From Amoebophrya sp. A120 (lineage: Eukaryota; Protista; Dinoflagellata): DNA of 64,000 nt. Positions 1-64,000 of the stretch are shown piece after piece. The notes under the pieces were generated by a model. It was not told the DNA's origin and did not search any database. It was given only the letters and a program-made list of their open reading frames with translations. The position numbers and the translations under genes are program-made. Each line of letters begins with the position of its first letter. The stretch's first letter is position 1. The DNA lies in NCBI GenBank assembly GCA_905178155.1, contig CAJINV010000023.1, positions 524,289-588,288 of the forward strand. Direction: 5' to 3'.

Positions 1-227
1 ACAAACCTAGGAGTTTTGTGAGTCACGCATCACAAGTTGCAGTCCGTAGTGTAGTGCAGGTTCGCAAGGCCAGCTGCATCAGAAATCCATCCGCTCATCC
101 TGTTTACAGCATTACAAATTCCAAAACACGATTGAAAATGGTTCTCATGCGGATGCGCATTACAAGTCTTCCTGTCTTTGCAAATCTGCATTACAACTCT
201 GGTGTGGGTACGTTTTTCCTCAGGATA

Positions 228-2201
228 ACAACCTCGACTTCGTCACAGCGGACCAACTATCCCAGAGAAAAAAGCAGGCAGGGCATATTTGTATTGCAAA
301 AATAAATACACAGAAAAATCTGTCATGGGAGGCCCCATAGCATGCTGTTCAGGATATGCAATACAGATTTTTTTGTGTATTTATTTTTGCATTACAAATG
401 TGACCTACCTGCTTTTTTTTCTGTGATACCAACTATCAAGGGCAAGTATCCCTGGACGTCTGGAAGATTGCCGGGTTTGTCATGCAGGTTTTGCATGACC
501 TATGATCGATCTGTGATGCATGCCCTAGCATCACAGATGTAGTTTTCAGCTGTTTTTGATGCCTGCAGTGCATGACAAATGCTCTCTCCGCGTACTAGTC
601 AAAACCAACTGGTAGCTCCTCTTGCTGGTCATGCAATACAGATTATAATTTTGAAAAGAACCAAATGCAGCTGCGTCACAAGTTCTTGCCATGTTCCAGA
701 CCCAGATCGATATTTGCAATGCATACCAGCTTTCTGCTTCCGTTCGCTTCCTGCTTCGCCTCTGTGCAAAGCTGGAGGAGGAGCTGGGGGCGGAAGAAGG
801 TCCAGCGCCCCCTGCTACTGCTGCTGCTGCTGCTGCGGATATCCCACGAAAAAACTGTTTCACTGTGATGATCTTGCAAGATCTGCATCACAAGTTTGTT
901 ACACATGACACAGAAAATTTGCCATGCGCGCTTCCAAAGGGAAAACACCGCTAAAGAGTCGAGGTCTTGCGGGTGTGGCAAGACAAATAGTTCTGTGTTC
1001 CATTCTATGCATCACAAGTTTACAGTGAAGCAGTTTTTTCTTGCGATAGAAGCAAAAAAAGAAGGTAGTGTGGCAGCAGGTAGTCAAGAAGATCCTCTTC
1101 ACGACCTGCAGCCGGGCGCCAGCGGCACGACAGAGCAGACGACGACACAAGTACTGGAACTGGGTCCCGACTCGAGACTTCTGTGCCTCTACCCTTTCGG
1201 CGAGGCTAAGCTGGACAAGCGAAAAATGCACGCGTCTATCATGTATCAAATGGAAAAATGTCTGGGTCTGGAAGATTGCTATGTTTGTCATGCATATTTT
1301 CCATGCCCCATGAGGTCTGGAATGCAGGACGGGACCTAGCGTGACAGATCCCGCGAAGTGGTCTCCATCATGCCGATCCTGCATGAGAAAGAACTCCCGC
1401 TCATGTTGGTCAAAAAAGAACAACTTTTGGTGATCACGCAGCCCAGATTTTTGTGTGATCCACAGGACGCATCACAAGTTCCATCCTCACAGACCCAGAC
1501 ACTTTTGCATTTGATATCATGACAGGCGAGCAGCGAAGCGGGCGCACGGACGCGATCCTGTGGCTTTTGTGTCATGCGGACGGGAAGACCACTCTCCGCG
1601 AACTCGCTACCGCAAGAAAAAACTGTACAGCTGTGAACTTGTGATGCATAGAATGGAACGCAAATGTGTTTGTCTTGCTACACATGCAAGACATTAGATT
1701 TTTAGCTGTGTTTTCCCTTAGATAGGATGCACGCATGCCAAGTTTTCTTTGTCATGTGTAACAAACTTGTGATGCAGATATTGCAAAATCGTCACAGTGA
1801 AACAGTTTTTTCGTGGGATACTCGCCGACCGTGCCGCCGACTACCAGAAAAAAGTTTTGCACCGAGTCGCGCGGGACGTTTTTCGTTTCGGGGCCCCTTC
1901 TATCCGATACGAAAAAAGTGTTTCCCTGTAAGGATTTATTTGCAGGTTTTGCATATTAGAAATTTGTTTTCTACATGACAGAGAAAATTTGCCATCAAGG
2001 TTTTCATATTTATAGGGGAAAACACAGCTAAAGCTCCAATGTGCTATGCATGTGTACTGCAAGACAAACACTTGTGCGATACATTTTCTGCATTACAAGT
2101 TTGATACAGTGAAACAGTTTTTTCTGGCGATACCTTCCCTGGAGGATTTAGTGCACTTCGCACGTGATCTCATCGCGTCTAACATGCTTCTGCGAGTATG
2201 A
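228..2201 (+). CDS. 3' part of a DUF4910-type aminopeptidase-like protein with C-terminal winged helix (interrupted; starts upstream of window)
   Basis: Removing elements <1-227, 258-428, 434-725, 840-1048, 1244-1516, 1608-1820 and 1901-2132 (plus one flanking repeat each) gives NLDFVTADQLSASVRF...LCLYPFGEAKLDKRKMH...AILWLLCHADGKTTLRELA...RV*. This matches my recollection of the DUF4910 motifs (DNLDFI..L; EPqLgKR; lwvLn.sDG..sL.diA). The stop at 2199-2201 lies in an element remnant, so the true end may be slightly downstream. Confidence 0.7.
258..428. mobile_element. Introner/MITE family J: nearly fully palindromic 171-bp element
   Basis: Left arm TATCCCAGAGAAAAAAGCAGG..ATTTGTATTGCAAAAATAAATACACAGAAAAATCTGT is mirrored by ACAGATTTTTTTGTGTATTTATTTTTGCATTACAAAT..CCTGCTTTTTTTTCTGTGATA; TSD CCAAC. 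Confidence 0.85.
1608..1820. mobile_element. Introner/MITE family D (representative copy, about 210-230 bp)
   Basis: TIR TA(T/C)CGCAAGAAAAAACTGT..(A/C)CTGT ... ACAGTGAAACAGTTTTTTCGTGGGATA, TSD CTCGC. Other copies at 840, 1901, 12349, 26693, 39449, 46726, 63924. Confidence 0.88.
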
Positions 2202-3117
2202 GAGTGCACAACTCCCCTCCCCCTCCTATCCCTTCTCACTGTCACGAGACGTTGAACAAGTTGATCATATATCGATTTTAAAATGATCGCCTAGAAGTTG
2301 GTGGGTCTTGAATAAATTAAACTGTTGTAATAAAAGCCATTCTACTTACACAACCCAGTAGACCATGAGCTTGCGGTCATTCAAGGACTTGCTTCTTGCG
2401 CCGGCGGAGCTGGTTGAATAGGATGTTGTGCGAGATTAAAATAAAAGCAAAGCGGCGACGTGCGTCAGACCGTATTAAGTAACAAGTGCCCTGGCTGTAC
2501 TAGCCGTAAGAAGTAAGCGTGTTCCGGCTTTTCTCGCCTCCTGCGATTTCATGGTTGAATGTTCCACCTTGTTGTGCGGACTTTTGTTCTGACTCCTTTT
2601 AATTATCGCAATCAACTGCCAATATCCCTGGAAGTCGGGAAGATTTTGCAAGCCAGATTTTTTCATGCCACAGAAGATGAACTGGTAAAAGCATATCTTA
2701 TAAAAATTTCTGGAGATGGAATTTATTGATAAATCGCAAGTACAGTTTACTACTACGGCGGGTAGAAGTTTGATATCCTGAGTAAAAACGTACCCACACA
2801 AGAGTCAGGATGGGGATTTTGCAGCACAAACCTAGGAGTTTTGTGAGTCACGCATGACAAAGTGCACTATGCAGTGTAGTGCAGGTTAGCAAGTGCAGCC
2901 GCATCACAGATTCATCTGCTCATCCTGTTCACAGCATCACAAATTCCAAAACACGACTGGCAATGGCTCTCATGGGGATGCGCATTACAAGTCTTCCTGT
3001 CTTTGCAAATCTGCATTACAACTCTGGCGTGGGTACGTTTTTACTCAGGATATTTGATGTTTTATCATCAGTAGACCATCAGACTCTTCGAAGAATCGAT
3101 TCAAGTAGGGGATAAAA

Positions 3118-5389
3118 ATGGGTATGGAAAGCTATGCATTGCAAAAGTATCGTACTCGTATAAATGCGTGACAAATTTCCTCAGCATGAGAAACAAAATT
3201 TGTAATGCGGATTTATCTTAAGAAAAAGATTTGTAATGCATGACTGCAATTACCACGAGTTGTGCGATACTTTTGCACAGGACAAAAGCGAGTGGGTAGC
3301 GATTTGGGACCGCAAGGGTCGCGAGCGCATATGTATTGCAAAAGTATCCCATACTCGTATAAATGCATTACAAATTTCCTCAGCATGAGACATAAAATTT
3401 GTAATGCGGATTTACCTCAAGAAAAAGATTTGTAATGCATGATTGCAATAGTACGAGTGCGATACTTTTCCCCAGGATAGCGCAGCGCGGACTGCGATGT
3501 GGAGACGTTGATGGGAGCCACCTCGCATGACGGACTCGACTATTCGCGCATCGCTTCTGCCATCCTTTCGGGCGTGAGGTACGCATATCAAATGCAAAAA
3601 TGTCTAGGTCTGGAAACTTGTGTTGCTGATACTTGCATTGCAAACTTGCTGCTTGTACGGCAAAAACGCATCAGAAATTTCCCTCGGCATTCCTTGCGGA
3701 TTTCATTCGTATTTAGCATGACAAAGTACCATATCCAGCACGACAAAAAAACTGGCCAATGGTATTCATGCATTACAGATCTTGTTGTCCTTGAAGTCCT
3801 GCATCACAAATCCAGACCCAGACATATTTGCAATGCATAACGCAAAGGGCGACACGATTTTTGAGGTTGGGTCGGGGGCCGGGCTGCTGGCAAAATACCT
3901 ATCCTGAGTAAAATCGTCCCCACTCCAGAGTTGTCATGCAATTCTGCATGCCAAAAAAGTTTCTCTTGCGGAGCCCTATGACGAGAAGCATTCTCTATTT
4001 CTGTTTTGGAATTTGTGATGCAAAAATCAGGATGCTACGCTAGATCTGTGATGCTTCTGAACTAGCTCAACAGGATTACACTACAAGGACAAACTTGTCA
4101 TGCCAAACAACCAAGGCTGGTTGATTTGTCTAGGAGATTTCCGACCTTGGCACTGGTGTGGGGACGTTTTTAATCAGGATAATACCTTCCGGATCCCTAT
4201 ACCGGCATCGAACCCGCCGCGAGCTTGGTGGAATTTCATCAGAAGAACGAACCCGCGCTATTCTATGTAAAAACGCGCCCACCCCAGAGTCAAGATGGGG
4301 ATCTCGCAACACAAGTCGAGAAGTTTTGGGAGTCACGCATGACAAGTTCCTCTCCGTATCGTGCTGCAGTTTAGCAAGTGAAGCCGCATCACAAAGCCAT
4401 CTAGTCATCCTGCTTATAGCATTACAAATGCCAAAATACGACTGGAAATGCCTCTCATGTAGATGCGCATTACAAATGTTCCTGTCATTGCAAATCTGCA
4501 TGACAGCTCTGGGGTGGGAACGTTTTCACATAGCATACGCGCGAGCTTCCAGCATCCAGGTCGGGCACGCGGGCGAAGTGATATCAAATGCAAAAATGTC
4601 TGGGTCTGGAAGAATGCAACTTGTCATGCTAAATCTGAAGCATGCAAAAATCTGTGTTGCATGATTACCACAAGTCGTCCGGTTTTGACCAAGTCGGGAG
4701 GCAGTTTCTCATGCAGCATAGGCACGATAGAGATCGCACAGAATCTGACGTGCTAGCTCCTGCAATGCAGACCTCGTGGGTCATGGAAAAGCTGCATGAC
4801 AAACTTGCATTCTTCCAGACCCAGATATTTTTGCATTTCATAATCGAGTGCGAGCGACAAGTCCTACGACCATGTGATTCTTTACAGCATCGCGCAGTAC
4901 TTTCCGGATTTGTCCTATTTCAACCAGGCCGTGCGCGAAGCCATCCGTGTGGCGAGGAAGGCCGTGTTTCTGGGCGATCTCCGCACCGTGGGGAGGACAA
5001 AAAACAGTGCTGCCGAACTGGACCACTTGACGGTGAGCCAGGAGGAGTTGCGCGCCATTGACTCCCGCTTTCAGGTGCTCCCCTCGTGTGCTGGGTTGGA
5101 GCATCAGAAGCCGTACGACGCGGTACTGTTTTTGGGGCCCACGATATCGCAAGCAAAAAGTGTTACAGTTACACATTGTGTTGCAATACTGGCAACACAG
5201 ACAACCTTCCTCATGCAGGAAATGCTTTGGAGCCTCGTTTCCTTCCTGTTTTCCCTCAACATAATCTTTGCATTGCAAGTTTTCTCTGTCATGCAAGGAA
5301 AACTTGTGATGCTGAAGTCACAGCAAATGTGTAACTGTAACACTTTTTTCGTGGGATACACGGATGAAAAGGACAATGGATCATCTTAA
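3118..5389 (+). CDS. Class I SAM-dependent methyltransferase (7 element-introns)
   Basis: Elements at 3133-3284, 3330-3479, 3586-3839, 3900-4181, 4259-4537, 4582-4842 and 5145-5358. Joined exons: MGMESEWVAIWDRKG...GDTIFEVGSGAGLLAKY...YTGIEPAASLV...SYDHVILYSIAQYFPDLSYF...RVARKAVFLGDL...SS*. Motif I is EVGSGAG. Confidence 0.85.
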
Positions 5390-6052
5390 AAACTACGATT
5401 CTTGTTGTGATGAACCAGCATCAGCAAAGGAGATAGTATTCTAGTATTTCTTCCCTACTTTAGCTTTATTAATTCACTTCTCAACAACTTCACCTCTGAA
5501 GATGAAGTGCTGATAGAGAGAGATTTGATCATGATTTTGATTGGTGTGGTGCCATCAGAAGATGACCCTAGCGATAGAATCAATTGATTTTTTTTCTGAG
5601 CACAGGCAGTCTCTAGCGACACGGCTTGACATCGACATCAAGACTGATTCGATAATGCAGGAGAAAATCTCCGTATAATACAAAAAGGCTAATTGGTACC
5701 ATTTGCGCATCAAGTAAGGCGCCATGATGAAAAAATATGACCAAATATACAACGGGGAGAAGTCCTAGAAGTGTGCTGACAGCACGAACGAAATCTATTC
5801 AGTGTGCTTTGGAACAACAATAAACTACGGTGATCAGCTTCAACACGAGATTTCACATACGCATAGAAGGACTACTTTAACTATGATCAATGATTAACTT
5901 AGTTTCTTGTGGCACGACTTCTACAAAAGTGGCAAAAAAATAGTCCCCAAGAAAGCAAAGCGGTCACGACTCACTGTGGTCAGCAAGTCCCTCCACCTGT
6001 AGTGTAGTAGTTTCCCTTCGGCGTAGTTGAGCGGTGCTGGGGGTGCACCACT

Positions 6053-9000
6053 ATGGCCGCGTCGTCCTCCCGTCCTGCGACTATGGTATCCTGTGCAAAA
6101 GTATCGTCCTCGTAGTAATTGCAGTCATGCATTACAAATCTTTTTCTCAAGGTAAATCCGCATTACAAATTTTATTTCTCATGCTGAGAAAATTTGTCAT
6201 GCATTATTTATACGAGTACGATACTTTTGCAATGCATAGATGGTCGCGGATGGCAACGCGACGGGGGCCAGCACGACGTCCACGTCGCCCTACTCGATCA
6301 TTGAGGTATCAAAATGAAAAGTCCCCCCTCCCCATATCAAAAGGAAGTTTCTGATGCTGGATTTGCGTATGCAAATCAGGTTTGTCTTGCAGTAGAGTAC
6401 TGCAGGCTCCTGCCAAGATTGAGTAGACAGCTTTTGGCCTAGGCGCTTAGCATGAGAAACGACTAGGCTGTAGGCCCAACAGCATCACAAACCGCCTGCA
6501 TAATGCGGCAGAGCCTGTGGCGTTGTCTTCTTGCAAGACAACCGTGATTTGTGGTCTCAAATCAGCAAGACAAATTTTCGGAAACATACCTGTTCGATAT
6601 GGGGAGGGGGAGTTTTTCCTCTCAATATGAGGTGGCGAACTCTATGGCGGCGTCTGAGTGATTATTGTTTTATCGATTCAAAAATTCCCATTTCAATTTA
6701 AAAACAACTCTTATCCCAAGCTGTATCCATCTCTTCGTCGCGGGTCTGCAGGGTGGTTGCCGTCGCGGTTCCGGTGGTGCGTCAACATCCGGGCTCCAAT
6801 TTATGCATATGAAAAGCGTTCCAATTTGAGCGAGCTAGATAAGGCAGCACAGAGGATGTCTAAATAGGGTATGAAGTAAGCATGTAGCTGAGGCTAATAT
6901 GGGCGCCAATAGCGCCGCTTGTAAGGTATCCTGCCACGCCTGTTGCCGCTGGTGCCCCGTCAAAAATTTGCATTTTTTGCTGCCGCGATTCAACAGAGGT
7001 TTTTAAATGGAAGTTTAGACCTATCAATTTGCCTCTATCTGAGCGCCAATTTCTCAGCGTGATTGAGAGGCTCAGTCCGAGGCTCATTGAGAGGTCTCTA
7101 GAGAGGTCCGCAAATGCCTTCCGCCGATGATATGACGAAAAACAAAGCATACCATGACGGGGCACCAGGAACCAGCAATCAGCCGGCACCTGGGCAAGCA
7201 GCAACGAACCCGCTTCCAGAGGGCCTATTCCGGCCTCTGATTTCACCTTAAGCATGACCAAACTAGTTGCCTTATCTAGCTAGCTCAAATTGGAGCGCTC
7301 GTTTTGACTTGCGTACTCTTCTCCAACTGCTACCACCACGGGAGACGGCACCTGTACGCGCGCACGCGACGCGCGAAACAACACCTAAAGAGCACCTGAT
7401 ACTGCAATGTTTTTACTTTGAAATGGGAATTTTTGAATCGCCTTGACAGTAATCACTCAGACGCCGCCATAAACTCTCACGGTGGCGACTATGAGTACAT
7501 GATGCAACTGCTCGGCGAGTTTAAGGATTTCGGACCGGGCTACGGCATCAAGTTTCAGCCCCTGCACCACACCACGCTCGCGACCCCCGACTTTCCGTCC
7601 TACCCGGTGTACGAGAGTTTTGTCTTCTCCTTCCAGCAATGGGGTACTATTTTCGACGAGGTGCGAAGGACGAGGAAGGATATCTGGCTGGACATCTTTG
7701 ATACCTACGGGGTGGAAGTGCTCGGTCGTCACCTCGGGCAAGTGTACGGCCTGAAGCTGCAGGTGGGGGTTCTGGAGCACCTCCACGTGTTGGAGGCTTT
7801 GAGCCGGCTGGACCTGTCGGACAAGCTGCTGATCATGAACGTGGCCGCTCTGGTATCTTACGTAAACACGTCCCCATCCCATAGTCAAGTTGGCAACTTA
7901 GCAACATAAATCTAGAAGGTTTGGGACCCACGCATGACAAGTTGCGGTCCGTAGTGTAGTAGTGCAGGTTCGTAAGGAAAGCCGCATCACAAATCCTTCT
8001 GCTCATCCTGTTTCCAGCATTACAAATTCTAAAACTCGACTAGATATGCATCTCAACATGGGGACCCGCATTACAAATGTTTCTGTAGATGCAAATCTGC
8101 ATGACAGTTCTGGGGAGGTGGGGACGACGTTTTTACACGCAATATCTGGAAGTGGACGCCATCCGCGTCTTGCTCGCCCGCCTGGAAAACAAGTTGCGGC
8201 CCAGAGAGATCCTTATCCAGGTGGGTATCCTGAGTAAAAACGTCCCCACCCGCCCAGAGTTGTCAAGCAAGTCTGCATGCCAAAAAAAAATCTCATGTGG
8301 AGCCCCATGAGAAGCATTTTCCGTTCATGTTTTGCTGGAATTTCTGATGCTAGAACCAGCATGATATGCTAGATCTGTGATGCTGCTGAACTGGCTAAAC
8401 CAACGGGATCACGCGACGAAATCAAACTTGTCATGCGAACCAAAGTTGCTTTGTCTAGCAGATTTCCCATCTTGACTCTGGTGTGGGGACGTTTTTGCCC
8501 AGGATAGTGGGGTTTCAATCCTTTCCCACCAAGTTTGTCGACTGCGGTCTGGGGAAGCTGCGCACCATCAATATCAAATGCAAATATCCCTGGATGTCTG
8601 GAAACTTGTGTTGCTGGTACTTGCATGGCAAACTTGCTGCTTGTACGGCATAAAAGCATGAGAAATAATTTCCCTCGGCATTCCTTGGGGATTCATTCGT
8701 GTTTGGCATTACAAGCTGCCATCTTCCAGCACGACAAAAAAACTGGCCAATGGTATTCATGCACTACAGATCTTGTTGTCGTTTAAGTCCTGCATCACAA
8801 AGCCAGACCCAGACATTTTTGCATTTGATAATCAAAGACAGTCTTCAAAAGCGCATCGTGTTTGCGGACCACGAGAATCGAGACTTATCAAAAGAAAAAA
8901 TCCCCCCTCCCCATATCAAAAGGAAACTTCTGATGCTGGATTGGCGTACACAAATAAGGTCTGTCATGCTGTAAGGGCAACGCCTGCCCCTAGCTGCTTA

Positions 9001-12000
9001 GCATGGGACGAAACGCGTGCCCTGTAGGCCAACCAGCATGACAAATCACGCCCATAATGCGGCGCATCCCTCAGCGCTTGCCTTCTTGCAAGACAAAAAT
9101 GATTTGTGGCCACAAATCTGCATCACAAATTTCGGGAAGGATGCCTTTGCAATCTGGGGAGGTGGGATTTTTACTCACAATTAGCCTCCGAGTTTGCCCT
9201 GTGGCTCCCGGCCATGGCGTTGTGTTGCGGGGCCGACATTGTCGAAAAGCACGTAATGCACAGCTCACTGAACACCAAGTACGACTCCGTCTCCGCATTG
9301 AAGGTGCTATCAAATGCAAACATGTCTGGGAGGTCTGGAAACTTGTAATGCTGAGTTGGAACTAGTGAATGCTCTGAAATGCACTCGTATTTTCGTGCCT
9401 AAGTGATGTATGGGAAGTATTTTCGTGCCTAAGTGTTGCGGTTTTCGCATGACAGACTGCGTTTTGGCATGACAAGCAAAAGGCTCCTCTTCTTGGACGC
9501 GCATCACAAGCTCTTCAGTCATGCCAGACAAGCATGACAGGCCCTGCATCCTTCCAGATTCAGACATATTTGCAATGCATAGGTGCACGAGTTTACCAAA
9601 ATGATGGATCTCACCTCGCAGGTGAACGGCGTGTTGCATGCCAAAGAGTTTGTGAACCGGCGGGTATCAAATGCGAAAATGTCTGGGTCTGCAAGATTGC
9701 TAGCTTTGTCATGCAGGTTTTCCATGACCCACGCGGTCTGGCATGTACGACCTAGCATGACAGATTCTGTGAGACCTCTATCATGCCTTTCCTGCATGAG
9801 AAACTGCCTCTACGAACTTGTTAAAAAGTTGACAACTTTTGGTAATCATGCAACACAATTTTTTTCACGATCCAGATGTAGCATGACAAGTTCCAACCTT
9901 CCAGACGCAGACATATTTGCAATGCATAGCGGGAAAAGGAATACTACGAGAAGGGCCTGATGTATCGCAAGAAAAAAGTGTTACAGTTACACACATAGTC
10001 TATGCAGGCCAAGCAAGACAGACAAGCTCTGTCATGCCGGATATGCAACATGGGAGCCTGGTTTCATAGGTGTTTTCCCGTAGGATTTCTGCATTACAAG
10101 TTTTCTGACTCATGCAGAGAAATTTATTGTGTTGCTGAATTCACTACAAACGTGTCACTGTAACACTTTTTTCGTGGGATATGATGCGACCGCTCCTTGC
10201 GCACGGAAGAGAAAAGGGGTCGCCCCTCTCCCTGGCCCACGACCTCGTGTTCCTGCGGAGCTTTATGGCGTTCTCAAACGTTATATTCTCAACTGTTACA
10301 AGATGAATTTGTGATGCAAGAATGGCAACAGTCAAAGGGGCAAGCTTGCTGCTTTCGCGTCACAGATTTGGCACAATATTAGATGCTGTTTAGCCTCTCG
10401 GAGATTTGTCATGCGAAGCAGCTTGATCATCTGGCGGCTTAAGGTAGTCTTGCATGACAAATCCACGTAACAGTTGAGAATGTAACGTTTGAGAACTCGA
10501 TAAGCTTATCCAAGGGGTTGTCCTTCTCCGAAATCGAGAAACTGACCACCATATGGATTGCAAAAATCCCTGGATGTCTGGAAGATTGCATCAAATTGTC
10601 ATGCTAAATCCGAATCATGCAGAAACCTGTGTTGCATGGGTGCCAAAAGCTGTCCACTTTCGACCAAGTTTGGAGGGAGTTTCTCATGCAGGATAGACAT
10701 GGCAGAGACCTCACAGACACTGTCATGCTAGGTCCTGTATTCCAGACCTCATGGGGCATGGAAAATATGCATGACAAGTCTGCATTCCTCTTCCAGACCC
10801 AGACATTTTTGCATTTGATACATGACCGGCCACGTGCTCTCGCAATCCGTGGCTGCGGGCGCTCTATCAAAAGGAAAAATCCCCATATCGAAAACGAAAT
10901 TTGTGATGCTGTATTTGAGTACACAAATCGACTTGTAATGCTAGAAGGCCACGAGACGCAGCTGTGGCCTCGTTCTTTCCAGGCAATTTGTCATGCTGTT
11001 CCCATTTCCAGCTGCCCCCTGTCATGCTGAAGATGCATAGGTTTATTCCCACGCCAACCAGCACTACAGTCGGCATCTTTTCCCTTCTAGCATGACAAAG
11101 CTGATTTGTGACCACAAATCTGCATCACAAATTTTTAGTTTGAGTATGTGGCGGGGGGATTTTTCACTTTGATACGCTCCCCTGCGTCGCGAGTACTTCA
11201 AGAGCGCCACGATCGGGGTTCTGGTGGCCTGCCGCCTGAAATCGGCCCGGTGTAAGCGGAAGGCGGTGCGCAAACTGGGCGACCTCACCTCTATCGAGCA
11301 GTGTCTTCGCAACTGTTGCAGCATGACCCGCGCGCACCATGTGGTGCTTTGTACCTCCACCACCGAAGAGGATGCGGAGCTGTCCGGCTACCGGTACAAC
11401 TCATCCGCAGTATTGTCAGGAAAAATCCCCCCTCCCCACATCGAAAAGGAACACCTCAGTGAATTTGTGATGGTGATTTGTGACCACAACAGTGTCTGCT
11501 TTGCAAGAAAGCAACGGCATGAACTCCGCCCAATTATTATGCTGGCGGTTTGTAATGCTGTTGGTCCCACAGCGCAGACGTTCCTCATGCTAAAGTGCCT
11601 GGCCCAAAACCTCTGCGCATTGGCATGGTATGGGCCTGCAGTCCTCTACTGCAAGACAAATCTGATTTGTGTACGCAAATCCAGCGTCAGAAGTTTCGTT
11701 TTGATGTGGTGAGGGGGGATTTTTCCTTTTGATACGCAGTGGGGTTTCACCAGGGTGACCCGGAAGACGTGATTTGGCGGTATCTGGAGGTGGTGCGGCA
11801 ACTCAAAATTGACGTGATCGTCCGGGTGACCGGGGTATCTAATGCAAATATGTCTGGGTCTGGAAGATTTTGAGATTTGTCATGCACGTGGTCCATGAGC
11901 CCTGATGTCTGTGATGCATGCCCTATCGTCACAGATGTTTTGGGGGCTTCTTGATCCCTATTGCGCATGACAAATGCCCCCTCCGCGTAGGAAAAATTAC

Positions 12001-14351
12001 ACTCCCTTTGCTGTTCATGCAATACAGATTTTTTTGGAATCCAGATGTAGCTTCACAAGTTGCAGCACGCTTCCAGACCCAGACATATTTGCATTTGATA
12101 CGGGGACAATCCCTTCGTCTCCCCCGAGATGTGCGACCTCCTGCTCGAGAGCCACTTTCGCGAGGGCGCCGATTACACCGCCCCCCGGGAGGGCGCGATC
12201 GGCACGGGCATGGAAATCGTGTCGGCGCGAGCTTTGGAGCACATCCACGCCGTGACCGGCGGAGCGCAATACTCAGAGTACATGACCTGGTACTTTGTGA
12301 ATAACCCCGACTGCTTCCGCTTGAACTTTGTCCCTCTCCCCGCAGAGTTATCGTACGAAAAAAGTAGTGTTTCACTGTAAGGATTTTGCAAGTTTTGCAT
12401 CACAGGTTTGCTCTACATCACAGAGAAAATTTGCCATGCAAAGTTCCTAAGAGAAATAAACACAGCTAAAAATCCACTGTCTTGCATGTGTAGCAATACA
12501 AATCCTTCTGAGATACTATTTCATCTGCATATACAAGTTTACAGTAAAACACTTTTTTTCTGCGATAAGGTTTGTGCCGCGACTACCGTCTCACCTTGGA
12601 CTATGAGGAGGACTATCAAATGTTCTGCACGCTTGTCGAGGGCCTGCAGTATCAAAAGGAAAAATCCCCCCTCCCCATGTCGGAAAGGAAATCTGTGATG
12701 CTGGATTTCCGTACACAAATCAGATTTTTCTTGCAGTAGAGGACTGCAGGCATATGCCAACCCTGGGCGGCGAGGTTTTATTTCCATAGGCGCCTAGCAT
12801 TACAAATCTCCACGCTGTAGGCCCAAAAGCAACACAAACCACCTGCATAGAAATGCGGTGCAGGTGGTGGATTTGCCTTCTTGCAAGACGGAGACGATTT
12901 GTGGTCACAAATCAGCATTGCAAATTTTCTGTGGCTTCCTTTTCGATATGGGGAGGCGGGATTTTTCCTTACGATATGCAGAGGGAGAAGAAAATTGATC
13001 ACACAGGAGACATATCAAATGCAAACATGTCTGGGTCTGGAAACTTGTGTTGCTGATACTCGCATTGCAAACTTGCTGCTTCCTTGTACGGCATAATAGC
13101 ATGACGAATTTCGCGAGGCTTATTCCAGATTCGTTCGTATTTAGCATGACAAAGTGCCATATCCAGCACGACAAAAAAACTGGCCAATGGTATTCATGCA
13201 TTACAGATCTTGTTGTCCTTGAAGTTCTGCATCACAAATCCAGGCGCAGACATGTTTGCAATGCATAAGACACACGCGCAGTACTTGCGTTCTTGGACGA
13301 GCATCCCGAAGTGGTCAGCATGAACTCGCTATCAAATGTAAAAATGTCTGGGTCTGGAAGATTCTGAGATTTGTCGTGCATGTTTTGCATGACCCAGGAC
13401 GTCTGTAATGCGCGACCGCGCATCACAGGTTTTGAGCTGGCTTCCTGATGCCTACTCCGCATGAGAAACGCCCTCCCCGCGTAGCACAAAATAGACTCCT
13501 CTTGCTGGTCATGCAATACAGATTTTTCTAGAGTCCAAAGTTAGCATCACAAGTTCCAATCTTCCAGACCCAGACACTTTTACATTTGATACTCGCAAAA
13601 GGTGCTCAAGTGGGCCACGTATCATTTGTAAAAACGTCCCCACACCAGAGTCGTCAAGATGGGATGAAATCTGCTAGAGAAATCTACAAGCTTAGGTTCT
13701 TGCGCATGACAAGTTTTGGGCCGTAGTGTAATCCTCGACTTAGCTTGTTCAGAAGCATCACAAATGAAGCCTACCATGCTGATTGGAGCATTACACATTG
13801 CAAAGCACGACTAGACTTTATTTCTCATGGGGCTTCGCATGAGAAGCATTTTGCTCCTGCATTGTTGCATGACAACTATGGGCGGGTGGGGACGCTTTTA
13901 CATATGATACCACGGACAAGGAGCTGATCGCGACTTTGAATGAGAAAACGCGACTCACCGCGATGCTCCACCCCGGGCCTCCGCGACAAGCGTGGCAGGA
14001 AGCGGACGAGGAGGAAAACAACAAGAAGCATATCAAATGCAAAAATGTCTGGGTCTGGAAGATTGCAACTCGTCATGCTGTTTTTGGACTCTGAAAAAGT
14101 TTGTATTGCATGACCAGCAAGAGGAGTCTAGTTTGTTTGTGCTACGCGGGGAGGGCATTTGTCATGCGGAGTAGGCATCTGGAAGGGTTCTAAAAGTCTG
14201 TGATGGTAGGGCATGCATCACAAACAATCCTGGGTCATGCAAAGTATGCATGACAAATCCGGCAATATTCCAGACCCAGACATTTTTGCGCTTGATAAAG
14301 CAAGCAAACCGGCAAGAATTGCTCGTGCAAGGCCAACGCGTTACCGGATGA
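6053..14351 (+). CDS. Fusion: divergent N-acetylneuraminate synthase family (NeuB/SpsE) domain + SAF-like domain + SpsF/NeuA-type cytidylyltransferase (21 element-introns)
   Basis: Joined exons read YSIIEVANSHGGDY..GIKFQ..QVGFQSFPT..IVFADHE..GADIVEKHV..KYD, then IGVLVACRLKSARCKRKAV..VVLCTS..FHQGDPEDVIWRY..DVIVRVTGDNPFVSPE..YRLTLDYEEDY..FLDEHPEVVSMN..TG*. 17 of 21 junctions have a perfect 5-bp direct repeat. Confidence 0.88.
6087..6238. mobile_element. Introner/MITE family E (representative copy, about 150 bp)
   Basis: TIR TATCCTGTGCAAAAGTATCGT.CTCGTA ... TACGAGTACGATACTTTTGCAATGCATA. Other copies at 3133, 3330, 20244, 21624, 24548, 35102, 60226, in both orientations. Confidence 0.9.
6643..7471. 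mobile_element. 829-bp TIR element (family L) interrupting the NeuB-like NSHGGD motif, with a nested inverted repeat
   Basis: About 52-bp TIR TATGGCGGCGTCTGAGTGATTA..CGATTCAAAAATTCCCATTTCAA / TTGAAATGGGAATTTTTGAATCG..TAATCACTCAGACGCCGCCATA, TSD AACTC. An inner 32-bp inverted repeat lies at 6815-6846 / 7268-7299. Confidence 0.88.
9963..10181. mobile_element. Introner/MITE family H (representative copy)
   Basis: TIR TATCGCAAGAAAAAAGTGTTACAGT ... ACTGTAACACTTTTTTCGTGGGATA, TSD TGATG. Other copies at 5145, 37031, 50026, 54114, 55952, 62798. Confidence 0.88.
11836..12100. mobile_element. Introner/MITE family A (most abundant; representative copy)
   Basis: TIR TATC(A/T)AATGCAAA(A/T)ATGTCTGGGTCTGGAA ... 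TTCCAGACCCAGACAT(A/T)TTTGCATTTGATA, TSD CGGGG. Dozens of copies of about 250-290 bp with several internal subfamilies (e.g. 1244, 3586, 8572, 13013, 22966, 49613, 57892). Confidence 0.92.
12650..12976. mobile_element. Introner/MITE family C (representative copy, about 320 bp)
   Basis: TIR TATCAAAAGGAAAAATCCCCCCTCCCCAT ... ATGGGGAGGCGGGATTTTTCCTTACGATA, TSD TGCAG. Other copies at 6307, 10865, 11411, 22613, 29120, 34746, 37755, 53396. Confidence 0.9.
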
Positions 14352-14818
14352 GGACATCAAAGTAGTTATGTTTTCGACGAGTAGTCGGTCCTCTTGTTTG
14401 CGTGTTCTGTGGGAGGTTCTTGTGTGGTCACCACGCCTATTTTGGTTTTATAGTACACTAGCTGCTTTTAATATTTCATCTGAGCCCACGGGCTCCTCCG
14501 GCGGCCTATTTATCAAATGTAAAAATGTCTGGGTCTGGAAGAAAAAGAATCCAACTTGTCATGCTGATTTTGGACTCTAAAAAAATCTGTATTGCGTGAG
14601 CAGCAAAGAGAGTCCAAGTTTTGCTACACGGAAAGAGCGTTTGTCATGCGGTATACTTAGTCATCAGGAAGCCCTCACGAAATCTGTGATGCTAGGGCAT
14701 GCGTCGCAGACATCAGGAGTGATGCAAAATGTGCATGACAAACATACATTCTTCCAGACCCAGACACTTTTACATTTGATACTATTTAGCAAGTCCTTAT
14801 TCTTATTAATATTAATAT

Positions 14819-16945
14819 ATTTATATATGGAAGAAAACGGGGCCGGAGAGGTTCCGGTAGAGGGTGGGGAGAGGTTTGATAGAGGTAAAATAGAGGTTGG
14901 GAGAGGTAAAGTAGAGGGTCGGGAAAAAATAGAGGGTCGGGGAGAGGTAAAACGAGAGGTAAAGGAGAGGGTAGGGAGAGGGTGGGTAGTATGTCCGCCC
15001 GTATAGCGGGGCTATACGCCCGAAGAGGGTAGGTAGAGGGTGGACAGAGGTCAAATAGAGGGTAGGGGGAGAGGGCCGAGAGGGTCAGAGAGGGTGCGTA
15101 GTATAGAGCGACCCTCTATGTGACCCTCTACCGCGACCCTCTCCGGGAGCCTCTATTTTACCTCTCGGGGGACCCTCTCGGGACCTCTCCGACCCTCTCC
15201 GGGACCCTCTCCTCGACCCTCTCCTCGACCCTCTCCGCGACCCTCTCCGCGACCCTCTCCTCGACCCTCTCCTCGGCCCTCTCCTGGAACATCTCCAGGA
15301 ACAAAAGCCGCCTGGCTGCGCGCGACACACACCTCTTCAAGAATCTAGGCAGGTAGGGCGCAAAGCTCGGCAGGCCTTGCTTTCGCATTCAGACCAGGGT
15401 GGCCGTTCAAAGTGCGTGCGCCGCTCTGCGTCCCCCAGAGGGGGCGCGGCGCCCCGCCTTAACCTGGTCGGCCACCTGGGGTGGCCGCAACTTCACACAA
15501 CGCCCGCGCGCGCGCGGGCAGCAGATGCTTCGTCCTTGTCACGTCTTGAAAGTTGGCGCCCGAAAATAGTCTCCTGTGCGCATTTTCCCACGGCGCGCAG
15601 CGACTGAGGCCGGGCACGCAGCAGCAGGTGGAAGCAAGTGCAGGACGCGTCCCCGCGCCGTCTATTAGTAATACAGGCAGCGCCGTCTATTAGTAATACA
15701 GGCAGCGCCATGGAGCTAGAGGCGCGCCCCTCAGGGTGCCCAACCATGCCGAAACATGAGCCGGGCTTTTTTTATTTGGTTGCGTAGCGGCGCGCAGCGA
15801 TTCATTGGTGGCGTCACCTTCCCCACCGGAACACCTCCACCGAGCAGCCCCCTCCCCGGCGGCCTCCGCCGGGGGGTGGCTGGTATTTATATATGGAAGA
15901 AAACGGGGCGGGAGAGGGTACAGTAGAGGTTGGGGAGAGGTTTTAGAGAGGTAAAATAGAGGGCCGGAGAGGTAAAGTAGAGGGTCCGCCAAAATGAGAG
16001 GGTCGGGGAGAGGTAAAACGAGAGGTAACGGAGAGGGTAGGGAGAGGGTGAGCCGTATAGACGCCCTTAAAGCGCGGCTATACGCGCGCAGAGGTAGGGT
16101 AGAGGTTGGGGAGAGGTCAAGTAGAGGGTAGGGGAAGAGGGTGTAGAGGGTCGGAGAGGGTGCGTAGTATAGGGCGACCCTCTACGCGACCCTCTACCGC
16201 GATCCTCTCCGGAAACCTCTATTTTGCCTCTCGGTGGACCCTCTCGGGACCTCTCCGACCCTCTCCCGGACCCTCTCCGAACCTCTCCCGGACCCTCTCC
16301 GAACCTCTCCGGGACCCTCTCCCGGACCCTCTCCGTGACCCTCTCCCGGACCCTCTCGCGGACCCCCTCGCGGACCACCTCCAGGAGCACAGCCTGCCCA
16401 CCTGTCTGCGCGTGGCGCCTCCTCAAGAAGCTCGCTAGGGCGCAGCGACCGGCTGGCATTGCTTTTGCTTTCAGATCAGAGCGGCCGTTCAAAGTGCGTG
16501 CGCCGCTCTGCGTCCCCCAGAGGGGGCGCGGCGCCCCGCCTTAACCTGGTCGGCCACCTAGGGTGGCCGCAACTTCTTTCCCACAGCGCCCGCGCGCGCT
16601 GGCAGCAGGTGCGTCGCCCTTGTTGCGTCTCGCACGATGGCGCCCGAAAATAGTTTCCTGCGCGCATTTTCCTACGGCACGCAGGCAGCTACTAAGGCCG
16701 GGCATGCAGCAGCAGGTGGAAGTGTAGGACGCGCCCCCGCGCCGTCTATTAGTAATACAGGCAGCGCCCTGGAGGCGCGCCCCCCAGGGTGCCCACCGAT
16801 GCCGAAACATGGGCCGGGCTCTTTTTATTTGGTTGTGTAGCGGCGCGCAGCGGTTCATTGCTGGCGCCACCTTCCCCACCGGAACATACACCTCCACCGA
16901 ACAGCCCCCTCCCCGGCGGCCTTCGCCGGGGGGTGGCTGGTATTT
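14819..16945. repeat. Tandem duplication of a roughly 1066-bp GC-rich unit with AGAGGG/CCCTCT quasi-palindrome and 12-bp minisatellite
   Basis: ATTTATATATGGAAGAAAACGGGGC occurs at 14819 and 15885, and both units end GGGGGTGGCTGGTATTT. Internal (ACCCTCTCCNNG)n arrays. Confidence 0.88.
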
Positions 16946-17246
16946 TCCTATGCTTAATATTTTGCTCACCTGTAGTTTCTCGTCCTATTGAATCGAAACT
17001 ACGGAACAAGCGAATAAACTTGATAAAATTGTTCACTGCTCAAAATGTATTATGCTAAAGCGTTAAAAGGCTCAAAACTTATGCTAAAGCGTTAAGCTAC
17101 AGCAAAAAAGTTCGTATGTACAGCAGGGTATAGCGCAAGAAGAACTGATGGGGACATCAGCAGGCATCTTAAAGATATTCGAGAGATCATCATGCTTGTG
17201 AGCAGTCTGCCTCGCAGATGAAATGAAGGCTTAGCAAACGAGGGCT

Positions 17247-18592
17247 GCTCCCACACGCGGCCGTTGGTGAGGTGCAAGAGCATGTGTTTGTTGATGTTGA
17301 TGTTCTACCAGACCTTGGCAATGGGAGACTTCGACAGCCATATAGATTCGGAATAGATTCCAAATAGATTTGAAGTAGATGGCTTCTGTTTTCCGAAAAA
17401 GCGTCTGCAGTTCTGCAGCACGCGATCGAACGGAGAATAAAAACAGTCACCGAAGTCGCGAGTGGGGCGCCGAAAAATGAAAACAATTCTGACCAAAATT
17501 TTCCGGGCCGATGAAAAGTGGCCACAAGGTGCCTGCCCTAGCCCGAGAAAGTGGCCAGGTGAAGGGGGTAATCTTGCAGCGCAAGCGCCGCGCTATGCTT
17601 TTAGTTGGGCCTCCAGACTCTCGGACCAGGTAAGAGCATACCCTGGCGCCTGGGCAAAAGATTGCTCTGGCCCGCAAAAGTTGGCACAGGCGCCACGGCA
17701 TTCTTTTGCCGTGGCTGCCAGGTTTTAAATTTAAGGCCAGGCACTGTCACAGCGGTGCGCTTGTGATGCGAAATTCTCCTGGCCCGAGAAGGTGGCCAGA
17801 TCGATGATGGGGGAGCGTGGTGTTTCTGATACGAAAATGTTCTGGCCCGAGAAAGTGGCCAGATAAGGGGGATGATCTTGAAGTACAAGCAGCACGCTGT
17901 GCTCTTACCTGGACCTCCAGACTTTGAGGCCAGGTAAGAGCATAGCATGGCGCTTGGAAGGAAAAAAGGCCGCGTCAGCCGAAAAAAAGTTGGCCCAAAC
18001 ACCACGGCACCCTCTTACCTGGCCTTCCAAATTTTTGGGCCAGGTAAGAGAGCAGCGTGGTGTTTGGGATGCGAAAATGTCCTGGCCTGAGGAGGTGGCC
18101 AGATGAAAGAGACACTCTTGAAGCACAATCGCCCTGCTGTGCTCTTACCTGGGCCTCCAGACTTTGAGGCCAGGTAAGAGCGCAGCATGGCGCTTGGAAG
18201 GAAAACAGGCCGCGTCGGCCCATAAAAAGTTGGCCCAAACACCCCGGCACTCTCATACCTGGCCTGCCAAGTTTTGGGGCCAGGTAAGCGAGCAACGTCG
18301 TGCTTGGGATGCGAAAACGCCCTGGCCTGGGGAGCGGAGGTGGCCAGATAAAAGAGACACTCTTGAAGCACAAGCGCGACGCTGTGCTCTTACCTGGGCC
18401 TCCAGACTTTGCGGCCCGGTAAGAGCATGGCATTGCGCTTGGAAGGAAAAAAGACCGCATCGGCCCAAAAAAAGTTGGCCCAAACACCACGGCACTCTCT
18501 TACCTGGCCTGCCAAGTTTTGTTTCCAAGCTCCCACACGTGCGGCCGTTGGTGAGGTGCAAGAGCATGTGTTTGTTGATGTTGATGTTCTAC
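17247..18592. repeat. Diverged ~240-bp tandem array bracketed by ~62-bp direct repeats
   Basis: GGCCCAAACACC(A/C)CGGCAC occurs at about 17993, 18233 and 18477. GCGGCCGTTGGTGAGGTGCAAGAGCATGTGTTTGTTGATGTTGATGTTC occurs at about 17257 and 18541, with a third copy at about 19951. Confidence 0.8.
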
Positions 18593-20231
18593 TGCACCAG
18601 TGTTTTAATAAGGATGCGGCTTTTTTTGACACATGTTCGGCTCTTTTTGACACATGGTCGGCCGGATCGGCCGTAGTCTCGCCGGTATTCGAAAAGCAAA
18701 AAAAAATGGCGAGAGCTCTTTTTGACACATGGTGACGGATTTAGGTGCGCAAAGCGAAGGCCAACTGAATGCGCGGACTGCCTGCGTTTTTTGGGCCCGG
18801 CCTACTGCGAAATACCGGGCAGGAAGTCGCAGGAAGAACGGGTGACATCCTTCAAGACTGGCGCGGGGCACGAACATGCACACAGAGCGAGGTCGCCGAA
18901 GAGCTACCGGCGCCAAACCAAAGAACGGCCGGGCACCAAGACAGCAATGAAATGAAAGAGTAGGCGAAAGAACGAAAGGGGGGCCCCCCGGGACAAGCCA
19001 CTGCTCGACCCCTCGCGGCGCTGTGACACACGGGCCTAAGTAACGCCGCTGCGCTTGGCCCGGTTCTTTTCGAGGCTGGGCTGCGCCATGGGGTTGCTAC
19101 CCCCCGCCCCCGGGTTCCCCTTGCGTGCCTGCCCATGCTGAATCCCGGCCGCCGGCCCCCCCGGGATGATTCTCGGCCGGCCGCCCGGCCGCACACCCCG
19201 GCCGGCCCGGACAGTCAGGCGCCCGGGCCACCGGCCAGCCCTGAATCCCGGCGCGCCACCCCGGAGTCCCGGCCTGCCGGCCGCCCCTGGGTCCTGGCCC
19301 GAAGAAAGTCCCAGAACCGCCGGCCCCCGGCCGCCCGGTGGCCCGCCGTCCGCCCCTGAAAGAATCCCGGCCCGCCACCCCTGAAAGAATCCCGACCGAG
19401 CGGCCCGGAATCCCTGCCGGCCTGGAACCCCTGCCGCCCCTGCCTCCCCGCCGTCCCTGAATCCCTGCAAACCCCCCCTGGATCCCTGCCGGCCCAGAAT
19501 CCGCGCCGCCCCTGAAGCCCTGCCTTCGTTCCGCGAATCCGTACCCGCACACCCGGCTGGAGCCCCGGCCGCCCCTGTCTGCATCCCATCCTCGTGCAGA
19601 GACCACAAGGAACGGGGCGAAGGGCAAGGGGCGGAAGGGCCGCGGAGTTAGCGTCGCCGCGTTTCGCCCGGTTCGCTTTGAAACAGGCCGCCGCGGTGGC
19701 GTCTGAGACTGCCCCCTGCCCCCTGGCTGCTTGCCCAAGCTGCCGGGGCCAGCAAGATCCCCCAACTGACTCTGCTCCCCCTTGCAAAATCCCGACGCCC
19801 GTCGAAAACTAAAAAGCCGCCCTTTTTGTACCCCTACTAGAGAAGGTAAAAGAGAAGAAAGGAAAACCAAAAAGCAAACAACGAACGAAAGAAACCAAGC
19901 AGGAACGTCACAACACCCGAAAAGGTGAAAAACGAAAAGCGACAAAGAGCGCGGCCGTTGGTGAGGTGCAAGAGCAAGTGTTTGTTGATGTTGATGTTCA
20001 AGTTCAACTACAGCAGTGTTTTAATAAATAAAAAAACGGACGATCCTTTGGAAAAAAGCTAAAGAACCTTGAAATCAAAAAAATCGTAGTCTTTTTAGGC
20101 CCACAACTCTTCGACATCAGAAGTTAAAAGGTAATCTTGCTCGATTCTTCACGAGCCGAAGATATTGAGATCTTCACAAGAACGTCGGAGTAATATTCAG
20201 CTAAAGAAACAAGGCAAAAAACCTTAAGAAA

Positions 20232-23200
20232 ATGTCGAGTTCCTATGCATTGCAAAAGTATCGTACTCGTATAAATGCATTACAAATTTCCTCAGCATGA
20301 TAAATAAAATTTGTAATGCAGATTTGCCTTGGGAACAAGATTTGTAATGCAAGCCTTGCATTTATACGAGTGCGATACTTTTGCACAGGATAGTTCCGGT
20401 GACGCGGCAAAGTGTGTGGCGGTCGTTCAGGCCATATCAAATGCAAAAAGGTTTCGGTCTGGAAGGATGCAACTTGTGATGCTGCATTTGGATGTCTAAA
20501 AAATTTGTGTTGCATGAGCACCAGCGAAATAAGGAATCTAATTTCCGTACGTGGAGAGGGCATTTTTCATGCGGAATAGGCACCAAGAATCCCTCAAAAA
20601 CCTGTGATGCTAGGGCATGCATCACAGACATCATGGCTCACGCAAACCGTGCATGACAAGTCTCAGAATCTTCCAGACCCAGACATGTTTGCATTTGATA
20701 GGCCAGGATGTTTAGCAACAACGCAAAGTCTAGGCATTGCAAAAAATATGTCTCATATCAAAAAAAAAAAAAACTCGTCACGATCACTCATGGGCATTTT
20801 TGCAATACAAAATTGTCTGTCATGCGTAAAAATGCATCACAGCCACACTTCATAAGGGATTTCCCTAGTGTTTCTGCAATACAAGAAGAAGTTGTGACGC
20901 TAAAAAGATTTGTAATGCAAAGCCTGCAACTTAGTGACTGTGACAAACTTTTTTCAATCCATATCTCAGTCTGGATTATTGTGGTGCGAAATGTGATGTT
21001 GAAGGGCAACGAAAACGAAAACGAAATCAGTGATGTGCATGAAGAGGTAGAGGATTGGTAAAAATAAAATAGGTTTTTCTTTCTTCTCGCCGTGCTGCAG
21101 TGAAATAAATGCGGTAGAATTCTTCGCAATATTACCGCACGAAACAGAAGTCTGTCGCAAAAATACGTGGATGATCTATGACCCCGTTTTTATCACGCAA
21201 GAACACGCAGCAAAAATGCAAATTCGCTGCGTCTTCAATAAGTATTCCACCAGTGTAAGTACCAGACATCCAGGGAAGACATATAGTTTCTTGCATTTGA
21301 TAAGAGCCAAGCCTTTGCTCGAGGTCGGGGGCATATGCAAGAAAAAAACTGTGTAAGTGTAAGTTTCTTGAAGGAATATTAGCATCACAAGTTTGCTCTG
21401 CATGACACAGAAAACCTGTCATGCGTAGCTTGTATCATTGAAAACACGTATGAAATAAATAGCCTCTGATGCATGTGGTCCAGCATGACAAGTGTATTAC
21501 CGTTTTGCATTTCCTGCAACACAAAGAAAGTTACACTTCTTACACAGCTTTTTTCTTGGATGCAGCATGCCCTTGTTGCAGTGCGTCCTGCAGAACGTGC
21601 ACGCGTTGCGCCAAGTCAAGGAGTATCCTGTGCAAAAGTGTCGTACTCGTATTGCAATCATGCATTACAAATCTTTTTCTCAAGGTAAATCAGCATTGCA
21701 AATTTTATTTCTCATGCTGAGGAAATTTGTAATGCATTTATAATATACGAATACGATGCTTTTGCATTCCATAAGGAGATCGTGCTTGCGATTACGTTAT
21801 CATCTGCAAAAAATATTATGTCTGGACGTCTGGAATAAACTTGTGGTGCTGAACTGTGGATGACTGAAATATTGTCCTTTGCAGCAGCCAAGCGTGATAA
21901 GTTTTTATAAACGTCGCTCTACTCTCATGCTCAACTGTCCGCAACGTCGCTCTACTCTCATGCTCAACTGTCCGCATGATGCGAATATTAAACTGCGCTT
22001 GTGTATAATGACCAAAGAGGGCCGGCGTCTTCTTTGTTAGTCATGATGCAATACAGATTTTACAGTAATGTAGGACGCCTAGCATCTTCACAAGTTCCAT
22101 GTTTGATATTCCAGACCGAGACATAATATTTGCAATGCATATACGCAGGAGCCGGCCGACGACGCGTTCGAGCAATTGCCCTTTGTGCAAGCGATGCTCG
22201 CGCAAGGGAAGCTGCGCATTTTCAAGGGCGCCAGTCTGGATGTGGTGCGGCGCCTGACCGACGCCGTCGCGGCGTACGAGGACCAAGACTGCCTGTTGCG
22301 CTTCAGTATAAAATGCAAAAATGTCTGGGTCTGGAAGGATGCCAGACTTGTCATGCAGGTTTTCCGTGACCAATGAGGTCTAGTATGGAGGTCATAGCAT
22401 GACAGATTCTGTGAGAGTTCTATCATGCTTATCCTGCATGAGAAACTGCCTCGCGATTAGGTCAAAAGTGGACAGCTTTTGGTAATCATGCAACACAAAT
22501 TTTTACATGATTCAGATTTAGCATGACAAGCGGCTTTGTTCCAGACCCAGACATTTTTGCATTTGATATTCAGCGTGAATCACCCGTTCGTGCACACGTC
22601 GGTCACGGAGAGTATCAAAAGGAAAAATCCCTCTTCCCCATATCGAAAAGGCATGTTTCGTTCCGAAAATTTGTGTTGCTGATTTGTGACCACAAATCAG
22701 ATCTGTCTTGCAAGAAGGCACACTGAGGCTGTCCGCCACGTTATGCAGGCGATTTGTAATGCTATAAGGCTTACGGGGTAGCCGTCTACCATGCTAGGCA
22801 CCTCCACCAAAAGGCCCCCGCCTAGGCTCAGGATCTGCGTGCATTCCTCTACTGCAGCGCAAATTGGATTTGTGTAGCCAAATCCAGCATCAGAAGTTTC
22901 GTTTTGATATGGGGAGGGGGCTTTTTTCACTTCAATAGAGAGCATTATCAAGTCACACCTCGATGTATCAAATGTAAAAATGTCCGGGTCTGGATGATTT
23001 CCAGGTTTGTCATGCATGTGTTGCATGACCCATGATGCCTGTAATGCATAAGCTGGCATCACAGATTTTCACAGGGATTCCTGATGCCTACTGTGCATGA
23101 GAAATGCCCTCCCCGTGTACAACAAACGAAACTGGACTTCTTTTGCTCCTCATGCAATACAGATTTTTTTCGAATCCGAAGACAGCATCACAAGTTACAA

Positions 23201-26200
23201 TCTTCCAGACCCAGACATTTTTGCATTTGATACGATGCCGGGGCGGACTACACCGCCGTCGACGGGTATGCAAGAAAAAAACTGTGTAAGTGTAAGTCTG
23301 CGATGCAGAAAATGCAAAACAGTTACGCTTGTCATGCTCCACATGCATGGTGGGCTCGCTTCCTCCGTGTTTTCCCGTCCTATCTGCGCATGACAAGGTT
23401 TTCCTGTCATGGCAGACAAACTTGTCATGCTGTTTTCCCAAGAGACCTACACTAACACAGTTTTTTCCTTCGATAACGGGCTGTCTTTCCTGTGCCCCGA
23501 TATGGGGTTCTCAGCCGTTACATTCTCAATTGTTACATGAATTTGTCATGCAAAAGCACCATCATCATCCACGCGATCAAGCTGCTTCGCATGACAAATT
23601 TGCCTAGGGCTACACAGCACCTAAATCTGTCCGCAATTTGTAATGCTACAGGCGCAATCCTCCCCCTTTCACTTTTCCCATTCTTGCATCACAAATCCAT
23701 GTAACAGTTGAGAATGTAACAGTTGAGAACGCCATACCCGAGGTCTTCCGGGTGGGGGCACTCCGGGTGCTGAACGGAATGAAAGACCTCTCCGATTTCG
23801 AGCGGGAAAAGGTATCCTGAGTAAAAACGTACCCACACCATAGTCAAGATGGGAAATCGGCTAGACAAATCCACAAGTTTTGGCTGTTTTGCATGACAAA
23901 TTTGGATTCGTAGTGTAGTGCTGTTTGAGCTAGCTCAGCAGCATCACAGATCTAGCATACCATGCTGATTGGAGCATGACAAATTGCAAAACACGACTAG
24001 AAAATGCTGTTCATGAGGCTCCGCATGAGAAACATTTTCAGCATGCAGATTTGCATTACAACTCTGGTGTGGGTACGTTTTTACTCAGGATAAAAGGTCG
24101 CGGTCCACTTCTGGAACAAAAACGCGAACTTCCGCTCCTCGATTCTTATCCTAAGTAAAAACGTCCCCCCCAGACTCAAGATGGGGATTTTACAACACAA
24201 ACCTAGAAGTTTTGGGAGTCACGCATGACAAGTTGTACTCCGCAGTGTATTTTTGCAGGTTGGCAAGGACAGCCGCATTGCAAATCCATCTGCTGGTTAT
24301 CCTGTTTACGGCATTACAGATTCCAAAACACGACTGGAAATGCCTATCATGGGCGACATGCGCATCACACATGTTTCTGGTATTGCAAATCCGCATGACA
24401 ACTCTGGGTTGGGGACGTTTTTACTCAGGATAATTCTTCCGAAAAATTTTGGCGGTCTTGATCCTTCACTGGAGCAGTACCTTTTTGGCACTTTCCAGGC
24501 GAAAAGCGATGTGGACCGGTTGAGCGAGATCGTCGCCAACTGCGTGCTATCCTGTGCAAAAGTATCGTACTCGTATTGCAATCATGCATTACAAATTTTT
24601 TTCTTCAGGTAAATCCGCATTACAAATTTTATTTCTCATGCTGAGGAAATTTGTAATGCATTTGTGCGAGTGCGATACTTTAGCAATGCATACGTGCGCG
24701 CGGAGCTGCCGAGCGACTGCCCCTACTTGCCAGGCACGGATATGTTCCCCTCCGTGGAAGCCTATCATTTGTAAAAACGTCCCCACACCAGAGTCAAGAT
24801 GGGAAATCTGCTAGACAAATCAGCCAGCTTTGGTCGTTTGGCATGACAAGTTTCTCCTCGTAGTGTAATCCTGTTTAGGTAGTTCAACAGCATCAGAGAT
24901 CCAGCATATCATGCTGATTGTAGCATCACAAATTCCAAAACACGACTAGAAAGTGCCTCTCATGGCGCTCCGCATGACAAACTTTTTTGGCATGCAGATT
25001 TGCATGACAACTCTGGTGTGGGGACGTTTTTACTCAGGATAAAGCCATCTTGGAGTTCGCAAAGAAACAGCTGTCCGACTTCCGGTCCGCAACCGCAACC
25101 ACCCCGAGTGTGATGCCGGGAGGCACCGCCGTCTACAGTGCCAGCACTGCGAACAGCAGCAAGGATATCCTGAGTAAAAACGTACCCACACCAGAGTCAA
25201 GATGGGGAATCGGCTAGACAAGTCCACAAGTTTTGGCTGTTTTGCATGACAAATTTGGATTCGTAGTGTAGTGCTGTTTGAGCTAGCTCAGCAGCATCAC
25301 AGATCTAGCGCACTATGCTGATTGGAGCATGACAAATTGCAAAACACGACTAAAGAATGCTTCTCATGGAGCTCCGCATGAGAAACATTTTCAGCATGCA
25401 GATTTGCATTACAACTCTGGTGTGGGTACGTTTTTACTCAGGATAAAGGAGGTCCGCATGGCCGGCGTGCCGGTGGGTCCGGGCTACCCCTGCTACATCG
25501 CCGCGGAAATTGGGCAAAACCACAACGGGGACATCAACCTAGCGAAGAAGCTGATCGACATATTTTGCGGAAAAATCCCCCCTCCCGATATTGAAAGCGC
25601 ATCCGCCTGAAAATTTGTGGTGCACATTTGTGACGAGCACAAATCCTGGCTGTCTTGCAAAGAGGCAAACTCAGACCGTCCGCCACATTATTTTGCAGGC
25701 GATTTGTAATGCTGTATAGGCCTACAGAGAAAACTTTGCATGCCCCTACTCGGGTTTTGTGTCTGCCTGCAACCCGCTACTGCAAGACAAAGCCAATTTG
25801 TGTACACAAATCCCGCACCACAGATTTCCACTTCGATACGGGGAGGGAGAAAATTTTTTCCCTTTGATACGACATGTCCGTGCGGTGCGGCGTAAACGCG
25901 GTCAAGTTCCAGAAGCGCGACATCCCCTCGGAGCTGACAAAAGAGGCGTATGTATCACATGCAAAAGTGTCTGGGGCTGGAAACTTGTAATGCTGAGTGA
26001 CATAGCATGTGGAGGCCACAAATGATGGCTTAGCATGACAAGTTTCTGAGCTACTTCTAAGTGTTGCCTATTCTGCATGACAAACTGCGTTTCTGCGACA
26101 CAGAAGGATAGGGCCTTTGGGTAACGTGCATGACAGACTTAAGAGTCTTGCTAGCGTAGCATCACAAACCTTGCACTCTTCCAGACCCAGACATATTTGC

Positions 26201-29200
26201 AGTTCATAGTATGACCGACCCTACGACAACCCCAACTCCTTTGGGCGGACCTACGGAGAGCACCGCATAGCCCTGGAACTTAACCCCGAAGAACACCGCG
26301 AGTTGTAGCATTTGTAAAAGCGTCCCCACCCCAGACTTGTCATGCAAAATGGCATTCCTAAAAAAAAATGTTTCTCATGCGAAGCCCCATGGAAGGCATT
26401 TTCTACTCGTGTTTCGGAATTTGTCATGCTCCAATCAGCGTAATGGGCTAGATCTGTAATGCTGCTAAACTGTCTAAACAGCATCACACTACGAGGCCAA
26501 ACTTGTCATGCGCAACAGCCAAAAGTTGTTGATTTGTCTAGCAGATTTCCCATCTTGACTATGGGGTGGGAACGTTTTCAAACATGATAAGTTGGCGATC
26601 TACGCCAAGTCGCAAGGCACGGTGTACTTTTGCACTCCCTGCGACATCCCTTCGGTGGATGTGCTGGAAGACATTGGCGTGCCGTTTTACAATATCGCAA
26701 GAAAAAAACTGTTTCCCTGTGAACTTGTGATGCAGAAAATGGAAAATCAATGGACTTAGGTCGTGCTCCGGCACAAGTCTCGCACCCCGAGACTTGTCGG
26801 GCGGGGTTTGGGGATATCGGCGGACTCGGATCGTGTCTCGCCTGGCGTCTCGTTTTCGGAGATCAATGAGCCAGGGTTTGGGGTTAAGGAAACCCACAGA
26901 AGCGAATCAAGCAAATCAATGGACTGAGGTCGTGTTCCGGCACAGTTCTCGTATTCAGAGACCTGTCGGGCGGGGCTTGGGGATATCGGCGGACTCAGAT
27001 CGTGTTTCGCCTGAAGTCCCGTTTTCGCAGATCGGTGGGCCAGGGTTTGGGGTTAAGGAAACCCACCGGAGCGAATCAAGAAAATCGATGGACTCGGGTC
27101 GTGTTCCGGCACAAGTCTCGCACTCGGAGACTTGTCGGGCGGGGTTTGGGGATATCGGCGGACTCAGATCGTGTTTCGCCTGCAGTCTCGTTTTCGGAGA
27201 TCAGTGGGCCAGGGTTTGGGGCTAAGAAAACCCACAGAAGCGAATCAAGCAAATCAATGGACTCAGGTCGTGCCCCGGCACAAGTCTCGTACTCAGAGAC
27301 TTGTCGGGCAGGGTTTGGGGATATCGGCGGACTCGGCTCGTGTTTCGCCTGAAGTCTCGTTTTCCGAGATCTGTGGGCCAGGGTTTGGGGTTAAGGAAAC
27401 CTACAGAAGCGAGGCAAGCAAATCGATGGACTTAGGTCGTGCCCCGGCACAAGTCCCGCACCCAGAGACCTGCCGGGCGGGGTTTGGGGATATCGGCGGA
27501 CTCGGCTCGTGTTTCGCCTGAAGTGGGAAAAAAGTGCGCGCGTGGCAGTTTTTCATCAATGTAATTTATAACAAAAACCTGCGATGCAGATCTTGCAAAA
27601 TCATCACAGTGAGTCGGTTTTTTCGTGGGATATACAAGGTTGCCTCCCGTGACCTGACCAACCTACCGCTGCTCTCCTATCTGGGCAGCAAGGGCAAGCC
27701 CGTCATTCTGAGCACGGGCATGGTATCAAATGCAAATATCCCTGGATGTCTGGTAAGATGCAGCGAATTTGTGTTGCTGAGTCTTGCAAGGCAGAGCGCG
27801 GTTCTGTACGGCATTCACGCACCACAAATTTTTCGCTTGGTATTGCAAGTTCTACCGTGTTTCGCATGACAAACCAGCTTCCAGCACGATAAAAAATCTG
27901 GCCCGTGATCGCATTCGTGCATTACAGATCCCGTTGTCTTTCAAAATTTACATGACAAATCCAGACCCAGACATATTTGCGATGCATACATGGCCAGCGA
28001 GGACGACATCCAGAACGGGCTGGACGCCATCGTATCAAAAGTAAAAATGTCTGGGTCTGGGAACTTGTGATGCTGGGTAGCGTCTCATGATGAGGCTACA
28101 AATGCTGGCTCAGCATGACAAGTTTATGAGCTCCTAGGTGTTGCCTATTCTGCATGACAAACTGCGCTGCTGCATCACAGAAAGGCGGAGCTCTTGGGTA
28201 ACGTGCATGACGGATTTAAGAGTCATGCCAGACAAGCATGACAAACATGAATTCTTCCAGACCCAGACATTTTTACAGTTGATACATCGGGAATGGTATC
28301 GACTGCAAATATAATCCCTGGATGTCTGGAAGAGTGGAAAGTAAACTTGTCATGCATGTTTTCCATCACCCCATGAGGTCTGGAATGCAGGACCTAGCAT
28401 GAAAGACTCTGTGAGGTGGTCTCTGTTGTGCCTATCCTGCATGAAGAGAAAGAAACTCCCTCCCAACTTGTTCGAGAGTAGTTGACAGCTTGTTTATTTG
28501 GCACTCATGAAATACAGATTTTTGCATGAAATGATTCAGATTTAGCATGACAAATTGCTAGTGATTTATTTCCAGACGTCCAGGGATAAGTATTTGCAAT
28601 CCATAAATGGCGTCAAGTGTCCGATTATCCTCCTGCAGTGCACGAGCTCGTACCCCTGCACCTATCCTGAGTAAAAACGCACCCACACCAGAGTCAGGAT
28701 GGGGATTTTGCAACACAAACCTAGGAGTTTTGTGAGTCACGCATGACGAGTTGCAGTCCGTAGTGTAGTGCATGTGAGCAAGGAAAACCGCATCACAAAT
28801 CCATCTTCTTATCCTGTTTGCAGCATTACAAATTTCAAAACACGACTGGCAATGCCTCTCATGGAGATGCGCATTACAGGTCTTCCTGTCATCGCAAATC
28901 TGCATGACAACTCTGGGGTGGGTACGTTTTTACTCAGGATAGCACCCCGGAGAACGTCAACCTGGCCTGCATGAAGACGCTGGCGGACAAGTTCGGGTTT
29001 GTGACTGGATTTTCGGACCACACCAAAGGGGTGGTCTGTCCTTTAGCCGCGGCCGTGATGGGTGCCTCGATCATTGAGAAGCACGTCACGCTCGACCGGT
29101 CGATGAAGGGCACGGACCATATCAAAGTGAAAAATCCCCCCTCCCCATATCAAATGGGAAATCTGTGATGCAGGATTTGTGTACACAAATCAGCTTTGTC

Positions 29201-30752
29201 TTGCAGTAGAGGACTGCACGCAGATACGAAGCCTGAGCTGGGCCTTTTTCGTGTAGGCGCCTAGCAAGAGAGGCTTATCCTCTGCACGCCATACAGCATC
29301 ACAAATAGCCCGCAAAACGCGGCGGAGTCTCTGGAAGCTTTGCCTTCTTGCAATACAGAGACGACTTGTGTCCGCAAATCAGCAGCGCAAATTTTCAGAA
29401 GTGTCTTTTTTCAGTATGGGGAGGGGAGCTTTTCTCTTACGATAGACCAGCCGGGCTCCCTGGAGGAGAAAGACTTGCTGGAAATGGTGCAAAACATTCG
29501 CATGGCGGAGAAAGCAGTCGGGGACGGAATCAAGTGTGTAAATCCGGCCACAGCCGCGGCAATGCACAAGCTGGCACGCAGCGTGTACTACAGTGAAAAA
29601 TGCCGCCACCTCCAAAGTTGCAAGAATTTGTGATGCGAAGTTTTCAAATGAAAACTTTTTGTCATGCATGAAAGGAGTATGGATCTTTCTGATGCAGAGT
29701 CTAGGCGTAAGTATATCGCATCGCTTGCATGACAAGCGCCACTCTTGCTGGGATCTTTTGCAATACAAATTTTCGCCATTCACGATTGGGAATCTGTAAT
29801 GATGCTGATAGATGCAAGAGGGCGAATGTTTCCGTTGGAAAGGTTTGCAATACAAATGCCTCCAAGTTCGGGGGCGGGGTTTTTTTCATTGTGATAGCGT
29901 GACCTCGAAGCGGGAGATCCAGAAGGGCGAGGTGATCCAGGAAAGCATGCTCTGCTTGAAAAGCCCGGTATGCATTGCAAATGTGTCTGGGTCTGGAAGG
30001 ATTCGAATTTGTGATGCGCATCCATTCTACATCATGACAAACTCTGTCATGCATGGCCAGCAAAAGGCCGCGCCATTTCTTGTTTACAAAAAGGGGATTT
30101 GTCATGCGGATTAGGTATTGGGATAGGGATACCTGCTCCATTATATCTGTGATCGTGATGCTAGGGCTTGCATGCCAGACGATCTGGGTCAAGCAAAAAC
30201 TGCATGACAACTTCCAGACCCAGACATAATTGCATTTCATACCCGGGGGACGGGTACAAGTGGGTGGATCGGGTAAGATTCGTCGGAAAGGTTGCCGCGC
30301 AGCTGATCCCGAGTGACGCTACCCTGCGCGACAACATGATTCTCGCGGAGCCGGAAGGGAAGAGTGGAAAGTACTGTGAGGAAAAATCCCCCCTTCCCAT
30401 ATCGAAATGGAAATCTGTGATGCGGAAAGTGTGTACACAAATCGGCTTTGTCTTGCAGTAGAGGACTGCAGGCAGATACAGAGCCTGAGTGGGGGCGTTT
30501 TGGTGTAGGGGCCTAGCAAGGCAGGCGCATCCTCTGTAGGCCATACAGCACTACAAATTGCCTGCATAACGCAGCGGGGTTTTTGGATTTGCCTTGTTGC
30601 AACACAGAGACGATTTGTGGCCACAAATCAGCATCACAAATTTTCAGAAGTGTCCCGCGTTGGTATGAAGAGGGAGGATCTTTCCTCACAATAGAAAGAA
30701 AGGGGACGGAGAACCGCAGGGAGCGACCGACTCCGTCTCTGTCGGCGCGTGA
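20232..30752 (+). CDS. neuB: Fusion: SpsF-type cytidylyltransferase-like domain + N-acetylneuraminate synthase family (NeuB) domain + SAF domain (about 28 element-introns)
   Basis: N-terminal part: CVAVVQARMFS..KPLLEVGGMPLL..IFKGASLDVVRRL..GADYT. C-terminal part: PCYIAAEIGQNHNGDINLAKKLID..AVKFQKR..YKVASRDLTNLPLL..KPVILSTGM..LLQCTSSYP..GFSDHT..IIEKHVTLDRSMKGTD..RSVTSKREIQKGEVI..LKSPGDG..GA*. The junction at 20731-21302 is ambiguous. Confidence 0.9.
23501..23736. mobile_element. Introner/MITE family I
   Basis: TIR TATGGGGTTCTCAGCCGTTACATTCTCAA ... TTGAGAATGTAACAGTTGAGAACGCCATA, TSD CCCGA. Second copy at 10264-10502 with TSD AGCTT. Confidence 0.88.
23813..24092. mobile_element. Introner/MITE family B (representative copy, 280 bp)
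   Basis: TIR TATCCTGAGTAAAAACGTACCCACACCA ... TGGTGTGGGTACGTTTTTACTCAGGATA, TSD AAAGG. Near-identical copy at 25166-25445; inverted copies at 36655-36934 and 56656-56935. Confidence 0.92.
26744..27524. repeat. 169-bp tandem repeat, about 4.6 units, inside a family D element
   Basis: The unit start AAATC(A/G)ATGGACT recurs at 26744, 26913, 27082, 27251 and 27420. Confidence 0.92.
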
Positions 30753-31848
30753 CCGTATGCATTGCAAATATGTCTGGGTGCAACTTGTAATGCGTATCTT
30801 GCATTCCTGGAAAATCTGTGTTGCATGAGCAGCAAGTGAGCAGCTTTCCTTGTTATGCAATAAGGCTTTTTGTCATGCGCGTCACGCAGCAGAGAGCGTT
30901 CCGAAAGGTTGTCATGCCCGGCTGCCATTGCAAGCGTTGCAGTCATGCGCAATTCAGCATCACAGGTTTCCAGACATCCAGGGATATTTGCATTTGATTT
31001 GTCTCTGTCGGCGCGTGAGACGTGGTAGGTGAGAGCAGGTAGTTTTCACATCAGCTGCAGCGAGCTGGTCGATGTGCGGAACATCTTTGAGCATTAAGTA
31101 GGTAGCACTCCTTCTGCACTACTACTTCTTGTTACGATCTTGATATAACTTTTGTAACCACGACAACCACAACTACAACATTGCAAGAGTTTTATTTTTC
31201 GCGTAGAACTATTTTATAATTTTTTTTTGATTTTTTCATTATGTAGACCTACCCTCACAGAATAGACGCGAATGGTAATTCTGTGCCATTTGACAGGGTC
31301 GACCCAGCTGTGGTCGTCATTTCTTCACTCACTTAGCAGGATATTTTTACGGAAGTCATTACAATTTTTACTGCTGCATTGCTTTTTTCGTAAAATGGGG
31401 AATTTTTGTTGAAGTAGACTTTTTCGATACTAATCTACGAATATTTCTAGAAGTACTGCTATTTCTAGTACTAAGCTGATTTTTAAGTATGCAAAACAAA
31501 GCGGCAAACAGATGCACCATGTTGCCAACAACAGCTTCACTAGCCACAACACCTCACAGATGTTTGTTCCTCTGTAACAAGCAGAAATAGAAATATTCCT
31601 AACCCGGGATTCAGAAAGCACTTTAGCCATTGAATTCTACAAGACCTAGAGCGGTTGACAGTAATTTGACAGGACAATGATCTATGTCATTCAAATTGGC
31701 TGTAATCTTCGATAGCTACAATGGGAGTGTAGTTTTATTTATGTTGTACTGTTTGTGAAACAACAAAAACACGATTTTTACGATTAGACAAGAGGAAAAT
31801 AAATCGCAGAAGGACGAGGAAAAATCGAGCAGAACCCTCGGACGGCGA

Positions 31849-33719
31849 GATCCATTGCGACGAGCAGGTCTGCTGCTGCTGCTTCGCAGTAAGTATCTAG
31901 CACGGGCGGTCGCTCGGCGACCGCCGGAGAGGTATGGAGTAGACAAGGAAACGATGGGCCCGATTTGTTTCCTAGTAGGAAGGTTCGTTGCAGTCGCGGG
32001 GAAGGGGGGGGACGAAAACTAACCCTACAGGCGCTGGGCTTTTCCGTGCGCCTGAGCGTCCGAGAGAAAGCCAAAGGCGCGACAGCGGCCCACCCCAGTC
32101 CCCAGGAGTATGAGGAGCTCCTGGAAACAGAAAGAACACTCGGGGCCACCCCAACATGTGAGGGGGCGAGCCCTCCAGATTGTTCCCAATTTGCGAGCAC
32201 CCCCACAAGTTGCGAGCCTTCCGAGTGGCTTCTCGTCATCCTAGCTACGCTCCATTCTATTTCTAGTTACGCCCCCAAGGTGGTGGGGCTGCTTTTGACG
32301 GGGCCCACCGGGCCGCAGCTGCGGAAACTGCGCGACGAAGAACCTGGCCGGCCAGGCAGGTGCAGCGAACACAGTGGGGCTGGGCGCGCTGTGTGCGATG
32401 GCCATTCGGGGCAGCGAGAAAAGGCGCCTTTTTCTTTGCGCAGGGCGGCGGGGGCAGCCACACGAAGAGGGGGCCGCCCCCGCGGAGCAAAACGGGGCAG
32501 CCCCAACAAAGCGTAAAGCCATCCCCGGCACCGTGGCGGGGAAGGAGCTACTTCCCCTGCACCTGCGGGCCCAGCAGCGCGCGCCGCGCCACCCGTTCTC
32601 AGTATTAATTCGCCCTCCTACGGCTGCGCCCCCTTTCCCCACCCGGCACGGGTTGCTCGGCGCTAGTTTCTCCACAGGGGGCAAGGGAAGCAAGCAGCGC
32701 GGGCGAGCTCTGTGGCGCAAGCTCGGGGCGAACCGGCTCGCGAGGCAATTTTCTACTAGTAAGCTTTCTCCTAGTAAGCCCTCTACTAGTACGCGATCCA
32801 TTGCGACGAGCAGGTCTGCTGCTGCTGCTTCGCAGTAAGTACCAGTATCTGGATCTCGCGCCGCAGTGCAGACACAGTGGCGCGGGGATCCGCACATAAC
32901 AATAGAACAATAGCACTGCAGCAACTAGATTTCCTGGAAGCGGCTATATGAAGAGGCTTGGCCGAAGGGGAGGCGCCTTCTTGGCGAGGGGTTTTGGCGG
33001 GAAGGGCAGCCGACGCATGAAAAAAACTTCAGTTGCCCTGCCAAGCAGCAAAAGGCAAAGCAGCAAAGTGTGTAAGTACTTCAGGTTTCCGATGCTCGCC
33101 AAAGCACGAACAAAAGACAAAGAGAAGAAAAAACCAAAAGAAAACTGGCAGGCTTGCGCCAGCAGCAGCCCCAAACTTAGAACGCTTGGCCCGGCCGGCG
33201 CCTGTAGTGCCAGAACGAGAAGCAGGGCCCAGCAATCGGGGCAGAAAATAAGCGCTTGCCCTCCAGGTTGATGCCGTTGCATTCGGTGACAGACGCACCC
33301 CCTATCGGCTGGGGACTAGAAATCCGCAGCAGGTGCGACCGCCCTCTCTGTTTTCACATCACTGCAGCCACCCCCGCGCAGCTAGGGCCAGAATGCCGCT
33401 CTTCGGGGTACATGCGTTTCGGCTACCTGTCGCTGCGATTTGTGGAGGTAGGGGTCGCCGATGGAGGTGGTCGCTTGATGGTACATACAAACACAGCTGC
33501 AACCCTGTGAACCGCTCCGCACCTGCTGGCGCTAATAATTGTAAATAGCGCGCGCCGCTGTAGTAGCAGGGCTTCGCCACGCCTCTTGCTTCCCAGCAGC
33601 ACGCACCCCTGCTGCAGCAGCGCGCTCATTTGGTCCAGTTCGACGAGCAGGTCCATTGCGACGAGCAGGCGAGATCCATTGCGACGAGCAGGAATGATGC
33701 TGTTGCTTCGCAGTAAGTA
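31849..33719. repeat. Three dispersed 47-bp hairpin-forming direct repeats ending in GTAAGTA
   Basis: GATCCATTGCGACGAGCAGG..TGCTTCGCAGTAAGTA at 31849-31895, 32795-32841 and 33673-33719, plus partial copies at 33640-33670. Confidence 0.85.
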
Positions 33720-34054
33720 GTACATCATCTGCACTACAAAATGAAAATGCTGCGACGCGGCCGTCTTTATTTTCTATGATAAAAATTTATTGTTGTCGTG
33801 GAAAATAAGCGCGGCGCTCCTCTTTTCAAATTGATTCAGCGTCGCAAATCAATTAGTCCGAAGTTGGGACAAGGCCTGAAGTAGAGCCTCACACGAGGAC
33901 ACGCCGCTCCCCACTCAGTGCGGGGTAGGTAGAAAGACGACGATGATGAAGCACGCTTTATCTGCCTACCATTGCGGAGGTCCCTGATGCTGGCATCTCG
34001 GTGTCGCGCGAAGCACTGGGCCCTTCGCAACGCAGACCGCACGTCCTGCAGAAA

Positions 34055-37000
34055 ATGCCTTGGCCGTGCCGAACAGTGCAGCCTTGCTTCCTGCTCACAC
34101 TGTATCAAATGCAAATATGTCTGGGTCTGGAAAGTTGGAACTTGTAATGCTGGTCTTGCATTCCTGTGAAATCTGTGTTGCATGCATAACCAACAAAAGT
34201 GGCAGCCTCGCACGCGGTTACACTAAAACGCAATTTCTCATGCGGAGTTCGTATGATAAAGCGTTGTGCAGACTTGTCATGCTTTCCTGCATGAGGAAGT
34301 GCTTTCATCATGCACATTTTAGCATCACAAATTTGCAGTCCCAGACATATTTGCATTTGATACGCTACTCGTGCTGACGATATGGACGAGTGTCAAGATA
34401 TGGATTGCAAAAATGTCTGGGTCTGGAAGAATGCAGGAGTTTGTCATGCAGGCTTTGGATGACCCATGAGGTCTGTGATGCATGCGCTAGCATCAGAGAT
34501 TTTGCGAGGGCTTTCTGTTTCTGATGCTCATACCGCATGAGAAATGCCTTTCCGCGTGGCACGAATTACACCTCTTTTGCTGTTCATGCACAAATACAGA
34601 TTTTATGTAGAGTCCAAAGGTAGCATCACAAGTTGCATCCTTCCAGACCCAGACACTTTTACATTTGATACAAGAACCGCCACTATTATTTCATCCACGG
34701 TGGGTCCGGCTCGGCGTCGGGTGGGTCCTGCACGACTGCGTTGCATATCAAAAGGAAAAATCCCCCCTCCCCATATCGAAAAAGGAAATTTGTGATGCTG
34801 ATTTGTGGTCACAAATACCCTCTGTCTTGCCTATAGGGTAATGGGAGCAATGTGGCGCATTCCACAGCCAGTCTGTCATGCGCTTTTGACTACTGCAAAC
34901 CTGTTTGTCATGCCCAATTGCTAACCTTCTGCACATTCAAACAGGCTTAGAAAATGCCGCCAAGCACTTTCTGCAAGACAGATCTGATTTGTGTACGCAC
35001 ATCCAGCATCAGAAACTTCCTTTTGATATGGGGAGGGGGGATTTTTCCTTACGATATTGCAAGTTGTGCAACTAGTACATCAACCCGCTCCTGCTCTACC
35101 ATATCCTGTGCAAAAGTATCGTACTCGTAGTAATCGCACACATGCATTACAAATCTTGCTCTTCAGGTGAATCCGCATTACAAATTTCATTTCTCATGCT
35201 GAGGAAATTTGTAATCCATTTATGCGAGTGCGATACTTTTGCAATGCATATACCACCCGATCCTGGTGCTCTACCACCGGAGAAGAAGAAGGGAGACTAC
35301 AGCGCCGGGGCCCCCGCGGAGACTAGTGCAAAAGTTCTACATGATCTTGAACCAGGACAACTACAAGAGCTTGCTCCGGTAAATCTTCACGACGACGGCG
35401 CGGCAAAAATAAAGGGAGTGCAACTAGATCAACATGTGTTCAAGAAGGAGTATGGTTGGCGCTTGGACCGAATCCTTTCTCTTGCTGATGCCGGGAGAAA
35501 TTCAACCGAGGTATCTAAGGTTAAAATCCCCCCTCCCCATATCGAAACGAAGTTTCTGATGCTGGATTTGCGTACACAAATGACGTCTGTCTTGCAATAT
35601 AGGACTGCAGCCAGATCAGATCCTCAGCCTGCTTCGGAGTGTAAGAGTCTAGCTGTTTCGCATGAGAGACGCCTGCCCTGTAGGCCCAACAGCATGAGAA
35701 ACCGCATCCACAATGCAGCGCACAGAACGGCGCTTGCCTTCTTGCAAGACAGAGCTGATTTGTCGTGACCACAAATCTGCGTCACAAATTTCCAGAGTGA
35801 TGCCTTTTTGATATGGGGAGGGGGGATTTTTCCTCTCAGTGCGAGGTCGTCTTTCACCTGCAGCAGTTGGTGTGCCACGACTTTGCAGCCAGCCCCCTCC
35901 CCCCGCTGGGACTGAAGTCCAACGACTACACTGGTTCTTTGACAGTAGAACCCGCCCATAGTACACCCTCATCCAAGAAGGAGGATGCTTTTACAACAAC
36001 AAGGCCCAGCACTTCTCCCGGCGGCGCGTCTTCTTCTTCAGGCAGTAAAGCAGGGGAGACCACATCTTCAAGAGTAGATATTATAAAAAAAGAACATCAA
36101 GATTGCCCTCAGCTTTTCGACGGTCCCTTATCAGCTGCAAATATGTCTGGGTCTGGGAGACTGCGAGATTTGTCATGCGACTGCGAGTCCGGCATGACTC
36201 TGAACTCTGGATTGCGTGGCCGCAAAGAGCTCCTCTCAAAGAACGCAGTTTCTCGTGCGGAGCACGCAACTCAGAACCATGGAAAAACTTGTCATGCTGC
36301 GCAGCGCAGTACAGTGCGCGCACTATGCCGTTTCTTGCATCACAAGTTCCCAGACATCCAGGGATATTTGCAATGCATATCCCTGCCATGTTTGCAAAAT
36401 GAACCAAAACTTCTTCTACTATCCAGGAAAAAAAGTGTGTTAGTGTAACTTTCTTGGAGGAACAGCATCACAAATTTGTTCTGCATGACAGAGAAAACCT
36501 CTCATGCGTGGTTTGTAAGGGAAAACACAAGTGAAAAGAGGACTGCGTGCTTGTCTGGCATGACAGGTGTAACTCTGTTGCATGTTCTGCATGACAGAGT
36601 TACACTTACACACTTTTTTTCTTTCATATCTACCCGCAGAAGATCACAACCGGATATCCTGAGTAAAAACGTACCCACACCAGAGTTGTCATGCTACTCT
36701 GCATGCTTAAAATGTTTCTCATGCGGAGCCCCATGAGAAGCATTTTCTAATGCGGTTTGGAAATCTGTAATGCGCCAATCAGCATGAGATACTAGATCTG
36801 TAATGCTGCTTAGCTAGCTCAAACAGCACTACACTACGCGTCCAAATTTGTCATGCGAAACAGCCAAAGCTTATGGATTTGTGTAGCGGATTTCCCATCT
36901 TGTTTCTGGTGTGGGTACGTTTTTACTCAGGATACCGGAAATGAGAACATCATGGAAATAAAGAAAGAAGTAGAAGCTGCAGCAGGAGAAGTCCCTGGAG

Positions 37001-40000
37001 CAGGTGTTCCTTCTCTACTGGACGCGTACATATCCCACGAAAAAAGTGTTCTTACAGTTACACATTTGTAGTGAATTCAGCAACACAAATTTCTCTGCAT
37101 GAGAGAGAAAACTTGCAATGCAGAAATCCTACGGGAATAAAACACCTATGAAACGAGGCTCCCATGCATATTCATCCGGCATGACAACGCTCGTCTGTCT
37201 TGCTTGGGGTGCAGCAACACAATGTGTAACTGTAACGCTTTTTTCTTGCGATAGTACAGATCATTTCACCAACAGAGCCTGCGAGGAGTCCGGCTTTCTA
37301 ATTCTCCTCCGCGCCGAGCGGCCCAGTATCGCAAGGAAAAATCCCCCCTCCCCATATTGAAGAGGTAGGTTTTCGAAAATTTGTGTTGCTGATTTGAGGT
37401 CACAAATCATGTTTGTGCTGCAAGAAGACAAGGGCAGCAGCTTCCGTCCCATTATGGAGCCGGTTTGTCATGCTGTTGAGCCAACATCACGGACGCTTTT
37501 CATGCTAAGCGCCTAAGTCAAAGCCTCTCCACTCAGGCTTGATATGGGTCTGCAGTCCTCTCCAGCAAGACAAATGCGATTTGTGTACTCAAATAGATAC
37601 TGCATCACAAATTTCGTTTTCGATATGGGGAGGGGGGATTTTTCTTTTTGATACCCAGGAGCAACTCCTTAACAAGCCTCGTCCCGGCGGGACCACGGCA
37701 GGAACTTCTACAACAGCGCCGAGACTACACAGCATAAGAATAGTTGCATGGCGGTATTGAAAGGAAAAATCCCCCCTCCCCATATTGAAAAGGTATGACT
37801 TCGAAAATTTGTATTGCTGATTTGAGGTCACAAATCATATTTATCTTGCAAGAAGACAAGGGCAGGAGCTTGCGCCCCATTATGGAGGCGATTTGTCATG
37901 CTGCTGGGCCTAAAGGGGAGCCGTTTGCCATGCTGAGCAACTAGACACATGCGCCCCTTTCTAGCCTGGAGATGGATCTGCCGGCAATGCCACTCTGCAA
38001 TACAAGGCTGATTTGTGTACGCAGATCCAGCATCAGAAGCTTCCTTTTGATATGGGGAGGGGGGATTTTTCCTTTTGATAGGCGGCATCGCAACGGATTT
38101 GGCGGCGCTGGGGACCTATCAAATGCAAATATCCCTGGATGTCTGGAAGAGTGTAGACTTGTCATGCAGCCTTTCCATGTTGACCCCTGAGGTCTGGAAT
38201 TATGCGGGACCTAGCATGACAGAGTCTACTGTGAGGTCTCTGTCATGCCTATTTTACATGGGAAACTCCCTGTCACCTTGGCCAAAAGTAGAAGAGCCTT
38301 CGGCACTCATGCAACACAGATTCTTGCGTGATGCGGATTTAGCATGACAACTTGCATCCTTCCAGCCCCAGACCTATTTGCAATGCATAGGACCAGATGG
38401 GCGGGCTGTTCAACGCCTTCGCCAGCGCCCTGGTCCTGTATTACCGTGAAAAATGCCCCCACTCCCAAGGTTGCAAAAATTTGTGATGTGAAGTTTCCAA
38501 ATGAAAACTTTTTGTCATGCATGCGCATGCATGAAAGGAGTACGAATCTTTCTGATGCAGAGTCAGACGTGTGTCGCATCGCTTGCAACTGCACAGCTTG
38601 CATGACAAGGGCCGCTCTTGCTGGGATCTTTTGCAGTACAGATTTTTGCTATTTAAGATTGGAATTCTGTGATGCTGATAGATGCAAGAGGGCGAATGTT
38701 TCACTTGGAAAGGTCTGCAATACAAATGCTCCCAAGTTGGTTCGGGGGTGGGGGCATTTTTCATTGTAATATCCTGAAAGCGCTGTTCTTCGTGGTTCCG
38801 GCCCCAGGCGGAGGGGACGAAGACACCAGCGTCCTGGCGAAAGTATCAAATGTAAAAATGTCTGGGTCTGGAAGATTCTAAACTTGTAATGCTGTCTCTG
38901 GATTCTAGAAAAATTTGTATTGCATGACCAGCAAAATAAGGACTCCAGTGTGTGCTACGTGGAGAGAGCATTATTTCTCATGTGCTAGAGGCATCACAAA
39001 GTCCTCTAACAATCTGTGATGCTACGGCATGCATCACAGACATCATGGGTCATTCAAAATATGCATGACAAACCTGGCAAACTTCCAGCCCCAGACATTT
39101 TTGCATTCGATAGAAAGCGCTCCAAGACCACCAGCACATGGTTTCACCCACGAACGTATCAAATGTAAAAATGTCTGGGTCTGGAAGAGTCATGCTGTTT
39201 TTGCATGACACAGAAGGTCTGGCATGGAAGCTCTAGCATCACAGGTTTTGAGAACCTTCCGCAATGCCGAATCCGCATGACAAGTCCCCTATTTTGGTGG
39301 CAAAAAGTGGGAGCTTTTGCTACGTATGCATGAGAGACTTTTCTGTGTTCTGAAATACGCATTACAAGTTGCATTCTTCCAAACCCAGACATTTTTACAT
39401 TTGATAGAACGAAAACGGCAAGAATAATATTGGCTTCTTGCTTCCGAGTATCGTACGAAAAAAGTGTTTCACTGTGATGACTTTGCAAGATCTGCATCAC
39501 AAGTTTGCTACACATGACTGAAAATTTGTGATGCGCGCTTCCCAAGGGAAAACACGCTTGCAAATCCAATGCCTTGCTGGTGTAGCAAGCCAGAGAGTTC
39601 TGTGTTCCATTTTCTGCATCACAAGTTCACAGTGAAACAGTTTTTTCTCACGATACCGAGCACCGAGAAGCTCCGAGAGGTCGCGCAGCAGCTGAAATCG
39701 AAGCAACAAGTATCGACCTCCACGCGAAGGAGGAGTCTACAACCACTTTCGTATGCACTGCAAATATGTCTGGGTCTGGAAAGTTGGAACTTGTAATGCT
39801 AGCTTTACATTCCTGGGATGAAATCTGTATTGCATAACCGACAAATAAAGCCGCACCCATTTTTGTCATGCAAAAACGCAGTTTCTCGTGTGGGCTGCCT
39901 ATGAGAAAGTGCTCCGGATGAAAGTTGTCATGCTGGTCTGCATTCGGAAGTGTTTCCATCATGCACATTTTAGCATCACAAGTTTCCAGACCCAGCTATA

Positions 40001-43000
40001 TTTGCAATCCATATTTCTGGGGCCACTACAACAAATCCAGTTCCTAAGGTCGTCGAGAAAGTTACCGTGAGGAAAAATCCCTCCTCCCAATAGTGAAAAC
40101 GTATGTTCCTAAAAATTTGTGATGCTGATTTGTGAGCACAAATCCTGTCTCTCTTGCAAGAAGGCAAGTCCAAAGAATTCGCCGCCTTATGGATGCGATT
40201 TGTAATGCTGTTTCACTTACATGGAGAGCCTCCGTCATGCTAAGTGCCTACAACAAAACACCCCTACGCAGGCTGAGGCTTTGCCTGTAGTGCCTCACTG
40301 CAAGACACGGCTGATTTGTGTACACAAATTCAGCAACAGAAATTCCCGCTTCAATATGGGGAGGGGAGATTTTTCACTTTGATAAATGTAATCCGCAAGG
40401 TCGACGCACGCCTGACCACGGGACACATTTTGGACGCATTCCGAGCCGGTGCCGAATTGGTCTATGAACTGCAAATAAGTCTGGGTCTGGAAGAGTCGGA
40501 GCTTGTCATGCACATTTTGCATGAGCCATGATGTCTGTGATGCACGCCCTAGCATCACAGAATTTTTGAGGGCATCTTGATGCCTACTCAGCATGACAAA
40601 TGCCCTCTCCACGTAGCAAAAATCGCATTCCCTTTGCTGCTCATGCAATACAGATTTTTTTGGAATCCAAATGCAGCATCACAAGTTGCATTCTTCCAGA
40701 CCCAGACGCGTTTGCAATCCATATGGTCCTGGTGGAGACCAACTCAAAGATGGTCCCACTGTACTCGACCTGCTTTCCGCGCTGCGCTTTATTACACTGA
40801 AAAATGCCCCCACTCCCGAAGTTGCAATAGTTTGTGATGCATAAGGTTTTCAAATGAAGAACTTTTTGTCATGCATGCGTGAAAGGCGTATGAACCTTTC
40901 TGCTGCAAAATCCAGGCGTATGTAGCATCGCTGGCATTACAGGCGCCACTGTTTCTGGGATCTTTTGCATATACAAATTTCTGCTATTCACGACTGAAGA
41001 TCTGTGATGCTGATAGATGCAAGAGGGCGAGTGTTTCATTTGGATCGGTTTGCAATGCAAATGCTCCAAGTCCTGGGGTCGTGGGGGCATTTTTTATTGC
41101 CATACGCCTTCGACTTTCTTTTTGCACCCACGCCGGGTCTAGCAGACAGGGTCAAACAGGCCCGCGCGTTGCTTCTTCAACACGCCGGAGTCGTGTCAGA
41201 CCAGGGACCCAGCGGCGGCCCAGGAAAGAACAAGAACATGACGCACGAGCTGCACAAGGACCCCGTCCTCGCGACGTCGTCGACTACTTCACTAGACAAC
41301 AAGAAGGACCACGACGACCACGACCTGGTCGCGCCTCCCGCCGGCCGCCTGGTCGTGCCGCCCCGGCCCCCTATGAAATGAAAATATGTCTGGGTCTGGA
41401 AGATTCCCAGGTTTGTCATGCATGTTTTGCATGTCCCATGACGCCTGTGATGCATGACCTAGCATCGCAGATTTTTAGGGGGCTTACTTATGCCTAATCC
41501 GCATGAGAAATGCCCTCTCCGTGTAGCAGAAACTGGGCTCCTCTTGCTAGTGACGCAATACAGATTTTTTTAGGATCCAAGAACAGCATGACAAGTTGCA
41601 ACCTTCCAGACCCAGACATTTTTGCATTTGATACTCCCGCGGCCTCGGGCGCCATCAATCTGCATGCACTTGCGGTTCGGCCGCTTCTTTTCGGAGGGGC
41701 TGGCTTTCAAGTCCACCGGCACCGGGGCCTTGCAGCGATCGCCGGGTGCGTGGAAGATCTTCCAAGAACAGATGGCCAACGTTATCAAATGCAAATATGT
41801 CTGGGTCTGGAAGAATGCGAGGTTTGTCATGCGCGGCTAGCATGGCCTTCCAGTCTGTCATGCTCCCCACCCAAAAGCCACATTTCTCTGCAATTATGCA
41901 GAAACGCAGTTTGTCATGCAGATAGGCAACTACACTATAGCAACTCCGAAACTTGTCATGCTTGGCTGTCAATGAAGGTGGCGTCCACATGATTCGCCAA
42001 ACAGCATCACGAGTCCTTTCCAGACCCAGATGACATATTTGCGGTGGATAAATGTTCTCAGCTGCGTAGATCGGATTGCAAGAGCGAAACTGCACGAAGA
42101 TGCGGACGCAAATACCACGAAAAATGCTACATCAAAACTAACGACTGACGGCAGGAAAGATCCCGTTGCGGTCGCATCATCATCTTCGCAAAAAGCGCAG
42201 CTTCTGGTGTTTTCCGACACTCAGGCCGCGAATGAGCACCTCGCAACAGCCAGCAAAGACACCACAAGGAACCACTTGTTCGAGGTAGTCCGTCTTCCAT
42301 TTCCGCCACCACTAACAAATGCAAAAGTGTCTGGGTCAGGAAGATTTCGAGATTTGTCATGCATATTTTCCATGAGCCATGATGTCTGTGATGCATGCCG
42401 TAGCATCACAGATTTTTAGAGGGCCTTGCGATACCTCTCCCGCATGAGAAATGTCCTCTCCGCGTAGCACAAAATGGAGTCCTCTTGCTGGTCATGCAAT
42501 ACAAATTTTGTTAGAATCCAGAGGCAGCATCACAAGTTCCAACCTTCAGCAGACCCAGACATTTTTGTATTTGATAGCCACAGCACGTGGACAAAACGAA
42601 GAAATCCGACATGCAACAACTGTGGACCGAAATTTCGCTGCTCGGTACGTGTGATGTGTATGCGGGATGGTATTCCGGCTTCAGTGAGTTGGCATGGGCC
42701 TTGGCGTACCTATCAACCGCAAAAATGTCTGGATGTCTGGAAATAAAGTGTAGACTTGTCATGCAGATTTTCCATTACCTTTGAGGTCTGGAATGCGGGA
42801 CTTGCCATGACGGACATTCTGTGAGATCCCTATCATGCCTATCCTGTCGATGAGAAACTCTCTTCCAACCTGGTCAAAAGTGTACAGCTTTTGGCACTCA
42901 TGCAACACAGATTTTTGCATGCTTCAGATTTACCATGACAAGTTCCAATCTTCCAGACCCAGACACTTTTGCATTTCATAGTACCCTTCCCCGCACGAAA

Positions 43001-43059
43001 CCTGGGGGCTCTACAACTGTAAGCGGCAGCAGATTCGGGGCCTCATCCTGCGCCGATAG
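34055..43059 (+). CDS. Fucosyltransferase-like glycosyltransferase (alpha-1,2/1,6/O-FucT-like superfamily) with N-terminal signal anchor and low-complexity stem (24 element-introns)
   Basis: Joined exons: MPWPCRTVQPCFLLTLLVLTIWTSVK (hydrophobic anchor)...GFGGAGDQMGGLFNAFASAL...CAFDFLFAPT...ICMHLRFG (motif I-like)...LLVFSD (motif II-like)...EISLLGTCDVYAGWYSGFSELA (motif III-like)...RR*. Donor sugar specificity cannot be determined from this. Confidence 0.75.
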
Positions 43060-43814
43060 AGCGAATTATATGACCTAAGGACCTGGATTTTTTTTTTTCT
43101 ACATCGATAAAAACTATATATAAACTTGGATTTCATCTACATCGATAAAAACTACAAGGGGACAGCTTATGTCGTGCAAGGGGAGGGTGAACGAGTTTGC
43201 GAAGGGGGAAAGAAAAAAGGAAGAGATGGGGTGGGAAGGGGGGAAGGAGTGATGATGTTCAGGACTATCTAGTTGTGGGAATAATCTCGTGTGTCGGTTT
43301 TAAAGCTAATTTGTGATGCGAAGTTACCGTTCCTGCATGAAATGTGATTGGGAGTTCCTGCTGAATAATGTGATGATGATATTAAGTTCGTACACGATAA
43401 TGCGAAATGAAGACGAACCAAAAGTGTGATGCTGGTTCCCGCCTGAGAGCATAAATGTACACTGAAAGTTCAAAATGTATACACATCAAATTTTGTTCAC
43501 AAAATGCCTTACAATTGAAATTTTGTTCCTCTGATGTTGTTCAAAATTTCAAATGTGTAGGCTCCTCCGCTGCGATCCATGTGATAAGTGTGTGTTCATG
43601 TGCAAAAATTTGTCGTTCAAAATTCCTGTTCGAAAATTAGGTCGTGAAAAAATCTGATCTCCGCATGACGTTCTTGTTGAAAATCAGTTTGGAAAATTTG
43701 ATGTTTCAAAAAGTTGCGCCAACCCGCAGGACCGCTTGCGCGCTTCCCGCGCCTGTGGGCGCTCTGCGCAGGGAGCAGCTGCAAAGAACACCGGGGGTGA
43801 ACAGAAGCCGCCCG

Positions 43815-44390
43815 GCGCGAGAGGGTAGAGCGAGTGGGTGGCGCGAGAGGGTAGCGCGAGAGGGTTGCGCGAGAGGGTCGCGCGAGAGGGTTCGTGGCGA
43901 GAGAGGGTGGCAAGGAAAGACTCCGAAGAAAACAAGCTCGCAAATGGCCTGCAATGCGAAATATGGGTAGTGACATGCGGATTCGCGCCCACTTCTTTCT
44001 GTTTTTACCCTCTCGCAGACCTCTCGCAGACCCTCTTTTTGGCCTCTTTTCGGGGTCCCCGCTAATAGTCCGGCTATACTCGCGGGTAGAGGTCGACAGA
44101 GGTGGCCGAGAGGTGGCCAGGAGGGTGCGCGGGAGGTTCGCCCTTATTCGCGCAACCTCTCGGCACCTCTGTCCACCTCCCGCTTGCCCTCTGTTTTACC
44201 TCTCGGCCACCTCCGTGCCCCTTAGCGGCCCTAAAGGGCGACCGGTTCGGCGGGCTATAGTCACGCCACCTCTCGGCCACCCTCCCGAATAACCTCCCGC
44301 GCCACCTCTCCACCTCTGTCGACCTCTTTTTTGCCTCTTTTGACCTCTTTTTGACCTCCCTGCCACCTCTCGTTTACCCTCTCCCGAACA
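43815..44390. repeat. AGAGGG/ACCTCT-rich low-complexity repeat similar in style to 14819-16945
   Basis: (GCGAGAGGGT..)n at 43815-43910 and alternating AGAGG / ACCTCT tracts to 44390. It shares GGCTATA cores with the 14.8-16.9 kb units. Confidence 0.6.
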
Positions 44391-45563
44391 ATATTTTCGC
44401 ATGAATATAAAAGATAGTAATAGTGGATTTGGATTTCTACATCGATAAAAACTATATATAAAGCAAACAGTTTGATATCTTCTTCAGCCTCAGCGCAGTT
44501 GTCAAGCCAAATATTTAGATAAAGACTATGCAAACACTTTAACCGTATATTCAGTATCAGTTGCACCGTCAGAAAGTATAGCTTGTTGAAGAGCTGCTGC
44601 CATCAGATCTTCTGACCAACATCGATAGACATCGCAGCAGAGCTCCTGCAATGACCTATCTTCAATGAGCTGATTCTTGATGTGGTCTCACTATGCTTGA
44701 ATATTCAGGGCGCAGTGCAGTGCGGTGGGTAGAGCCCGTTGCGGCCGCAGTTCTTCTTATCTATACGGCTATACAGTGCGGTGATGATAGATCGACAAGA
44801 CAAGTGGTCTACGGTAGTAGTTTTGGTAGATGATAGAAGATCGACATCAAGCAGGTGGGACAAGATCATGGCTGATTTGTATAAATCAGCTTTGCCCAGT
44901 GATTGTTTGTTCGTCTTCGCACTATAATGCGCACATTAGCTATATGCATTGCAAAAGTGTCTGGGTCTGGAAGAATAGTACAACTTGTCATGCTAAATCT
45001 CCAGCATGCGAAAATCTGTGTTGCATGATTACCAAAAGTCGTCCAGTTTTGACCAAGTGGTCGGGAGGGCGTTTCTCATGCAGGATAGGCACGAGAGAGA
45101 TCGCGCAGAATCTGACGTGCTAGGTCCTGCATTCCAGACCTCATGGGAATGGGTCATAGAAAAGCTGCATGACAAAGCGCGCACTCTTCCAGACCCAGAC
45201 ATTTTTACATTTAATAAAAGCTACTAATACCAAGACAACTCCATGATTAATATGCTAACGCGATCAACATCTTCGAGTTCGAGATCCCACGCGATATAGT
45301 ATTCAAAACATCTGCCGTCTTTATTGATGTCAGGTGTTTACATATGATATTTGATTTTATTAGAAAAACAAATAAAATTTTAGCTACGGGGAGTTGTATT
45401 TCTATTTTTATTTTTACGATGAGCAGTAACACCAGTAGGAGGTATTTGTTACATACGTGTACCGGAAAAGATAACTATCGCTAGTCTTTGGTCATCATCC
45501 TGCCTTCTACTTCTGCATCCTCGAGGGCGAGGCTATCGCAGAGAAGATGAGGACCAGCACGAC

Positions 45564-48500
45564 ATGACAGCCGCAACACCGCAGCTGCGGCCACCGGGGG
45601 TGTGCGTCGCCGTCGGAATCTGGTTTCTGCTCGTCTACTTCTCGCGGAACAATCTCCAGTCCGAACAAAGCCAACAAGGAGAGCTATCCTGTGTAAAAAC
45701 GTACCCACCCCAGAGTCAAGTTGGGAACCCAGCAACACAAATCCAGAAGTTTTGGGAGCCACGCATGACAAGTTGCAGTCCGCAGTGTAGTGCATGTTAG
45801 CAAGGGCAACGGCATCACAAATCCACCTGCTTATCCTGTTTGCAGCATTACAAATGCCAAAACACGATTGGAAATGCCTGTCATGGGGAAGCGCATTACA
45901 AGCGTTCCTGTCATTGCAAATCTGCGTGATAACTCTGGTGTGGGGACGTTTTTACTCAGGATAAGAGCGGACCGGTGTTGCGTGTAACCGCTACCGCTTG
46001 TTTCAGCATGCGGAGGCTCCTTCGCCGTATTCTGCGTAAAAACGTCCGCGCCCCAGAGTCAAGATGGGAAATCTGCTACACAAATCAACCCGCCTTGGTT
46101 GTTTCGCATGACAAGTTTGTGCTCGTAGTGTAATCCTGTTATAGCTAGTTCCGAAGCATCACAGGTCTAGCATATCATGCTGATTCTAGCATCACAAATC
46201 CCATAACGCGCCTAGAAAATGGCACTCATGGGGCTCCGCATCAGAAACTTTTTTCTTTTTGGCATGCAGATTTGCATGACAAAAATTCTGGGGTGGGGAC
46301 GTTTTTACTCAGAATACGCCGCCTGCTGTAATTATACAACCGCCGCCAGCGGGTGGAGTTCCGCACGAAACCAGCCCAGACACGACGACCAACCAGGCAG
46401 CGGCAGCAGAGACGCGGAACACGAACAAAGCAGTAGAGCAGCTGCCTACATATTCCAGTAGTACAACGCGGCCAATGGAAGTTGTGCGTAGTACAGATGA
46501 ACAAGATCATAAACGTACTAGACCTGCTGGAGGAGTAGTACAACAGCCAGAGGGTTCATCATCTCCTGCTAGTACAGCAGCTTCTACTTCACCTACTCCG
46601 GGGCGAGTCCGGCACGTGGTTTTCTACTCGGCCAAGATGTTTACGCCCGGGCAGGACGGCGTGCGCCAGGTGATCGACAGAAATGCCATCTTCGTGTGGC
46701 GCTGGCTGTCGCAGGTGTATTCTCCTATCGGACGAAAAAAGTGTTTCACTCCGAGGATTTTGCAAGTTTTGCATCACTTCTTGCTCTACATCACAAAGAA
46801 AATTTTCGACGCGATATTCCAAAGGGAAGACACAGCTAAAAATCCATTGTCTTGCATGTGTAGCAAGACAAACACTTCTCATATGCATTTTCTGCATTAC
46901 AAGTCTACAGTGAAACAGTGTTTTTCTTGCGATATCTCCGTCCCTTCAAGTAATCGACTTCTCCAACCGGACCGACGTAGTGGCAGACGTGGGAGACTAT
47001 GCAGTGCAAATATGTCTGGGTCTGGAAGGGTGAAACTTGTAATGCTGTCTGCGGAATCTAAAAATGTCTGTGTTGCATGAGCAGCAAGAGAAGTCCAGTT
47101 CTTGGCACGCGGAGAGAGCATTTCTTATGCGTGATAAGCATCAAGAAGCCCTCAAAAAATCTGTGATGCTAGGATCTGCATCACAGACCTCACGGGTCAT
47201 GCAAAATGTGCATGACAAACCCCGACTCTTCCAGACATCCAGGAATATTTGCAGTTGATAGAGACAAGGTTCCCACGATCCCGAAAATGTACCGGGTCGC
47301 CATGGCGACCTTTCCGACAGCGGAAACCTTTACCTACGTGAACTCTATGCAAGAAAAAAACTGTGTAAGTGTAAATCTGTGATGGAGAATTATGTAAAAC
47401 AGTTAGCACTTGTCATGCTAGATCTGCGTCATAGACTACTATCGTACGTGTTTCCACTGATACTAGCTACGCATGACAGGTTTATTTCCCTGTATATGCA
47501 AAGCGAATTTGTGATGCAGCTCTTCCTACAAAGTTACACTTACACAGTTTTTTTCCTGGATAAACTCCGACATTCTGCCGTCCACCTGGTTTGTGAAAAC
47601 CGCTGACTTCCTATCCTATGTAAAAACTACGTCCCCACACGACCAGAGTCAACATGGGAAGTCTGCAACACAAATCCCTAACTTTTGGGAGTTCTGCATG
47701 ACAGGTTTCCATCTGCAGCATCGTGCTGGCTAGCAAGGAAAGTCGCATGAAAAATAACAATAAGCCGTTTGCTTCTCATCCTGTTTACAGCATTACAAAT
47801 GGTGCCAAAGCACGACTGGAAATATAAATATGCCTCTCATGGAGATGCGCATTCCAAATAGATTCCTGTGATTGCGCAGGTGCATGACAACTTTGGGTGG
47901 GGACGTTTTTACACAGGATACTTCCTCGCGGATACTTATCGGAACTCGGGCACCGAGTTTCTGGCGGTGGGGATACGCCGCAACCTGAAGTGGCAGAAGT
48001 ATCCAAGAAACAAACTGTGTAAGTGTAAATTTGTGTTGCAGAAAATGCAACACTGTTACACTTGTCATGCTGGACATTCATCAGAGGCAATTTTCGTGCG
48101 TGTTTTCACGTACTAGCTACTCATGACAGGTTTTCTGTGTCATGCAGAGCAAACTTGTGATGCCATTCCCTCAAGAAACTTACACTTACACAGTTTTTTT
48201 CCTGGATAAGAAGGAGTGGGATTTTGCGCAGATGAACGACGGGACAACTGGAACAACAATAGGAAATAACGCAAATAGTAAAAATGATATCATCAAGGCC
48301 CCGCCTCATGTAATCGCGTCGCCCACCGCCGCCGAGCTTGCCGCTCGGGCAAACTCCACTTTGAAAGAGTGTGGTGTTGACCTGACCACCGCACTGCGTA
48401 GCTGGAAGTGCGCCCCCAACGGTGGCGTACTCGCGCAGGACTACTTTGTGGCCTCGCGCAACATCTGGGACTGGAACCGTATCCCGGAGTTCCAGATTGG

Positions 48501-49928
48501 TCGGGTATCAAATGCAAATATCTTCCCTGGATGTCTGGATGATCAAACATGGATGCCAGGTTTATTGTCATGCATATGTAGCTGCATGACCCATCACGCT
48601 AGTAATGCATGACGTAGCATCACAGATTTTTAGAACCCTTCCTGATGCCTATCCCGCAAATGAAATATGCCCTCCCCGCGAAGCACAAACTGCCAACTCC
48701 TATTACAGCAGTGTTTTATGCAATACAGATTTTTTTAGGTTGCAAAGACAGCATCGCAAGTTGCACCCTTCTCCAGGGGTCCAGACATAATTTTTGCAGT
48801 TGATATCGGGTGGGATACGACAACTGGCTCGTCGATCGCGCGTTTCACGCGCACCCAAAAGTTGCCTTGATAGACATCGCCCCCTCCTGTCCCATGATCC
48901 ACCAGAATGGCCGGTTTGGCGGTAGCGAGGGGTGGCACGGCCACAACAAAAAGGACCTGCTGGTCAACTACAAACTTGCTATTGCGAGGAAGCATTCTCT
49001 CTCCCCATATGGACCGTTTTTGACAATGTGTATTGCTGATATGAGCCCACCAATCGTCTCTGTGTTGCATGAAGGCTTTTCCACGGGCTCCGCCGCATTC
49101 TACAGGCGGCTTGTCATGCTGTTGCTCCTACAGCGTAGACGTCTGTCATGCTAAGCGCCTAGGAACAAAACCTCTCCGCTCCGGCTTGCTATGGGCCTGC
49201 GGTCCTCGTTAGCAAGACAAATCTGATTTGTGTACGCAAATCCAGCACGAGAAACTTATGAAGAGGGGGGATTTTTCATTCTGATACTTGCCGCCCGGCA
49301 CGCCAAGGCCAACCACGAACCCGGACACTACTTTGCGCACGGCAGCACCGGGCTATGCCAGAAAAAAACTCTGTGAGTGTAAGTCTGTGATGCAGAAAAT
49401 GCAAAACTGTATACTCTTGTCATGCTGGATCAGGATCTACTGCGTAGTTAGAGGCTACTTTCCTACGTGTTTCCACCTACTAGCTGCGCATGACAAGTAG
49501 TTTTCCCTGTAATGCAAAGCGACTTTGTGATGCTGCTCTTCCTTACAAAGTTACACTTACACACTTCTTTTCCTGGATATGGGCTCGCCCGAAAACGCAC
49601 CTGCATCGACGATATCAAATGCAAAAATGTCTGGGTCTGGAAGATTCTCAGACTTGTCATGCACGGTTTGCATGAGCCATGATGTCTGTGATGCATGCCA
49701 TAGTATCACAGGACTTTTGACGAGGGATTCTTGATGCCTATCCCGCATGACAAATGCCCTCTCCGCGCAGCAAAAACTAGAATCCTTTTGCTGCTCATGC
49801 AACACAAATTTTTTAGACATCTTCCAAATGCAGCATCACAAGTCGCATTCTTCCAGACCCAGACACTTTTGCATTTGATAGACGAAGTGACGGAGAGTGT
49901 CATTTTTTGTAAGAAAAAGAAGCAATAA
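45564..49928 (+). CDS. Type II membrane glycosyltransferase-like protein (11 element-introns)
   Basis: Joined exons: MTAATPQLRPPGVCVAVGIWFLLVYFS (anchor), S/T/P-rich stem, then FTYVNSDIL..FLAVGIRRN..AQDYFV..WDWNRIPEFQIGRVGYDNWLVDRA..IDIAPSCPMIHQ..KQ*. The ORF is solid. The GT-A-like assignment rests on the NSDI and GR..yDNW motifs only. Confidence 0.65.
47346..47562. mobile_element. Introner/MITE family G (representative copy)
   Basis: TIR TATGCAAGAAAAAAACTGTGTAAGTGTAA ... TTACACTTACACAGTTTTTTTCCTGGATA, TSD AACTC. Other copies at 21335, 23267, 36420, 48000, 49354, 55069. Confidence 0.88.
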
Positions 49929-50766
49929 ATAAAAGATATTAAACAGCTGAATACCATAAGGAACAGCCTCGATCTGATTGGAATGAATGACTAAGAACAA
50001 CCTTAATAACCTTTCTAGTCGTAATATCACGAGAAAAAAGTGTTACAGTTACACATTTGTTGGATGTTCTGCATCACAAATTTTCTCTGTGTGGCAGAGA
50101 AAACTTGTAATGCGAAGATCATAAGAGAAAACAGGAAGGCAACGAGGCTCCCAAGCATTGCCTGCATGAGGGACGTTGTCTGTGGTGCCGTTCTTGCAAC
50201 ACAATGTGTAACTGTAACACTTTTTTCTTGCGATACGTAAAGATATTTGAAATACTGTACAACGCGTACAAGTGGTTGTCCTCGACGCCACGCATGTATC
50301 CTGAGTAAAAACGTACCCACACCAGAGTCAGGATGGGGATTTTGCAACACAAACCTAGGAGCTTTGTGAGTCACGCATGACAAGTTGCACTCTGCAGTGT
50401 AGTGCAGGTTAGCAAGTGCAGCCGCATCACAGATTCATCTGCTCATCCTGTTCACAGCATCACAAATTCCGAATGTCGGTGCGGTTGTTTTAGCATCACA
50501 AATTCCGAAACACGATGGGGGTGCGCGTTACAAGTCTTCCTATCTTTGCAAATCTGCATTACAACTCTGGTGTGTGTACGTTTTTACTCAGGATAGCATG
50601 TAATTGATGTTTATCAATCAAGTACACATCTTACCTCCTATTTCTGTGTCTGGAAAGTAAATAAGTCCGCAGAAGTTTGATGCCATGGAGATTTTCCATG
50701 CCCTACGAGGAAGTCTGGGATGTAGTTGCAGGGTGTAGTTGTACTAGCATCGGTCATAGATTCGCG

Positions 50767-50945
50767 CGGCCACTACTCAGCGCAGCACGGCAATACCGCG
50801 CTCGCCCGAAAACGCACGTGCATCGACGAAGCGATGGAGAGTGTCACTTTTTGTCTTCCTGGTGCTCGCGGGAAGTAGAAAAAGAAGCAATAAAACAGCT
50901 GCAGCGCCTCATAACAGCCTCGATCCGATTGGATGGAATGATTTT
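50767..50945 (+). pseudogene. Element-free duplicate of the 3' end of the 45564-49928 gene
   Basis: Reads GHYSAQHGNTALARKRTCIDEAMESVTFC, against GHYFAHGSTGLARKRTCIDEVTESVIFC in the gene. Similarity continues into the 3' UTR (aaaaagaagcaataa..aacagctg..aacagcctcgatc.gattgg). Both elements (49354-49579, 49613-49880) are absent. Confidence 0.85.
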
Positions 50946-51173
50946 GACCCTTAACCTTGAATATTTACGCGGAGGAGGCTGTATTGAGGTGTATATTAAC
51001 GGAGGAGGACGTGGTAGCTATAGTACTTTGCGCGATTCATTCTGAAGCCGCCAGGGCTGACTGAGATGTTGAGTCTCGGCTCGCTTTCTCGTCGTCGTCC
51101 CACTTGTTCTTTTATGATTTTACTTCCCGAACATGAGCAAGCTTCTGAGGCTCACCACTAAAAAAGCGGGCGG

Positions 51174-52316
51174 TGTTCATCTTTCTCCATGCTTCGGTCC
51201 CGATTGGTTCTGGTTGAGTAACTACAGGACGGCATTTTGTGTAGGCTGAGATAGCTAGTCTGAATGCAGGGACAGGGGGGGCCTGCCCATCGGCTGCGTC
51301 ACGGATTCGTCCTGAGCGCTTTGGCCTCGAGATGCGTGACAGGTAAGTCCTCCGCCGCGGCCTTGGCGTGTCGAGAAGTAGTTCAGGATATGGCAGCGCA
51401 ATTCTGACTGCTCGCACAAGGGCGGCAGTCTCAAACGAGCATGGCCACGGGACCTGGCGCACTATAGCTTCGAAAGAAGTACTCTGTGAGGCGCGGACAG
51501 TGTAGGCGCACAGAGCCAATAAAGTCGCCCGCTTTAGTCCGGGCCCGATTGTGTAACGCCCGTCCTTGCCGGGTTCGCGTGATCATTTTTCCTGACATTG
51601 CTTTTGAAAAGCTGCAAACTTGCGGAAGCAAAAAGGAGGCGGGCCCCCCCTTGAGGGGGGGGGTTTGGGGGACCCCCCTTCGTGGAGATACTAAGGGGGA
51701 GTACCCTTCTGAGGAGGCCCAAAAAGGGGGGGGGGTTTGGGGGTGTTTCTGGGGTACCCTCTGGGGGCTTTTGTTTGCTTCCGGAGACGCAAAATGTTTT
51801 TGCTCTTTGTAAAACAACCGGGGCTGAAAAGCGCTGGCCCGAGACCAAAACCCGAAGTCGTGGCGTATCCGCGGCGCCTAACTCATTGGGGCCGTCGCGC
51901 TTAGCTTTGAATTGTTTGACAACCGGACGTGGCCACCTGTTTTGCCTACCGGGACAAAGGCCGGCTGTTTGCCACGACCCGCGGCACAGACGGCCTCAGC
52001 CTGGCTGCGTAATTCTTTTATCCGACCAGCGCCATTCCATACTGTGTCTGTCCGGCTCCTGCGCCTGCCGTCACAGACCGGACCCGGGACGCAACCGGCG
52101 GCAAAGTCCGTCCTGTTCCTGCATGCAGACCAGCAAATTTGACATGGGCATAAAGCCGCAGCGCTCACGCGTGAGATAGTCGCCGCTGAGACGATATCTA
52201 CTTTTCGCGCTGGGTGATTCGCATGCCCAAAAAAAAAGAAGTTTCGAAGCAAAAAGTTTCTGCCATCGCCATATGTTCATCTTTCTCCATGCTTCGGTCC
52301 CGATTGGTTCTGGTTG
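51174..52316. repeat. Perfect 43-bp direct repeat pair 1100 bp apart
   Basis: TGTTCATCTTTCTCCATGCTTCGGTCCCGATTGGTTCTGGTTG at 51174-51216 and 52274-52316. Confidence 0.85.
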
Positions 52317-52448
52317 GGACCACATTTGTCGCCAGCTTCTTGTTTTTAGTACACTTAGGAACTTAGATAGAAGGAACAGTTGTGCGGTAAGTACATGATA
52401 GTATGCTAAGTAAAGAGTAGGTAAGTAGCCGAATTAGAAAAAGATTAG

Positions 52449-55400
52449 ATGGGGAGCAGCGACGCAGCGGCCACCGACGCCGCCAGCTATGAACTGCAAA
52501 TATGTCTGGGTCTAGGAGATTGCGAGACTTGTCATGCTAGTCTGGCATGACTCTGAGCTTTGTATTGCGCGGCCGCAAAGAGCTCCTGCTCTTGCCTGTA
52601 ATGCAGAAACGCAGGTTCATCTCATGCGGAGTACGCAACTCAGAACCACGGAAATAAAACTTGTCATGTTTAGCAGCGCATCAGAGTGTGCTCACTATTT
52701 CCTTTCTTGCATCACAAATCTCCAGACCAAGACCACGTATTTGCATTTGATACCAGCGTGGTGACCACAACGACAGCTGCTAGCAGTCATTATGACAGTG
52801 CACAACCCCCCCTCCCCCTCATTTGTATAGCATGAACGGCAATACAAGCATGCATCAGCAAGAGTGCCTGTTTTGCATGACAAATTTCAACTGCATTGTA
52901 GTGCTATTTGGGCTATCAGAACTTCTCATGCAAGCAGTGCCAAAAGAAAAAAGGTGGACTGGGTATTTTGCATGACAAATGAGGGGGAGGGGGAATTGTG
53001 CACTGTCATAGTCATCATGCCGAGGATACAACACTTCTCGCGGACAAAACTTCTACCAGCGACTATCCCGTGTAAAATAAACGTCCCTACCCCAGAGTTG
53101 TCATGCAGATCTGCAAGCACAAGAGCATTTGTAATGCGCATTCGCATGATAGCTAGGCATTTCCGATCATGTTTTGGAACTTGCAATGCTGTAAACAGGA
53201 TAAAAGGCAGATGGATTTGTAAAAATGCGACTTCCCTCTGCTAAACTGCGCTACAATACAGCCTGCAACTTGATGTCATGCGTGCCTCCCAAATCCTTGC
53301 GGCTTTTGTTGCAAGATCCCCATCTTGACTCTGGGGTGATGTGGGCCCCGTTTTTCCTTCGGATAGCGACGCGGCCATGATTACGACCAGTAAACTATTG
53401 TGAGGAAAAATCCACCCTCCCCATATTGAAAGGGTATGTTTTCGAAAATTTGTGTTGCTGATTTGAGGTCACAAGTCAGATTTGTCTTGCAAGAAGACAA
53501 GGGCAGAAGCTTCCTCCCTATTATGGAAGCGGCTTTTCATGCTGTTGAGCCTAAAGGGGAGCCGTTTGCCATGCTGAACAACTAGACCCATGCGCCCCTA
53601 CCTAGCCAGGGGATCTGGCCGCAATGTCTCTCTGCAATACATAGCTGATTTGTGTACACAGATCCAGCATCAGAAATTCCGTTTTGATGTGGGGAGGGGG
53701 AGTTTTTCCTTTCAATATAAACCGGTGCTGGTCGGTGCCGGCGGAGGCGATGCTGTCCCACCTGCTGCTAGCTCTCCTCATATCAACTGTAAAAATATGT
53801 CTGGGTCTGGAAGATTCTGACACTTGTCATTGCATGAGCCATGACGTCTGTGATGCATACCCTAGGAATACAGATTTTTTGAGGGCTTCTTGATGCGTAT
53901 TCCGCATGACAAATGTCTTCTCAGCGTAGCAAAAATTGCACTTCCGTTGGTACTCGCGCAATACAGATTTTTTTGGAATCCAAATGCAGCATCACAGGCT
54001 GCATTCTTCCAGACCCAGACATTTTTACATTTGATACCTCAGCAAGAGCTGCAAAAAATGAAAGCGACAACGACCCCCGCAGGGACGAGTACTAGTAGCT
54101 CAACATCTGTTGGTATCACAGGAAAAAAGTGTTACAGTTACACATTTGTTGGAGTTTCTGCATCACAAAGTTGCTCGAAATGGCACAGAAAACCTGTGAT
54201 GCGCAGACTTTAAGGGAAATAAACACGTACGAAATAAATTTCAAAAAGTTAGCAAGCATTTCCGGCATGACAGAGGTTGTCTGTCTTGCTTGTCTTCCAT
54301 GAGAGTGTGTAACTGTACCACTTTTTTCTCAGGATAGTTGGAGTGGTCATTTTCGGCGCGCTGGGGATGTTGGGGATCTTATCCTGAGTAAAAACGTCCC
54401 CACCTCCCCAGAGTTGTCATGCAAATCTGTATGGTAAAAATGCTTCTCATGCGGAGCCCCATCATGAGAGGCATTTTTTAGTCGTGTTTCGCAATTTGTC
54501 ATGCTCCAATCCGCATGTTGTGCTGGATCTGTGATGCTGCTGCACTAGCTAAACAGGATCACACTATGAGGCCAAATTTGTCACGCAAAACTCGAAGAAA
54601 ACTTGGGGATTTGTCTTGCAGACTACTTCCCATCTTGACTATGGAGGTGTGGGGATTGTTTTACATGTGATAGATGTACGTTGCCCGAGTCTTGGAGAAA
54701 ATGAACGTGAGCTGCAAGAGTATTACAATGAAAAATGCCCCCTCCCCATATCAAAACGGGAATCTGTGATGCAGATTTGGGGTCACAAATCAGCTTTGTG
54801 ATGCTAGAAGGCAAAAGATGCGGACTGTAGTGCTGTCTAGCGTGGGAAAGCCTTGCAGCTCCAGGATGACAGGAGGCAACTGGAAGTGGGAAACAGCATG
54901 ACAGATTGCCTGCAATTTAGGCCGCAGCTTCGTCTCTTGGCCTTCTAGCAATACAAGTCGATTTGTGTACTCAAATACAGCATCACAAATTCGCGCATCT
55001 TCCGTTTCCGATATGGGGTGGGGGCTTTTTTCACTTTGATAAAGAGCAAGGAGAAGGTCGTGGAACAATATCCAAGGAAAAAACTGTGTTAGTGTAACTT
55101 TCTTTGGCTGACAGCATCACAAATTTGCTCTACATGACAGAGAAAACCTGTCATGCGTGCCTTATATTATAAGGGAAAACACACATGAAAAGCGAACTTC
55201 ATGGTTGTGTGGCATGACAGGTGTAACTCTGTTGCATGTTCTGCATCACAGAGTTACACTTACACAGTTTTTTTCTTGCATAAACAAATGTCTACTGAGA
55301 CAACTACTCACGAGGCTGTCGAGGCCCCCGTCGAAACCACCACCTACTTGGCTGGGCGCGGAAAATTTGACATCCTGTCTGCCGACTGGGCGGCGCTGGA

Positions 55401-58400
55401 GCGGTATCTCCGCGAAATCGTCGACCGACACGCGAAAGTGCTTGTCGTCAATTGCGCCGGCGTGACGCCGAAGGATTTTTTGGCTGACAGTGCGCAGGCC
55501 GTGCTGGTAAACAGTTGCTTTCCCTTGAAACTCGCGGAGATAGTGAACGCGAAACTCGACGGACGGGCGCAACTGGTCCACATTTCCACCGACATCGCCT
55601 CGGTCACGTCGTCTGGCGAGGCGCTCCGCGTGTGCCAGGACGCTTTATCAAATGCAAATATGTCTGGGTCTGGAACCTGTATCGCGTGTTTCGCATTCCT
55701 AAAAAATCTGTATTTTTGTAGAAGCAGCAAATAAAGCACCACACTTTCGCACATGCAAAAACGCAGTTTGTAATGCTTCCTGCGCATGAAAGAGCGTTGG
55801 AAAAATTTGTCATGCGGCTCTGCACTCCAAGGCACAGTCACTCTTCATGGCCATTCAGCATTACAACTTTCCAGACCCAGACTTTTTTGCAATTCATGCG
55901 CTTCGACCCCGAACCATTTTTACCGGCTCACGAAAATCCTCGGGGAACCCGTATCACGAGAAAAAAGTGTTACAGTTACACACTCGGATGGAAGACAAGC
56001 AAGACAGACAACCTCTGTCATGCAGGAAATGCTTGCCAGCCTCATTTCATTCGTGTTTTCCCATATAGTCTGCGCATCACAGGTTTTCTCCGTCACACAG
56101 AGAAAATTTGTGATGCTGAAATTCCAACAAATGTGTAATTGTAACACTTTTTTCCTGTGATAACCCGGGGGCGCGCAGCACTCCGCGGCCATGATTGTCC
56201 GAACCTCGTTCGTACCAAATGCAAACATGTCTGGGTCTGGAAAAATGCAACTTGTGATGCTGAATTTGGATTGGATTCCAAAAAAATCTGTATTGCATGA
56301 GCAGCAAAGGGAACGCAATGCTTGCTACGCGAGTAGGGCATTTGTCATGCGGAATAGGCATCAAGAAGCCCTCAAAAAGTCTGTGATGCTAGGGCGTGCA
56401 TCACAGACGTCATGGCTCATGCAAAATGTGCATGACAAGTCTCAGAATGTTCCAGACCCAGACACTTTATTTGCATTTGATAGTTCGTGGGAGAGGAAGC
56501 CTTCAACCGGAAGTATCGCGAGGAAAAATTCCCCCTCCCCATATCGAAACAAGAAAATTTGTGATGCTGGTTTGTGACCACATAAACTCAGCTTTGTCTT
56601 GCGTACAAGGCAAACGGCACCCATATGTACAGCGAGCCTGTCATGGGTTTTCCCCTATCCTATTTAGAAACGTCCCCACCCCATAGTTGTAATGCAAATC
56701 TGCATGCCGAAAATGTTTCTCATGCGGAGCCCCATGAGAAGCATTTTCCAATCGTGTTTTGCAATTTGTCATGCTCCAATCGGCATGGTATGCTAGATCT
56801 GTGATGCTGCTGAGCTAGCTCAAACAGCACTACACTACGAATCCAAATTTGTCATGCAAAACAGCCAAAGCTTGTGGATTTGTCTAGCCGATTCCCCAAC
56901 TTGACTATGGTGTGGGGACGTTTTTACTCAGGATATCCCCTATGTCAGACTTATTTCTCCTGCTCAGCCGCTAGCCGGATGAGTTGTAGTACCCAAATGG
57001 GCTTAGAATATGCCGACAAGCTGCTCCTGCCGCAATACAAAGCTCATTTGTGTACACAAAGAATCTTCCAGCAACACAAATTGTCTTTGGAGTATGGAGT
57101 GGGGGCTTTTTTCAATTTGATAGGCAGCACCTCCTGGAGTGGCTGAAGCGGTCGAGTGGCACGGAGATCCAGGGTATGAATTGCAAAAGTGCTGTCTGGG
57201 TCTGGAAGAATGCGCGATTTGTCGTGCAGCTTTTCCGTGACCCATGAGGTCTGGAATGCAGGACCTAGCATGACAGATTCTGTGCGATCTCTCTCATGCA
57301 TATCCTGCATGAGAAACTTCCTCCCGACTTGGTCAAAACTGGACGACTTTCGGTAATCATGCAACACAGATTTTTGCATGCTTCAGACTTAGCATGACAA
57401 GTTCCATGATTCTTTCCAGAGGACCCAGACATTTTTGCAATCCATACAGGGCTACCGGGATCAGTTCTGGAGCGGTACAACCTGTTTGAACGTGGTATTC
57501 CCAGGAAAAATGCCCCCAACCCCGAATCGTTGGGAGCTGCATTTGTATTGCAAACCTTTCCAAATGAAACATTCTCCCTCTACTTGCATCTATCAGCATC
57601 ACAGGTTACTTATTTCCCATCGAGAATAGAAAAAATTTGTATTGCAAAAGACCCTAGAGAGAGCGGCGCTTCTCATGCAAGCGATGCGAGGATACACGCC
57701 GAGACTCTGCATCAGAAAGATTCATACTCCTTTCATGCATGACAAAAAGTTTTCATTTGGAAACCTCGCATCTTCACAAATTTTTGCAATTTCAGGGGTG
57801 GGGGCATTTTTCACTGTAATACGTGGCCCGTTTTGTTCGCGACCTGGCCGTCGGCACGGAACCCTTCCGCCCCGGGGTCTTGCGGCTCGAGTATCCAATG
57901 TAAGAATGTCTGGGTCTGGCAGATTGCGAGGTTTGTCATGCACATTTTGCATGACTCCTGATGTCTGTGATGCATGCCCTAGCATCACAGATTTTGTGAG
58001 GGCTTCCTGATGCCTATACCGCATGACAAATGCTCTTTCCGTGTAGCGAAACCTGGACTCTCATCTTTGCTGCTCATGCAATACAGATTTTTTTAGAATC
58101 CAAAATCAGCATGACAAGTTGGATTCTTCCAGGAGACCCAGACATTTTTACAGTTGAAATCGGGGGCCAGCACACACTGTCCAAGTTCGAAGTCTGCAAG
58201 GCCATCAACGAGGCTTTCCATTATCCTCAGTAAAAACGTACCCACACCAGAGTCAAGCTGGGGATCTCGCAACACAAATCGAGGAGTTTTGGGGGTCCAG
58301 CATGACAAGTTCGTCTCTGTATTGTAGTGCAGTTTAGCAAGCACAGCCGCAACACAAATCCATCTACTCATCCTGTCGACAGCATTACAAAGCGCAAAAC

Positions 58401-61400
58401 GCGATTGGAAATGCCTCTCATGTGGATGCGCATTACAAATCTTCCTGTAGCTGCAAATCTGCATGACAACACTGGGGTGGGTACATTTTTGCTCAGGATA
58501 TCCATCTCGGGATAGACATTACGGAGGCCAACGCGCCGTTGCACCAACTCTCCCACCAAACAGAAAAGGAGATGGGGGAAACGAAACCAGGCGTCGAAGT
58601 GAAACGCATCGGTATTACAGTGACAAATGCCCCCACCCCCAAAGTTGCAATAATTTGTGATGCGAAGTTCCCAAATAAAAACTTTTTGTGATGCATGAAA
58701 GGAGTATGAATCCTTCTGATGCAGAGTCTAGGCTTATATAGTAGCATCGCTTGCATGACAAGCCCCGCTCTTGCTGGGATCTTTTGCAATACAAATGCTT
58801 GTCAACATCACGGTTGCAAATCTGTGATGCTGATAGATGCAAGAGGGCGAGCGTTTCATTTGGAAAGGTTTGCAATGCAAATGCGTCGAAGTTCCGGGGT
58901 GGGGGCATTTTTCATTGTAATAATCGGCACGGATTCCTTCTTGAAAGATGTGACGGAGATGCGAGAGTTTGTATCAAATGTAAAAATGTCTGGGTCCGGA
59001 AGATTCATGCTGTTTTTGCATGACACAGAAGGTCTGGCATGGAAGCTCTAGCATCACAGGTTTCGAGAAGCTTCCGCAATGCCGAACCCGCATGAGAAAT
59101 CCCCCATTTTGGTGACAGAAAGTGGGCAGCTTTTGCTACCTATGCATGAGAGATTTTTCTGTGTTCGAAAATGCGCATCACAAGTTCGGATCCTTCCAGA
59201 CCCAGACATTTTTGCATTTGATAGTTTGGCGTCTTCGACAAGGGTATGGATTGCGAAAATGTCTGGGTCTGGAAGATTGCAACTTGTCGTGCTGTTTTTG
59301 GATTCCAAAAAAATCTGTATTGCGTGACCAGCAACAGGACTCCAGTTTGTGTTACGCGGAGAGGGCATTTCTCATGCGGAACAGGCATCAGCAAGCCCTC
59401 TAACTACAAGCTGTGATGCTAGATCATGCATTACATGCGTCGTGGATCATACGAAAGACGCATCACAAATTCCGGAATCTTCCAGACCCAGACATTTTTA
59501 CATTTGATAAAGGGCGACTTTACCGTGCGCGACCAGTGCCGTTTTTGCCCGCCGGAAACCAAGCAAACGGTCCGGGATATCCTGAGTAAAAACGGGGCCC
59601 ACACGACACCAGAGTCAAGATGGGAATAATTCTGCTAGACAAATCACCCAGCTTTGGTTGTTTGGCGTGACAAGTTTGATGTCCTCGTAGTGTAAAAATC
59701 CTGTTATTTTAGGTAGGTCAGCAGCATCACAGATCTAGCATAGCGTGCTGATTCTACCATCACAAATTCCACAACACGAATAGCGAATGCTTCTCATGGG
59801 GCTCCGCATGGGAAACTTTTTTGGCATGGAGATTTGCATGACAACTCTGGGCGGGTGGCGACGTTTTTACACAGGATACGGGAAGTGTTCCACTTAGCGG
59901 ACGTCGGCCTGGCCGGCGGTATCAAATGTAAAAGTGTCTGGGTCTGGAAACTTGTGATGCTAGAATGTGGATGATGGAAACACTTCCGAATGCAGCCCAG
60001 CATGACAACTTTCCAGAATGCTTTCTCATAGGAGGTCCGCATTAGAAACTGCGTTTTTGCATGACAATAGTGGCTGCGTCCTTTGTTGCTTATGCAATAC
60101 AGATGTTCCAGTAATTTAAAGCTAGCATTACAGGTTCCGACTTTCCAGACCCAGACATTTTTGCATTTGATAGGCGGGTTTCTCAGCCGGCGGGAAGACG
60201 TTTTGTACGAAAAGCTGTACCCCCTTAGCCTGTGCAAAAGAAGTATCGTATTCGTATTGCAGTCATGCATTACAAATCTTTTTTCCGAGGTAAATCCGCA
60301 TTCCAAATTTTATTTCTCATGCTGCGGAAATAATTTGTAATGCATCTATACAAGTATCGGATGCTTTTGCAGTTCATACCCCTGTATCAAATGTAAAAAT
60401 GTCTGGGTCTGGAAGAATTGGAACTTGTGATGCTGACTTTGGTCTCTAAAAAAATCTGTATTGCATGACCAGCGACAGGAGTCTAGTTTGTGCTACGCCG
60501 GGAGGGCGTTTGTCATGCGGAATAGGCATCAGGAAGCCATCTCAAAATCTGGGATGCTAGGTCATGCATTACAGACATCCTGGGTCATGCAAAACATGCA
60601 TGACAAGTCTCAGCATCTTCCAGACCCAGACATTTTTACAATCCATACCCCGACCGTGCTGTTTTGCGAGCAGTCCAACACGGCTTGGATCCGCGAAGTG
60701 GTTCCGCATATCCTATGTAAAAACGTCCCCACCCCATAGTCAAGACGGAACCACGTCTCTATATGTGGCCACATTATAGTTATTTCCGTACTTCACCTAC
60801 GTCATTCTCTCCTTTTTAACTTCAACAAAGTTATAAACTTCTCTGTGCTTTAAATCTGGTCTTTTCCAGTACATAAAACACCCCATAGTCAAGATGGGGA
60901 ATCGGCTAGACAAATCCACAAGGTTTGGCTGTTTTGCATGACAACTTTGGCACCGTAGTGTAGTTCTGTTTGAGGTAGTGAAGCAGCATGACAGATCTCG
61001 CATATCATGCTGATTGGAGCATGACAAACTCCAAAACACTACTTAGAATATGCTTCTCATGGGGCTGCGCATGAGAAACATTTTCAGCATGCAGACTTGC
61101 ATGACAACTCTGGGGTCGTGGGGACGTTTTTAAATACGATACCGCAGGAGAATCTGTTCGTCAGCATCAACGGGGGCGCCGGGTACTTCTACTACTCGTC
61201 TACCATTCCCAGCCTGGTCACCCACTTCCGGGTATCAACTGCAATTATCGCTCTGACACGTCTGGACGGATGCAAGGTCGTTTGTCATGCACATCTTGCA
61301 TGACTTCTGACATCTGTGATGTATGCCCTAGCATCACAGATTTTGCGAGGGCTTCCTGATCCTGATGCCTATATTACCGCATGAGAAACAAATGCCCTCT

Positions 61401-64000
61401 CGAATATACCGTGGCAAAAACGGGACCTCTTTTGCTATTCCTGCGCGACAGATTTTTGTAGTATGCAAATGCAGCATCACAAGTTACATCCTTCCAGACC
61501 AAGAGGGCGACATATTTGCAATGCATACCGGGGCCTCGCGGACGAAATCCAAGCTCGGTTTCCCAACGAGAAAAAACTCCTGGTATGAACTGCAAATATG
61601 TCTGGGTCTGGAAGAATGCAAGTTTGTCATGCTTGTCTGGCATGACTATTAAATCTGTCATGCACGCTATCCAAGAGCCCCATTTTTCTGTCATGCAGAA
61701 ACGCAGGTTGTCATGCACAATAGGCAACACCTAGCAACTCAGAAACTTGTCATGCTGAGCCGTTATTTGTGGCATCCTCATGATTCGCCACTCAGCATCA
61801 CAAGTTTCCAGACTCAGACATATTTGCATTTGATACCTGGAAATCGGGTGCAACGACGGGGTACTGCTCACCCCGCTGCGAGACGTATCAAATGCAAATA
61901 CGTCTGGATAACTGGAAGGATGTGAAATTGTGATGCGCATTTCACAACACACACAACACATAGGCAGCAAAAGATGCCCACTTCCTGTCACCAAAGGGGG
62001 GCATTTGTCATGCAGATTAGGCATTGCGAAACCTTCTCGAGCCCTGTGATGCTAGGGCTTCCATGCCAGACCTTCTGCGTCATGCAAAAACAGCACGATA
62101 TCTTCCAGACCAGCCATATTTGCATTTGATAAGACGTGTACGGGTACCACTGCATCGGTGTCGATCCTTCCGCCGCCATTCGTGCCGTGCCGCCTGCACC
62201 CCCGCTCGAGACCGGCGGCGACTGCTCTGGGTCGACAAACGGCTCCATCGTGGCCATCGAAGACTTCTTCTGCACACGGGTGTGCAGCGAAATTTTGCAG
62301 AAGTACGGACCCCTGGACGTGGTCGTCGGTTGTAACTGCCTCGCCCACATCGACGACATGCAGGAAATTTTCGAAAACATTCACCGCATCCTGAAACCCG
62401 GAGGCAAGCTCGTGTTCGAAGTGCACTACGTAGGTCACATCGTCGACGGCATGTATCCTGAGTAAAAACGTACCCACCCCAGAGTTGTCATGCAGATTTG
62501 CCATGACAGCGACAGGAACATTTGTGATGCGCAACCCCATGACAGGCATTCTCAATCGTGTTTGGGAACTTGTAATGCTGTAAACAGGATCAGAAGGTCG
62601 ATTTGTGATGCGGCTTTCCTTGCTAACTTGCACTACCTTACGGACTGAAACTTGTCATGCGTGACTCCTAAAGCTCCTAGGTTTGTGTTGCAAAATCCCC
62701 ATCCTGACTCTGGTGTGGGTACGGTTTTACTCAGGATAGCATGAACTTCGATTTTATTTACCACGAGCACATGAGCTACTACAGCTTCGGCACGGTGTAT
62801 CGCACGAAAAAAGTGTTACAGTTGCACATTTGTTGGAGTTTCCGCATCACAAATTTTCTCTGTGTGGCAGAGAAAACTTGTAATGCGAAGATCATAAGGA
62901 GAAACAGGAAGGAAACGAGGCTCCCAAGCATTTCCTGCATGAGAAAGGTTGGCTCTATTGCCGGTCTTGCATAGACTATGTGTGTAACTGTAACGCTTTT
63001 TTCTTCCCATACGGTGAAGTCCATTTGCCATCGGTACGGTTTTTGGCCGCTGGACATCCAGCAGATCGCCAATCACGGTGGCTCCCTGCGTATCAACTGC
63101 AAATGTGTCTGGGTCTGGAAACTTGTGATGCTGGGTGGCGTATTATGATGAGGCCACAAGTGCCGGCTCAGCATGACAAATTTCTGAGCTTCGAGGTTTT
63201 CTTGCCTATTCTGAACGACAAACTGCATTTCTGCATGACAGAAAAGCGGAACTCTAGGGTAACGTGTATGACAGATTCAAGAGTGATGCCAGACAAGCAT
63301 GACAAACATGCATTCTTCCAGACCTAGAGAGAGTTTTTGCACTTGATACTGCGCGTCTTCCTGCAGAAGGAGGAAGTATGAGATGCAAGATGAGCATCGT
63401 CTTAGTTGTAGAGATTGCATTACAACCATGCTCAGCATTAGAAATGGAATTTGTAATGCGGATTTATCTTGATAAAAAGAGTTGTCATGCATTTCATATT
63501 TACAATTAGTGCGAGTGCGATGCTTTTGCAATTCATAGGAAGTGGCGCAGGCGGATTTGCTCGTCTGGCAGGAAAAAATGAACAAGGCCTTCCATTTATC
63601 CTGAGCAAAAACCTCCCCACCCAGTAGTCAAGTTGGTAAATCTGCTACACAAATCGCCAAGCTTTGGGAGTGTGCATGACAAGTTTGTCCTCGTAGTGTG
63701 AAGATCCTGTTTAGCTAGTGCAGCAGCATCCCAAATCTAGCCTATCACGCTGGTTCTAGCATCACAAATTCCAGAGAACGACTAGAAAACGCTTCTCATA
63801 GGGCTCCGCGTGGGAAACTCTTGTGGCATCATGCAGATTTGCATTACAACTCTGGGATGGGGACGTTTTTGCTGAGGATAGAATGACAGCTTCGCCGCCG
63901 ACCTGTTGCGGGAGGAGGGCCTGGTATCGCAAGAAAAAACTGTTTCACTGTGAACTTGTGATGCAGAAAATGGATCGCAGAAGTGTGTGTCATGCTACAC
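52449..64000 (+). CDS. Fusion: RmlD-like NDP-4-keto-sugar reductase (extended SDR) + NDP-hexose C-methyltransferase; 3' end beyond window (34 element-introns in window)
   Basis: SDR part: VVIFGALGMLG..VVNCAG..N.CFP.KLA..VHISTD..YRLTKILGE..IVRTSFVG..LLEWL..GYRDQFWSG. It continues in frame into QCRFC..LAGGFL..LYPLTVLFC..YFYYSS..LEIGCNDGVLL..GVDPS..NCLAHIDD..LKPGG..FDFIYHEHMSYYS..HGGSLRVF. Confidence 0.88.
52791..53010. mobile_element. Introner/MITE family K
   Basis: TIR TATGACAGTGCACAA.CCCCCTCCCCCTCATTTGT ... ACAAATGAGGGGGAGGGGGAATTGTGCACTGTCATA, TSD GTCAT. A remnant lies at 2197-2244. Confidence 0.85.
58613..58922. mobile_element. Introner/MITE family F (representative copy, about 310 bp)
   Basis: TIR TATTACAGTGA.AAATGCCCCCACCCC ... 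GGGGTGGGGGCATTTTTCATTGTAATA, TSD ATCGG. Other copies at 29586, 38439, 40790, 57496. Confidence 0.88.

Follow-up and report, generated by a model that had tools for sequence, protein, structure and literature searches.

Where exactly are the elements that interrupt the genes of the marine parasite Amoebophrya cut out, and by what signals is the cut placed? The question is raised by a 64,000-nt stretch of Amoebophrya sp. A120 (GCA_905178155.1, contig CAJINV010000023.1, positions 524,289–588,288, forward strand), here called the window, in which an earlier note had described about 130 TAT...ATA elements with 5-bp repeats, interrupting seven genes and removed either as non-canonical introns or by excision from DNA. 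How such elements are spliced had been left open because their borders could not be placed. Wherever the cut can be located in the window, it falls 1 nt ahead of TAT and 4 nt past ATA, and a single register makes concrete tests possible. This position is the new detail; the elements themselves are already known. Judged from their sequence, they are the introner elements, or non-canonical introns, published for A120 (PMC7789003): three reconstructed frames are letter-for-letter the same as public A120 proteins, which identifies the elements with those of Farhat et al. 2021, who reported 29,850 repeated introns making up 17% of the assembly (PMC7789003).

Several sequencing runs bear on the question. 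Run X1 is DNA-like and was read as contigs. Runs X5–X8 come from one sample and exist as contigs only, and their RNA status is guessed, as no record says RNA. The raw-read runs X9 and X10 placed just 5 and 17 reads over 1–14800.

The elements

The curated set holds 137 elements (135 top-level and two nested), from 145 to 940 nt long with a median of 268 nt, summing to 37,433 nt or 58% of the window. Curation was by hand, with 12 internal end-like matches removed and eight degenerate pairs included. A strict scan gave 251 TAT...ATA pairs with complementary ends, 78 of them with an exact flanking 5-bp direct repeat; five simulated sequences matched in dinucleotide composition gave 11–18 candidate pairs each, and exact or one-mismatch repeats in none. 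A scan without the TAT anchor returned 117 candidates, 95 of which start with TAT. In the curated set, the left end is TAT in 128/137 and the right end ATA in 131/137, and an A is found at end positions 11–13 in 129–134 of the 137 elements. An exact direct repeat of length 5 flanks 112 of the 137, and none has an exact repeat of length 4, 6, 7, 8 or 9. Paired ends are present in all elements, with a median terminal duplex energy of –39.8 kcal/mol, against –12.8 kcal/mol after shuffling, and the longest ungapped terminal inverted repeat (TIR) measures 66 nt. The sequences fall into 11 families at 50% coverage and 13 at 70%, in keeping with the "at least 11" counted before. (Two further elements are truncated by the window ends, and two unpaired left ends lie at 2197 and 30756.) Some elements stand apart:

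6643–7471: long, single-copy element, 829 nt; interior covered in X1, depth 0 in X5
26693–27632: at 940 nt the longest element; contains internal repeats
20756–20963: element nested within an element of gene G4
56656–56935: nested element in gene G7
2774–3052, 14511–14781, 44943–45216, 50025–50235 and 50297–50595: the five elements outside coding spans

The 139-aa ORF inside the element at 6643–7471 had no Pfam match.

The interrupted genes

When each element is removed together with 5 nt, seven open reading frames are restored, with 6, 7, 21, 28, 24, 11 and 33 junctions, respectively (130 in total):

228–2201, + strand: G1, the 3′ part of a gene truncated by the window start; 6 elements; X5 contig pieces at 1052–1236 and 2133–2475
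3118–5389, + strand: G2, 214 aa; 7 elements; an X5 contig connects 5139 to 5359
6053–14351, + strand: G3, NeuB and cytidylyltransferase fusion, 659 aa; 21 elements; Pfam PF03102 and PF02348; identical to public protein P0001
20232–30752, + strand: G4, cytidylyltransferase and NeuB fusion, 658 aa; 28 top-level elements; PF02348, and PF03102 on exon 28944–29117
34055–43059, + strand: G5, 796 aa when translated from the first ATG used; 24 elements
45564–49928, + strand: G6, 477 aa; 11 elements
52449–64000, + strand: G7, RmlD-like and C-methyltransferase fusion (Pfam), exceeding the window; 33 complete top-level elements and one cut

The six split motifs on which the earlier note had relied are all found in the reconstructed ORFs, and its view that the genes look functional is supported. 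P0001, P0005 and P0006 are reproduced with no differences over 659, 727 and 312 aa, the last two matching 727 aa of G7 and residues 1–312 of G4 (P0006 being a partial protein), and this only in register 4 of the six registers tried. These proteins are transcript-derived models and may not be independent of X5–X8. Three exons of the window match proteins bearing the name Amoebophrya sp. A120 at 100% identity, so that the comparison with Amoebophrya drawn in the earlier note turns out to concern the host itself. Homology searches for G3, G4 and G7 returned no close orthologue: apart from the identical A120 proteins, the matches were three distant homologues of G3. Four of nine single exons scanned against Pfam had no match, among them the one exon of G2 so scanned, and an Rfam scan at the gathering threshold gave no matches. 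A GxGxG motif, judged by eye, suggests that G2 may be methyltransferase-like.

In G1, the elements 258–428 and 434–725 abut with one repeat copy in common, which under a fixed register leaves an exon of 0 nt, and G7 has a 1-nt exon at 60383.

Removal and the cut register

How much is removed cannot be gauged from the integrity of the frame alone, since deletion of the element plus 2 nt also leaves six tested frames open; it is the RNA-like contigs that fix the removed length at the element plus 5 nt. Between 39420 and 43200, in G5, the element and 5 nt are skipped at nine of nine joints in each of X5–X8, so that the precise loss of element and one repeat copy, which the earlier note had proposed to look for in RNA, is found in these likely RNA contigs. 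In G3, distances in X5 contigs match the removal of 18 further elements (573, 96, 300 and 0 nt agree). For one element of family F4, at 40063–40384 with the left end TAC, removal is incomplete: a second contig extends 204 nt into it from the exon at about the depth of the joined form. The element is kept in about half of the molecules, its neighbours not being kept. The retained contig carries a 13-letter tail with no match in the window at up to two mismatches. The non-TAT left end does not on its own account for the retention, as element 42313, which starts with TAA, is joined out (its interior depth is 0 in X6 and X7 and low in X5 and X8).

An exact repeat leaves the cut inside it unplaceable, and aligners can thus report any position. 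The 25 imperfect repeats are more revealing: 20 are informative, and a single register is compatible with all 20, N-TAT...ATA-NNNN, in which the intron takes in 1 nt ahead of TAT and 4 nt beyond ATA (the other five gave no answer, one being silent in the protein and four uncovered). The ten read in contigs span four families and both element orientations and have only position 4 in common, with a chance of 0.006 if the cut were uniform; the ten further repeats, informative in protein, all include position 4. Six of the 20 force a cut at or after position 4, five force it at or before, and register 5 creates a stop in G4. The polarity of the register with respect to transcription was read from + strand genes, as all seven are. 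Three features of G5 illustrate how the cut is pinned:

39752–40013: F1 element; repeats differ at position 5; joint 39746>40014 keeps the right copy, placing the cut at or before repeat position 4
40790–41104: F6 element; repeats differ at position 4; joint 40788>41109 keeps the left copy, placing the cut at or after position 4
43167–44397, + strand: 3′UTR intron, 1,231 nt, without flanking direct repeat; the junction cannot slide

The 3′UTR intron has the same 1-nt and 4-nt overhangs, and its ends pair at –38.2 kcal/mol; it also contradicts the earlier generalization that every intron here has a 5-bp repeat. Since the register leaves exactly one target copy, the original coding sequence is restored, which explains how elements can sit at about 12 per kb of coding sequence without any residue change.

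Splice signals and a possible mechanism

What marks the cut? At the resolved register, 58/137 introns start with GT, 11/137 end with AG and 3/137 do both, so these are not U2-type GT...AG ends, and in just five of the 137 elements could a GT-AG be drawn by sliding within the repeat, much as the earlier note had observed. Position +5 is C in most introns, not G. A G occupies position +1 in 56/124, against 37.6 expected (p=3.5e-4), with no mirror excess of C at repeat position 1. T+2 and A+3 deviate in 0/137, against 6/137 at the mirror end (p=0.03), and the A lying 7 nt upstream of the 3′ cut (–7) deviates in 1/137, against 9/137 at the mirror position (p=0.02); these end asymmetries depend on six and nine events, among several tests. 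The A at –7, found in 136/137, is a candidate branch nucleotide, and this spacing is that of group II introns. Stem mismatches are G-U in 159 cases and A-C in 148 (p=0.57), a null result repeated in four stem segments, giving no sign of selection on RNA pairing and no sense-strand bias.

The fixed offset suggests a way in which splicing likely proceeds without the normal signals. The spliceosome probably uses the hairpin ends and a ruler in place of AG. The inverted ends would pair and bring both splice sites together, the spliceosome core would take N-T-A as a relaxed G-T-A donor, branching would occur at the near-invariant A, and the 3′ cut would be set by distance. Removal may be guided by the paired ends, as the earlier note proposed: the ends are always paired, but G-U and A-C mismatches are even in number. 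Nearly all spliceosomal proteins and the U2, U4, U5 and U6 snRNAs are found in A120, with U1 not detected (PMC7789003).

The elements themselves are likely DNA transposons of a non-autonomous kind that duplicate 5 bp of target, presumably inserted by an integrase-like (Ginger-like) transposase whose gene lies elsewhere; a transposase was sought in 11 ORFs of the window, in long elements and intergenic DNA, with no Pfam match for any. We propose that they would be tolerated because they can be spliced in either orientation. More tentatively, one ruler, N-TAT...ATA-NNNN, might serve the non-canonical introns of A120 in their tens of thousands, splicing having been rewired so that the intron is defined by the ends of a transposon: the 5′ site would need only T+2 and A+3, the branch would be the fixed A at –7, AG would be dispensable and the repeat irrelevant, and any insertion of this transposon, whatever its orientation or target, would make a perfect intron. 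A single register predicts the branch nucleotide, the 5′ site bases and changes in U5, U6 and Prp8, and it would allow rule-based re-annotation of the borders of some 30,000 A120 introns.

Alternative routes of removal

Could the elements be removed in another way? Ciliate IESs are TA-bounded and are cut precisely from DNA, leaving one TA, and a similar excision before transcription, in a life stage absent from X1, would suit transposon-like ends with terminal TA; moreover, the RNA status of X5–X8 is guessed, and contigs cannot show rare or stage-specific element-free DNA. Nevertheless, this is highly improbable. Exon contigs of X1 pass into element ends at a depth of 37–45, much like contigs over non-coding DNA (42–43), whereas X5 contigs skip element interiors and end a few hundred bases past the stop codons. 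Nor would DNA excision readily account for one element being kept in half of the molecules when its neighbours are not, for the precise joining of a repeat-less intron that cohesive ends could not rejoin, or for mismatched repeats that appear in the contigs in a single version each, with no variant letters listed. In PMC7789003, the elements are treated as RNA-seq-supported introns, and the main text uses the word "excision" 0 times. With the element and 5 nt absent from RNA-like contigs and elements present in the DNA-like run, RNA splicing is favored over DNA excision, and the elements likely stay in the genome and are spliced out of pre-mRNA. Thus, of the two routes offered by the earlier note, the intron is supported and DNA excision is not. 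Where it had proposed to look for element-free DNA, the X1 contigs retain the elements, with depth as normal (rare or stage-specific excised forms would be invisible in contigs). It is also hard to credit that RNA splicing cuts variably inside the repeat, as published, and that the observed register is local or accidental. The legend to Fig. 3 of PMC7789003 does give the sites as variable and the border as unknown, and automated calls in the part of PMC12130899 used here give duplications of 2–6 bp and mixed mechanisms, but all 20 junctions that are informative agree on one register with the repeat-less intron. All nine predominant A120 motifs (Table S4) begin with NT, as the register predicts; aligner preference could also cause this, so it is not independent support.

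A more serious competitor, if still an unlikely one, is non-spliceosomal removal from RNA, in which an endonuclease would cut at fixed distances from the stem that the paired ends form, giving a fixed register, and a ligase would join the exons. A route of this kind was put forward for the non-conventional introns of euglenids, which have paired ends and exit as circles without lariats (PMC11282704, in the part used here). It would fit ends that always pair, the missing AG and G+5 signals, the existence of 0-nt and 1-nt exons, and the failure to detect U1 in A120 (PMC7789003). On the other hand, the +1 G preference and the invariant T+2 and A+3 resemble a GT-A donor, the nearly complete set of spliceosome proteins handles the GT-AG introns that make up about one-third of A120 introns (PMC7789003), and the stems carry no signal of selection for pairing. 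Splicing by the spliceosome with a ruler is the preferred explanation.

Relationship to known systems

Ciliate IESs are alike in their terminal TA and their precise removal from coding sequence, but the window elements lose both TAs and leave one variable 5-bp copy, and X1 keeps them. The introners of Micromonas and Aureococcus and the introns of Fritillaria borealis are likewise MITE-like elements, with TIRs and target site duplications (TSDs), that became introns leaving one target copy; these have fixed dinucleotides (GT/GC-AG, or AG-AC/AT after TAC), whereas the window elements have no set 3′ dinucleotide and are fixed only for the T at +2 (PMC11282704, as far as the part used here goes). 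Euglenid introns, described in the same part of that source, resemble the window elements in having paired ends and TSD-like repeats, in lacking GT-AG and in their unknown machinery; their end motifs are different (CAG/CTG), and they are released as circles.

Transposons offer a further comparison. Gozashti et al. 2025 list A120 family 38 as Ginger-like with "5-bp TSD, TA/TA termini" (PMC12130899). Ginger transposons have TGTNR termini and a 4-bp TSD (5 bp in TDD-4/5), according to the part of PMC2836005 used here; the window termini are TAT, not TGT, and the 5-bp duplication fits the TDD type only. The A120 families of Gozashti et al., compared by description, are TIR elements of about 150–330 and 810 bp with TIRs of about 25–70 bp, occurring as tens of introns per gene, and both splice sites are often called co-opted from the duplication. 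They differ in that the automated duplications range over 2–6 bp, mechanisms vary, and no common register is given in the rows compared, 41 of the 58 for A120 (PMC12130899, in the part used here).

The closest relatives are the published A120 introners, with TAT-N7-AAA inverted ends, lengths of about 240–270 nt, no GT-AG, absence from transcripts and a direct repeat across the border, given as 5 bp in the legend to Fig. S19 (PMC7789003). That paper has inverted repeats of 8–20 nt, its motifs being exact palindromes, against a median ungapped TIR of 29 nt (quartiles 16–32) in the window, which is in line with the TIRs given in file 8 of PMC12130899. Its repeats are 3–5 nt with variable or unknown borders, and those of the window are uniformly 5 bp in one register; the density is also far higher, at 124 per 10.6 kb of coding sequence (about 11.7/kb) against 1.42/kb genome-wide (PMC7789003). 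The window elements nevertheless have the traits of introners: inverted TAT ends, a repeat overlapping the border, several families, borders other than GT-AG, and being skipped in X5–X8, which are likely RNA.

Elements and the genes they interrupt

An earlier note had described about 130 TAT...ATA elements with 5-bp repeats, in at least 11 families, and these are real. A window scan for complementary-ended TAT..ATA pairs gave 251 candidates, 78 of them with an exact 5-bp direct repeat alongside, and five simulated sequences contained no pair flanked in this way; without the TAT anchor, 117 candidates were found, of which 95 start with TAT. The final set, obtained by an end-library scan and pairing (12 internal matches were removed and 8 degenerate pairs added, both by hand), holds 137 elements (135 top-level and 2 nested) of 145–940 nt, making up 58% of the window. 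An exact flanking repeat of 5 bp is present at 112/137 elements, and one of 4 or 6–9 bp at none; the other 25 have imperfect 5-bp repeats. BLAST groups the elements into 11–13 families; mean identity is 73–84% in the large families, which occur in both orientations. Coding spans (11.2 kb) contain 130 elements, whereas 14.4 kb of DNA outside them contains 5, and the locus is unusually dense, with ~11.7 introns per kb of CDS against 1.42 genome-wide. The terminal inverted repeats, uniform 5-bp duplication, nesting and dual orientation indicate that the elements spread as non-autonomous DNA transposons. The window yielded no transposase. An element at the G4 stop codon (30756–30998) has a degenerate right end and is flanked by an ~18-bp duplication instead of the 5-bp repeat, and a ~170-bp unit recurs in tandem-like fashion within the 940-nt element (26731–27521).

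Deleting each element plus 5 nt yields the open frames that had been claimed, seven plus-strand ORFs (G1–G7) across 130 junctions without any other intron. Exon searches returned 100% identity to proteins named Amoebophrya sp. A120. A NeuB/cytidylyltransferase fusion is encoded by both G3 and G4, an RmlD-like/C-methyltransferase fusion by G7. Against three distant homologues (38–44% identity), one of them named from a Polaribacter MAG, G3 is gap-free at 18 of the 19 junctions covered. The NeuB, cytidylyltransferase, RmlD-like and C-methyltransferase genes, of sugar-nucleotide/nonulosonic-acid type, lie close together (6053–14351, 20232–30752 and 52449–64000). A bacterial origin is a candidate reading of these sequences that would explain the absence of GT-AG introns.

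Removal of the elements

Are the elements lost from RNA or from DNA? Run X1 resembles DNA: the interiors of elements are covered as well as non-coding DNA, and X1 contigs pass from exons into element ends at a depth of 37–45. In contigs of X5–X8, four runs of one sample taken by guess to be RNA, 18–19% of the words of 7000–14000 are present, exons are covered, elements are skipped, and ends fall past stop codons. For every one of the 9 elements between 39420 and 43200, X5, X6, X7 and X8 alike contain the joined form, and the stretch skipped is always the element plus 5 nt, as the earlier note had expected of transcripts. For G3, the piece distances in a 2,315-nt X5 contig (573, 96 and 300 nt) fit the loss of 18 elements.

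At element 40063–40384, contigs also read 204 nt inward (depths 26/172/111/91, versus 25.5/117/66/67 for the joined form), partial retention of the kind expected of splicing. The DNA excision that had been offered as an option is thus unlikely, and its confinement to an unsampled life stage is very improbable, given that DNA-like contigs retain the elements while X5–X8 skip them and retain one in part. At 40033–40266, roughly one in two G5 molecules of X5–X8 runs into this element and ends after 204 nt; the 13-letter tail of the retained contig has no match anywhere in the window. By hand, the reading frame into the element stops some ten codons in, and a truncated form of G5 may exist.

A single cut register

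An exact repeat hides the cut, but imperfect repeats reveal it. The register k is the number of left-copy repeat bases kept, so that k=4 gives an intron N-TAT...ATA-NNNN.

Values of k allowed at ten imperfect repeats (element left end; k; source)
840; {3,4}; contig piece ends
4582; {3–5}; contig piece ends
5145; {0–4}; contig piece ends
12349; {4,5}; contig piece ends
39752; {0–4}; contig
40063; {3–5}; contig
40790; {4,5}; contig
41372; {2–5}; contig
41783; {3–5}; contig
42313; {1–5}; contig

The sole common value is k=4, across four families and both element orientations; under a uniform cut, any shared k arose in 0.6% of simulations. Ten further informative junctions in public proteins are each compatible with k=4, which alone reproduces P0001, P0006 and P0005 (matching G3, G4 and G7) with 0 differences over 659, 312 and 727 aa. 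With k=5 a stop appears in G4, and k≤3 gives 1–6 differences per protein. The other 5 of the 25 imperfect repeats comprise one that is silent in protein and four outside coverage. According to PMC7789003, BLAT and EST2GENOME were used to build the A120 models on transcript assemblies; the models reflect RNA, yet may lack independence from X5–X8. P0006 is a partial model, and removal by rule extends G4 to a 658-aa fusion with the full NeuB region.

The cleanest case, which was unplanned, is a 1,231-nt intron in the G5 3'UTR, where all four runs X5–X8 join 43166 to 44398. It begins one base before TAT and stops four bases after ATA, the register of the elements, and its ends pair in that register at -38.2 kcal/mol; it has no flanking repeat, so the junction cannot slide and the repeat is unnecessary for removal. 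A 29-bp direct repeat (43096–43124 and 44436–44464) close to both ends hints at an origin by rearrangement. Long spacers nearly without elements (14782–20243, 30990–33950 and 50596–52448) may hide further long UTR introns; they carry GC-rich repeats of other kinds, and one of these shows weak similarity to the inside of this intron.

The intron is therefore N-TAT...ATA-NNNN, a result drawn from a single window, genes on one strand and a single RNA-like sample. That cut positions vary within the repeat, as published, is very improbable, since the ten contig junctions, the ten protein junctions and the repeat-less intron agree on k=4. Under the fixed register, adjoining elements at 258–725 leave a 0-nt exon, one repeat copy being common to both, and those at 60226–60647 a 1-nt exon (60383), which implies sequential removal.

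Probable splicing mechanism

With anatomy, removal and register established, we infer that the machinery is probably the spliceosome. G is enriched at intron +1 (56/124 versus 37.6 expected, p=3.5e-4), while the mirror C predicted by a symmetric target preference is absent (41 versus 38). T+2 and A+3 deviate in 0/137 (mirror end 6/137, p=0.03); for the A that lies 7 nt upstream of the 3' cut the figure is 1/137 (mirror position 9/137, p=0.02). Counts are small in both cases. AG ends only 11/137 introns. This has the look of a relaxed GTA donor, read from the N-T-A start, with the fixed A as candidate branch A and a 3' cut that would be placed by distance rather than by AG. The small counts speak against a spliceosomal route, as do +5, which is mostly C, and the sense-strand stem mismatches, where G-U does not exceed A-C (159 versus 148) and so gives no sign of selection for RNA pairing. 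In favour of pairing, every pair of element ends forms a duplex (median -39.8 versus -12.8 kcal/mol shuffled), and a lone left end that overlaps the G1 stop codon, at 2197, is kept in the X5 contig at 2133–2475. Cutting and ligation of the RNA is a less likely alternative. For the spliceosome, PMC7789003 reports U2, U4, U5 and U6 in A120 together with an almost complete set of spliceosomal proteins, U1 snRNA being undetected.

Comparison with known introners

The element system is already described: the end motif here is identical to that given for A120 introners in PMC7789003 (TAT, then seven variable bases and at least three A), where the Fig. S19 legend already shows the 5-bp repeats and S23 places inverted repeats 1–5 nt from splice sites. 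All nine predominant A120 motifs in its Table S4 begin NT, which is compatible with the register, although aligner bias could produce them. PMC12130899 files one A120 family as Ginger-like, with a 5-bp TSD and TA termini, whereas true Ginger ends are TGT (PMC2836005). No statement of a fixed register for A120 introns was found in the literature searched, subscription papers and some figures aside. In PMC7789003 the sites are described as variable and the border as unknown, probably because an exact repeat conceals the cut; the single register contradicts these 'variable' borders and makes the open splicing mechanism directly testable.
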